This document shows, in pieces, positions 1 through 32,000 of a stretch of DNA of 32,000 nt. The stretch is from positions 690,001 through 722,000 of the forward strand of contig NZ_JAGIOS010000003.1 in the NCBI RefSeq assembly GCF_017876815.1. Reading direction: 5' to 3'. The stretch comes from Sinorhizobium meliloti (GTDB taxonomy: Bacteria; Pseudomonadota; Alphaproteobacteria; Rhizobiales; Rhizobiaceae). The stretch's first letter is position 1. The number at the start of each line of letters is the position of its first letter. A model generated the notes under the pieces. That model worked only from the letters and a program-made list of their open reading frames with translations. It was not told the origin of the DNA and searched no databases. The translations under genes and the position numbers were made by a program.

Positions 1-203
1 GTCACGTCCCTGTCGCCGATCATGATCTTGCCGCCGCTTGCAGGCTCCAGCCCGGCAAGAATTTTCAACATCGTTGACTTGCCGCAACCCGAAGGACCGA
101 CCAGTACGACGAACTCACCATCCGCGATCTCCAGCGAGAACTCCTTGAGCACGTTGAGCGCTCCGTAGTCCTTGTAGACGTTTTGAATGCTTATTCCGGC
201 CAT
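1..203 (-). CDS. Sugar-type (MalK/UgpC-like) ABC transporter ATP-binding protein, N-terminal part; the gene runs off the left edge
   Basis: Reverse translation from ATG at 203-201 gives [67 protein letters not shown], with Walker [10 protein letters not shown]. It starts 1 nt after the stop of the upstream permease (205-207). Confidence 0.9.
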
Positions 204-204
204 T

Positions 205-1035
205 TCACTTCTCCGCGCCGGCAGTCAGGCCGCCGACCAAATAGCGTTCGAGGAACAGGTAGATGAGGATGATCGGCAGCGCGATGAACACGGCCGCCGC
301 CGAGATCTCGTTCCAGTCGGTGACGTACTCGCCCTTCATCGTGGTGATGCCGAGATTGGCCGTCCAACTGCCCTGGGCATTGGTCAGGAAGGTGCGAGCA
401 TAGGCATAGTCCGCCCAGGAGAGGACGAAGGCATAAAGCGCCGTTGCAGCTAGACCAGGCGTCGCTACCGGAAGCACGACCCGGAACAGGGCGCCAAGCG
501 GAGAGCAGCCATCGACCATCGCCGCCTGCTCCAACTCGCGCGGGATCGTGTCGAAGTAGCCCTTCAACATCCAGGTGGTGAAGGGGATGATCAGCGTCGC
601 ATGGGCGAGGACAAGCGACCACAGGCTCCCGATCAGCCCCATCGAGCGGAAGATGCCGAAAAGCGGAATGACAAGCAGCGTTGCCGGCAACATCTTCGCT
701 GTGAGAATGAAGAGGCCGAGCGATCGCCCGCCCTTCACGCTGAAGCGCGACAGGCTGTAGCCTGCGAAGACCGAAACAACCATCGACAGGGCTACAGAAC
801 CGAGCGCCGCGAGCGTCGAGTTCCACAGCCATAGGAAGATCGGCCGCTCGGTACCCACTTTGGCGAAGGTGCTCCACTGCGGTTCGGCCGGCCAGAAGGA
901 CGGCGGCAACTGGCGGATTTCCGCGAGCGTCGACAGCGCCGTGACGAACAGCCAATAGATAGGAAAGAGAAGGACACCGCAGACGACGGCAAGGCCGACG
1001 TAGAGCGAGAGCGTTTGAAGGGTGGTGCGCTGCAT
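205..1035 (-). CDS. Carbohydrate ABC transporter permease (MalG/UgpE-like)
   Basis: Inside ORF 205..1554. The plausible start is the internal ATG at 1035 ([18 protein letters not shown]...). Multiple TM segments and the EAA loop [22 protein letters not shown]. The upstream part of the ORF is Arg-rich and overlaps the next gene, so it is not coding. Confidence 0.9.
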
Positions 1036-1046
1036 CGCTCGACCTC

Positions 1047-1952
1047 CTAATACATTGCCTGGGACTTGCGGCCGAGCATCAACAGGCTGGCGACGACGCA
1101 CAGCACGAGGGTTACGATGCCGATTGCGGAGGCGTAACCCATGTTGAAGAAGCCGAAAGCCTGATCGTAGGTCATGATCGAGAGCGTTTGCGTCGCCTTG
1201 AGCGGCCCGCCGTCGGTCAGCACTTTGATGATTGAAAGATCCCGGAAGACCCAAAGGACAACGAGCACCGACGTCACGCCGAGAACAGGCATGAGCACGG
1301 GAATGGTGATGTACCAGAAGCGCTGGAACGCGTTCGCGCCATCGACCTTGGCGGCGTTGTAGAAATCTTCCGGAATGGACTGCAAACCGGCAAGCGTCAT
1401 GATGGAGACGAAGGGGTAACCCTTCCAGATCATCGTTATCGCCACCACCCAGAATGCGGCGGTGGGTTCGGAGAACCAGTTGATCATCTGGCTCGTAATG
1501 CCGAGCTTGATGAAGAGCCAGTTCATCAAGCCGAAGGAAGAATCGAAGATCCAAGCGAAAATGACGACGGCGATGACTTCGGGAACGGCCCAGGGCAGAG
1601 CCACGAAGAGACGCGCCAGCGTCCGCCCCTTGAAACGGTTATTGACCAGCAAGGCCGTTCCCAGACCGACGGCGAAACAGGCTGCACTGACAACCACGAC
1701 CAACTTGATCGTCACCCAGCACGAGTTCCAGAAATCCGGCGAGGCGAATAGCTTGTGGTAGTTTTCCAGTGTGAACGGCTTGCGCGGTGCGCTGAGCGTC
1801 GCCATGCCGATCTTCTGGAAAGACAAGTCGAGGGACACGAACAGCGGATAGACGATGATCAGGGCGACCAGCGCGACGGCCGGCAGCAACAACAGATAGC
1901 CCAGCCAATGCTGCCGGCTCGGCCGTGCCAGATCGAGGAAGCGTAGGCTCAT
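1047..1952 (-). CDS. Carbohydrate ABC transporter permease (MalF/UgpA-like)
   Basis: Inside ORF 1047..2060. Start taken at ATG 1952 (MSLRFLDLARPSRQHWLGYLLLLPAV...). EAA loop FYNAAKVDGANAFQRFWYITIP; six predicted TM stretches. Confidence 0.9.
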   Translation of the reverse strand: MSLRFLDLARPSRQHWLGYLLLLPAVALVALIIVYPLFVSLDLSFQKIGMATLSAPRKPFTLENYHKLFASPDFWNSCWVTIKLVVVVSAACFAVGLGTALLVNNRFKGRTLARLFVALPWAVPEVIAVVIFAWIFDSSFGLMNWLFIKLGITSQMINWFSEPTAAFWVVAITMIWKGYPFVSIMTLAGLQSIPEDFYNAAKVDGANAFQRFWYITIPVLMPVLGVTSVLVVLWVFRDLSIIKVLTDGGPLKATQTLSIMTYDQAFGFFNMGYASAIGIVTLVLCVVASLLMLGRKSQAMY

Positions 1953-2034
1953 GATTGCCTCTTGTTTCTTGCGGGGACCAGACGCCACATAAGGGGCGCC
2001 CGGTTTTCCTTTATGTGCCGAGGGCGGCAAGCGC

Positions 2035-3300
2035 CTATTGAAGCGCCTCGGCCTTCTCATGCATTGTCTTGGCGACCGCAGCAGGATCGAGATCTTCGAT
2101 TATCATCCTCTGCGCCTCCTCCTGGATCATTTTCGAGAACTCGTTGAACTGGATCTCGAGGCCGATGGGAATGCGGTCGATCTTGTGGTCTGCCGCTGCC
2201 TTCTGCGACTGCGCCATCAGGTCGAAATGCGGAATCTGCGCCTTGGCTTCGGTGAGATCGGCGCGCGGGCTCGGCGGCGTCGAAGCGGCAAGGGTTGCGA
2301 AGCTGGTCTGGAATTTGTCGGAAGTCGCAATTGCGATGAAATCCCAGACAAGCTGCTTCTTCTCTTCGGAAATCTCGCTCGGCATGGCGAGAATGTTGGA
2401 GGAGCCGCCGAGCGGCGGATCGAAGGGAACGCTGGCGAGCTTCAGCTTATCCTTCGCCGCTCCCTGCTGCATGATGGAATAAATCCAGGGACCGTCGACC
2501 TTCAGCGCGATCTTCCCATCGGCAAAGAGCTTGCGGACTTCGCCGGCCGATAGATCGCGCGGCGTCAGGTTTTCCTTGACCACCGTCTTCCAGCGCGTCA
2601 GCCCCTCAACCATCTCAGGGGTGTCTATGGTCACCTCGCCTTCTGCATTGGTGAAGCGCGCGCCGGCGTCGAAAAGGTAACTCGCCATCTCGGCTATGTA
2701 CTGGCCACCGCCACCCTTGGTTTCGTGGCCGGTTCCGAACTGATCGACAATGCCATCACCGTTCAGGTCCTTGGTCGTCGCTCGAGCCGCGGCAAGGAAT
2801 TCCTCATAATTCGTAGGTACGTCGACGCCCGCCTGCTTCAACATCTCCTCGTTGTAGCCGAAGATCGTGCCGTAATAGAGCATCATGATGCAGACGGTCG
2901 TATCCTGGAACTTGCAGATGTCCTGCCCGCTCCAGCCGTCGAGCTCGAGCCCCGCCTTCTCGACCCAGGGACCGAGATCTTCAAGCCAGCCATTATTGGC
3001 GAAGGTCTGGAACTCGAACGAGGCCAGGTGGACGATATCCGGCGGCGTGCCGCCAGCAAACAGTGTCGTCATCGTGTCGGAGTAGGCGCTGCGCTCGACC
3101 TTGGTCCACTCGATCGTATTGCCTGGATGCTTCGCCTCCCACTCTTTGATCACCGAACCCCACCAGTCGCCGATGCCCTTCTCATCCTTCTGCCATGACA
3201 CGAATTTGAGCACTTCCGCGCTTGCGGGCACCGCCGAGGCGGTGCAGGCAAACATTGCGGTCACCGTTGCCGCGACGGCGTATTTTCCGATGGTCTTCAT
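2035..3300 (-). CDS. ABC transporter extracellular solute-binding protein (family 1, sugar type)
   Basis: Inside ORF 2035..3423. Start at ATG 3300 (MKTIGKYAVAATVTAMFACTASAVPASA, a signal peptide), preceded by a strong SD GGAGGAGAAA. Length and composition are typical of CUT1 binding proteins. Confidence 0.9.
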   Translation of the reverse strand: MKTIGKYAVAATVTAMFACTASAVPASAEVLKFVSWQKDEKGIGDWWGSVIKEWEAKHPGNTIEWTKVERSAYSDTMTTLFAGGTPPDIVHLASFEFQTFANNGWLEDLGPWVEKAGLELDGWSGQDICKFQDTTVCIMMLYYGTIFGYNEEMLKQAGVDVPTNYEEFLAAARATTKDLNGDGIVDQFGTGHETKGGGGQYIAEMASYLFDAGARFTNAEGEVTIDTPEMVEGLTRWKTVVKENLTPRDLSAGEVRKLFADGKIALKVDGPWIYSIMQQGAAKDKLKLASVPFDPPLGGSSNILAMPSEISEEKKQLVWDFIAIATSDKFQTSFATLAASTPPSPRADLTEAKAQIPHFDLMAQSQKAAADHKIDRIPIGLEIQFNEFSKMIQEEAQRMIIEDLDPAAVAKTMHEKAEALQ

Positions 3301-3332
3301 TTTCTCCTCCACTCCTCCGAGAGAATATTCTT

Positions 3333-4502
3333 TCAATGCTTCTTGAGCAGCCCTTGAGCCTCCTTGGACGGCTCGACGCCGAGACCCGGGCCGGTCGGCA
3401 CGACGTACTCGCCGTTCAGGCAATCCATATCGCCGACGAGAAGCCGCCGGTTGGGTTCAAAGATCGAATGCTGGAACTCGTGGCAGTCGACATTCGCCAG
3501 CGCCGCACTCGCCTGCAGACTCGCAGCAAGGAAAATGCCGACCCCGATCGTTGCGTGAGGGATGACTTTGATGTGGTGGACATGGGCATATGCGCCGATG
3601 CGCATGAATTGGGTGATCCCCTTATGACCCATTTCAGGCTGCACGATCGCGAGCGCACGGCGAGCGACGCGCGGCACCATATCGTGGACGGTTCGCCATT
3701 CCTCGCCGACCGCTATGGCCGTCGAGACACTCGCGGCGACCCGGGCCAAGCCGTCGATATCTTCGGTGCGCACCGGCGCTTCGGCGAACCACAGTCCGTG
3801 CGGTTCCATCGCCTTGATGAGCGCGACTGCCTCGCTTGCGGTATGGGCCCAATGCATGTCGCAGGCGATGCGCACGGCCGGACCCAGACTTTCGCGCAGG
3901 ATTTCCATCTCTTTCGCGACGCCGTCGTCGGCGACCGGCGATGCGAATTTGAAAGACGAAAATCCCTTTGCCTGCCAGGCCGCGGCGAGTTCTGCGCGTT
4001 TGGCGCGCGTATCCTCCGGCAGCCCGGAGATATATGCCGCGATACGATCGCGCCGCTGTCCGCCGAGAAGCTTGCAGACAGGCAGTCCCGCGAGTTTGCC
4101 GGCCAGATCCCACAGGGCGATGTCGATCGCAGCGAGCGCATCGACGTAAAAGCCGCCGGTGTAGCCGCGCACCCGCATGAGGTCGTACAGATCGTCATGG
4201 ATCGCCGCCGCATCGAAGGGGTCGCGGCCAATCGTGAAATCCGCAAGGAGATCATCGATGATCTCCATCGTGGCGCGTGGGGCAACCAGCCCGTAGGTCT
4301 CGCCCCATCCGACGGCACCATTCTCGGTTTCGATGCGCACGAGCACGCTGCGATCGAATGTCGGATAGACGGTCCGGTTGCCCTTGCGCACTAGATAGCC
4401 GCGCCCGTTCGGCTCCTCCCCCGGCCGCGGTTTGCCGAGATAAGGCGTTTCGCGCGGCAGCGTCAGAGTGAAGCTTTCGATCTTTTTGACGCGATCGCTC
4501 AT
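3333..4502 (-). CDS. Enolase-superfamily (mandelate racemase/muconate lactonizing enzyme family) acid-sugar dehydratase; substrate unknown
   Basis: ORF 3333..4559. Start taken at ATG 4502 (MSDRVKKIESFTL...) with GGAGG 8 nt upstream. It forms an ATGA start/stop overlap with the upstream gene. MR/MLE hallmarks are present: AIDIALWDLAGK, the metal-ligand context CDMHW / WFAEAP / AVGEEW, and a late IPHAT His. Confidence 0.9.
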   Translation of the reverse strand: MSDRVKKIESFTLTLPRETPYLGKPRPGEEPNGRGYLVRKGNRTVYPTFDRSVLVRIETENGAVGWGETYGLVAPRATMEIIDDLLADFTIGRDPFDAAAIHDDLYDLMRVRGYTGGFYVDALAAIDIALWDLAGKLAGLPVCKLLGGQRRDRIAAYISGLPEDTRAKRAELAAAWQAKGFSSFKFASPVADDGVAKEMEILRESLGPAVRIACDMHWAHTASEAVALIKAMEPHGLWFAEAPVRTEDIDGLARVAASVSTAIAVGEEWRTVHDMVPRVARRALAIVQPEMGHKGITQFMRIGAYAHVHHIKVIPHATIGVGIFLAASLQASAALANVDCHEFQHSIFEPNRRLLVGDMDCLNGEYVVPTGPGLGVEPSKEAQGLLKKH

Positions 4503-5416
4503 TTTGTCCGCCTCCATTTGTCCGCCCCGACGGAGCCGAGGCCACACTCCTGGAAGCATTGTTCGATGTCCCGCACGGCCAAAGCATCGAGATCCGGTGT
4601 CGGCGCGCGTACAATGGGGTTGTCGAGAACCCCGCGCAAGCCGAGCACATGTTTTGTCAAGCGCATACGGTAAACCGCCTGCAACACCAACAGAGGTAGA
4701 GACTTGACGTAAAGCGCCCGCGCTTCGCTTCCACGACCGTCACGGTAACTGCGGTCGAGTGCGGCATGCAGATCGGCGATCTCCAGTGCCGGCATCGCCG
4801 CACATGCGCCTCGATCGTACTCGTCCAGAATGTAGCGGGCTCCTCCGCCGCCGATGACGCCAAGCATATGCTCCGGTGCGTTCGCCAGGATGGCCGTAAT
4901 CGCCGGCCCCGCGGGCAGCGTCTCCTCCTTGACGTAGCGAACGGCTGCAACCCGACGGACGACTTCGAGGACTGCCTCGGGAGCGAGATCCGAACCACGC
5001 GGCGCCGGGGCGTTTTGAAGGATGATTTCCACCTCAGGCAGTTGCGCGGCCGCGGCCGCGAGAAAAGCCGTCACCGCACCGGCGCCGGCACCGATCGATT
5101 TCGGCGGCTGGATCATCAGCCGCGTGATCCCGAGCCCGAGCGCCTGTCGACCATACGCGACGACTTCGTCCACCGTCGGCGCGCTGGCGCCGGCCACGAT
5201 TGGTACGCGGTCCCCCACCTCGGTCGCGACCACCTTGAGAAGGGCTTGACGCTCCTCCCCCGTTAACGCCTCCACCTCGCTTGCAAAGCCCGGGAAGACC
5301 ACACCCGCTACGCCGGCATCCAAAGCGAAACGAACGATGCGGCGCATGGCATCAAGGTCGACACCCGTTTCGGTGAAAGGGGTCGGGAGAACCGGGAGAA
5401 TTCCTGTCAGCCGCAT
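4499..5416 (-). CDS. Dihydrodipicolinate synthase (DapA/NAL) family class I aldolase/dehydratase
   Basis: ORF 4499..5461. The family N-terminus GILPVLPTPFTETGVDLDAM and a candidate Schiff-base Lys in VRYVKEE are present. The start is uncertain (ATG at 5461, 5428 or 5416). I prefer 5416 (MRLTGILPVLPTPF) because 5417-5461 carries an operator-like direct repeat. Confidence 0.8.
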   Translation of the reverse strand: MRLTGILPVLPTPFTETGVDLDAMRRIVRFALDAGVAGVVFPGFASEVEALTGEERQALLKVVATEVGDRVPIVAGASAPTVDEVVAYGRQALGLGITRLMIQPPKSIGAGAGAVTAFLAAAAAQLPEVEIILQNAPAPRGSDLAPEAVLEVVRRVAAVRYVKEETLPAGPAITAILANAPEHMLGVIGGGGARYILDEYDRGACAAMPALEIADLHAALDRSYRDGRGSEARALYVKSLPLLVLQAVYRMRLTKHVLGLRGVLDNPIVRAPTPDLDALAVRDIEQCFQECGLGSVGADKWRRTK

Positions 5417-5426
5417 GAAATGATCC

Positions 5427-5455
5427 ATATTGTGAGACGTGTTTTCTATATTGTG
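5427..5455. promoter_or_regulatory. Operator-like direct repeat ATATTGTG(N13)ATATTGTG in the divergent promoter region
   Basis: ATATTGTG occurs at 5427-5434 and again at 5448-5455 (21 bp register). The extended copies are CATATTGTGAGAC and TATATTGTG-GAC. The repeat lies between the divergently transcribed DapA-family operon and the kinase gene. Confidence 0.35.
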
Positions 5456-5512
5456 GACCATACGCGGACATGGTAGGTCGTGTCAATCATCGAACTTCGA
5501 AGGAGATCGACC

Positions 5513-6454
5513 TTGTCCAACTCTGCTTTCAAACCCGTCACGGTCGTGCTCGATTGGGGCACCACAGGCTTTCGGGCTTTCCTGGTGAGATCGGACGGCT
5601 CGCTCGTCGATCAAAAGGAAGGCGAACGGGGCATTCAGTCGATCGCGAAGGGGGAGCATGGGCGCGTCGTCAGCGAGGCGCTTGCATCCTGGCGCGCCGA
5701 GTATGGGCCCCTCGATATCGTGGCGGCAGGGATGATTGGAAGCCGAAACGGATGGATCGAGATGCCCTATGTGCCGACCCCGGCAACGCCAGCGGATCTG
5801 GCCGCAGCGGCCCGCACCGAGGGCCTGCCGGAAGGGGACAGGATCACCTTCCTGCCTGGCTTGACTGATCCCACCGGGTTCCCATTTCCGGACGTCATGC
5901 GCGGAGAGGAGGCGCAGCTTGTCGGCTTCGGCCTGGACAAGGACATAATCGTCGTCCTTCCCGGAACTCACGCCAAATGGGCCGAGATCCGCGGCGGCCA
6001 CATCGAGCGGTTCCGCACCTTCGTCACCGGTGAGATATACGCGACGCTGGCCGACCATTCCTTCCTGTCGAAAGTCGCCACCGCCGAGCGAGATCACGCC
6101 GCTCAGGCCTTCGCGGAAGGCGTTGCGCTCGCGCAGGAAGAGAGCACCCGGGCCGGCGGCTTGTTGACCCGGCTCTTTACCGTCAGGACCGGCTGGCTTG
6201 CGGGCGCCATTGCGCCGGATGAAATGAAAAGCCGCCTTTCCGGTCTCATCATCGGGTGGGAATTCGTGGAGGCTCGGACCGGTGGCTGGTTCAAGGAGGG
6301 TGACACGATCGCGGTCGTCGGCGACGACGATCTTGTCGAGGTCTATGGGAGGGTGGCAGTAGCCTTCGGCGTGAAACTCGCGCCAGCGCCTGCCGACGCG
6401 GCGATCCGCGGCGCGCTAACGATCTGGCGGCGGCATCGCCTCGCCGCGAAATAA
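5513..6454 (+). CDS. dgoK: 2-dehydro-3-deoxygalactonokinase (DgoK) family sugar-acid kinase
   Basis: ORF 5480..6454. DgoK family motifs VVLDWGTTGFRAFL and LPGTHAKW. An in-frame TTG at 5513 sits 6 nt after AGGAGA (5501-5506), so it is favoured over ATG 5480. Confidence 0.85.
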   Translation: MSNSAFKPVTVVLDWGTTGFRAFLVRSDGSLVDQKEGERGIQSIAKGEHGRVVSEALASWRAEYGPLDIVAAGMIGSRNGWIEMPYVPTPATPADLAAAARTEGLPEGDRITFLPGLTDPTGFPFPDVMRGEEAQLVGFGLDKDIIVVLPGTHAKWAEIRGGHIERFRTFVTGEIYATLADHSFLSKVATAERDHAAQAFAEGVALAQEESTRAGGLLTRLFTVRTGWLAGAIAPDEMKSRLSGLIIGWEFVEARTGGWFKEGDTIAVVGDDDLVEVYGRVAVAFGVKLAPAPADAAIRGALTIWRRHRLAAK

Positions 6455-6933
6455 AGGAGCATCTCCCGATTGATCCCGGCCAATGGGAATCAAGGACACC
6501 GCGACCAGCTCTTCGCCCAGATCGCGTCCTACCCGGTGTTTGCCGGCCACGATCGTCGAGCCCGAGGTTGAATAGTGGCCCCCTTTCCGTTGCCCTCGAA
6601 AAGAAATACGGCGATCTCCGAGGTTCAGGCTCGGGAGATTTGCGGGCGACATGGCGCTCCTCTATGACGCCCGTGGTGGCATCTACCTTTGGGGCCCGCT
6701 CCTGCGGAAGATGGAACGTCTCCTTCGCAATGATGTCTTTCGCCATCGCTTAACTGGCGAGCGGGCCGAGTGCCGAACTGTCAATCGCCTCTGAACCCGT
6801 CCGCCGCCGGGGGTCGTGCAGCCCTTGATTGGCAGCACACTGAACAATGAATGCAATCATGGGCAGGATGACGATGAGCAGCAGCCACCGGCGTGAGTGC
6901 ACAGGCGTTCGCCACTCACGGCCGTGGCCCTGC

Positions 6934-7404
6934 CTAGTCGTTCCCGCGAAAATGCAGACGCTGGATCACGGCCATCATCAGTGCCGTTGCCCATCCGAAG
7001 ATGATCCAGCCATTGACGGCCTCGAAAGTTGCAACCTGGCGCCAGTCTCTGCCGAGAACGATGTCGCCATAGCCCACCGTCGTGAATGTGACGGTCGAGA
7101 AGTAGAGCGCGTCTTCAAAGTCAGGCAGCGCTTGCGAGAGATAATAGAAAGTGGCCCAGAGCACGACATCAAGTGCGATCGGAACGATCAGGTAGACTAC
7201 CCAGATGACGGTCGTCACGGTCGGGTAACGAAGCAGAAAATCTCGGCGATCTTCTTCCAGCCTGCGAAAAACACCAAGTCCGGCGGACATGAAGGACGCC
7301 TGAACGGCGACGGTTGCCGCAATAAGACCACACGCGATAGCCAGCCGAAATAACACCCATGCCTCCACACCGTTGGCCATTGCTTCAAACGCGAGAGATA
7401 GCAT
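6934..7404 (-). CDS. Two-TM (KcsA-like, Ion_trans_2) potassium channel protein
   Basis: 156-aa ORF with the canonical K+ selectivity filter TVGYGD, flanked by hydrophobic helices (VIWVVYLIVPIALDVVLWATF ... NGWIIFGWATALMMAVI). No RCK/KTN domain. Confidence 0.85.
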   Translation of the reverse strand: MLSLAFEAMANGVEAWVLFRLAIACGLIAATVAVQASFMSAGLGVFRRLEEDRRDFLLRYPTVTTVIWVVYLIVPIALDVVLWATFYYLSQALPDFEDALYFSTVTFTTVGYGDIVLGRDWRQVATFEAVNGWIIFGWATALMMAVIQRLHFRGND

Positions 7405-7427
7405 GGCGCCACGCGGGCGACCCGAAC

Positions 7428-7484
7428 TCGGCCGGTCACGGCAAGCCCCAGCGACACGGCAGGATTGAAATGCCCGCCGGAAAT
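7428..7484 (-). pseudogene. Remnant of a MIP/aquaporin gene (first NPA box only)
   Basis: The minus-strand frame of ORF 7215..7655 reads ISGGHFNPAVSLGLAVTGR, the highly conserved AqpZ/GlpF loop-B signature. The sequence on either side is not aquaporin-like and has no TM helices, so only about 20 codons survive. Confidence 0.5.
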
Positions 7485-7690
7485 TTGCGATTGAGTCACG
7501 CTTTCTGCCGGCGCGTCCAGGAGGCGCTCCAGCAAGATACGTTCTGAGCGGCGAATCAGGAGACGATGCGCCAATCCATAGGCTTGGACTAGGCCTAACA
7601 ATTCGTGCTCAACTCCGGAGAACTTACCGGTCTCGACAAGAGGTCTGTCGTCCAAAGGCGTCGCCTAACTCGGGTCTGCGGGCTTCATTC

Positions 7691-8161
7691 CTAAGCGTCA
7701 TCAGGAGCCCAGTTCAGGAAGAAGCCCACGTCACCTGGCATTCCACCGGGAAAGTTGACAATCATAGCTTTCAGCTTGTAGCCCTGAGGCTTGCCGAATT
7801 TTTGATATCGTTCATAGAATTCCTTCGCCTTGCCCTGGAGGGTCTGCGGCCAATCGCGGTCGGCGCTGTTTATTGCGCGGCCACTATCGGTGCAAAGATT
7901 CGAAGGGAAGCTGTAAACCATCGCCTCGAACTTTCCGTCTCGTACGGCGTTCGCCACGAGGCGGCGCACGACCGCGACCTCCTCTGGCGTCACGTGCTCC
8001 TCGAGAAATACGCCGGCAAAGTCAGTCAGCTTTTGCTCCTGTACCGCTTTGAACTGTCGTTCCTTCTCCATTTCCTCCATCTGTCGTTGAAGGAGTTGCA
8101 TACGGAGGTCCTTGGCGCTCGCAGGTGCGGCATCCAAGTCGATATGTTGTTTTTCAGCCAT
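7691..8161 (-). CDS. Hypothetical protein (N-terminal coiled-coil-like segment, C-terminal globular part)
   Basis: Clean 156-aa ORF with SD GGAGCAAGGAA directly upstream of ATG 8161. Non-repetitive, balanced composition (MAEKQHIDLD...LRMQLLQRQMEEMEKERQFK...). I recognise no family. Confidence 0.7.
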   Translation of the reverse strand: MAEKQHIDLDAAPASAKDLRMQLLQRQMEEMEKERQFKAVQEQKLTDFAGVFLEEHVTPEEVAVVRRLVANAVRDGKFEAMVYSFPSNLCTDSGRAINSADRDWPQTLQGKAKEFYERYQKFGKPQGYKLKAMIVNFPGGMPGDVGFFLNWAPDDA

Positions 8162-8369
8162 TTCCTTGCTCCACTTTCAAAGGGTGGCAAGCCGCATCTC
8201 GCCATATCTGTGTGGCCTTCGCCCTGGGGACGCCATTTGGGAATTCGTCGTGCGCAGTTGCACCTTTTCTCGCAAGCGCACGGTTTTGAATATCGGAGGT
8301 TCCAGTCACCTTCATCCGTCACCTCGAAGGCAATCACGATTTCGTACCCGCCGACGGTGCGCAGACAAT

Positions 8370-9344
8370 CTAGACTGGACGGGAGGCCGGACCTGGATTT
8401 GGAACCTCAACGTGCCACGTGATGTCAGAAAACGACGAGCTTATGATGGTGCCCCGCTCAGCACGCACCATCGCTGGAATGTCAGCCAATGCACCTATCG
8501 CGGCATCGTGGCCCGTTGCATTGACAAAATGACAGGCGGCCTCGACCTTCGGTCCCATAGACCCGGCAGGAAACGAGAACTCGCCTAGCCGCTGGGGATT
8601 CGTCTTGAAGATTGCCTTCCGTTCCGGGGTTCCCCATCCGGTAAATACAGCTTCTGCGTCGGTCGCCAATATGAGCAGGTCTGCTTCAATATCCCGGGCA
8701 AGAAGGGCCGAGCAGAGATCCTTGTCGATAACCGCTTCCACGCCAATCAGTGTCCGTTCCTTTCCCCGCTCATACATTGTCGGAATTCCGCCACCGCCGG
8801 CACAGATGACAACAGCACCTTTGTCGAGAAGCCATTGGATAGGGCGAAGCTCGAAGATACGCCTGGGAATCGGCGACGCTACCACGCGACGCCATTTATT
8901 CCCGTCCTGCTTGAATACCCATCCTTTTTGCTGATGAAGCTCTCCCGCCTCGCTTGCGTCGTAAACTGGGCCAACAAACTTGGTGGGATTCTGAAATCCG
9001 GGGTCGTTGCCGTCGACCTCAACCATCGTGAGGATTGTTGCCAGCGGCACCTCGAAAGGAAGGACGTTTCCAAGTTCCTGCTCCAGCATGTAGCCGATCA
9101 TGCCCTCGGTTTCGGCTCCAAGTATATCGAGCGGATAGGCCTCCTCGGGCTTGTATGCCGATCCCTGCAGGGCTAATAGCCCGACCTGCGGTCCATTGCC
9201 GTGAGTAACCACTATCTGATGCTCGGCGGCGATCGGCGCTATAGCCTCGGCCGCTATCTTGATGTTCTGACGTTGTACTTCGGCGGTCATCGGCTCCCCT
9301 CGTTTCAGGAGGGCATTGCCACCTAAGGCGATCACGACGCGCAT
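8370..9344 (-). CDS. arcC: Carbamate kinase
   Basis: [24 protein letters not shown]...[11 protein letters not shown] is the carbamate kinase N-terminal signature. The start is 2 nt after the arcB stop, with GGGAGA as SD. Confidence 0.95.
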
Positions 9345-9346
9345 AG

Positions 9347-10351
9347 TCAGTCTCCCAGGGTTGCAACCAGCAGTGCCTTGATCGTATGCATGCGATTCTC
9401 GGCCTGTTCGAATGCTATGTTGGCTTGCGACTCGAACACTTCGTCAGTGACCTCAAGACCGTCCGACATGCCGTAGTCATCGGAAATCTGCTTTCCGATA
9501 GTGGTCTCGGTATCGTGGTAGGCCGGGAGGCAATGCATGAACTTAGTTTGCGGGTTGCCACTTGCGGCCATCAACTCGGCATTGACCTGATAGGGCGTAA
9601 GCAACTGAATGCGTTCTTTCCAGACCTCTTTCGGCTCACCCATCGAAACCCAGACGTCCGTGTGAATGAAGTCAACTCCCTCCACTGCTTCCCTCGGATT
9701 GTCCGTGATCATGAGGCGCGCGCCAGACTGAGCCTTAAGTCCTTTCGCGATAGTCTGATATTCTTCTGACGGCCACAGAGATCGAGGACCGCATATGCGC
9801 ACATCCATCCCCATTAAACAGCCGACAATGAGCAGAGAATGACCCATGTTAGAACGGGTGTCGCCGATATAGGCGTATTTGATTTCGCTGATCGGCTTGT
9901 CGCTATGCTCGCGCATAGTCATAACGTCGGCGATCATCTGCGTGGGATGATACTCGTCGGTGAGGCCATTGTAGACCGGCACACCCGCATATTTCGCGAG
10001 AGTCTCTACACCGGCTTGTGAGGCGCCGCGGTATTCGATGGCGTCGTACATGCGGCCTAGTACGCGGGCGGTGTCCTTGAAAGACTCCTTGTGCCCGATC
10101 TGCGAGCCGGCAGGGTCAAGATAGGTAACATTAGCGCCTTGATCCGAACAGGCAACTTCGAATGCGCATCTTGTACGCGTTGATGTCTTTTCGAAGATCA
10201 GGCAGATTTCCTTGCCTTTCAAGTGTTCTTGTTCGGTCCGCGCATATTTCGCGCGCTTCAGATCGCGGGCGAGATCTACGAGGTAACGAAACTCCCGCGG
10301 TGTGTAGTCCTGCACGGTCAGAAGCGATCGATTTCGGAGATTAAAACTCAT
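9347..10351 (-). CDS. arcB: Ornithine carbamoyltransferase (catabolic, by operon context)
   Basis: [32 protein letters not shown]...[15 protein letters not shown] (the STRTR carbamoyl-phosphate motif), HCLP near the C-terminus, 334 aa. It lies between arcA and arcC. Confidence 0.95.
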
Positions 10352-10387
10352 GGTGTTGCTCCAATTGCTGAAATTCCGTTTGCAAAG

Positions 10388-11617
10388 TCAGTCAGCCGGC
10401 TCTCGCCAGATCGGACAGGTCATGCAATGACCGCCGCCGCGTCCTCGGCCCAATTCGGCGCCGCGGATCGTGATGACCTCGATACCTGCCTTGCGCAGCA
10501 GGGTGTTGGTATACGTGTTCCGATCGTAGGCAACGACAACGCCCGGTTCGAGGGCAACGACATTGTTTCCGTCGTCCCATTGTTCGCGCTCAGCCTCATA
10601 GGCGTTTCCACCGGTGGCGATGGTTCGAAGCTTGTCGATGCCCAATGCTTCGCTGACAACTTCGAGCATGGGTCGGTCTTCCTGCAGCACCTCGAAGTTT
10701 CCCTGGTCGTCGAGCGGGAAAAGGCTGTAACAACGGATCTGATCTACAACGTCGGCGAAGAGCGTCACCACGTCGCGATCGCAGAATGTGAATACCGTGT
10801 CGAGGTGCATCGCCGCCCGGCTCTTCGGCATCAGGCAACCGATGACGCGAGTAGCGGCGCCGGCCTTGAACAACGCCTTGGCAACCTGGCCCACCGCCTG
10901 GTAGGTGGTCCGCTCACCCATTCCCACCAGCAGGATACCGTTGCCGATGGGCATGACGTCGCCGCCTTCCATCGTGGCATTGGCAAACTGCTCGTCGGAG
11001 TCGCCCCACCAAATGTCGAAGGCCGCGCCCTTGAAGGATGGATGAAACTTGTAGACCGCCCTTTGAATCAGGGTTTCCGCGCGCCGTGCCGGCCAGAACA
11101 TTGGGTTGCACGTTACTCCGTTATAGATCCAGCAGGACGGATCGCGCTGAAACAATGTGTTGGGTATCGGAGGGACGACGAACTCGGTGGAGTGGAAGGC
11201 AGATGCCATGAGAGCCTTGCCCTGTCCTTCGGGAAGGTCTGCAATAGAGATCCCACCGATTAGGAAGGCAGCCAGCCGCCTGGAGTCCATTTCCTCCATC
11301 CAAGGACGCATAAGCTCGGCGATCTGGGATCCCATGACGTTCGGGGCGACCCGGCGATCAAGCACGAACTTGCGCGCTTCGGCATCCATGAGGGTGTCGG
11401 TTAGAAGGTCGTGCAACTCAAGGACCTCCACACCTCGTTCCTGCATTTTCAGAACGAAATCGTAATGGTCCTTCTGCGCCTCCTGCACCCAGACGACATC
11501 GTCGAAAAGCAAGTCGTGACAATTACCCGGCGTCAGTCGTTGATGAGCCAAGGAAGGTCTGCAGACCATCACCGTTCTAAGCTTACCGACTTCCGAATAG
11601 ACACCGACAGTACGCAT
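10388..11617 (-). CDS. arcA: Arginine deiminase
   Basis: ORF 10388..11638. [27 protein letters not shown] is the ADI N-terminal signature, and the C-terminal GGGHCMTCP carries the catalytic Cys. Start taken at ATG 11617, 6 nt after AAGGAG. Confidence 0.95.
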
Positions 11618-11801
11618 TGGCATCTCCTTCCGCGACACTCAGACTCGCCTGCGTTGGTCGAAATTCGGCGAAAGTCGGACTGGACGGTCATCCCGGCGCT
11701 TGGGGAAGAGCATTTTGGCCAGAGCCAAACAGTTCTGCAGCCTGTGGATGCCCCCTCAGTATTCGCTGCGGATAGAATAGCTCTTTGCGCAAGCGCCGGC
11801 A

Positions 11802-11815
11802 TTGATCAGGAACAA
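11802..11815 (-). promoter_or_regulatory. Near-consensus FNR/FixK-type box TTGATCAGGAACAA
   Basis: Matches TTGAT-N4-ATCAA at 9 of 10 positions. The centre is about 191 nt upstream of the arcA ATG. It shares the TTGATCAGGA half with the box at 18458. Confidence 0.45.
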
Positions 11816-11910
11816 TTCTCCCGAAAATGTAACTTCGCCGTGCGATCAACTGCTCGCATGCACATTCGCGCCAAAGCAGCCCCAACATTACGGCGGTTTT
11901 TTTGTCGTTC

Positions 11911-11924
11911 TTGACCACGATCAA
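11911..11924. promoter_or_regulatory. FNR/FixK-type anaerobox TTGACCACGATCAA
   Basis: Perfect TTGA-N6-TCAA palindrome. The centre is about 70 nt upstream of ATG 11988 (plus strand) and about 300 nt upstream of arcA (minus strand). It is flanked by the direct repeat TTGTCGTTC (11902-11910 and 11929-11937). Confidence 0.6.
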
Positions 11925-11987
11925 CGACTTGTCGTTCGAGACTAACTAAAAATGGGTTTGCGCCAATTGCAGCGAAGGAATCAGAAA

Positions 11988-12245
11988 ATGAGCACGATTC
12001 CAATCATCCGGGCGATGATGGTAGCCTTCTGTTTATTCCTGGGCGCCGCCGTGCCAGCGGCTGCAGACGAGTATTATGAAGGCATCGACATCAACCAACG
12101 CCAAATCGACGGAAAAAGACAGCCCATTAATACTTACCTACTGAAGCGTAGGGCCGCCGCCCAGAAACCGCCTCCATCAACTACGGGCTCCGTGCCAAAG
12201 CCGGCCCCAGCAGCGCGCGCACCGACAGCCACCGTTCGCCCGTAA
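11988..12245 (+). CDS. Small exported protein, Pro/Ala-rich C-terminus (hypothetical)
   Basis: Inside ORF 11952..12245. The internal ATG 11988 gives MSTIPIIRAMMVAFCLFLGAAVPAAA-DEYYEG, a plausible Sec signal peptide. The FixK-type box is at a suitable distance upstream. Confidence 0.55.
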   Translation: MSTIPIIRAMMVAFCLFLGAAVPAAADEYYEGIDINQRQIDGKRQPINTYLLKRRAAAQKPPPSTTGSVPKPAPAARAPTATVRP

Positions 12246-12465
12246 CCTGGTGCAGATTGCAGAGAGCCCGCCACCGCGGATCAGGTCTGACGCTGCAATC
12301 GCGGACCGGGCTCGCATAGCCCGATGTCTCGCCGCTCCATCTGTCAGGAAAGAAAGATGAGGGGGTGCGCTTCGGCGCGGCGCATTCGAAGCCGAGATCG
12401 CGGCCGTATTGACGTAAGCACGATCTTGATAATCGCGAAAGGCCCGGCCCCTGGGAGGCGGAAAG

Positions 12466-13863
12466 ATGATGAGAGGGACGACCCTTGCACTTGCGGGCGC
12501 AATGACGCTCATGCTGTCGATGCAAGTCAGCGGCTCACTTGCACAAGAACCTACGAAAGCTGCAACCGGTACCGTGTCAACCCCGGAGCCGTTGACTGAC
12601 GACGAACTGGAGGTCCTGGTGGCGCGGATCGCGCTTTACCCGGACGAGTTGGTTGCGCTGATTTCAGCCGTGTCGCTATACCCCTTACAGATCGTTGAGG
12701 CGGAGCGGTTTCTTGAGAACCACAAAAAGAAGCCAGACCTCAAGCCGAAGGAAAGCTGGGATGGCAGCGTAATTTCGCTGCTGAACTATCCCGACGTCGT
12801 CAAGATGATGAGTGACGACCTTGAATGGACGCAGGCCTTCGGTCAGGCAGTCGCCTATCAGCAGAAGGACGTGCTGATTGCGATCCAGCAGTTGCGCGAC
12901 GAAGCGGTAGCCAAGGACATTATCAAGTCGGACGACAAGATGATGTTGGTCCAGGAGGGCGACAACATCATCATCCAGTCGGCGAATCCGGAGACTATCT
13001 ACGTGCCGCAATATCCTCCGGAAATGCTGTACGAGCCGGATTACGCGCCGGTGCCCATCGACTACTATGACACGCCCTATCCCTCCTATTACTACCCAGG
13101 CGCAGCCTTTTTTGCCGGGGCGGTCACCGGCGCGGTCTTCGGCGCTATCGTCGACTGGGACGACTGGGGGGTCTGGGGCGGAGACTGGGGCGGCGACATT
13201 GATGTGGACTGCGACAATTGCTTCAACAACGTCGATATAGACGGCAAGGTCAAGTGGAACGACATCGATTGGAAAAATGTCGACCGCAGCAAGCTGACGT
13301 TCGATCGCGACCAGCTCCAGAAGTTGGACAGGACGAACTTAAAAAACAATATCAAGGCGAACGGCGAAAACAACATCCGCAACCGCGCTACCGAGATCAA
13401 TCGCGATCGGTTAAAGTCGGGACCGGGCGGTGGCGCCAGCCAAATAAAGGACGTGCGCAAGAGCACGCTCGAGGGCCTGAAGGCGCAGCCGAGACGAGAC
13501 GCCGCGGCACGTCCCACCGCAAAGCCCGGCGGCGGACAGGCGGTGGCAAAGGCGAAATCCAGCGGCGCGAAAGCTGGTGTCAACCGCCCCAAGGGCAAGA
13601 AGTCCTCGGCCAATCGGCCAGCAGGCAAGAAGAAGATGGCTTCCAAGGCGCAGAACAGGCCGAAAAAACCGTCCGGGCTGGGCAACGTCAACTCCGGCCG
13701 GCGGGAGGTGTCTGCCTCACGGCGCGGCGGCCACAGCATGGGCGGCGGGCAACGAGGCGGCGGGCGGCCGCAGATGAGTCGCGGCGGCGGCCGGCCGCCG
13801 ATGGGAGGGGCCGGACGTGGTGGTGGACGCGGGGGTGGCGGACGCGGCGGAGGCAGGCGCTGA
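12466..13863 (+). CDS. DUF3300 domain-containing exported protein with an RGG-rich C-terminal tail
   Basis: GGAGG 7 nt upstream of ATG 12466 and a signal peptide MMRGTTLALAGAMTLMLSMQVSGSLAQ. The DUF3300 hallmark is LVARIALYPDELVALISAVSLYPLQIVEAERF. The middle is Tyr/Trp/Asp-rich and includes a hydrophobic stretch AAFFAGAVTGAVFGAIV. The last ~150 aa are basic and low-complexity. Confidence 0.85.
   Translation: MMRGTTLALAGAMTLMLSMQVSGSLAQEPTKAATGTVSTPEPLTDDELEVLVARIALYPDELVALISAVSLYPLQIVEAERFLENHKKKPDLKPKESWDGSVISLLNYPDVVKMMSDDLEWTQAFGQAVAYQQKDVLIAIQQLRDEAVAKDIIKSDDKMMLVQEGDNIIIQSANPETIYVPQYPPEMLYEPDYAPVPIDYYDTPYPSYYYPGAAFFAGAVTGAVFGAIVDWDDWGVWGGDWGGDIDVDCDNCFNNVDIDGKVKWNDIDWKNVDRSKLTFDRDQLQKLDRTNLKNNIKANGENNIRNRATEINRDRLKSGPGGGASQIKDVRKSTLEGLKAQPRRDAAARPTAKPGGGQAVAKAKSSGAKAGVNRPKGKKSSANRPAGKKKMASKAQNRPKKPSGLGNVNSGRREVSASRRGGHSMGGGQRGGGRPQMSRGGGRPPMGGAGRGGGRGGGGRGGGRR
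13720..13860 (+). repeat. GGC/CGG-rich low-complexity coding repeat (RGG/GGR tail)
   Basis: Encodes RRGGHSMGGGQRGGGRPQMSRGGGRPPMGGAGRGGGRGGGGRGGGRR. The same DNA produces long spurious ORFs in other frames (13092..13901 minus, 13218.. plus). Confidence 0.7.
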
Positions 13864-13883
13864 ACGGTTACGGGAGACAGACC

Positions 13884-14834
13884 ATGATCAAGTTCTTGCA
13901 CACACTTCTCCTGGGATCGGCGATCTCACTTGCGCCCGTCGTTGGCCCGATGGACGCATCTCTCGCTCAGACACAGGATTTGGCAGACCTGGACGATTAT
14001 GCTGCCGCGGAAGAGCCCCCGATGTTCGACGACCCGTCGAAGGCGGTGGAAGCATTTAAGTCGGTCCTTGCCGCCAACGACTTCGACGGGCTTGCACGAC
14101 TTCTGGGGCTGAACGCCGCAAAACTGAAGACGGGCGAAGGAGCGATGGAGACCTTCAATCTGGTTCGCGAGGGTGCGGCCCGCAACGTTGTCGTGCGCGA
14201 TCTTGACGGTCGCAAGATCATCGTCATCGGCGACCGGCTCTGGCCACTGCCGTTTCCTATCGTCAAGGACGAGGCCGGCAAATGGGCTTTCGATACCTAT
14301 GTCGGGCTCGAGGAGATCGTCAACCGACGCGTTGGCGAGAACGAATTGGAGGCGATCGAGACGGCGCGCGCCTATATCGAAGCACAGAAGGACTATGTAT
14401 CGCAGGACCGCGATGGGGACGGAGTTTTCGAATACGCACAGAAGCTGATCAGCAGCCCAGGCCAGACGGATGGGCTTTACTGGCCGGCAGATCAGGGGAA
14501 TGGCGAAAGCCCGGTCGGTGAGGCCATCAGCGAGGCGGCGCTAGAGAAGGCAAGGACTGGAGAGGGCTATTTCGGATACCGCTTCCGCGTCCTGACCTCT
14601 CAAGGTGAGAATATCGCCGGCGGCAAGTACGATTACACCATCAACGGCAACATGATCGCCGGCTTCGCGCTGATCACCTGGCCGGTCAAGTATGCCGAAA
14701 CGGGGGTCAAGACCTTCGTTATCAATCAACAGGGCATCGTCTATGAACGAGACCTTGGTCCGAGCACCGAGGAAATCGTGCCATTCATAGATCGTTTCGA
14801 TCCGGATGAAAAATGGAGCGTGGTTACCGACTAG
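13884..14834 (+). CDS. DUF2950 domain-containing exported protein
   Basis: Internal ATG 13884 of ORF 13218..14834 (MIKFLHTLLLGSAISLAPVVGPMDASLAQ, a signal peptide), 20 nt after the DUF3300 stop. The C-terminal pattern GYFGYRFRVLTSQGENIAGGKYDYTINGNMIAGFALITWPVKYAETGVKTFVINQQGIVYERDLG is as I remember the DUF2950 family. Confidence 0.85.
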   Translation: MIKFLHTLLLGSAISLAPVVGPMDASLAQTQDLADLDDYAAAEEPPMFDDPSKAVEAFKSVLAANDFDGLARLLGLNAAKLKTGEGAMETFNLVREGAARNVVVRDLDGRKIIVIGDRLWPLPFPIVKDEAGKWAFDTYVGLEEIVNRRVGENELEAIETARAYIEAQKDYVSQDRDGDGVFEYAQKLISSPGQTDGLYWPADQGNGESPVGEAISEAALEKARTGEGYFGYRFRVLTSQGENIAGGKYDYTINGNMIAGFALITWPVKYAETGVKTFVINQQGIVYERDLGPSTEEIVPFIDRFDPDEKWSVVTD

Positions 14835-15048
14835 ATCACGATGATTTAGATCCATTAAGCATACCGCACATTCAATGAAGCTCGTTGGATCGGCGCCGCG
14901 CTCGCGCTGGAAGACGCACATCTTATTGCCCCCCGGGCAGACGGCAGGCAAGCACGGGTGTCTGGCTCGGCTAGATCCAAGATTTCATACCCGCCATTAG
15001 AAACAGCCTGGCCGTACCGGCACGGCTGAAACAAGGAGGAATAATGTT

Positions 15049-15555
15049 ATGAAGCTAACCCCAAAAACACGGATCGTAGCTGCGACGGCAGTGAGTCTTC
15101 TCTGCAGTGGAACGGTGGTTCAGGCACAGGACATGAAGAAGTACGGCACCGCGGCAGGCTGGGATATCATTGTGAGAGGGGACATGGGCCCCGGCTGCCT
15201 CATCGCGAAGAAGTTGGGTGATGATATGCAGGTTCTGATGGGCATAGACGAGACGACCGGCAGACGCGGCTACATGGCACTCTACACAAAGTTGGCGGCA
15301 AACGTTGGCAGTGGTGAGAAACGCTCCGTAATATTCGACGTTGACGGCCAGAAATTCAGCGGGGAGGCAACCGGTCAGCAGCTGGAGGGATTCGATGGAG
15401 CTTACGTTTGGGTCAACAATCCAGACTTCATCTACGATCTTGCCAAGATGAAGACGCTGACGATCACGCCGGAAGGGCGCAAGCCTTTTGCGCTAAGCCT
15501 TGCCGGAACCGACGCTGCAATGCAGGCCATGCGCGCCTGCCAGGAGGCTAACTAA
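15049..15555 (+). CDS. Exported hypothetical protein (168 aa, two Cys)
   Basis: Strong SD AAGGAGGA upstream of ATG 15049 and a signal peptide MKLTPKTRIVAATAVSLLCSGTVVQAQ. Non-repetitive globular composition; no family assigned with confidence. Confidence 0.8.
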   Translation: MKLTPKTRIVAATAVSLLCSGTVVQAQDMKKYGTAAGWDIIVRGDMGPGCLIAKKLGDDMQVLMGIDETTGRRGYMALYTKLAANVGSGEKRSVIFDVDGQKFSGEATGQQLEGFDGAYVWVNNPDFIYDLAKMKTLTITPEGRKPFALSLAGTDAAMQAMRACQEAN

Positions 15556-15578
15556 GTAGGTATCGCCTGCGCGCACAC

Positions 15579-15592
15579 TTGACTGCGATCAA
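15579..15592. promoter_or_regulatory. FNR/FixK-type anaerobox TTGACTGCGATCAA
   Basis: Perfect TTGA-N6-TCAA palindrome, starting 23 nt after the stop of the 15049..15555 gene. It sits at the start of a 397-bp region with no credible ORF, and its centre is about 367 nt upstream of the antiporter ATG 15953. Confidence 0.5.
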
Positions 15593-15952
15593 TGCGAGAG
15601 GATCCATGGAGTGGCATGCTCTGCACGCGGTAGAGCAATGCATGCGCGCGGTTTGCGCCGTCGCCTGGAGGGGAGCATGGCACCGATACAGGTTGGTCCC
15701 GGCCGTGCGTGTCGGTGTCGAGTGCTCTAAGCGACGTTGACGCAGGCTGTTGCCGCATCGAGCGTTGTCGATCTCAGATACGCTGCTGAATTGGTACCTT
15801 CGTTCACCTTGATCGGCGATCGAAACAGTTAAAGGAGCCGTCTCCAATATCAGATTCCAGTTTCGCCATGCTTCTCCGCGCCACACCGGCAACGCAGGTC
15901 AGCGCTCATCATTACTAACTTCCTGGGGCCCGGCGCTCGAAAGGTTGAGCAA

Positions 15953-17296
15953 ATGTCAGCACCGTCAAGTGGCAAAAGCCTGGGTCTGGCCGCCTGTACC
16001 GCCATCGTCGTCGGTAACATGGTTGGCTCCGGCTTCTACCTCTCGCCGGCGGCAGTTGCTCCCTACGGCAATCTCGCTATCGTGATTTGGATCGTGATGG
16101 GAGCGGGTGCGATCTGTCTCGGGCTGACGTTCGCACGGCTCGCAAAGCTCTCTCCGGCAGTCGGCGGGCCTTATGCATATACGCGCCTTGCCTATGGAGA
16201 CTTTCCGGGCTTTCTTATCGCTTGGGGATATTGGATTTCCATCTGGGCGTCCCTGCCCGTTATCGCCGTGGCGTTCGCCGGCGTGGTCATCGATTTTTTT
16301 CCGTTCCTCCGCGGGCGCGGAACGGCGACGCTGCTCACGTTGGGCGTGATCTGGCTTGTCGTGCTCGTCAACTTACGCGGCGTCCACGCGGCCGGGCTCT
16401 TTTCGGAAATCACCACCTACGCTAAGATGATCCCGTTCGGGGCCGTCGCGCTGCTGGGCCTGTTTTACATCGACTTCTCTCACTTTGCCGACTTCAATCC
16501 AAGCGGCCAGCCGCTCCTTCAGGCGAGCGCTGCGTTGGCGCCGCTTACCATGTTCGCCTATTTGGGGCTTGAATCTGCCACGGTGCCCGCTGGCGATGTG
16601 CGCGACGCCGAACGTACGATCCCGCGTTCAACGGTGCTTGGAATCGCCATTGCTGTAACGCTGTACGTTCTGGGCACCATTGTCGTTATGGGGTTGGTGC
16701 CGAGAGAGGAGCTCGTCCACTCGGTGGCGCCCTTCTCCGAGGCAGCAAGGAGAATGTGGGGACCGGCCGGTGAGCTAGCGATTTCTCTCGCAGTTGTCCT
16801 GTCATCAATCGGAGCGCTGAACGGCTGGACATTGCTGATGGGGCAGGTGCCAATGGCGGCGGCGCGAGACGGATTGTTTCCACCTCTGTTCAGCCGGCTC
16901 TCGGTGCGAAATGTGCCCGCCACGGGGATTGTCGTTTCGGCGACTCTGGCGACGATTCTCGTGCTCGTTCAGGCAGCCGGTTCCGAGGGCTTCTCATCCA
17001 TTTATCGTCTATTCGTCGGCTTAAGCACAATGACCGCCGTTATACCTTATGCGTTCTGCGCTCTTGCCAGCAGTCTCGTCTCCGCACGGGTTAGCGGAGG
17101 GACTGTAATACCGCGTGTAACCCTTATCGAGCTTGTTGGTTTCGCTTTTGCAATTTTCACGCTTTACGGCTGTGGTGCGGAGCCTGTTCTCTACGGGCTA
17201 TTGCTGCTGTTGCTGAGCATCCCCGTTTACATATGGCAGCGACGGCGGAGCTTCGTGCCGGGTGATGATCCTAGCCGGGGCCAGACGCCTGATTGA
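15953..17296 (+). CDS. APC-superfamily basic amino acid/polyamine antiporter (APA family, AdiC/ArcD-like)
   Basis: 447 aa and about 12 TM. Motifs shared with AdiC-type exchangers include VVGNMVGSGFYLSPA, GGPYAYTR, LGLESATVPAGDVRDAERTIPRS and ARDGLFPPLFSR. Confidence 0.9.
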   Translation: MSAPSSGKSLGLAACTAIVVGNMVGSGFYLSPAAVAPYGNLAIVIWIVMGAGAICLGLTFARLAKLSPAVGGPYAYTRLAYGDFPGFLIAWGYWISIWASLPVIAVAFAGVVIDFFPFLRGRGTATLLTLGVIWLVVLVNLRGVHAAGLFSEITTYAKMIPFGAVALLGLFYIDFSHFADFNPSGQPLLQASAALAPLTMFAYLGLESATVPAGDVRDAERTIPRSTVLGIAIAVTLYVLGTIVVMGLVPREELVHSVAPFSEAARRMWGPAGELAISLAVVLSSIGALNGWTLLMGQVPMAAARDGLFPPLFSRLSVRNVPATGIVVSATLATILVLVQAAGSEGFSSIYRLFVGLSTMTAVIPYAFCALASSLVSARVSGGTVIPRVTLIELVGFAFAIFTLYGCGAEPVLYGLLLLLLSIPVYIWQRRRSFVPGDDPSRGQTPD

Positions 17297-17414
17297 TTGC
17301 GATAACTTAGAGCGGATGGGGGTGGAAAACCGCGTGCACCTTTCCTCATCCCGCTCCGGGCAGGCAGCAGCGCCTGGTACCGGTGTGTGGTTCGTTCCGT
17401 ACCTCGAGGGCGAT

Positions 17415-18341
17415 ATGTTCAACGAGCAGACCTTCCTTCGGGCTTCCATCGCCGCCACCGTTGTCGTCGCGGCATTTGGAATTATCCTGGGACTTCTGTC
17501 CGGGTCATTCTCCATCACATTTGACGGCGTCTACTCGCTCGCCGATGCCGGAATGACTGTCTTGGCGCTTTGGGTTTCCAGGCTGATTGCGGTAGCGGCA
17601 ACGGGCAATGCGTTGTCCGGCCGTATGCGGGAACGTTTCACGATGGGGTTCTGGCACCTCGAGCCGATCGTCTTGCTTCTCAACGGTACATTGCTGATGG
17701 CCATCGCCGTTTATGCGTTGATCAATGCGCTGACCAGCGTTTTGAAAGGGGGCCATCAGCTCCAGTTCGGCTTCGCCATTGCCTATGCTGCAGTGACCGT
17801 GTTCATTTGTACGATGATGGCGGTGATCGGTGCGCGAGCTAATCGCGGGCTTCGATCGAATTTTATCGCGCTTGATGTCAAGGCCTGGATCATGTCGGGG
17901 GGCATCGCGTCGGCGCTGCTGGTTGCTTTCATAATCGGCCATGCGGTCCAGAAAACGGCATTGCATTGGATGACCTCATACGTCGATCCCGTGGTGTTGG
18001 CTTTTGTCTGCATCGTCATCATCCCCCTGCCGATCGGTACGGTTAAGTCGGCTCTTGCCGATATCCTGCTGATCACCCCAAGCGAGCTCAGGGCTCGGGT
18101 GGAGCGCATCGCCGACGAAACGGTGCGGAAGCAGGGCTTTCTTTCTTACCGGGCCTACGTCGCCAGGGTTGGGCGCGCCAAGCAGATAGAGCTTCATTTC
18201 ATCGTGCCCAGCAACCTTCCTCCTCAACCGGTAGAGTCGTGGGACCGAATTCGAGATGAGATTGGGATTGCTATTGGCGATGAAGGCCACAATCGCTGGT
18301 TGACAATCGCCTTTACCGCAGACGAGAGGTGGGCAGAGTGA
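17415..18341 (+). CDS. Cation diffusion facilitator (CDF) family transporter
   Basis: Inside ORF 17262..18341. Start taken at ATG 17415 (MFNEQTFLRASIAATVVVAAFGIILGLLSGSFSITFDGVYSLADAG). Six TM segments plus a C-terminal cytoplasmic domain (RAYVARVGRAKQIELHFIVP). An alternative start is at 17316. Confidence 0.85.
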   Translation: MFNEQTFLRASIAATVVVAAFGIILGLLSGSFSITFDGVYSLADAGMTVLALWVSRLIAVAATGNALSGRMRERFTMGFWHLEPIVLLLNGTLLMAIAVYALINALTSVLKGGHQLQFGFAIAYAAVTVFICTMMAVIGARANRGLRSNFIALDVKAWIMSGGIASALLVAFIIGHAVQKTALHWMTSYVDPVVLAFVCIVIIPLPIGTVKSALADILLITPSELRARVERIADETVRKQGFLSYRAYVARVGRAKQIELHFIVPSNLPPQPVESWDRIRDEIGIAIGDEGHNRWLTIAFTADERWAE

Positions 18342-18457
18342 GCACGAGCCCTGCCCGCGTCGTTGGCGTCGCCGTCGCCGATCCGTCGGCCGGTGCCCGA
18401 TCGAACACGATTATCCGACCTGATTCCGGTAATGAGTATAAGCTCGCGGGCATAGGT

Positions 18458-18471
18458 TTGATCAGGATCAA
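18458..18471 (+). promoter_or_regulatory. Consensus FNR/FixK-type anaerobox TTGATCAGGATCAA
   Basis: 10/10 match to TTGAT-N4-ATCAA. The centre is about 85 nt upstream of ATG 18550. A class II (-41.5) promoter would give a leader of about 44 nt. Confidence 0.65.
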
Positions 18472-18549
18472 CGACGCGCCGGCGCCGCGCGTGTACGACT
18501 TACAACGAAAGCTGAGAATTCGCCGCCGCGTCCGCAGGAGCCTGGGACC

Positions 18550-20820
18550 ATGGAGTTCTACAAGGCATTCCCCATCGCTGTCATCGATGAAGATTACGAG
18601 GGTAAAAACGCGGCCGGGCGGGGCATGCGCAGCCTCGCAGAGGCGATTGAAAAGGAAGGTTATCGGGTCGTTGGAGGGCTCACCTATGAGGATGCACGCC
18701 GCCTCGTGAACGTCTTCAACACCGAGTCCTGCTGGCTGATTTCAGTCGACGGGACGGAATCAAGTACGACGCGATGGGAGATTTTGGCCGAGCTGCTCGC
18801 CGCGAAACGCTCCCGGAACAACCTGCTGCCAATCTTTCTGTTTGGCGACGATACAACGGCGGAAATGGTGCCGGCGCCCGTGCTGCGCCACGCCAATGCC
18901 TTTATGCGTCTTTTCGAGGATTCTCCGGAATTCATGGCGCGCGCGATCGTGCGCGCCGCGCAGAATTATCTTGAGAGGCTTCCGCCTCCAATGTTCAAGG
19001 CGTTGATGGAATACACGCTTCACGGCGCCTATTCCTGGCACACGCCAGGGCACGGAGGCGGGGTGGCGTTTCGCAAGAGCCCGGTTGGCCAGCTCTTTTA
19101 TTCGTTTTTCGGAGAGAACACACTGAGGTCGGACATTTCTGTGTCCGTCGGCAGCGTTGGTTCGCTCCTCGATCATGTTGGGCCGATTGGCGAGGGTGAG
19201 CGCAATGCCGCTCGTATATTTGGTGCGGATGAGACGCTGTTCGTTGTCGGCGGCACATCGACCGCCAATAAGATCGTATGGCACGGCATGGTCACTCGGA
19301 ACGACCTCGTCCTCTGCGACCGAAACTGCCATAAGTCTATCCTGCACTCGCTGATCATGACGGGTGCAACGCCGATTTACCTGACGCCCTCACGCAACGG
19401 CCTCGGCATCATCGGGCCGATTGCGAAGGAGCAATTTACCCCAGAGGCAATTGCGCACAAGATCGCCGCCAGTCCGTTTGCCAGTGAGACGAACGGTAAA
19501 GTGCGCCTGATGGTAGTGACAAACTCCACCTATGATGGGCTCTGCTACAATGTAGATGAAATCAAATCGGCTCTCGGCGATGCGGTGGAGGTACTGCATT
19601 TCGACGAGGCCTGGTTTGCTTACGCCAATTTTCACGAATTCTACGATGGTTATCACGCGATCTCTTCAACGAAGCCCGCGCGCTCGCAAGACGCCATAAC
19701 ATTCGCAACCCAGTCGACGCATAAGCTGCTGGCCGCCTTCTCTCAAGCTTCAATGCTTCATGTGCAGCATGCCGTGGCGAAGCAACTCGACATCACACGC
19801 TTCAACGAAGCGTTCATGATGCACACATCGACATCGCCGCAATATGGGATCATCGCCTCGTGCGACGTGGCTGCTGCCATGATGGAGCAGCCCGCCGGGC
19901 GGGCGCTGGTACAGGAGACCATTGACGAGGCCATGAGTTTCCGTCGAGCCGTCAACGCCGTGCGGACACAGATGCAGGATTCCTGGTGGTTCGAAGTCTG
20001 GGAGCCCCCCATCGCGGATCGGGCACCGAGCGACGCCAGGTCGGATTGGCTTCTTAAGCCCAACGACGCGTGGCATGGTTTCGAAGACCTGGCTGAGAAT
20101 CACGTGATGGTTGACCCGATCAAGGTAACGATCCTTTCGCCCGGACTCAATGCGGGCGGAGCGATGCTGGAGCATGGTATTCCGGCTGCAGTCGTCACGA
20201 AGTTCCTTTCTTCTCGCCGGATCGAAATCGAGAAAACGGGTCTCTACTCTTTCCTGGTGCTCTTCTCCATGGGGATCACACGGGGCAAGTGGAGCACCCT
20301 GATCACCGAGCTCTTGAACTTCAAAGACCTCTATGATGCCAATGCGCCTCTTTCACGCGCCCTTCCCGCCCTCGCGGCAGCCCATCCGGACGTCTACCGT
20401 GCAATGGGGCTCAGAGATCTTTGCGAGAAAATTCACGACGTGTACCGCAGCGACGACGTGCCGAATGCCCAGCGCGAGATGTACACCGTGCTGCCCGAAA
20501 TGGCACTGCGCCCGGCGGACGCCTACAACCGCTTGGTCAAGGGGTGCGTCGAAAGCATCGATATCGACGAATTGATCGGCCGAACACTCGCAGTCATGAT
20601 TGTACCCTATCCTCCGGGGATCCCGCTCATCATGCCTGGCGAACGGATCACCGCCGCCACAAGATCGATCCAGGACTATCTCGTCTACGCCCGGAGTTTC
20701 GACAGGAAATTCCCGGGATTTGAGACGGACATCCACGGGCTCCGTTTCGTCGCTAACCCGAGTGGACGGAGATATCTCGTGGATTGCATCGTCGAGGAGG
20801 GGCAGGATGATACCGCGTGA
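18550..20820 (+). CDS. Wing-domain fold-type I PLP-dependent Orn/Lys/Arg decarboxylase (CadA/LdcC/AdiA-like, lysine or arginine type)
   Basis: 756 aa. It aligns by eye along its length with E. coli CadA and AdiA: FRKSPVGQLFYSFFGENTLRSDISVSVGSVGSLLDH, GGTSTANKIV, DRNCHKS, the PLP-Lys motif QSTHKLLAAFSQASMLHV, SMGITRGKWSTL and PYPPGIPLIMPGE...FPGFETDIHGL. Confidence 0.95.
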   Translation: MEFYKAFPIAVIDEDYEGKNAAGRGMRSLAEAIEKEGYRVVGGLTYEDARRLVNVFNTESCWLISVDGTESSTTRWEILAELLAAKRSRNNLLPIFLFGDDTTAEMVPAPVLRHANAFMRLFEDSPEFMARAIVRAAQNYLERLPPPMFKALMEYTLHGAYSWHTPGHGGGVAFRKSPVGQLFYSFFGENTLRSDISVSVGSVGSLLDHVGPIGEGERNAARIFGADETLFVVGGTSTANKIVWHGMVTRNDLVLCDRNCHKSILHSLIMTGATPIYLTPSRNGLGIIGPIAKEQFTPEAIAHKIAASPFASETNGKVRLMVVTNSTYDGLCYNVDEIKSALGDAVEVLHFDEAWFAYANFHEFYDGYHAISSTKPARSQDAITFATQSTHKLLAAFSQASMLHVQHAVAKQLDITRFNEAFMMHTSTSPQYGIIASCDVAAAMMEQPAGRALVQETIDEAMSFRRAVNAVRTQMQDSWWFEVWEPPIADRAPSDARSDWLLKPNDAWHGFEDLAENHVMVDPIKVTILSPGLNAGGAMLEHGIPAAVVTKFLSSRRIEIEKTGLYSFLVLFSMGITRGKWSTLITELLNFKDLYDANAPLSRALPALAAAHPDVYRAMGLRDLCEKIHDVYRSDDVPNAQREMYTVLPEMALRPADAYNRLVKGCVESIDIDELIGRTLAVMIVPYPPGIPLIMPGERITAATRSIQDYLVYARSFDRKFPGFETDIHGLRFVANPSGRRYLVDCIVEEGQDDTA

Positions 20821-23170
20821 TGTGAAGGCTCCGACCGTCCCCATTCCATTCCACAAGCTGCTTAAGGTCGTGGCATTCGTCGACGAACGCAATCTCGAAA
20901 CGAAGAGACTTCTTGCGCACATTGTCGCGGAGAATTTCGAAGTCGAGTTGCGCGGCAGCTACAACGCCGACGTGTCCGAGGACGCTTCGGTTGGTGCCTA
21001 TATTGGGACGGTCGAGGGCGGACGGCTCGAAGATGCCCGGAAGTTCGTCCGTGCGGTCAGAGACATCGGATTCCGCACGCCGCTATGGGCCCTCGCAGAC
21101 TCCCACGGTATTGCGGACATTGCGGCGATTAAAATGGCCGGCGAAGTCGATGGCTTCGTTTATCTTGGGCAGCAGACACCGGCGTTCTACGCAAAGCAGA
21201 TCATTTCAAGTCTGGTCAATTACGGCAAGACGCTCCTCCCGCCGTTTTTCGGCGGCCTCATGGCTTACGATGGAGAAGCCAACATCGCGTTCGACTGTCC
21301 CGGACACCAAGGCGGACAGTTTTACCGGAAGTCGCCCGCAGGCCAGCTCTTTTTCAATTATTTCGGCGAAAGCATATTTCGCGCCGATCTTTGCAATGCC
21401 GATGTCGACCTTGGCGACCTGCTAATCCATGAAGGGCCAGCGGCCGAGGCGCAGAAGAATGCGGCAAGGATTTTCGGCGCGGACCGGACCTACTTCATTC
21501 TGAACGGCACAAGCACATCGAACAAAGTAGTTACGAACGCGGTACTGCGCGCAGGCGACCTCGTGTTGTTCGACCGCAACAATCACAAATCGCTTCATCA
21601 GGGCGCGCTGGTGCAGGCAGGAGCGATACCAGTTTACCTGCCAACCTCACGCAACTCGTTCGGGATGATCGGTGCCGTGGACTGGGACGCCTGGGACGAA
21701 GCCAGCCTGCGCCGGCAGATCGAAAGGCATCCCCTGGTCGAGGACAAGACGCGAGCCAGTGCAGAGCGACCGTTCCGACTCGCCTGCATCCAACTTGCGA
21801 CCTATGACGGCACTATTTACAACGTCCGCAAGGTGTTGGAACAAATCGGACACCTGTGCGACTACGTACTCTGGGACGAGGCGTGGATCGGCTACAACGC
21901 TTTCCACCCATTGTTTGAAGACCACAGTCCGATGCGGATCGACACGCTTGATGCCGAAATGCCGGGATTGTTCTCAACGCAATCCGTCCACAAGCAAGGG
22001 GCGGGCTTTTCGCAAGCCTCGCAGATTCACAAGCGCGACGAGCACATCCGTGATCAGCGCCGCTATGTCGAACATAAGCGCTTCAACGAGTCGCTTCTCA
22101 TGCATGTTTCGACATCACCATTCTACCCGCTATTCGCCTCGTTGGACGTCAATGCCAAGATCCACGAGGGCAAGGCTGGTGAAATGCTCTGGGATCGCTG
22201 TATCGAGCTGGGTATCGAGGCACGCAAGAAGCTCAGAGAATTCACCCGGTACTACGAGTCGACGGGTGCGGGGCCCCAGGAGCAGTGGTTCTTCGACCCC
22301 TTCGTACCCGATGTCGTCACGATCTCGGGCTCCAAACATACCGAGGATGTTGTCGAGTCCCGTTGGGAGGCGCTCCCGACGGAGGTCATCAAACGGGAAC
22401 AGCAGTGCTGGCGCTTCCGCCCAGGGGCTTCATGGCATGGATATTCCGGCTACTCCGATGGCTACGCAATGGTGGATCCAAACAAGCTCACGCTTCTCAC
22501 TCCAGGCATAGACCGTGCGACCGGGGAGTATCGAGACTTCGGCATCCCGGCAACGATCGTTGCCAATTATCTTCGCGAACAGCGCATCGTTCCCGAGAAG
22601 TGCGACCTCAACAGCATACTGTTTCTGCTCACACCGGCCGAGGACGAGAGCAAGCTCAACACGCTGATAGCCAAGTTGGTGAAGTTCAAGAACTTATGGG
22701 ATCGGGACGCACCTTTGGCCGAGGTTCTACCAACCGTGTTTGCGGCGAACAGAGAGCGCTATGCAGGATACACACTCCGGCAGGTCTGCAAAGAGATGCA
22801 CGACTTCTATCGGCAAGCAGGGGTCAAGGAATTGCAGCGCCTCTGCTTCCGGGCGGAGAGCATGCCCGAGCCCGCAATGCCGCCGAAAGCGGCTTATGAA
22901 GCCCTCGTGGCAAACGAAGTTGATTATGTGGCACTCGACGAGGCTTTCGGCAGGATTTCGGCCACGCTCGCGTTGATCTATCCGCCGGGCATAGGCGTCA
23001 TAGTCCCCGGGGAGCGCTGGGACGAAAGGGCGCGGCCGATGCACAACTATTTCCTGGCATTCCAAGAGTCCTTCAACCGTTTCCCCGGCTTCAATTACGA
23101 GGTCCAGGGTGTGTTTCAGGAGCGCGTTGACGGCCAGATCAAATTCTACACCTACGCCGTGCGCGAGTAA
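20807..23170 (+). CDS. speF: Ornithine decarboxylase, SpeC/SpeF type (wing-domain fold-type I PLP enzyme)
   Basis: Internal ATG 20807 of ORF 20600..23170, with GAGGAGG 6 nt upstream. It overlaps the preceding gene by 14 nt. Close by-eye match to E. coli SpeC/SpeF: LPPFFGGL, FDCPGHQGGQFYRKSPAGQLFFNYFGESIFRADLCNADVDLGDLLIHEG, NGTSTSNKVV, DRNNHKS, TQSVHKQGAGFSQASQIHK and STSPFYPLFASLDVNAKIHEG. It is followed by potE, as in the E. coli speF-potE operon. Confidence 0.93.
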   Translation: MIPRDVKAPTVPIPFHKLLKVVAFVDERNLETKRLLAHIVAENFEVELRGSYNADVSEDASVGAYIGTVEGGRLEDARKFVRAVRDIGFRTPLWALADSHGIADIAAIKMAGEVDGFVYLGQQTPAFYAKQIISSLVNYGKTLLPPFFGGLMAYDGEANIAFDCPGHQGGQFYRKSPAGQLFFNYFGESIFRADLCNADVDLGDLLIHEGPAAEAQKNAARIFGADRTYFILNGTSTSNKVVTNAVLRAGDLVLFDRNNHKSLHQGALVQAGAIPVYLPTSRNSFGMIGAVDWDAWDEASLRRQIERHPLVEDKTRASAERPFRLACIQLATYDGTIYNVRKVLEQIGHLCDYVLWDEAWIGYNAFHPLFEDHSPMRIDTLDAEMPGLFSTQSVHKQGAGFSQASQIHKRDEHIRDQRRYVEHKRFNESLLMHVSTSPFYPLFASLDVNAKIHEGKAGEMLWDRCIELGIEARKKLREFTRYYESTGAGPQEQWFFDPFVPDVVTISGSKHTEDVVESRWEALPTEVIKREQQCWRFRPGASWHGYSGYSDGYAMVDPNKLTLLTPGIDRATGEYRDFGIPATIVANYLREQRIVPEKCDLNSILFLLTPAEDESKLNTLIAKLVKFKNLWDRDAPLAEVLPTVFAANRERYAGYTLRQVCKEMHDFYRQAGVKELQRLCFRAESMPEPAMPPKAAYEALVANEVDYVALDEAFGRISATLALIYPPGIGVIVPGERWDERARPMHNYFLAFQESFNRFPGFNYEVQGVFQERVDGQIKFYTYAVRE

Positions 23171-23197
23171 TCGCCTCTTCCGAGGGAGGATCAGGTC

Positions 23198-24556
23198 ATG
23201 ACTGAACATTCGCTCAACGTTGCCATGGAAGCTTCGTCGAAGAAGAAAATGAACCTGGTCCAGCTCACCTTTATCGTTGCGGTGAACATGATGGGCTCGG
23301 GAATAATAATGCTGCCGGCGAACATGGCGCAGGTCGGTGCCATTTCACTTCTGTCCTGGCTGGTGACCGCGGTCGGCTCGATGGCGATCGCTTACGGATT
23401 TGCACAAGCCGGTCTATTCAACCAGCGTCCCGGAGGGATGTCGGCTTATGCGGAGGATGCCTACGGTAAACCGGGCTATTTCCTCGTTTTCTTACTCTAC
23501 TTTCTTTCGCTCGCTGTCGGCAATGTCGCGATCGGCATTTCGGCCGTCGGCTATCTCGCCGGGTTCTTCCCATGGCTGACGTCCACGCCGATTGCGACTT
23601 GCGTGAGCCTGATCATCCTCCTGTGGCTTACGACTGTAGCTAACTTTGGCGGGCCGCGCGTCACGGGCCGTATCGGTTCAATCACGGTATGGGGAGTGAT
23701 CCTCCCCGTAGGGCTGCTCTGTATTATCGGTTGGGCATGGTTCAGTTCGGAGGTTTTCGCGGCTGCCTGGAATCCCAATGGACTGACCCTCGTTCAAGGC
23801 ATGGGATCGAGCATCTCGCTGACGCTCTGGGCGTTTCTGGGGATGGAATCGGCTGCACAGAACTCCGATGCGGTGGAAAATCCCAAGCGGGACGTTCCTC
23901 TTGCCTGCCTGTTCGGGACGCTCGGCGCCGCTATTATCTACATTCTCTCGACCACAGTCATTCAGGGGATCGTGCCGAACGCTGAGCTTGCCGCGTCGAC
24001 GGGACCGTTCGCGCTTGCCTATGCCACGATGTTCAACCCCGCCATCGGATCAGTCGTCATGGCGCTGGCTGTTCTCGCCTGCGTCGGCTCGCTACTCGGC
24101 TGGCAGTTCACCATCGCGCAAACGGCGCGGGCCGCCGCGGACGAGCGCATGTTTCCGTCCCTTTTTTCGCGGGTGAACGAGATGGGTGCGCCCGTAACCG
24201 GGATGATCGTCATGGGCGTTGTTCAGTCTCTGCTGGCGCTCATGACGATTTCACCCACGCTCAACGAGCAGTTTGCAGCGCTCGTCAATCTGGCGGTCGT
24301 CACCAACGTGCTTCCCTACATCATCTCCCTTTCCGCACTCTTCGTCATGATGAGGGCGGCTGGCGTTTCAGAAAGCAAGTTCCGCTTGAATTCTTCGATC
24401 GCGATCGTAGGCATGCTCTATAGCGTCTTTGCGATTTATGCGTCCGGAAAGGATGCCGTGCTGGGCGGTATGCTCGTGACCGGAATTGCCTTCATCATTT
24501 ACGGCCTTATCGCGCCTCGCTTCACCCCAAGACCGGGAATTGTGGGGACAGCGTGA
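23198..24556 (+). CDS. potE: Putrescine:ornithine antiporter (PotE-like, APA family)
   Basis: GGGAGGA SD upstream. Extended similarity to E. coli PotE as I recall it: VQLTFIVAVNMMGSGIIMLPANMAQVGAISLLSWLVTAVGSMA, VANFGGPRVTGRIGSITVWGVILPV, WAFLGMESAAQNSDAVENPKRDVP, CVGSLLGWQFTIAQ and LVNLAVVTNVLPYI. Confidence 0.9.
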   Translation: MTEHSLNVAMEASSKKKMNLVQLTFIVAVNMMGSGIIMLPANMAQVGAISLLSWLVTAVGSMAIAYGFAQAGLFNQRPGGMSAYAEDAYGKPGYFLVFLLYFLSLAVGNVAIGISAVGYLAGFFPWLTSTPIATCVSLIILLWLTTVANFGGPRVTGRIGSITVWGVILPVGLLCIIGWAWFSSEVFAAAWNPNGLTLVQGMGSSISLTLWAFLGMESAAQNSDAVENPKRDVPLACLFGTLGAAIIYILSTTVIQGIVPNAELAASTGPFALAYATMFNPAIGSVVMALAVLACVGSLLGWQFTIAQTARAAADERMFPSLFSRVNEMGAPVTGMIVMGVVQSLLALMTISPTLNEQFAALVNLAVVTNVLPYIISLSALFVMMRAAGVSESKFRLNSSIAIVGMLYSVFAIYASGKDAVLGGMLVTGIAFIIYGLIAPRFTPRPGIVGTA

Positions 24557-24585
24557 GGTCAAGAGAAGCGTTGGGAGGATGCAAC

Positions 24586-25527
24586 ATGCAAGCCGCACCG
24601 GGCAAAGGACGTCAAGCGGGACGATGGATAGTCAGATTTGGGCTGACGCTAGGAGCAATGACCGTCAGCATGTGGGCGAGCGCAGAAGCACAGACGCTTG
24701 ATCGCGTCCGCAGCAGCAGCACCGTCAAGCTGGGCTACGATGCGAACGCGCGCCCATTCTCGTTCAAGGCCGAAGGGGAAAGCGCGACCGGCTATGCCGT
24801 CAGCCTGTGCATGGAGGTGGTCGAGGAACTGAAACGTGAACTTGGGATCGCCGATCTTGCGGTCGAGTGGATTGAGCTCACCAGGGAGGCTGCCGACCAC
24901 GCCATACGACAAGGTTCGGCCGATCTCTTCTGTGGTGCGTCACCCGTGACCTTGACGCGTCGAAAAGAGGTTTCGTTCTCGCTACCGATCTTTCCGAGCG
25001 GGACGGGTGCGGTACTGAATGCGAGCGCACCCCTTGCGCTGCGCGAGGTTCTGACGCAGGGTCGCCCCTCTGACCGGCCCATTTGGCGGGGATCCCCTGC
25101 AAGAACTGTACTCAATCAGAAGACATTTTCCCCGATCGCAGGTACTACCAGTGAGGATTGGCTTGCGGAGCGGATAAAGACATTTCAGCTTTCAGCGACC
25201 ATCGCTGCTGTGGAGAACTATGATCAGGGAATCGCCAATATTCTGAACGGCGAGTCCGACGTACTCTTCGGCGACCTGCCGCTCTTGCTCGACGCCGCCG
25301 CGCGCGGCGAAAATTCCGGCGATCTCATCGTACTGAAGCGCCATTTCACCTACGAACCGCTTGCGCTTGTGCTGGCGCGCAACGACGAGGATTTTCGAAT
25401 CGTCGTTGACCGGGCGTTGAGCCGCACCTACCGATCGGAAGATTTCCCGGCATTCTTCAGCGAGTGGTTCGGACCTCCCGACGATACGATCGTGACCTTC
25501 TTCCGGCAAACGACATTGCCTGAGTGA
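24586..25527 (+). CDS. Family-3 (amino-acid type) periplasmic substrate-binding protein, orphan
   Basis: ORF 24553..25527. ATG 24586 follows GGAGG by 7 nt, and the signal peptide ends ...SMWASAEA-Q. SBP_bac_3-like motifs KLGYDANARPFSF and DLFCGASPVTLTRRKEVSFSLPIF. No ABC permease or ATPase is adjacent. Confidence 0.85.
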   Translation: MQAAPGKGRQAGRWIVRFGLTLGAMTVSMWASAEAQTLDRVRSSSTVKLGYDANARPFSFKAEGESATGYAVSLCMEVVEELKRELGIADLAVEWIELTREAADHAIRQGSADLFCGASPVTLTRRKEVSFSLPIFPSGTGAVLNASAPLALREVLTQGRPSDRPIWRGSPARTVLNQKTFSPIAGTTSEDWLAERIKTFQLSATIAAVENYDQGIANILNGESDVLFGDLPLLLDAAARGENSGDLIVLKRHFTYEPLALVLARNDEDFRIVVDRALSRTYRSEDFPAFFSEWFGPPDDTIVTFFRQTTLPE

Positions 25528-25735
25528 AGCGCTTCCACGAGAGCCTCTCCTGGAGCCCCGTTGCGGTCAAACGTCCCTTCGTCGAGCAACTGCGCAGTGA
25601 TGAGATCGGGTGGTTCGTCGTCCAGTCCTCGGATCATGCTTGGTAGTTGCGTCACGGCGAAGTGCGGTTCGACCCGTTTGCGTCATGCACTCGGAAACCA
25701 AGTCACAAGCCCTTCAGGGCCGGAGGACCATACGG

Positions 25736-26881
25736 ATGCCCACTTTCGAGGTGAAAAGGTCCACCAAGCAGTCGCGATCTGCAATCGAAGCGGTCTTAAG
25801 GGAGCTTCGACGATCTCCACTTCTGGCGTTGATCTTCTTCGTACCTGTGGTCATTCTCCTGGAGCGGATGGCTCCGAAGGCTCATACGTTATTGTTTTTC
25901 GTGGCGATCGCAGCGATCGTACCGCTCGCTGCGCTCTTGAGCCGCGCGACGGAATCGGTGGCGGCAAAGACCGGCGATGCGGTCGGTGGCCTGCTCAATG
26001 CAACGCTCGGTAACCTGACGGAGCTCATTATTACGCTCGCCGCTCTGCAGGCCGGGCAGTATCTTCTCGTCAAAGCCTCGATCGCGGGCGCAATTGTCAC
26101 CAATAGCCTTTTCATGTTTGGAGGCGCTTTTCTCATTGGCGGCCTGAACCATCATCTGCAGGAATTCAACAGGGTGAATGCACGTTTTCAGGCGAGCCTC
26201 CTGTTCCTTGCGACGATTGCGATTCTGGTACCCTCGCTCACGAGCGGCTTGGATCGCACCCCGGCAGCGGAATTTTCCCAGCAGTTGAGCCTAGGATTGG
26301 CGATCCTGCTCATAGCCGTCTACGGACTTGGCATGGTGTTTTCCCTGAAGACGCACAAGGAACTGTTTGCAAGCGTCGGTCAGGCCGAGGCGGGAGAGAA
26401 GCCCTGGCCGCTTTCGATCGGGATTGTCGTTTTGATTGTCGTCACGCTCCTCGTCGCAATGGTCAGCGAGATTTTCGTCGGGTCAGTGCAAGCTGCCGCG
26501 CAACATCTAGGACTGACACCGGCCTTCGTTGGTTTCATAGTCATCGCCCTGGTTGGCGGAGCTGCGGAAATGACCACGGCGTTCTCAGCGGCGCGCGCAA
26601 ATCGCCTGGACCTCAGCGTTGGCATCGCGCTGGGCAGCGCTGCGCAGATCGCTCTGTTCGTTGCGCCGGTACTCGTCCTTGTCAGCTACTTCATTGGGCC
26701 CCAGCCGATGTCGCTCGAATTCTGGCCCGGCGCGGTGGCAATGATGCTGGTGGCGACCATGGCGGCGACCCTTCTGTCCAATGGAGGGCACGCAGCGTGG
26801 TATGCGGGCGTCATGGCACTGGCGGTTTACGCCATATTTGCGTTGACGCTGTTCCTCTTGCCCCCAGGAGTGACTCAATGA
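25736..26881 (+). CDS. Calcium/proton antiporter (CaCA/CAX, ChaA-like)
   Basis: Internal ATG 25736 of ORF 25610..26881, with GGAGGA 8 nt upstream. The paired alpha-repeat motifs are GLLNATLGNLTELIITLAAL and ALVGGAAEMTTAFSAA; about 11 TM. Confidence 0.9.
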   Translation: MPTFEVKRSTKQSRSAIEAVLRELRRSPLLALIFFVPVVILLERMAPKAHTLLFFVAIAAIVPLAALLSRATESVAAKTGDAVGGLLNATLGNLTELIITLAALQAGQYLLVKASIAGAIVTNSLFMFGGAFLIGGLNHHLQEFNRVNARFQASLLFLATIAILVPSLTSGLDRTPAAEFSQQLSLGLAILLIAVYGLGMVFSLKTHKELFASVGQAEAGEKPWPLSIGIVVLIVVTLLVAMVSEIFVGSVQAAAQHLGLTPAFVGFIVIALVGGAAEMTTAFSAARANRLDLSVGIALGSAAQIALFVAPVLVLVSYFIGPQPMSLEFWPGAVAMMLVATMAATLLSNGGHAAWYAGVMALAVYAIFALTLFLLPPGVTQ

Positions 26882-27555
26882 GCGAGAAAGTGCCCGGTAA
26901 TGGCGGCTCGAAGCATTTGTTCTACGGCGTCCTCAATCCTGTTGACCGCTCCAACGAGGTGCTCTTTGGATTGATCATGGTCATGACGTTCACGAATTCG
27001 CTGAGCACCACGGAAGCAGGACGAGCGGATGTGCGGTCAATGCTGGTTGGAGCTGTCGGCTGCAATCTGGCGTGGGGTATCATTGACGCAGTCATGTACT
27101 TCATGAGCTCGATGGCTGAGCGCAAGCTTTCGGAGCGAACGGTTCACCGTGTGCGGACAGCTGATGACGTTAAAGCGGCTCGCGGTATCGTGGCAGAGGC
27201 ACTGCCGGGCATCATTCTGCCAGCGCTTTCGTCCGAAGACCTGGAACGGATACGCCGGCACCTGGCCAGCCTCCCTGACGATGAGGTGCGCGCGCGACCC
27301 ACCACGCGTGATGTCATCAGCGCGCTAGGTGTCTTTCTGTTGGTCTTCCTTTGCACATTTCCGGTCGTTTTTCCGTTCATCGTCATGACAAACGCCCTGG
27401 CCGCAGTGAAGGTCTCCAACGCGATAGCCACTGCTCTGTTGTTTCTGGCCGGGTATACTCTGGGACGTCACTCCGGCAACCCAGTGGGTCTGGCGCTTGC
27501 GATGGTCGCGATTGGTTTGATTCTGGTGGCCTTAGCCTCGGCCCTCGGGGGATGA
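26878..27555 (+). CDS. VIT1/CCC1 (DUF125) family Fe/Mn transporter-like membrane protein
   Basis: Internal ATG 26878 of ORF 26797..27555 forms an ATGA overlap with the cax stop. NEVLFGLIMVMTF... followed by a cytoplasmic helical segment and the C-terminal TM bundle VFLLVFLCTFPVVFPFIV ... ALLFLAGYTLG ... LAMVAIGLILVALASALGG. Confidence 0.8.
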   Translation: MSEKVPGNGGSKHLFYGVLNPVDRSNEVLFGLIMVMTFTNSLSTTEAGRADVRSMLVGAVGCNLAWGIIDAVMYFMSSMAERKLSERTVHRVRTADDVKAARGIVAEALPGIILPALSSEDLERIRRHLASLPDDEVRARPTTRDVISALGVFLLVFLCTFPVVFPFIVMTNALAAVKVSNAIATALLFLAGYTLGRHSGNPVGLALAMVAIGLILVALASALGG

Positions 27556-27709
27556 CACGCAAGTTCAGCATCGCTTTGAGCCGCTCCAGTTTAAATGGAA
27601 ACGATTCTGCTGGCTCGAGCGAGTGGAATGTTTGCTCGGCTGGCGCGCGTCGTAGCCCAAGAAACGGCAAGCAGAGCCGACGACCGCAGACGCACAGCGC
27701 CGGACGTGC

Positions 27710-28564
27710 TCAGAAAAGGTTTGGCACCGTGCGGCGGCGCGTATCTCCTTCGAAATCAGCCGGCCGCTTCTGACGCTTGCCAAGGTCGGGTTCCACGAAC
27801 TTCACCCGTTCGTAGGGAATTGAGGAAAGAATATGAGCGATACAATTCACGCGCGCCTGCTTTTTATTATCCGATGGGACGATCCACCATGGCGCATCGT
27901 CGGTGTCTGTCATCCTGATCATCTCGTCATAGGCTCGAGTGTAGTCCCACCAGCGCCGATAGGATTCGACATCCATCGGTGATAGCTTCCATTGGCGCAG
28001 CGGATCATTGATGCGTTGCCGGAATCGGCGGTCCTGTTCCTCCTCGCTTACATCGAGGAAATATTTAAGCAGCACTATTCCGCTTTCAATCATCGCTGCC
28101 TCGAACCGGGGAGCGATCTCCAGAAAGCGCTTTGCCTTCTTCTCCGAGCAGAAGCCCATTACGCGCTCGACGCCGGGTCTGTTGTACCAGGATCGGTCGA
28201 AGATCACGACTTCGCCGGCCGCCGGAAGCTGCTGTATATAGCGTTGCATGTAAATCTGCGTCTTCTCACGATCCGTCGGCGCAGGTAGGGCCACGACACG
28301 AAAGACGCGTGGGCTGACTCGCTCAGTGATCCGTTTTATCACGCCGCCCTTGCCGGCCGCGTCTCGTCCCTCGAAGACGATGACGATCCGAGCCCCTGTC
28401 TGCTTCACCCAAGCCTGCAAATGAGCAATCTCCTCCTGCAATCGGGCCAGCTCTTTTGCATAGTTTCCAACGGACCGCTTTTCGGAGCCCTTGGTCGCAG
28501 CGGATTTCCTGTCCTCCCCCTTCCAGTGATTGTTCTTTTTTCTGTCGTCGGTGTGCTTGTCCAT
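27710..28564 (-). CDS. ppk2: Polyphosphate kinase 2 (PPK2) family protein
   Basis: GAGGAGGGG SD upstream. Motifs IVIVFEGRDAAGKGGVIKRI (Walker A), IFDRSWYNR and RQWKLSPMD...DTDDAPWWIVPSDNKKQARVN are the PPK2 hallmarks. 284 aa, single-domain type. Confidence 0.95.
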   Translation of the reverse strand: MDKHTDDRKKNNHWKGEDRKSAATKGSEKRSVGNYAKELARLQEEIAHLQAWVKQTGARIVIVFEGRDAAGKGGVIKRITERVSPRVFRVVALPAPTDREKTQIYMQRYIQQLPAAGEVVIFDRSWYNRPGVERVMGFCSEKKAKRFLEIAPRFEAAMIESGIVLLKYFLDVSEEEQDRRFRQRINDPLRQWKLSPMDVESYRRWWDYTRAYDEMIRMTDTDDAPWWIVPSDNKKQARVNCIAHILSSIPYERVKFVEPDLGKRQKRPADFEGDTRRRTVPNLF

Positions 28565-28674
28565 TGGCCCCTCCTCTATTGCTTAGGGGTTGCTGTCCCT
28601 ATCGGCACTAAATCTGCGGCTGAGTACCCGACAGGTATTGACGTCTGCGCTGGGCGCGGCGCAGCCGACCCTCC

Positions 28675-29904
28675 TCAATGGCCCTTGAAGACCAGCGTCT
28701 GGACCGGCAAGAGCAGGGCCTGAAGCCTGAGGATCATGGCGTGCACCAATCCCACCGCATCGACGACATGCAGAAATAGCCAGTGCGGTGTGCTGATGCC
28801 GGGCGCATGTAGTGCATCGTGATTGCTCGTGTACGCGTTGGCAATGCAACTGCTTCCAGGTGGTATGCCGCTGAACTGTCCCTCGTAGAGCGGCTCCAGA
28901 TAGGCAGTCAGCGTGCCAGGACTGGCAAGTTGCTGCGCGTCGACGAGCTGGTCGGTCGGACGAACTTGGCCGGCGGCGATGACGTCTTGCACCTCCGTCA
29001 CCACCATCGGGATGATGGTGAACGGCTTGCCGATGCAGGTCGCCTCGGCAATCATCCCGGCCTTCATCACCTGTGCCTCGATCTGGCCGAAGCCAGCGAT
29101 CAGGCCAATGCGGCGTTGCTCGGGAACCAGGATGCCGGCCGAGCGAATCATCGGATTGACGATATCTCCAGCTCGGAGCGCGAACTGCTGGACTACGCCG
29201 GCGGTTCCAGCCCGTACGATCGTCTTGTCGAGCTCCACCTGGGCTTGGGTCAGCGCCGCTTCAGCGCTCGCCTTCTGAGCCGGCAGGAGTGAGGCGATTT
29301 TCGTTTCCAAGGTCCGCTTGTTGGAGATCGACGCGGCACGCGCGCCATCGCGACCATCGACAGCGACCTGAAGCCGCTCGATTTCGCGCCTTGCGACGAT
29401 GTTAGGGTTGCGCTGGTTCAATTCGACCTGCGTCTCGAGTTCATTCAGCGCCTGGAGATAGTCGCCCTCGGCTTGGGCGATAAGGCCGTCGGCGGAGGCG
29501 AGTTCGCTCTGCGCAACAATTGCCTCTGCCTCGATCTCGGCGACGCGTCGGCGGGCGGTCTCAAGTGCTGCCCGTTGCTCGGAATCGTCGAGGCGGAAGA
29601 GGGGAGCACCGGCAGAAACCTTCTCGTTGAGGTCAACATAAACCTCTGCTACTCGCCCGGTTGATTCGGGCATGATCGTTACCGTGCGGAACACCGCGGT
29701 GACGTTGCTGGTAGATGGATGGAAGTAGAAGATCATTGTGATCAGTGAAATGGTTAGGATAAGGCAGGCCGTTATGCCGTATCGGAGCTCAAACCACATG
29801 GAATAGAGATTTATCTCACGGCCGACACGCTTGCCTTGGACATAGCGGCGGACGAGGTAGTCCGGAAAAATGGTGAGCAGCGAGCAGATCAGGAATTCCA
29901 GCAC
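28675..29904 (-). CDS. HlyD-family membrane-fusion-like protein (YiaV-like)
   Basis: ORF 28675..29937. N-terminal TM helices, a biotinyl-lipoyl-like hairpin TGRVAEVYVDLNEKVSAGAPLFRLD, a long coiled coil and the beta-barrel part IVRAGTAGVVQQFALRAGDIV. In-frame GTG 29904 sits 4 nt after the upstream gene's TGA and follows GGAGGGGG, so it is preferred over ATG 29937. Confidence 0.85.
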   Translation of the reverse strand: MLEFLICSLLTIFPDYLVRRYVQGKRVGREINLYSMWFELRYGITACLILTISLITMIFYFHPSTSNVTAVFRTVTIMPESTGRVAEVYVDLNEKVSAGAPLFRLDDSEQRAALETARRRVAEIEAEAIVAQSELASADGLIAQAEGDYLQALNELETQVELNQRNPNIVARREIERLQVAVDGRDGARAASISNKRTLETKIASLLPAQKASAEAALTQAQVELDKTIVRAGTAGVVQQFALRAGDIVNPMIRSAGILVPEQRRIGLIAGFGQIEAQVMKAGMIAEATCIGKPFTIIPMVVTEVQDVIAAGQVRPTDQLVDAQQLASPGTLTAYLEPLYEGQFSGIPPGSSCIANAYTSNHDALHAPGISTPHWLFLHVVDAVGLVHAMILRLQALLLPVQTLVFKGH

Positions 29905-29908
29905 AATT

Positions 29909-30397
29909 TCACCCCCTCCGTTCCGCCTTCTCGTCACCTGCCACGGGCTCTATCTCGAGCGGCACCCATTGTGGCGGGCCTGCGTGGGATTCGCTGGCTC
30001 GCGGGGGCATCGCCGCCGGCTGGGCACTCGTCCCGGGTTCGTCGGTTCCATCGTGGCGGTCGGCCATTTTCGCCAGCGAGCGAGCGATCGATTCGACTGG
30101 AGACGAGAAGTTCGGAAATTCGACCATGGCAAGTAGGAGAGCCGCAATCCAGAACAAGTGATTGTGGGTGAAGAGCGCGACCAGCGCCAAGACGCCGACG
30201 ATCTGCAACTGCACTTTGCTGGCGCCATGCGCCATGTGCTCGGGCAAAGCGTGCAGGCGCAGGTAAAGGATGCCGACCACAAAGACCATCAGCAAGACGA
30301 AGACGATCATCACGTTGAAAAGAACGTCGGTCTGACCCGGCGCGGTGATGAACGGCGGCAGATGGGCAACCGCAGCCGGATGCAAGGAATCTTCCAT
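29909..30397 (-). CDS. Small inner-membrane protein, DUF3302 (YiaW)-like, with a Pro/Ala/Glu-rich C-terminal extension
   Basis: ORF 29909..30418. ATG 30397 follows GGGGGAG by 7 nt. Two TM helices with the pattern LRLHALPEHMAHG...LVALFTHNHLFWIAALLLA resemble E. coli YiaW as I recall it (ILHDIP...SLFTLHVIWP). It lies immediately upstream of a YiaV-like gene, as in E. coli yiaWV. Confidence 0.65.
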   Translation of the reverse strand: MEDSLHPAAVAHLPPFITAPGQTDVLFNVMIVFVLLMVFVVGILYLRLHALPEHMAHGASKVQLQIVGVLALVALFTHNHLFWIAALLLAMVEFPNFSSPVESIARSLAKMADRHDGTDEPGTSAQPAAMPPRASESHAGPPQWVPLEIEPVAGDEKAERRG

Positions 30398-30535
30398 CTC
30401 TGCGCTCCCCCTTCCCATAAAGTGGCAGGAGCCGCTGGCTGCGGCAAAAATGCTTGAACCTAAGGCAAGTAGAGAAGGGGACTAATCACCTCAATTTCCT
30501 TAAGTCTAATATTACGCCAGAACGCGTCGGTGGCA

Positions 30536-30549
30536 TTGATCGTGGTCAA
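30536..30549 (-). promoter_or_regulatory. FNR/FixK-type anaerobox TTGATCGTGGTCAA
   Basis: Perfect TTGA-N6-TCAA (9/10 to TTGAT-N4-ATCAA). The centre is about 145 nt upstream of ATG 30397 on the minus strand and about 356 nt upstream of the AI-2E gene on the plus strand. Confidence 0.5.
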
Positions 30550-30898
30550 TATCGATAGGTAATAACTTGCGGACGGTCCCGTCAATTCCTCATCATTCAC
30601 GCGCTTGTAAAACCTGCCTATGAGCGAAGTTCTGTGTACGACGAAATGCGCAAAGCCGGAACGTTGATTGACGTATGCTACGGTATGTTACTGCTGTGCT
30701 ACCGATAAGCGGCGTACGATCAACGATCATCTTTTTCTGCATGAGGGTGACCTGGCCCCCGCGACGGAACGATCGGTGCGGAAGACAGGTCTTGCGTTGC
30801 TTCAACTGAAATGGCCCTGCGCGACCGGGTCGAACGCACAAGCCTCAAAAACCACGCGGATGAGCTTTTTGTTTCCGGCATTAAACGCGAGGTGCGCC

Positions 30899-32000
30899 AT
30901 GGACGACAATCCATCATCCCAAAGAAACCCGGGCCCGGTTAATCCCGCCGCGCGGCCGTCTATCGAGCCGAGAATCACGGAGATCGCGCGGATCGGCCTG
31001 GTTGGACTTTTCGCCTACTGGTCTTTTACCTTGATCGCGCCGTTTGCGATTATTCTTATCTGGGCCGCGATCCTGGCTGTAGCCCTTTATCCAGCCTATG
31101 CTGCGCTTTCAGCTATTCTCGGCCACCGGCCCCGCGTGGCGGCGCTCGTCATTACAATGCTGGGGCTGCTCGTTATCGTCGCTCCGCTCGCAGCCATTGC
31201 GATCAGTTTTGCCGAGGGAGTACAGGTGGTGCTTGCAAGACTCAATGATCGATCTCTGCTGATTTCGGCGCCACCCGACAGTATTCGCAGTTTTCCGCTT
31301 ATCGGCGAGCGCATCTATTCCGTCTGGAGTATGGCTTCCGACAATCTTGAAGCCGTATTGCAACAGATCAAGCCTTCGCTCCTGCAAGCGGGCAGCAAGG
31401 CGCTCGGCAAAATCGCGTCGATCGGTGCCGACCTGCTCAGCTTTGTGGTTTCCGTTCTTGTCGCCGGTTTTCTCTTCGGGTCCGGAGCACGGCTGGCAAA
31501 CAGTGCGCAGGGATTTGCGAGCAGAATGGGTGGGGATAGAGGCGTTGGCTTTCTGCAACTGGCAGCGGCAACGATCCGCAACGTGGCGCGGGGTGTGATC
31601 GGTGTCGCTCTCTTGCAAGCCTTTATCTGCGTTTTGATCCTGAGTCTTTTCAAAGTTCCTGCACCCGGTGCAATCGCCTTCGTCGTCCTTATCCTCTGCA
31701 TCATTCAGATTGGACCGGCGTTGGTTCTGCTGCCGGTAATCGTCTGGGCGTGGACCTCAATGGAATTCGGGATGGCTGCCTTGTTCACGATCTTGCTGAT
31801 ACCGCTCCTCATCATCGATAATGTCATGAAGCCAATCCTGGTCGCGCGCGGACTTTCCACACCGACACTCGTGATTTTGTTGGGTGTGCTCGGCGGCACG
31901 CTTTCTTACGGATTGATAGGACTTTTTCTGGGGCCGATCGTTCTCAGCGTGTTCCACAGTTTACTATTAATATGGATGAACACGGACACCGTAGGATCGG
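30899..32000 (+). CDS. AI-2E family (PerM/UPF0118) transporter, 5' part; the gene runs off the right edge
   Basis: My own translation from ATG 30899 stays open to the window end: MDDNPSSQRNPGPV...IGLVGLFAYWSFTLIAPFAIILIWAAILAVALYP...LLIPLLIIDNVMKPILVARGLSTPTLVILLGVLGGTLSYGLIGLFLGPIVLSV. The last block is the family signature. It is absent from the ORF track because there is no stop in the window. Confidence 0.85.
   Translation, partial: MDDNPSSQRNPGPVNPAARPSIEPRITEIARIGLVGLFAYWSFTLIAPFAIILIWAAILAVALYPAYAALSAILGHRPRVAALVITMLGLLVIVAPLAAIAISFAEGVQVVLARLNDRSLLISAPPDSIRSFPLIGERIYSVWSMASDNLEAVLQQIKPSLLQAGSKALGKIASIGADLLSFVVSVLVAGFLFGSGARLANSAQGFASRMGGDRGVGFLQLAAATIRNVARGVIGVALLQAFICVLILSLFKVPAPGAIAFVVLILCIIQIGPALVLLPVIVWAWTSMEFGMAALFTILLIPLLIIDNVMKPILVARGLSTPTLVILLGVLGGTLSYGLIGLFLGPIVLSVFHSLLLIWMNTDTVGS

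Follow-up and report, generated by a model that had tools for sequence, protein, structure and literature searches.

Gene content of the locus

We analysed a stretch of 32,000 nucleotides of Sinorhizobium meliloti DNA, hereafter the window, which matches pSymA of S. meliloti RU11/001 with 100% identity. The interval of interest corresponds to SMa0678–SMa0697 of strain 1021, which lies on the symbiosis megaplasmid and has been annotated previously. It comprises the three genes of the arginine deiminase (ADI) set on one strand and, on the other, a carrier of the APA family, two decarboxylase genes and potE, with a cation diffusion facilitator gene between the carrier and the first decarboxylase (Table 1). 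Profile matches located each of the five genes named in the original prediction where it had placed them.

Table 1 Genes and FixK/FNR-type boxes of the analysed interval, in window coordinates.
Feature	Position	Strand	Evidence or context
arcC, carbamate kinase (SMa0697 equivalent)	8370..9344	-	NF009008 490.8 bits (cutoff 361); TIGR00746 378 (cutoff 358); named arcC in pSymA records
arcB, ornithine carbamoyltransferase (SMa0695 equivalent)	9347..10351	-	NF002470 557.1 bits (cutoff 545); Pfam OTCace_N + OTCace
arcA, arginine deiminase (arcA1, SMa0693 equivalent)	10388..11617	-	TIGR01078 496.9 bits (cutoff 489.1)
FixK/FNR-type box TTGACCACGATCAA	11911..11924	.	divergent arcA / small-ORF-DUF3300 intergenic region
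FixK/FNR-type box TTGACTGCGATCAA	15579..15592	.	361 nt upstream of carrier start codon
APA-family basic amino acid/amine exchanger, predicted (SMa0684 equivalent; 'adiC'/'adiC1' in literature)	15953..17296	+	under all NCBIfam equivalog cutoffs
Cation diffusion facilitator transporter (SMa0683 equivalent)	17415..18341	+	Pfam Cation_efflux 87 bits
FixK/FNR-type palindrome TTGATCAGGATCAA, perfect	18458..18471	.	78 nt before decarboxylase start codon
LdcA-subfamily wing-domain PLP decarboxylase, 756 aa (SMa0682 equivalent; 'OdcB' / putative Adc in literature)	18550..20820	+	6Q6I 968.6 bits
Ornithine decarboxylase, SpeF/SpeC lineage, 787 aa (Odc1, SMa0680 equivalent)	20807..23170	+	NF010092 913.6 bits (cutoff 794)
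PotE, putrescine/ornithine antiporter (SMa0678 equivalent)	23198..24556	+	NF007938 704.7 (cutoff 409); TIGR04299 571.1 (cutoff 560)
Orphan periplasmic family-3 amino-acid-binding protein (SMa0677 equivalent)	24586..25527	+	Pfam SBP_bac_3

The longest open reading frame of arcA reaches a GTG at 11638; public assemblies call a product of 409 amino acids. The decarboxylase side of the interval begins 4.3 kb from the arcA start, in agreement with the distance of about 4 kb first reported. The binding protein, which has an N-terminus resembling a signal peptide, matches the Lys/Arg/Orn-binding model TIGR01096 with 68.5 bits, under the cutoff.

FixK boxes and oxygen control

The window contains four FixK-type boxes of the form TTGA-N6-TCAA, at positions 11911, 15579, 18458 and 30536, against 0.2 expected. 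The intergenic region of arcA has a second, degenerate box at 11802-11815. S. medicae, S. meliloti LMB1, Sinorhizobium sp. K101 and Rhizobium sp. NZLR1 likewise have a box in the arcA intergenic region, at a distance of 290-660 nt from the start of arcA; this box may mainly serve the divergent unit of the small ORF and DUF3300. The carrier box is identical in S. medicae (locus L010), and the Rhizobium orthologue (locus L007) has its box about 200 nt upstream. In loci L007-L010, the first decarboxylase has its box 68-97 nt before the orthologous start codon; Mesorhizobium and the remaining loci lack it. Secondary literature names arcA1BC, SMa0680 and SMa0682 among the members of the FixJ regulon, and the idea that the genes answer to one oxygen signal is therefore probably right, with boxes at the arcA region, the carrier and the first decarboxylase. 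For the carrier and for potE, the boxes suggest a putative dependence on FixK.

Conservation of the decarboxylase cassette

A core of four genes, which encode an LdcA-type decarboxylase, an ornithine decarboxylase (ODC), PotE and the periplasmic binding protein, is found in Sinorhizobium, Rhizobium, Mesorhizobium, alphaproteobacterial metagenome-assembled genomes (MAGs) and one Burkholderiales MAG. The binding-protein gene is the last of the core and follows potE in every related locus. In Permianibacter the core is present with the ODC gene displaced, while Dongia keeps the LdcA-type, PotE and binding-protein genes, has no ODC gene and carries a carbamate kinase gene that adjoins the cassette. 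The cation diffusion facilitator gene adjoins the cassette in loci of Rhizobium, Sinorhizobium and Mesorhizobium. Only in Rhizobium and Sinorhizobium is the core joined by arcABC and by FixK boxes, and the linkage to arcABC outlasts inversions and reshuffling. In Rhizobium sp. NZLR1, the carrier gene is located directly beside arcC. Furthermore, a gammaproteobacterial MAG has the row ldcA, arcD-type gene, odc fragment and arcABC.

The ADI genes and a distant arcD cluster

The ADI set of arcA, arcB and arcC is encoded together, and all three products score above their NCBIfam cutoffs. The packing is as originally described, with gaps of 36 nt (10352-10387) and 2 nt (9345-9346). In the window, neither the space from arcA to its neighbour nor the stretch directly 3' of arcC contains a transporter ORF. 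The claim that the system is without arcD is thus correct for the local operon; for the replicon it is not. A cluster arcD1-arcD2-arcA2, in which two ArcD-type genes stand beside a second arcA, is located about 530 kb off on the same replicon, at 235929-240470. The ArcD-type pair of strain 1021 scores 547.7 and 543.9 bits with TIGR03810, just below the cutoff of 591, and passes the subfamily model TIGR00905. Since these genes are on the same megaplasmid, ornithine export is available, and the premise of a missing arcD fails. The siting of arcD elsewhere also removes the main reason for postulating an unusual closed route.

One of the closest known systems, the Anr-activated arcDABC operon of Pseudomonas aeruginosa, has the same order and tight packing of arcA, arcB and arcC, an FNR-family box upstream, and the role of producing ATP from arginine under oxygen limitation. 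However, arcD of S. meliloti is outside the operon, as two paralogues with the distant second arcA, and the regulator is FixK under FixLJ instead of Anr. In bacteroids fed 13C-arginine, 60% of the citrulline and 81% of the ornithine were labelled, according to the S. meliloti study of arginine catabolism (CATCH-N).

Ornithine decarboxylase and PotE

Odc1 is 49.4% identical to SpeF of E. coli, and its gene overlaps that of the upstream decarboxylase by 14 nt. The potE gene is directly 3' of it, after a gap of 27 nt. Both products exceed the cutoffs of their models (NF010092 for the decarboxylase; NF007938 and TIGR04299 for PotE), which upholds the assignment of a SpeC/SpeF-like ODC with a PotE-like exchanger. 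PotE is 55% identical to E. coli PotE and has the same residues at all AdiC-derived binding-site positions compared. The pair can be described as similar to speF-potE of E. coli, where a wing-domain ODC is likewise followed by a PotE above the equivalog cutoffs. However, the window ODC passes the general ODC model and fails the SpeF-specific one (TIGR04301, 896.7 bits against a cutoff of 1310), the FixK box precedes an upstream decarboxylase gene, and the orphan binding-protein gene always comes after potE. No leader of the speFL type was seen upstream of the ODC gene, where an Rfam search was empty and the overlap of the ODC start with the preceding gene leaves no space for a leader region. 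The acid-shift transcriptome paper is silent on the island genes in its main text.

Some lactobacilli have adjacent lysine and ornithine decarboxylase genes, also a pair of long genes served by an exchanger of the PotE type. There, however, the lysine enzyme and the ODC are closely related (59% identical), whereas the decarboxylase next to the ODC in the window comes from the separate LdcA lineage, and a further APA carrier is encoded nearby in S. meliloti. Several related loci have two or three decarboxylases with PotE as the sole exchanger within the sequence examined.

Odc1 has been reported as specific for ornithine and of low activity, and an odc1 mutant has normal polyamine levels and normal growth at pH 5.5. 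The missing phenotype and the low specific activity fit an explanation without coupling, in which the interval is a FixK-regulated accessory island, with ion transporters and ppk2, that serves polyamine supply, nitrogen scavenging and ion homeostasis, and in which no meaningful flux runs from ADI to ODC. The same explanation would account for a decarboxylase core that is widespread without arc genes, for the many unrelated transporters co-conserved with the island, and for the dispensability of most of pSymA for symbiosis. However, the linkage of arcABC to the cassette survives several rearrangements in two genera, and arc-type genes adjoin related genes in Dongia (carbamate kinase) and in the gammaproteobacterial MAG described above. 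Furthermore, natural variation in potE, SMa0682 and cax has been associated with partner quality in published work. We consider co-location without coupling to be unlikely.

The LdcA-type decarboxylase

The first decarboxylase had been described as CadA/AdiA-like. It scores 968.6 bits against P. aeruginosa LdcA (PDB 6Q6I) and at most 593 against AdiA, LdcI and LdcC (AdiA 583), with sequence identities of 57.5% to LdcA over the full length, 40.6% to CadA and 38.4% to AdiA. Both the identities and a neighbour-joining tree, which is a simple distance tree of few taxa without bootstrap support, group it with P. aeruginosa LdcA and apart from LdcI/C, Adc and Odc. The enzyme is thus to be placed in the LdcA subfamily. 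AdiA was rejected as its orthologue on the profile score (NF011603, 688.8 against a cutoff of 1167), the identity of 38.4% and the clustering with LdcA; CadA/LdcI was rejected as well (NF011929, 652.5 against 1056; 40.6% to CadA).

P. aeruginosa LdcA (PA1818; Carriel et al. 2018) shares with the window enzyme the full-length similarity and the cluster, and in some Pseudomonas loci an APA permease, 42% identical to the window carrier, is encoded 3' of ldcA. The window enzyme, however, is in a separate and mainly alphaproteobacterial branch, whose examined members are 73-100% identical to it, and its gene differs in the translational coupling to the ODC gene. The LdcA subfamily has been described as ancestral in Betaproteobacteria and Pseudomonadaceae.

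In published assays, purified SMa0682 had an activity of 0.00 on arginine and on ornithine. The published list of substrates gives none for these two or for 5-guanidino-2-oxopentanoate, and weak activity on 5-amino-2-oxopentanoate at pH 8; lysine is not in the list. In related clusters, the LdcA-type and ODC genes have a further neighbour that encodes a true AdiA-type enzyme (52-63% identity to E. coli AdiA), which means that the arginine enzyme of those clusters is not the LdcA-type one. A search of the S. meliloti megaplasmids for an AdiA-type gene was negative. The kinship with LdcA makes lysine the most probable substrate of the LdcA-type decarboxylase; as substrate shifts within these decarboxylase clades are documented, for SMa0682 itself we infer lysine from relatives.

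The APA-family carrier

The best NCBIfam equivalog for the carrier is AdiC (NF007929), with 281.7 bits against a cutoff of 574. The carrier is 31% identical to E. coli AdiC, 27% to CadB and PotE, and 26-28% to ArcD1/2. The designation AdiC-like thus reflects the best of several weak matches, and the carrier is no AdiC orthologue. A CadB orthologue was rejected too (NF007754, 178.3 against a cutoff of 585; 27% identity). AdiC, CadB and PotE have Asn101, a substrate-site residue of AdiC, and the gate residue Trp202. In the carrier clade, these positions are Leu and Phe, respectively, in all 120 sampled members, which are mostly from soil metagenomes; Trp293 is kept. Gate roles of W202 and W293 have been described for AdiC (PMC8406831). 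Arginine entry by this route, as first proposed, finds no support: the carrier is no AdiC orthologue and is without Asn101 and Trp202, and the S. meliloti megaplasmids encode no AdiA-type partner for it.

In one metagenome locus (L095) the carrier gene is directly upstream of an AdiA-type gene, and in three others it adjoins one, so that an arginine/agmatine role for the carrier may hold. This arrangement agrees with the published annotation, in which SMa0682 is a biodegradative arginine decarboxylase, SMa0684 is an AdiC-type arginine/agmatine antiporter, and AdiA/AdiC-like and SpeF/PotE-like pairs provide acid resistance. AdiC is indeed the top-scoring characterised relative of the carrier, JGI pipelines label clade members as arginine:agmatine antiporters, and the S. 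meliloti literature uses the same names. However, the enzyme goes with LdcA and not with AdiA, its purified form is inactive on arginine, and both enzyme and carrier are far under the AdiA and AdiC equivalog cutoffs. Loci with both AdiA-type and LdcA-type genes argue for different substrates, and the lack of an AdiA-type gene on the S. meliloti megaplasmids points the same way. The annotation is quite improbable as an account of the locus.

Members of the carrier clade occur widely, both in Mesorhizobium and at soil metagenome loci in which the examined flank of about 9-10 kb contains no arc genes, and for this reason the carrier is not regarded as an ADI component. This weighs against a fused internal route, in which arginine would enter by the carrier, ornithine made by ArcA and ArcB would pass to Odc1 instead of being exported, and putrescine would leave by PotE, coupling ATP synthesis to proton consumption. 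Such a route would suit the local arc operon without a transporter, the carrier gene beside arcC in Rhizobium sp. NZLR1 and the common regulation by FixK boxes, and coupling of ADI and ODC does work in Weissella halotolerans. Against it stand arcD1 and arcD2 on the same replicon and the distance of the carrier from AdiC, both in identity and at the Asn101 and Trp202 positions. Any exchanger also requires a counter-substrate, and arginine/putrescine exchange is not known for the carrier's family; PotE exchange, as characterised, requires external ornithine. We give the fused route little credence.

The carrier is a likely candidate for the exchange partner of the LdcA-type decarboxylase. A further reading, to which we attach only a slim chance, treats the SMa0684-type carriers as an uncharacterised APA subfamily, maybe with a new exchange specificity such as non-CadB lysine/cadaverine or mixed arginine/putrescine, that could, in Rhizobiaceae, connect the ADI enzymes with the cassette independently of ArcD.

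A proposed model of three modules

The interval is, in our judgement, probably part of a pSymA island controlled by FixLJ/FixK, for use at low oxygen and in bacteroids, that is composed of three self-contained modules sharing ornithine and not of one fused pathway. In the ADI module, arcA1BC would convert arginine by way of citrulline to ornithine, NH3, CO2 and ATP, the last through carbamate kinase, with arginine/ornithine exchange supplied in trans by arcD1 and arcD2. In the second module, Odc1 and PotE would turn ornithine into putrescine by an electrogenic exchange that consumes a cytoplasmic proton. The third would consist of the LdcA-type decarboxylase, acting most probably on lysine, with the SMa0684-type carrier as its likely partner. 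The first two modules could be coupled by ornithine, if that exported by ArcD were re-imported by PotE, or if that made by ArcB were decarboxylated within the cell. The net conversion would be of arginine to putrescine, with ATP synthesis and proton consumption. Ornithine is a plausible shared intermediate of the ADI and ODC modules, and a real flux from the former into the latter may exist.

From the original prediction, the linkage of ADI to ODC/PotE, the oxygen control and ornithine as a plausible link are retained; the arcD premise, the carrier, the second decarboxylase and the supposed lack of precedent are not. The gene arrangement is real, and the arginine-to-putrescine idea has precedents. 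Weissella halotolerans W22 combines ADI and ornithine decarboxylation in one organism, producing putrescine and proton motive force from arginine, which is the physiology that had been regarded as outside the textbook. It is, however, a Gram-positive food isolate with regulation unrelated to that of the rhizobial island. For S. meliloti, the CATCH-N study and polyamine reviews already discuss these genes, and the FixJ dependence, the symbiotic role and the nearby decarboxylase/antiporter pairs have been published.

The island genes are located on the symbiosis megaplasmid of a model nitrogen fixer, and published work connects them with arginine catabolism in bacteroids, with acid tolerance and with natural differences in partner quality. 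Metabolic models of the nodule need the right gene names. Should SMa0682 act on lysine and SMa0684 be something other than AdiC, no enzyme would remain for the arginine decarboxylase/agmatine branch that has been drawn at the locus, and cadaverine production by bacteroids would merit attention. For annotation, the locus can be described as a portable cassette of LdcA-type, ODC, PotE and binding-protein genes to which arcABC and FixK boxes were added in Rhizobium and Sinorhizobium alone, a pattern of ordinary evolutionary tinkering.

As a point against the model of three modules, about 75 kb of pSymA is enough for near-wild-type symbiosis on alfalfa, which is hard to square with the TnSeq claim that the island genes are needed for symbiosis.

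Identity and gene layout of the locus

The locus has already been annotated in a model organism. Over bases 8000-25600 the window matches the pSymA megaplasmid of Sinorhizobium meliloti RU11/001 at 100% identity and that of strain 1021 at 96%; in the numbering of strain 1021, the locus extends from SMa0697 (arcC) to SMa0678 (potE). An identical decarboxylase protein with the same neighbours is found on pSmeSM11c of S. meliloti SM11. By the ORF table and family scans, all the genes named in the original prediction are present, and the gaps of 36 nt and 2 nt between the arc genes are correct by ORF coordinates. A search for promoters and terminators across 7400-27000 found no excess of sites over shuffled sequence, so the operon boundaries depend on gaps and regulatory boxes only. 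No riboswitch or leader was found in an Rfam scan of the whole window. A 146-aa ORF at 7215-7655 is regarded as spurious, its 30-residue MIP match overlapping the potassium-channel gene in another frame.

Features of the S. meliloti locus, in window positions
Feature	Position	Strand	Remarks
Potassium-channel gene	6934-7404
arcC	8370-9344	-	above curated cutoff (family scan)
arcB	9347-10351	-	above curated cutoff (family scan)
arcA	10388-11617	-	above curated cutoff (family scan)
FixK-type box	11911		arcA/DUF3300 divergent region
Small ORF	11952-12245	+	97 aa (85 aa from internal Met), signal-peptide-like N-terminus
DUF3300/DUF2950 gene pair	12466-13863, 13884-14834	+	downstream of small ORF
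FixK-type box	15579		upstream of carrier
APA-family carrier	15953-17296	+	ORF table and family scans
CDF transporter	17415-18341	+	ORF table and family scans
FixK-type box, perfect palindrome	18458		78 nt ahead of first decarboxylase start codon
Orn/Lys/Arg decarboxylase, 756 aa	18550-20820	+
Ornithine decarboxylase, 787 aa	20807-23170	+	14-nt overlap with preceding gene; passes general ODC model
PotE	23198-24556	+	both equivalog models passed
Family-3 binding protein	24586-25527	+
FixK-type box	30536		upstream of DUF3302/HlyD unit, 139 nt from DUF3302-like gene

Further genes lie around the amino-acid genes (6934-7404, 17415-18341, 25736-27555, 27710-28564, 28675-30397). They comprise the potassium-channel and CDF genes, ppk2, genes for a VIT1-like protein and a Ca2+/H+ exchanger, and a DUF3302/HlyD pair; in Rhizobium sp. 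NZLR1 and S. meliloti LMB1, most of these neighbours are conserved along with the island. The segment 205-6454, which encodes the binding protein and two permeases of a sugar ABC transporter, mandelate racemase/enolase-family and DHDPS-family proteins and a 2-keto-3-deoxy-galactonokinase, appears to be a cluster for sugar-acid catabolism with no relation to the arginine and ornithine genes.

The arginine deiminase pathway is split over two loci

A fused arginine-to-ornithine-to-putrescine route had been proposed, built on an arginine deiminase (ADI, arcABC) operon without arcD. This description fits the local operon, as no transporter ORF was found beside arcABC in the window, but not the replicon. 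Strain 1021 has two tandem genes, about 560 kb away from arcA1, that reach 547.7 and 543.9 bits with the arginine-ornithine antiporter model, just below its equivalog cutoff of 591 and well over the subfamily cutoff. They are directly followed by a second arginine deiminase gene, the three being SMa1667, SMa1668 and SMa1670, and SMa1668 is named ArcD2 in the supplement of the CATCH-N study. The window's own replicon has the same 4.5-kb arcD/arcA2 cluster at 235929-240470, some 530 kb away from the window locus. Thus, the ADI pathway is divided between two loci and its exchanger is not missing, and the main reason to assume a route with ornithine trapped in the cell falls away.

The gene names in PMC7268258 are inconsistent, and locus tags need checking before its labels are reused. 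SMa1668 is 'adiC2' in the main text; in the datasets, SMa0678 is 'adiC2', SMa1668 'arcD2', SMa0680 'adcA1' and SMa0682 'odcB' or 'Arginine decarboxylase'.

The second decarboxylase is of the LdcA type

The enzyme encoded upstream of the ornithine decarboxylase (ODC), SMa0682 in strain 1021, had been labelled a Lys/Arg decarboxylase, a label that we correct. Compared with solved structures, it scores 968.6 bits with LdcA of P. aeruginosa (6Q6I) and at most 593 with AdiA, LdcI and LdcC. The SMa0682-type enzyme has sequence identities of 57.5% to LdcA and of 40.6%, 38.4% and 29.8% to CadA, AdiA and SpeF of E. coli K-12, respectively, and it clusters with Pseudomonas LdcA in a distance tree. LdcA, at first expected to be an arginine enzyme, is a lysine decarboxylase and the founder of a fourth subfamily. 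In Betaproteobacteria and Pseudomonadaceae this subfamily has been described as ancestral, and the LdcA paper cautions that substrate shifts occur inside these decarboxylase clades. In the CATCH-N study, purified SMa0682 had an activity of 0.00 on both ornithine and arginine and was weakly active on 5-amino-2-oxopentanoate, in a list of substrates that does not include lysine. Furthermore, the LdcA-type and ODC genes of many related clusters are accompanied by a distinct, genuine AdiA-type gene, whose product is 52-63% identical to AdiA of E. coli; this argues for different substrates of the three enzymes. Based on the placement with LdcA, the separate AdiA-type genes and the published activities, the best prediction for the substrate of the SMa0682-type enzyme is lysine.

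The carrier is not an AdiC orthologue

Arginine had been proposed to enter the ADI pathway through the carrier (SMa0684 type), described as AdiC-like. AdiC is its best characterised relative, at an identity of 31% and a score half of the cutoff; identities are 27% to CadB and PotE and 26-28% to ArcD1/2. Beyond its own clade, it is closest (42% identity) to a second Mesorhizobium permease and to a Pseudomonas permease that is encoded directly downstream of ldcA in two loci, and the three group together in a tree. When aligned to AdiC, the carrier retains the substrate-site positions Asn22, Ser26, Gly27, Tyr93, Glu208, Trp293, Ser357 and Tyr365, but has Leu at Asn101 and Phe at the outer gate Trp202, positions at which AdiC, CadB, PotE and the Pseudomonas permeases keep Asn and Trp. 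Trp202 and Trp293 are gate residues in AdiC (PMC8406831). The Leu/Phe pair is invariant across the best 120 database homologues, all at least 73% identical to the query and mostly from soil metagenomes. This clade is a small point with real potential for novelty.

The neighbourhood of the carrier is mixed. In Mesorhizobium and in alphaproteobacterial MAGs it lies directly upstream of the LdcA-type gene, with no AdiA-type gene within the examined flanks, and loci seeded with the LdcA-type gene favour that enzyme as its partner. Among carrier-seeded loci, all five hold an LdcA-type gene, but four also hold an AdiA-type gene. In locus L095, the order is carrier, AdiA-type, LdcA-type, ODC and PotE, the AdiA-type gene being directly downstream of the carrier. 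On the S. meliloti and Rhizobium megaplasmids no AdiA-type gene was found, the best match (41%) being SMa0682 itself. Since the two seed sets differ, a firm claim that the carrier is the partner of LdcA was dropped. The carrier is not an AdiC orthologue, and nothing supports arginine entry into the ADI pathway through it.

In soil metagenome contigs, a Gcw_chp (PF09694) gene is found directly upstream of the carrier (L092-L094, 8152-8991; L096, 8123-8677). It has no counterpart in the S. meliloti window.

Probable regulation by oxygen

The window has four TTGA-N6-TCAA boxes, against 0.2 expected from shuffles, and five matches to a stricter palindrome with one mismatch allowed, against 0.81. 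The Rhizobium and Sinorhizobium loci keep one box at 68-97 nt ahead of the LdcA-type start codon and another in the arcA intergenic region, both of which are absent in Mesorhizobium and the remaining loci examined. The FixJ regulon is reported, at second hand, to contain arcA1BC, SMa0680 (Odc1) and SMa0682, and these genes rise with the fix and nos genes in a tolC mutant. The paper that reconstructs the FixK regulon does not discuss them. The boxes and this reported FixJ membership support control by a single oxygen signal, as had been suggested, and such control is already known.

The box at 11911 lies about 35-70 nt upstream of the plus-strand unit formed by the small ORF, DUF3300 and DUF2950, and 293 nt from arcA; it is better placed for that unit than for arcA. 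The DUF3300/DUF2950 pair accompanies arcABC in Sinorhizobium, but not in Rhizobium sp. NZLR1. Between its FixK-type box and its start codon, the carrier has about 360 nt (15593-15952) with no convincing ORF and no Rfam match; this stretch may be a long leader or contain a small gene or RNA that is not annotated.

Conservation of the cassette

The core of four genes, for the LdcA-type decarboxylase, ODC, PotE and an orphan binding protein, recurs in Sinorhizobium, Rhizobium, Mesorhizobium, uncultured Alphaproteobacteria and one Burkholderiales MAG, often with the CDF gene and the carrier nearby. The ODC gene is displaced in Permianibacter and absent from the locus of Dongia, which retains the rest of the core, adjoined by a lone carbamate kinase gene. 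This cassette is clearly an independent, portable unit. Among the loci compared, arcABC adjoins it only in Sinorhizobium and Rhizobium, where the linkage is kept in three gene orders (Rhizobium sp. NZLR1, S. meliloti LMB1 and Sinorhizobium sp. K101), along with cax, ppk2, HlyD/DUF3302 and AI-2E genes. That the linkage survives rearrangement gives moderate support to a functional connection of ADI with the cassette.

A locus of an uncultured gammaproteobacterium (L089, 9500-19400) holds, in this order, ldcA-type, ArcD-type antiporter, ODC, arcA, arcB and arcC genes, and has six TTGA-N6-TCAA boxes in 22 kb. As an independent linkage of ADI and ODC it was downgraded to weak support, because its ODC is a C-terminal fragment.

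The orphan family-3 binding protein gene follows potE in every examined locus that reaches past potE (the window, L007-L022 and L092-L096), with no ABC permease or ATPase gene nearby in these loci. The binding protein is thereby consistently tied to an APC-type antiporter. Relatives of the cassette in L016-L018, L019, L022 and L092-L095 have three long decarboxylase genes (AdiA-type, LdcA-type and ODC), and in some such loci PotE is the sole antiporter within the sequence examined, a hint that the PotE proteins of this clade may exchange basic amino acids and diamines broadly. In Ligilactobacillus saerimneri, a lysine and ornithine decarboxylase pair has one PotE for both.

A possible route from arginine to putrescine

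The island most likely represents three separate precursor/product systems that would be jointly switched on by FixK: ADI, with ArcD supplied in trans; Odc1 with PotE; and the LdcA-type enzyme with a partner carrier of uncertain identity. Ornithine would link the first two. ArcD would exchange arginine for ornithine, PotE would exchange the released ornithine for putrescine, and Odc1 would consume a proton, so that arginine would yield putrescine, ATP and an electrogenic step. This would be the simplest coupling; it would need no new transporter and draws only on established properties of these families. The predicted arginine-to-putrescine module retains its co-location, its co-regulation and a plausible flow from arginine through ornithine to putrescine; its missing arcD, its arginine-importing carrier and its Lys/Arg decarboxylase have to be corrected. 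Its departure from known arrangements was overstated, as the non-rhizobial Weissella halotolerans is reported to combine ADI with the decarboxylation of ornithine, by which it accumulates putrescine and builds up a proton motive force.

Odc1 is reported to act specifically on ornithine, at a low activity, and polyamine levels in an odc1 mutant to be normal, as is its growth at pH 5.5. In the CATCH-N study, 13C-arginine labels citrulline and ornithine in bacteroids, and the symbiosis genes found by TnSeq include arcABC, SMa0684, SMa0682, SMa0680 and SMa0678; its authors argue that ammonia release and decarboxylations use up protons in the acidic symbiosome. Against a strict symbiotic requirement, about 75 kb of pSymA is said, at second hand, to be enough for near-wild-type symbiosis with alfalfa. 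A 2025 paper on partner quality does not discuss these genes; in a GWAS preprint, this trait is associated with potE, SMa0682 and cax.

Follow-up and report, generated by a model that had tools for sequence, protein, structure and literature searches.

Five palindromes of the type TTGA-N6-TCAA, found in a 32,000-nucleotide stretch of Sinorhizobium meliloti DNA (hereafter, the window), are very probably class II activator sites on the symbiotic megaplasmid pSymA for FixK, a regulator of the Crp/Fnr family, and the interpretation of the surrounding genes as a low-oxygen regulon is supported. The window belongs to pSymA, with 100% identity to the pSymA replicons of strains SM11 and RU11/001 and around 96.5% identity to strains 1021/2011. 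Its gene map was borrowed from a colinear annotated strain, ml46, and the start-site and regulatory data all come from strain 1021 rather than from the strain of the window, the boxes being the same except for one spacer base. The locus thus corresponds to the FixLJ-FixK regulon of pSymA in S. meliloti 1021, with the same genes and the same five 14-mers; the single spacer base in the box of SMa0682 is the sole box difference. The five boxes and the oxygen-limitation regulon were already published in 2006 for the reference strain, and what we describe is a rediscovery and not a new regulon.

As the earlier note on this DNA had claimed, the exact motif (TTGANNNNNNTCAA) occurs four times, at 11911-11924 (TTGACCACGATCAA), 15579-15592 (TTGACTGCGATCAA), 18458-18471 (TTGATCAGGATCAA) and 30536-30549 (TTGATCGTGGTCAA), and a one-mismatch copy lies at 11802-11815 (TTGATCAGGAACAA). 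Only 0.40 exact matches would be expected, and in 100 dinucleotide-preserving shuffles of the whole window the maximum was two, with none reaching four. All five boxes are intergenic and upstream of transcription units, again as proposed, in a window of which intergenic DNA makes up 3,867 of 32,000 bases (12.1%); the probability that all four exact boxes would fall there is 2.1e-4. Equal density of the motif inside coding sequence, which had been named as grounds for abandoning the proposal, is not what we observe, as there are no exact boxes in around 28.1 kb of coding DNA and four in 3.9 kb of intergenic DNA.

It could be argued that these palindromes arose by chance, or survive as relics of DNA duplication, and have no regulatory role. 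The motif has merely eight fixed bases, and its one-mismatch copies are common and mostly coding (10 of 13 lie inside coding sequence); as a class, sites with at most one mismatch are scarcely enriched (17 vs 9.6 expected). Moreover, the boxes at 11911 and 30536 carry the same 14-mer in reverse complement. Nevertheless, the shuffles and the intergenic placement (p = 2e-4) speak against chance, four of the boxes have a mapped transcription start at 40.5-42.5 nt, and boxes are retained at orthologous promoters of another genus. With regard to relics, the flanks of the boxes lack extended similarity, with 8-20 anchored identities out of 45 (random mean 11.6, 99th percentile 19). The box-to-start geometry and the cross-genus conservation refute the reading of chance or relic, to which we assign almost no probability.

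The copy at 11802 is the sole one-mismatch site with no more than one mismatch to the 10-base consensus TTGATnnnnATCAA, the rest having two or three, and all five boxes are within one mismatch of the extended consensus TTGAT-N4-ATCAA. Two other one-mismatch sites were considered as additional boxes and rejected as chance occurrences: the one at 6470 is downstream of both neighbouring genes, and the one at 30792, which shows two mismatches in 1021, comes after the mapped start of SMa0665. The extension ATCAACGAC, which had been described as shared by two of the boxes, is indeed common to those at 11911 and 18458. It contributes just four bases beyond the box, and this CGAC extension does not come from a larger promoter duplication. 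Promoter duplication within the window was itself rejected, given identities of 8-20 out of 45 downstream and 3-9 out of 30 upstream, with no convincing extended homology.

The geometry was obtained by placing the 1021 start sites (PMC3616915 supplement), which derive from RNA pools that included microoxia, against the box positions in NC_003037. For four of the five boxes, the distances from box centre to start site are 41.5 nt (arcA1), 40.5 nt (SMa_ORF_11), 41.5 nt (adiC leader) and 42.5 nt (SMa0682), which is the geometry of class II activators. Thus, for these four boxes, the public 1021 data bear out the suggested spacing of about 41 nt between box centre and start. At 11767 (minus strand), 11958 and 18507, the window sequence agrees with the three opening transcript bases in the published table. 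We found no sigma-70 consensus promoter at any box (six promoter-like sites vs 6.4 expected in the scan), as expected for activator-dependent promoters. The scan for sigma-70 promoters and intrinsic terminators was uninformative for operon limits.

Table S4 of PMC3596328, a secondary source, lists all five as "FixK boxes identified by Bobik et al. 2006", under SMa0667, SMa0682, SMa0684, SMa0690 and arcA1/SMa0693. The imperfect box at 11802..11815 (minus strand; TTGTTCCTGATCAA when read towards arcA, one mismatch) is a promoter element of arcA1BC, and it appears in that table under SMa0693 arcA1. In 1021, its centre is at 375514.5 and the start site at 375556 (+), 41.5 nt away, and the box is unchanged in S. 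meliloti ml46, 1021 and S. medicae. The unit (8370..11617, minus strand) consists of arcA (10388-11617), arcB (9347-10351) and arcC (8370-9344), identified from the Pfam families ADI, OTCace and AA_kinase and from the annotation of the colinear strain; together they encode the arginine deiminase pathway, and the equivalent of the start site is 11767.

The perfect box at 11911..11924 (plus strand) is listed twice in the same table (after Bobik 2006), as TTGACCACGATCAA for SMa0690 and as TTGATCGTGGTCAA for arcA1. Its centre in 1021 is at 375405.5, with starts at 375365/375366 (-) and distances of 40.5 and 39.5 nt; it is unchanged across strains, and a homologous box is found in Sinorhizobium sp. 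K101 (L003 4082). This promoter element belongs to an operon (11988..14834, plus strand) that encodes a small exported protein of 85 aa (11988-12245) and, according to Pfam, DUF3300 (12466-13863) and DUF2950 (13884-14834) proteins. The start-site equivalent is 11958 (SMa_TSS1023, with a 30-nt UTR to SMa_ORF_11). Given that transcription begins downstream of the ATG at 11952, the true start codon of the small exported protein is the one at 11988.

The perfect box at 18458..18471 (plus strand; 10/10 to TTGATnnnnATCAA) is a promoter element of the decarboxylase/ODC/potE operon. Table S4 gives it for SMa0682 in its 1021 form, TTGATCGGGATCAA, which differs in the spacer alone; variation among strains is likewise confined to spacer bases. 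In 1021, transcription starts at 368716 (-), 42.5 nt from the box centre at 368758.5, and the 5′ UTR measures 43 nt. The start-site equivalent is 18507, and within 18507..25527 (plus strand) the operon comprises genes for an Orn/Lys/Arg decarboxylase (18550-20820), an ornithine decarboxylase (20807-23170), the potE antiporter (23198-24556) and an SBP_bac_3 protein (24586-25527). The transcript possibly extends into cax (25736-26881) and VIT1 (26878-27555).

For the perfect box at 30536..30549 (minus strand), listed for SMa0667 as TTGACCACGATCAA (Table S4, after Bobik 2006), the strain 1021 start-site tables (PMC3616915 supplement) hold no start site, and its use as a promoter element is presumed. 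The box lies within a 501-nt divergent intergenic region, and a TAATAT hexamer on the minus strand is found 22-27 nt past it; if transcription began 41.5 nt from the box centre, at about 30501, this hexamer would occupy positions -13 to -8. The box probably does not act on the AI-2E gene, whose mapped start is around 210 nt away. The presumed target (28675..30397, minus strand) encodes an SMa0667-like two-helix membrane protein (29909-30397) and an HlyD-family adaptor (28675-29904), with ppk2 (27710-28564) next on the same strand, and a SMa0667-SMa0669 operon has been predicted (PMC3616915). The label DUF3302, which the earlier note had given to the 29909-30397 protein, has to be dropped: the match to PF11742 scores 13.5 bits (E = 0.083), where the gathering score is 32, and BLASTP against a genuine DUF3302 protein (Rhizobium sp. 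Pop5) gave no alignment. The resemblance to DUF3302 pairs is limited to the architecture of a small membrane protein followed by an HlyD-family adaptor.

The remaining perfect box, at 15579..15592 (plus strand), differs from a conventional short-leader promoter element in that the transcript under its control has a leader of around 344 nt. It begins 24 nt past the stop codon of the preceding gene, with the transporter gene around 390 nt downstream, and it is listed for SMa0684, named adiC (PMC7268258), as TTGACTGCGATCAA (Table S4, after Bobik 2006). Its 1021 centre is at 371758.5 and the start site at 371717 (-), 41.5 nt away. The unit (15627..18341, plus strand) includes the leader, a gene for an adiC-like APC antiporter (the SMa0684 homologue, 15971-17296) and a CDF cation efflux gene (17415-18341), for which a separate start site has been mapped in strain 1021 as well. 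The 1021 start site of the leader was catalogued as 'SMa_sRNA_64' because over 300 nt separate it from the start codon; the most fitting interpretation is that it marks the FixK-dependent promoter of the long-leader adiC mRNA. A structured RNA or riboswitch within the leader was considered and rejected: Rfam gave nothing at gathering score in the whole window and nothing at E <= 1 in 15500-16050, the fold z-score is +0.40, and the frame of an Arg-rich uORF of 30 codons (15643-15735) is lost in strain 1021. Compared with 1021, the SM11 or RU11/001 type found here has indels of 109 nt and 10 nt in the leader, with the boxes untouched. The additional 109-nt segment of 1021 was also considered as a mobile repeat, but it is merely an indel, occurring once in each of 34 pSymA records and having a fold z-score of -0.62.

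Conservation extends beyond the species for some of these promoters. Among S. meliloti and S. medicae, differences are confined to the spacer bases, with the half-sites unchanged. In pRL12 of Rhizobium leguminosarum Ta6k, exact boxes precede the homologues of arcA, adiC and the decarboxylase gene (L005 positions 7637, 2692 and 970), and the decarboxylase box at 970 has the same CGAC extension as the 18458 box. Sinorhizobium sp. K101 has a box in its arcA/DUF3300 intergenic region. For the DUF3300/DUF2950 promoter, only two of 11 other genomes contain an exact box, and a third has a one-mismatch copy; this FixK box is lineage-restricted. The earlier note had expected the regulon to provide a physiological context for the uncharacterised genes; with this box in so few other genomes, low oxygen is not a general context for the DUF3300 and DUF2950 families.

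How would these sites act? At low oxygen, FixJ would be phosphorylated by the haem sensor kinase FixL and, in this form, would induce fixK. A FixK dimer would then bind each TTGA-N6-TCAA palindrome, centred around 41.5 nt ahead of the transcription start, where it would overlap the -35 region and recruit RNA polymerase. Five transcription units would thus be switched on together under microoxia: arcABC, whose arginine deiminase pathway yields ATP and ammonia; the small exported protein with DUF3300 and DUF2950; the adiC-like antiporter, with its long leader, and the CDF transporter; the two basic-amino-acid decarboxylases with potE; and the small membrane protein with the HlyD-family adaptor. 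We infer direct binding of FixK, and the dependence on FixJ/FixK and oxygen comes from the literature.

Much of this is in line with the literature on the reference strain. That this pSymA island is induced by low oxygen and in symbiosis has been on record since 2006 (Bobik, Meilhoc & Batut, J Bacteriol 188:4890), and later papers citing that work state that FixJ activates arcA1BC, SMa0680 and SMa0682 and that the microoxic induction is FixJ/FixK-dependent. One later paper describes the regulation of arcABC by FixK as experimentally confirmed, and for SMa0667, SMa0684 and SMa0690 the basis for FixK dependence is the listing of their boxes in the secondary table, not expression values. The 37-kb segment from SMa0631 to SMa0697 is co-regulated as a whole and has a FixK-like motif (PMC5596199), and Tn-seq has linked the arc genes and adiC to symbiosis (PMC7268258). 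The joining of arcABC, the decarboxylase/antiporter genes, DUF3300/DUF2950 and the membrane-protein/HlyD pair into one low-oxygen regulon, as the earlier note had it, agrees with the published 1021 locus.

An important question is whether FixK is the regulator or whether real Crp/Fnr sites are served, mainly or additionally, by another paralogue, with FixK then acting only indirectly. The leading candidate would be an orphan Crp/Fnr regulator adjoining the island, the SMa0662 homologue, with NnrR and SMa1207 as further candidates. Palindromes of the TTGA-N6-TCAA type are recognised by many members of the family, strain 1021 has 14 Crp/Fnr genes with SMa0662 inside the 37-kb co-regulated region (PMC5596199), and a Crp-family gene (cNMP_binding and HTH_Crp_2) is found in ml46 about 2.4 kb past the right end of the window. 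Nevertheless, the published attribution of the boxes and of the induction, as given in the sources above, is to the FixJ-FixK cascade, and the boxes match the FixK consensus TTGAT-N4-ATCAA (at most one mismatch) and not the NnrR-type TTG-N8-CAAA (PMC5596199). We thus regard service by another paralogue as improbable. Equally improbable, in our view, is a wider proposal in which the SMa0662 homologue occupies the five boxes, either alongside FixK1/2 or in their place, and the leader of around 344 nt upstream of adiC is a low-oxygen-induced regulatory RNA. If it were true, the island would be a self-contained, transferable module for low oxygen and acid stress with the boxes travelling along, as the copy on R. 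leguminosarum pRL12 suggests. Returning to FixK, the regulator here is FixK under FixLJ. The window itself contains no regulator gene. Among the regulators that had been put forward, FixK stands with its published boxes, while FnrN and ANR are only analogies, given that the pSymA Crp/Fnr paralogues have no N-terminal cysteine-rich region (PMC5596199) and thus lack the Fnr cysteine cluster.

This analysis shows that a genuine regulon was recoverable by reading sequence alone. The biology gains little beyond three small increments, namely, the reinterpretation of the 'SMa_sRNA_64' start as the promoter of the long-leader adiC mRNA, the conservation of the arcA, adiC and decarboxylase boxes in R. 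leguminosarum, and the restriction by lineage of the DUF3300/DUF2950 FixK box.

Among other known systems, FixK2 of Bradyrhizobium japonicum/diazoefficiens uses the same palindrome at a class II position, with the axis between -41 and -40 (PMC3596328). It belongs to another organism and has another target set. FixK2 also has its own post-translational control, of a kind not known for S. meliloti FixK. In Pseudomonas aeruginosa, arcDABC is under ANR/Fnr-type control, and the likeness lies in an arginine deiminase operon activated by a Crp/Fnr-type protein through TTGA-N6-TCAA when oxygen is limiting. In ANR and Fnr, an Fe-S cluster makes the regulator itself the oxygen sensor; in S. meliloti, by contrast, oxygen is sensed upstream by FixL. 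Unlike the Pseudomonas operon, the arc genes here have no arcD, and the adiC-like antiporter is in a separate unit. R. leguminosarum has FixK/FnrN anaeroboxes in a gene order that is rearranged with respect to the window, and it is described as using hFixL-FxkR-FixK together with FnrN (PMC7888657).

A pattern scan of the 32,000 nt returned four exact matches to TTGANNNNNNTCAA, at 11911 (TTGACCACGATCAA), 15579 (TTGACTGCGATCAA), 18458 (TTGATCAGGATCAA) and 30536 (TTGATCGTGGTCAA), and with the one-mismatch copy at 11802 (TTGATCAGGAACAA) all five FNR/FixK boxes of the earlier note were recovered. That they are chance matches can be excluded. Dinucleotide-preserving shuffles (n = 100) gave an expectation of 0.40 exact boxes and a maximum of 2, none of the 100 reaching four. 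Moreover, when the annotation of a colinear strain was projected onto the window, only 12.1% of it was intergenic on this transferred gene map, and yet all four exact boxes and the 11802 box lay in this fraction (P = 2.1e-4 for four random sites), in agreement with the claim that the boxes are not spread through coding DNA. With up to one mismatch allowed, 17 sites were found in the whole window against 9.6 expected; as a class, one-mismatch copies are close to background, and 10 of the 12 others besides 11802 are located in coding sequence. The 11802 copy is the sole one-mismatch site within one mismatch of TTGAT-N4-ATCAA, as are the four exact boxes, while the remaining ones carry 2 or 3. 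Its imperfect half-site, ..GGAACAA, is near-identical in the published SMa0625, SMa1176 and SMa1201 boxes (TTGATCTGGAACAA, TTGATCCGGAACAA; Table S4, PMC3596328), and a ..ACAA imperfect box is likewise kept beside arcA in Sinorhizobium sp. K101 and Rhizobium leguminosarum. Judged by its sequence, the 11802-type site is apparently a conserved “weak” variant and not a decayed site.

By megablast against a plasmid collection, positions 10000-31000 match pSymA of Sinorhizobium meliloti RU11/001 and SM11 from end to end at 100% identity. Identity to pSymA of 2011 and 1021, where the segment runs in the opposite direction, is about 96.5%; in the naming of strain 1021, the stretch extends from SMa0665 to SMa0697. 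According to Pfam and NCBIfam scans and the ml46 annotation, sugar ABC transporter and dgo-like genes (1-6454, mixed strands) are separated by a decayed stretch (6455-8369, mixed) from arcC, arcB and arcA (8370-11617, minus). The decayed stretch holds three minus-strand ORFs that are probably gene remnants, namely a 144-aa Ion_trans_2 potassium-channel-like ORF (6934-7368), a short MIP/aquaporin fragment (7215-7655) and a 156-aa ORF (7691-8161) annotated elsewhere as “histidine kinase” but with a weak DUF2939 match alone. On the plus strand follow an 85-aa exported protein (11988-12245), DUF3300 (12466-13863), DUF2950 (13884-14834), a 168-aa exported protein (15049-15555), an adiC-like APC antiporter (15971-17296), a CDF transporter (17415-18341), an Orn/Lys/Arg decarboxylase (18550-20820), an ornithine decarboxylase (20807-23170), potE (23198-24556), a solute-binding protein (24586-25527), cax (25736-26881) and VIT1 (26878-27555). 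The minus-strand genes ppk2 (27710-28564), an HlyD-family adaptor (28675-29904) and a 162-aa membrane protein (29909-30397) precede a plus-strand AI-2E transporter (30899 onward). The “DUF3302” label given earlier to the 162-aa protein is not supported, as a family search found no demonstrable membership. A genuine DUF3302-HlyD pair exists in Rhizobium sp. Pop5 (1826-2790 of the Pop5 locus). Its divergent neighbour is an operon of a small protein, DUF3300 and DUF2950, and a one-mismatch box (TTGATCGCTATCGA) lies in the gap between the pair and the operon; thus, the two uncharacterised units co-occur in another genus.

The prediction that start sites would lie about 41 nt from the box centres was compared with the strain 1021 map of Schlueter et al. 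2013 (PMC3616915), obtained from RNA pooled over 16 conditions including microoxia, by setting its supplementary start sites against box centres in NC_003037. The distance was 41.5 nt for arcA1 (centre 375514.5, start 375556 (+), minor start 375551, UTR 152 nt; window 11767 (-)), 40.5 nt for SMa_ORF_11/SMa0690 (375405.5, 375365 (-), UTR 30 nt; 11958 (+)), 41.5 nt for SMa0684 (371758.5, 371717 (-), long leader; 15627 (+)) and 42.5 nt for SMa0682 (368758.5, 368716 (-), UTR 43 nt; 18507 (+)). Four of the five boxes thus show the expected geometry, which again argues against chance, and for SMa0667 (centre 355382.5) PMC3616915 has no start on record. The tabulated first transcript bases match the window at three equivalent positions, and 15627 is G here versus A in strain 1021. 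At SMa0667, a start is predicted at about 30501 (-), and a minus-strand TAATAT stands at the spacing of a -10 element if the start lies 41.5 nt from the box centre. With its mapped start about 210 nt away, the divergent AI-2E gene probably does not depend on the 30536 box. A promoter scan found no sigma-70 consensus promoter coinciding with any of the five boxes, consistent with class II promoters that depend on an activator, where the box stands in for the -35 element. The arrangement is more complex than a single box for each operon, as strain 1021 has extra starts at SMa0687 and SMa0683 in the PMC3616915 table.

For the small exported protein, the longest ORF begins at 11952, and the start-site equivalent 11958 falls inside the extension 11952-11987; because the ATG at 11952 is upstream of the start site, translation must begin at the 11988 ATG, which has AAGGA in front of it. 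Directly 3′ of two boxes (11925-11928 and 18472-18475, about -34 to -31), the small-protein and decarboxylase operon promoters share CGAC, and the orthologous boxes in K101 (4096-4099 of its locus) and R. leguminosarum (966-969, minus strand) retain it; at the remaining three boxes, TGCC or TGCG stands in this place. CGAC is possibly a promoter-context preference. A recent promoter duplication among the five was unsupported by comparison of the box flanks.

The promoter with the 15579-15592 box gives the adiC-like antiporter a leader of about 344 nt (15627-15970). In strain 1021, the equivalent start was catalogued as a trans-acting sRNA, “SMa_sRNA_64” (PMC3616915), owing only to a 300-nt distance rule, the next start codon being farther away than that; more simply, it is the FixK-dependent promoter of a long-leader adiC. 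Within this leader we found no Rfam match and a fold no better than shuffles (z = +0.40), and the frame of an Arg-rich 30-codon uORF (15643-15735) is lost in strain 1021. Between 15814 and 15815, the leaders of 1021, 2011, ml46 and 31 other pSymA records have an extra 109 nt (NC_003037 371413-371521), which the window strain and S. medicae lack. Each plasmid has just one copy of this segment, so it is not a repeat element. A second indel, of 10 nt, lies near 15692.

All eight half-site bases are invariant in every box among S. meliloti ml46, 1021 and S. medicae, and substitutions in the 18458 box are confined to the spacer, but these strains are too close for this to be strong evidence. More telling is R. 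leguminosarum Ta6k pRL12, in which the proteins are 69-86% identical and gene order is rearranged. There, exact boxes lie upstream of arcA (7637 of the pRL12 locus, with a one-mismatch second box at 7673) and of the adiC (2692) and decarboxylase (970) homologues, a conservation across genera that chance would not predict. The arcA/DUF3300 intergenic region of K101 has one exact and one imperfect box. Among 11 genomes other than S. meliloti and S. medicae, DUF3300-DUF2950 is preceded by an exact box at no more than about 150 nt in two (K101 and Ensifer sp. LCM 4579) and by a one-mismatch box in one (Rhizobium sp. Pop5), and by none in the other eight (S. fredii NGR234, E. canadensis, Pararhizobium A13, R. 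gallicum, S. terangae, Mesorhizobium ZC-5, R. mongolense and Brucella cytisi). This patchiness indicates that its FixK membership is a local recruitment and not family-wide.

The best-supported reading of the five boxes is the already known FixLJ-FixK cascade. Low oxygen would lead to FixL autophosphorylation, phosphorylated FixJ would induce fixK, and FixK dimers bound at -41.5 would activate the five promoters together. A different Crp/Fnr paralogue might act here instead, as ml46 carries a Crp-family gene, the SMa0662 homologue, some 2.4 kb outside the window on its right-hand side, but the literature credits the induction to FixJ and FixK. This homologue (cNMP_binding and HTH_Crp_2; 34966-35601 of the ml46 locus) flanks the island, and a further exact box, that of SMa0661, is at 36329. 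FnrN and ANR, invoked in the earlier note, are only analogies, because the pSymA paralogues are without the Fnr cysteine cluster (PMC5596199). By family function, arginine would be taken up or exchanged, the deiminase pathway would yield respiration-free ATP and release ammonia, and the decarboxylase/antiporter pairs would use up protons. Such functions may suit a microoxic, acidic symbiosome, and PMC7268258, which names SMa0684 adiC and reports arcABC and adiC as required in symbiosis by Tn-seq, states the acid-tolerance argument explicitly.

The same boxes are found in the literature. Table S4 of PMC3596328, reproducing pSymA FixK boxes “identified by Bobik et al. 2006”, lists for SMa0667 TTGACCACGATCAA, which is the 30536 box in reverse complement; for SMa0682 TTGATCGGGATCAA, which departs from the 18458 box at one spacer base; for SMa0684 TTGACTGCGATCAA, the 15579 box; for SMa0690 TTGACCACGATCAA, the 11911 box; and for SMa0693 (arcA1) TTGATCGTGGTCAA and TTGTTCCTGATCAA, the 11911 and 11802 boxes from the arcA side. 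These positions were verified in the strain 1021 sequence. Activation of arcA1BC, SMa0680 and SMa0682 by FixJ is given in PMC13327599, citing Bobik 2006, PMC3164228 calls FixK control of arcABC experimentally confirmed, and PMC5596199 treats the 37 kb from SMa0631 to SMa0697 as one co-regulated block with a FixK-like motif. The low-oxygen regulon proposed to unite the boxed operons thus corresponds to the published one, of which it is a correct and well-reasoned rediscovery.

Follow-up and report, generated by a model that had tools for sequence, protein, structure and literature searches.

Within a run of four exported-protein genes on pSymA of Sinorhizobium meliloti, the conserved unit, judged by gene neighbourhoods, is the DUF3300–DUF2950 pair alone and not all four genes. 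The pair is already known, having been in print since 2015 as a nodule-induced pair of unknown function. Our reading is a two-gene operon, DUF3300 followed by DUF2950, encoding two Sec-exported envelope proteins that would work jointly in cationic-peptide handling under FixK-type control; the probability of this reading as a whole is put at about 0.45. That the two proteins work together is most likely, and an envelope module affecting the handling of cationic peptides is our best guess at what they do.

The four genes occupy positions 11988–15555 of the window, the 32,000-nucleotide stretch of DNA analysed, and the part compared with other strains (11900–15700) is 100% identical to pSymA of strains RU11/001 and SM11. 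All four are on the plus strand and encode an 85-aa protein (11988–12245), the 465-aa DUF3300 protein (12466–13863; SMa0690 in strain 1021), the 316-aa DUF2950 protein (13884–14834; SMa0689), which starts 20 nt after the DUF3300 stop, and a 168-aa protein (15049–15555; SMa0687). Signal peptides were called from hydropathy and inspection, the features looked for being a single hydrophobic peak at the N-terminus and, after it, a cleavage site of AxA type. Each ORF carries one such Sec-type peptide, with predicted cleavage in gene order at AAA↓D, SLA↓Q, SLA↓Q and VQA↓Q (residues 1–26 in the DUF3300 protein and 1–28 in the DUF2950 protein). In the annotated S. meliloti record, one flank holds arcC, the ornithine carbamoyltransferase gene (arcB), and arcA (arginine deiminase; 10388–11638), all on the minus strand, and the opposite flank holds an amino-acid permease (adiC), a CDF transporter, two decarboxylases, and potE. 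An earlier note had described the four signal-peptide-bearing genes on one strand, the 20-nt spacing, and the position between the arc operon and transporter/decarboxylase genes, all of which were confirmed. Its domain assignments were also borne out by Pfam HMM search, with DUF3300 matching PF11737 (152.9 bits against a cut-off of 25, E = 1.2e-44, residues 45–254) and DUF2950 matching PF11453 (339.8 bits against a cut-off of 20.2, E = 1.3e-101, residues 47–314). Comparison of the window with strain 1021 gives dN/dS values of 0.09 for the DUF3300 gene, 0.16 for the DUF2950 gene, and 0.15 for the 168-aa gene; on this sequence comparison the DUF3300 and DUF2950 genes are under purifying selection.

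Gene neighbourhoods were surveyed at 80 related genome loci, 78 of which were readable in that the contig extends far enough. DUF3300 lies directly upstream of DUF2950 on the same strand in all 78 readable Rhizobiales loci, in agreement with the earlier claim that the two are recurrent neighbours. In remote relatives with 35–41% identity (L086, L087–L089, L094, and L091) DUF3300 is likewise immediately 5' of DUF2950. A single fusion of the two was found (P0284), on one 3-kb metagenome contig.

The same survey does not extend this conservation to the outer genes. The four had been proposed to make up a single envelope system dedicated to microoxic or symbiotic life, which is suggested by their common strand, the signal peptides on every product, and the FixK boxes bracketing the block. 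The block also looks conserved in S. medicae and S. kummerowiae because plasmid match coordinates put the 85-aa and 168-aa genes ~3 kb apart, as here. However, between two sister species such as S. meliloti and S. medicae a common gene order can be explained by inheritance alone. The 168-aa gene is missing from 78 of the 78 other pair loci, and the 85-aa gene from 77, the one exception being another Sinorhizobium. Sinorhizobium sp. C101 combines the pair with arcABC and the 85-aa gene but lacks the 168-aa gene, whose homologues elsewhere sit in unrelated gene contexts and which is separated from the DUF2950 gene here by a 214-nt gap. A four-gene system is therefore improbable.

The 168-aa gene encodes a separate small periplasmic protein and lies outside the conserved unit; descent accounts for its place beside the pair, which it adjoins in the S. 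meliloti/S. medicae group alone. Its product belongs to a ~165-aa Rhizobiales family in which none of 25 members reaches any Pfam threshold. The precursor contains three Cys, and the mature form contains two (C50 and C164) because the third sits in the signal peptide, so the earlier description of a two-Cys protein is true of the mature form. Both C50 and C164 are invariant across the family. An IalB/DUF1176 identity was considered and rejected, as the DUF1176 match reaches only 12.7 bits (E = 0.095) against a cut-off of 34.8.

The 85-aa gene is unannotated in most records and its product has no Pfam family match. The predicted mature form is ~59 aa with a pI of 10.1, and consists of a conserved core, YxGIDINQRxIDGxRxPINxYLLKRR, followed by a Pro-rich tail. 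The family is almost confined to Sinorhizobium, with one match outside on a Pararhizobium plasmid, and the gene occurs beside the pair in Sinorhizobium alone. Amino-acid identity with other Sinorhizobium lineages is 44–65% and dS is saturated there; between the window and strain 1021 the differences are too few for judging selection.

The 85-aa gene is the first gene 3' of a FixK/FNR-type palindromic box, TTGACCACGATCAA (11911–11924, no strand assigned), which has one mismatch to the TTGAT-N4-ATCAA consensus and lies in the intergenic region common to this gene and the divergent arcA. A second FixK-type box, TTGACTGCGATCAA (15579–15592, no strand assigned), follows the block, with the start of the adiC-like permease (15953) 361 nt downstream; by its position it marks the next transcription unit, beyond the four genes. 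Both boxes had been reported as anaeroboxes and both are of the FixK/FNR type. The pattern TTGAYN4RTCAA occurs four times in the window against 0.09 expected.

FixK/FNR-dependent promoters are defined by an upstream palindrome, with the box centred near −41.5 and a correctly spaced −10 hexamer. A −10-like element, TAAAAAT (11947–11953, plus strand), can be read ~31 nt from the centre of the 11911 box, which would be class II geometry, and transcription is inferred to start near 11959. The open frame of the 85-aa gene also permits an ATG at 11952, which would fall 5' of this start; the ATG at 11988 has an AAGGAA Shine-Dalgarno sequence ahead of it. On the minus strand, TAATGT (11885–11890) is ~30 nt from the box centre and could serve arcA via the same box. 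The ANR-dependent arcDABC promoter of Pseudomonas aeruginosa is an example of FNR/FixK class II promoters. The putative promoter at 11911 resembles this class in its TTGAY-N4-RTCAA palindrome, a −10-like hexamer ~30 nt from the centre, and the adjoining arc operon, but differs from the P. aeruginosa promoter in that its box may serve two divergent promoters.

The order FixK box–85-aa gene–DUF3300–DUF2950 is found in three Sinorhizobium lineages, with arcABC adjoining where the flank is annotated. In C101 (L084) and S. psoraleae (L009) the box lies 56–63 nt 5' of the 85-aa ATG, a spacing that resembles the window's, and this box-to-ATG geometry is common to the three lineages. L084 also has a CATAAT/TAATAA element at the position equivalent to TAAAAAT. 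FixK boxes precede the pair in just 4 of the 78 non-meliloti loci, so microoxic control would be a trait of this paralogue and not of the family. The suggested link to a FixK-type, microoxic promoter and to symbiosis is supported. The literature searched yielded no report of FixK-dependent transcription of the pair, and SMa0689 and SMa0690 are not named in the main text of any article in it.

Although the earlier note had called the system undescribed, the pair is not new to the literature. Seshadri et al. 2015 (Sci Rep 5:16825, PMC4653623) reported that DUF2950 and DUF3300 are universally co-localised, both bearing signal peptides, that both families are enriched in root-nodule bacteria, and that two RNA-seq studies, S. 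meliloti SM11 being the subject of one, show their induction in nodules. The families, gene order, and signal peptides are the same here and nothing essential differs. A Tn-seq study (PMC7268258), in whose dataset the length column is shifted, lists SMa0690 as a symbiosis gene on the basis of 40 consecutive insertions lost in nodules (p2 = 1.8e-4). Total insertions in SMa0690 were not depleted, with 19 recovered versus 14 expected, and SMa0689 scored 0.22. The same study reports the arc genes and adiC as symbiosis genes (PMC7268258).

This shared Tn-seq listing, the four FixK boxes across the island, the divergence from arcA around one box here and in C101, and the recurrence of the box–gene–pair arrangement in S. 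psoraleae could indicate that the pair is an accessory of an arginine/polyamine acid-resistance island (arcABC, adiC, decarboxylases, and potE), for example in periplasmic polyamine or pH sensing or buffering. However, outside these Sinorhizobium loci the arc genes do not recur beside the pair, whose neighbours there are heterogeneous and include AI-2E transporters, SulP, a HAD-like exported protein, an FGE-like protein, and two-component systems. Neither protein resembles a polyamine- or arginine-binding fold by Pfam, nor does DUF2950 by fold search, and such an accessory role is considered doubtful.

In the DUF3300 protein the signal peptide is followed by a helical N-domain of acidic character, then by a linker rich in Pro and Tyr, a glycine-rich hydrophobic segment, a stretch rich in Trp and Asp that contains Cys249 and Cys252, and a basic tail. 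The glycine-zipper-like segment PGAAFFAGAVTGAVFGAIV (residues 211–229; 13096–13152, plus strand) has a 19-residue Kyte-Doolittle mean of 1.71 and may span or associate with a membrane. It is kept in the family alignment and in remote homologues; its flanks are acidic on both sides, with no clear positive-inside signal. The polycationic Arg/Gly/Lys/Pro tail (residues 331–465; 13456–13860, plus strand) is of low complexity and presumably disordered, with 35 K+R, 3 D+E, 35 G, and a pI of 12.0. It ends in GGGRR, and a C-terminal GGGRR(R) is conserved across the family.

The mature DUF2950 protein is acidic, with a pI of 4.4 against a family median of 4.8. Its AlphaFold model (pLDDT 90.6, pTM 0.83) has two lobes, an N-lobe (~residues 45–136) predicted as a helix/strand domain and a C-lobe (residues 138–316) in which a long helix (138–172), followed by strands, packs against an antiparallel sheet. 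Foldseek searches with the model gave no match with E < 1e-3, and profile searches of PDB sequences gave no matches. The best PDB hit was the type IV pilin ComP (probability 0.96, E = 0.014), with PilX at E = 0.69, and the N-lobe weakly matched 3gwr_B, of the NTF2-like superfamily with its alpha+beta cone fold (E = 0.03–0.19, probability 0.60–0.85). Type IV pilins and pseudopilins have a globular head in which the alpha1-C helix packs on a 4-stranded antiparallel sheet; in the model the C-lobe recalls them in its helix on an antiparallel sheet, a likeness that is weak and undetectable by sequence. DUF2950 is seen fused to small META and MoaF-like domains, and in one homologue to a CusF-like domain that falls below Pfam's cut-off. 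InterPro places DUF2950 directly behind prepilin N-termini in some proteins.

The fold likeness, the enrichment of the families in root-nodule bacteria with nodule induction (PMC4653623), and the presence of prepilin N-terminus plus DUF2950 among the 15 commonest modular pilin architectures (PMC8179133) would fit a secreted or surface-displayed pilin-like adhesin acting as a plant-interaction determinant, with DUF3300 as its carrier or anchor. Against this, the N-terminus (MIKFLHTLLLGSAISLAPVVGPMDASLA↓QTQD) is of the ordinary Sec type, and the protein has an extra N-terminal lobe ahead of the helix that type IV pilins lack. It shows neither the G↓F(M)TLxE motif of class III prepilins nor a hydrophobic alpha1-N helix, and therefore cannot polymerise like a pilin. 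The family is also very large, at 4,598 clusters at 50% identity, and takes in metagenome-assembled genomes without known plant association. An adhesin is accordingly judged a poor prospect.

DUF2950 also contains a DxDxDG acidic loop, DRDGDGVFE (residues 175–183; 14406–14432, plus strand), which may bind Ca2+. A periplasmic module for binding and buffering Ca2+ or other divalent metal would draw on this loop, the Trp/Asp-rich acidic cluster of DUF3300 with an Asp/His-rich cluster in its place in E. coli YacH, the weak CusF-like fusion, and the CDF, Ca2+/H+ exchanger, and VIT1 genes nearby, but it has little in its favour overall as the loop is retained in only about two thirds of 108 diverse homologues (D175 in 75, D177 in 72, D179 in 67), the strictly invariant residues (RRIGxNE, DGLYW, GY, and QG) lie outside it, and metal-transporter genes neighbour the pair in this island only.

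The cationic-peptide component of our preferred reading, the two-gene envelope operon, draws on YacH (b0117), a DUF3300 protein regulated by CpxR of the CpxRA envelope-stress system and repressed by protamine and cecropin A, whose deletion in E. coli gives higher protamine resistance (PMC9600279). No other DUF3300 protein has a reported phenotype. The N-domains of YacH and of the DUF3300 protein here are homologous (pairwise E = 5e-19), and both proteins have a signal peptide, an acidic cluster C-terminal to that domain, and a C-terminal region that is long, basic, and of low complexity. In contrast, the YacH equivalent of the hydrophobic segment is less, and not clearly, hydrophobic, and in its tail Gln/Arg-rich repeats take the place of the Arg/Gly sequence with its terminal GGGRR. 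The yacH gene lies between lpd and acnB with no DUF2950 partner, which means that the YacH phenotype may not apply to the pair.

Under the two-gene reading, FixK or a related Crp/Fnr regulator would switch on the 85-aa, DUF3300, and DUF2950 genes at low oxygen, and the 11911 box may drive the divergent arc operon too. The glycine-rich segment would keep DUF3300 at a membrane, where it would display its acidic helical domain and long protamine-like Arg/Gly tail. DUF2950 would be a soluble acidic periplasmic protein with NTF2-like and pilin-like lobes and a possible Ca2+ loop, and would bind DUF3300. The opposite charges of the DUF3300 tail (pI 12) and mature DUF2950 are counted in favour of this explanation. 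In the most speculative step, the complex would tune envelope charge or permeability and hence the handling of cationic peptides, which in Medicago nodules would be host NCR peptides. A bolder version is unlikely, namely that a pilin-fold protein became soluble and periplasmic and now partners a polycationic protein tethered to the membrane, that the module sets sensitivity to host cationic peptides, and that the FixK-driven pSymA copy adapts bacteroids to NCRs alongside BacA.

The locus itself is no discovery, as the pair and the puzzle it poses were stated in print in 2015. This analysis adds a putative promoter with a FixK box, the 85-aa leading gene specific to Sinorhizobium, a structural model of DUF2950 and its DxDxDG loop, sequence features of the DUF3300 protein, and the exclusion of the 168-aa gene from the pair. 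The locus offers a convenient entry point: it holds a single putatively FixK-controlled pSymA paralogue, the genetic system is well studied, and a Tn-seq hint is already in print. DUF2950 alone comprises ~4,600 clusters at 50% identity and, the YacH mutant phenotype apart, neither family has a characterised member. A defined function for the pair would fill a gap in envelope biology and might bear on how bacteroids cope with host peptides.

Four ORFs lie on the + strand of this locus, encoding an 85-aa protein (11988-12245), a 465-aa DUF3300 protein (12466-13863), a 316-aa DUF2950 protein (13884-14834), and a 168-aa protein (15049-15555). The latter three correspond by coordinate match to SMa0690, SMa0689, and SMa0687 of strain 1021, respectively; the 85-aa ORF is missing from the annotated records examined. 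In an annotated S. meliloti record, one flank holds arcC, an ornithine carbamoyltransferase gene, and arcA, all on the minus strand, and the other holds an amino-acid permease gene (adiC), a CDF transporter, two decarboxylases, potE, a Ca2+/H+ exchanger, and a VIT1 gene. All four ORFs encode predicted N-terminal signal peptides, each showing one hydrophobic peak and, after it, a cleavage site of the AxA type. Pfam HMM searches confirm the domains that the earlier note had assigned to the central pair, with scores of 152.9 bits for DUF3300 and 339.8 bits for DUF2950.

The earlier note had grouped these genes as a candidate for an undescribed four-gene envelope system linked to microoxic or symbiotic life. 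The observation is real but mostly known already. Seshadri et al. (2015, PMC4653623) singled out DUF2950 and DUF3300 as "compelling" families of no known function whose genes co-localise universally and whose products bear signal peptides, and reported nodule induction of both from RNA-seq on S. fredii NGR234 and on S. meliloti SM11.

To define which genes belong together, 80 genome loci encoding DUF2950 relatives, mostly from Rhizobiales, were searched with all four proteins. In 78 of these, the gene immediately preceding DUF2950 is DUF3300, and the other two are cut off at contig edges, which bears out the claim that the two are recurrent neighbours. The same order is found in remote DUF2950 relatives with 35-41% identity (loci L086, L087-L089, and L094), and on the short contig L091 the upstream ORF terminates in ...GGRR*, a typical DUF3300 end. 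The 168-aa gene sits beside the pair in none of the compared loci, and its homologues fall into 239 clusters across Rhizobiales in unrelated gene contexts. Homologues of the 85-aa protein are nearly all from Sinorhizobium, with one further on a Pararhizobium plasmid. A conserved third partner was sought in the flanks of 78 loci and none was found, the largest flank cluster having seven members; flanking genes otherwise vary between loci. The conserved unit is therefore the DUF3300-DUF2950 pair, led here by an 85-aa gene specific to one lineage, with the 168-aa gene as a bystander. Hence, what remains of the four-gene reading is a module of two genes and one small gene specific to Sinorhizobium, with a FixK-type promoter upstream.

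This layout recurs in S. meliloti, Sinorhizobium sp. C101, and S. psoraleae in the order FixK box, 56-63 nt, ATG of the 85-aa gene, DUF3300, DUF2950, and the unit adjoins arcCBA in S. meliloti and C101. Several genomes contain two pairs. In some strains the second pair is on pSymA, as in Rm41 (L095, 5642-11963). There, the genes ahead of it encode a sulfatase and, divergently, a histidine kinase and response regulator pair, and those after it encode two membrane proteins of unknown function (158 and 409 aa) together with an MscS-type channel.

The pattern TTGAYN4RTCAA, representing the FixK box, has four matches in the window (11911, 15579, 18458, and 30536) compared to 0.09 expected, the first two located precisely where anaeroboxes had been claimed. 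The box between arcA and the 85-aa gene is centred at 11917.5. Sequence inspection found a -10-like TAAAAAT (11947-11953, + strand) ~30 nt from this box, which suits a class II promoter, and symmetrically to it a -10-like TAATGT (11890-11885, minus strand), also ~30 nt away. Transcription of the 85-aa gene unit would start near 11959, an inferred position that favours the ATG at 11988 over that at 11952. An AAGGAA Shine-Dalgarno sequence precedes ATG 11988. As the -10-like hexamers are placed symmetrically on the two strands, the box may be shared bidirectionally by the arc operon (arcA) and the 85-aa/DUF3300/DUF2950 unit. The proposed microoxic link is supported for this locus; of 78 non-meliloti loci, only 4 have a FixK box ahead of the pair. 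Microoxic control thus appears to be a trait of this paralogue and not of the family. The four boxes in the window are distributed across the island of arc, adiC, and decarboxylase genes, which, judged from these matches, resembles as a whole a single microoxic regulon.

Positions 11900-15700 are 100% identical to pSymA of S. meliloti RU11/001 and the corresponding SM11 megaplasmid, and ~93.5% identical to pSymA of strain 1021. Compared with 1021, the three larger genes of the window strain show dN/dS of 0.09-0.16; the 85-aa ORF has just six differences within S. meliloti, making its dN/dS uninformative. Divergence from strain 1021 (L002) across 12466-15555 is uneven, with dS of 0.09 for DUF3300, 0.38 for DUF2950, and 0.18 for the 168-aa gene, and amino-acid identities of 98% for DUF3300 and 89% for DUF2950. 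The uneven dS hints that recombination has occurred inside the locus, or else conversion from a paralogue. An Rfam search of 11500-16100 returned no RNA family, folding the two intergenic gaps, each ~220 nt long, gave no unusual RNA structure (z-scores -0.17 and -1.2), and matches in a terminator scan were not above chance.

AlphaFold modelling of the DUF2950 protein with 41 close homologues was confident at residues 40-145 only (pLDDT 54.6), whereas a diverse 108-sequence alignment gave a confident model (pLDDT 90.6, pTM 0.83). The model predicts an N-lobe of four helices and four strands at about residues 45-136, then a helix of 35 residues (138-172) that leads through a DRDGDGVFE loop into an antiparallel sheet. 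In Foldseek, the type IV pilin ComP (E 0.014, probability 0.96) scored best along with an NTF2-like protein, the pilin PilX ranked further down, and no match fell below E 1e-3; a search of a viral library gave no match. The ComP entry is an MBP fusion, and since no other MBP entry is among the 50 matches listed, the match is probably to the pilin part. Proteins combining a prepilin N-terminus with DUF2950 are among the 15 commonest modular pilins (Raynaud et al. 2021, PMC8179133). The S. meliloti protein differs from type IV pilins in that its signal peptide is of the ordinary Sec type and the alpha1-N helix is absent; it would therefore be at most a soluble pilin-fold protein. Short DUF2950 representatives, considered as carriers of a prepilin-type N-terminus, were rejected as contig-end fragments.

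The best-conserved DUF2950 motifs are RRIGxNE, DGLYW, GY, and QG, with E154, G197, L198, G231, and Y232 invariant, and the DxDxDG loop is retained in ~2/3 of homologues. Some homologues carry C-terminal fusions to META (three representatives) or MoaF-like domains, and one gives a weak CusF-like match. A single 3-kb contig encodes one protein (P0284) joining a DUF3300 N-domain to a DUF2950 C-part, with a DUF2092 (LolA-like) gene upstream. Together, the fusion proteins examined were P0277, P0318, P0356, P0379, P0328, and P0284 (L093, L094).

The DUF3300 protein consists of a signal peptide, an acidic helical domain, a Pro/Tyr-rich linker, a hydrophobic glycine-rich segment, a Trp/Asp-rich two-Cys stretch, and a tail. 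The hydrophobic segment (residues 211-229, Kyte-Doolittle mean 1.71) may span the membrane and has acidic flanks on both sides, and the 135-residue tail contains 35 K+R, 3 D+E, and 35 Gly (pI 12). A GGGRR(R) C-terminus is nearly universal, remote homologues included, and this conserved extreme end might act as a signal for recognition or sorting. The regions concerned are 13840-13860 in the window, L086 6293-7957, L087 4601-5947, and L091 2-94. The E. coli DUF3300 protein YacH (L092, 4408-6261) differs in having a polar version of the hydrophobic segment, an Asp/His-rich cluster, DWDDDDHDHHHHDNDDYHHHDGGH, at the position of the Trp/Asp-rich stretch, and four Gln/Arg-rich repeats instead of the Arg/Gly tail. 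E. coli yacH has no DUF2950 neighbour.

NCBIfam gave no matches for any of the four proteins, Pfam has no family for the 85-aa and 168-aa proteins, and Pfam searches of sub-regions at E up to 10 did not find a second family. PDB sequence and profile searches with the three larger proteins returned nothing meaningful. BLASTP ruled out the 85-aa protein being a DUF3300 derivative. The 168-aa protein establishes a family of exported proteins from Rhizobiales, ~165 aa long and without a Pfam model, whose two invariant Cys probably form a disulfide.

A Tn-seq screen lists SMa0690 as a symbiosis gene, with 40 consecutive insertions lost in nodules (p2 = 1.8e-4); the overall number of its insertions recovered was not lowered, and SMa0689 did not reach significance (PMC7268258). 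This evidence is treated cautiously because the 'length' column in Datasets EV2 and EV3 of that study is one row off the locus tags, SMa0690 bearing the length of arcA. No mention of the locus tags was found in the main texts of the literature searched, and the SMa genes of the locus are absent from the supplements of a PHB-mutant transcriptome paper.

YacH (b0117) is under CpxR control, protamine and cecropin A repress it, and deletion of yacH raises protamine resistance, as does deletion of sbmA, a BacA homologue (PMC9600279). The preferred mechanism is an envelope complex that would influence the handling of cationic peptides. Such a role is plausible for the pair, but the fold matches behind it are weak and the phenotype comes from one distant homologue.
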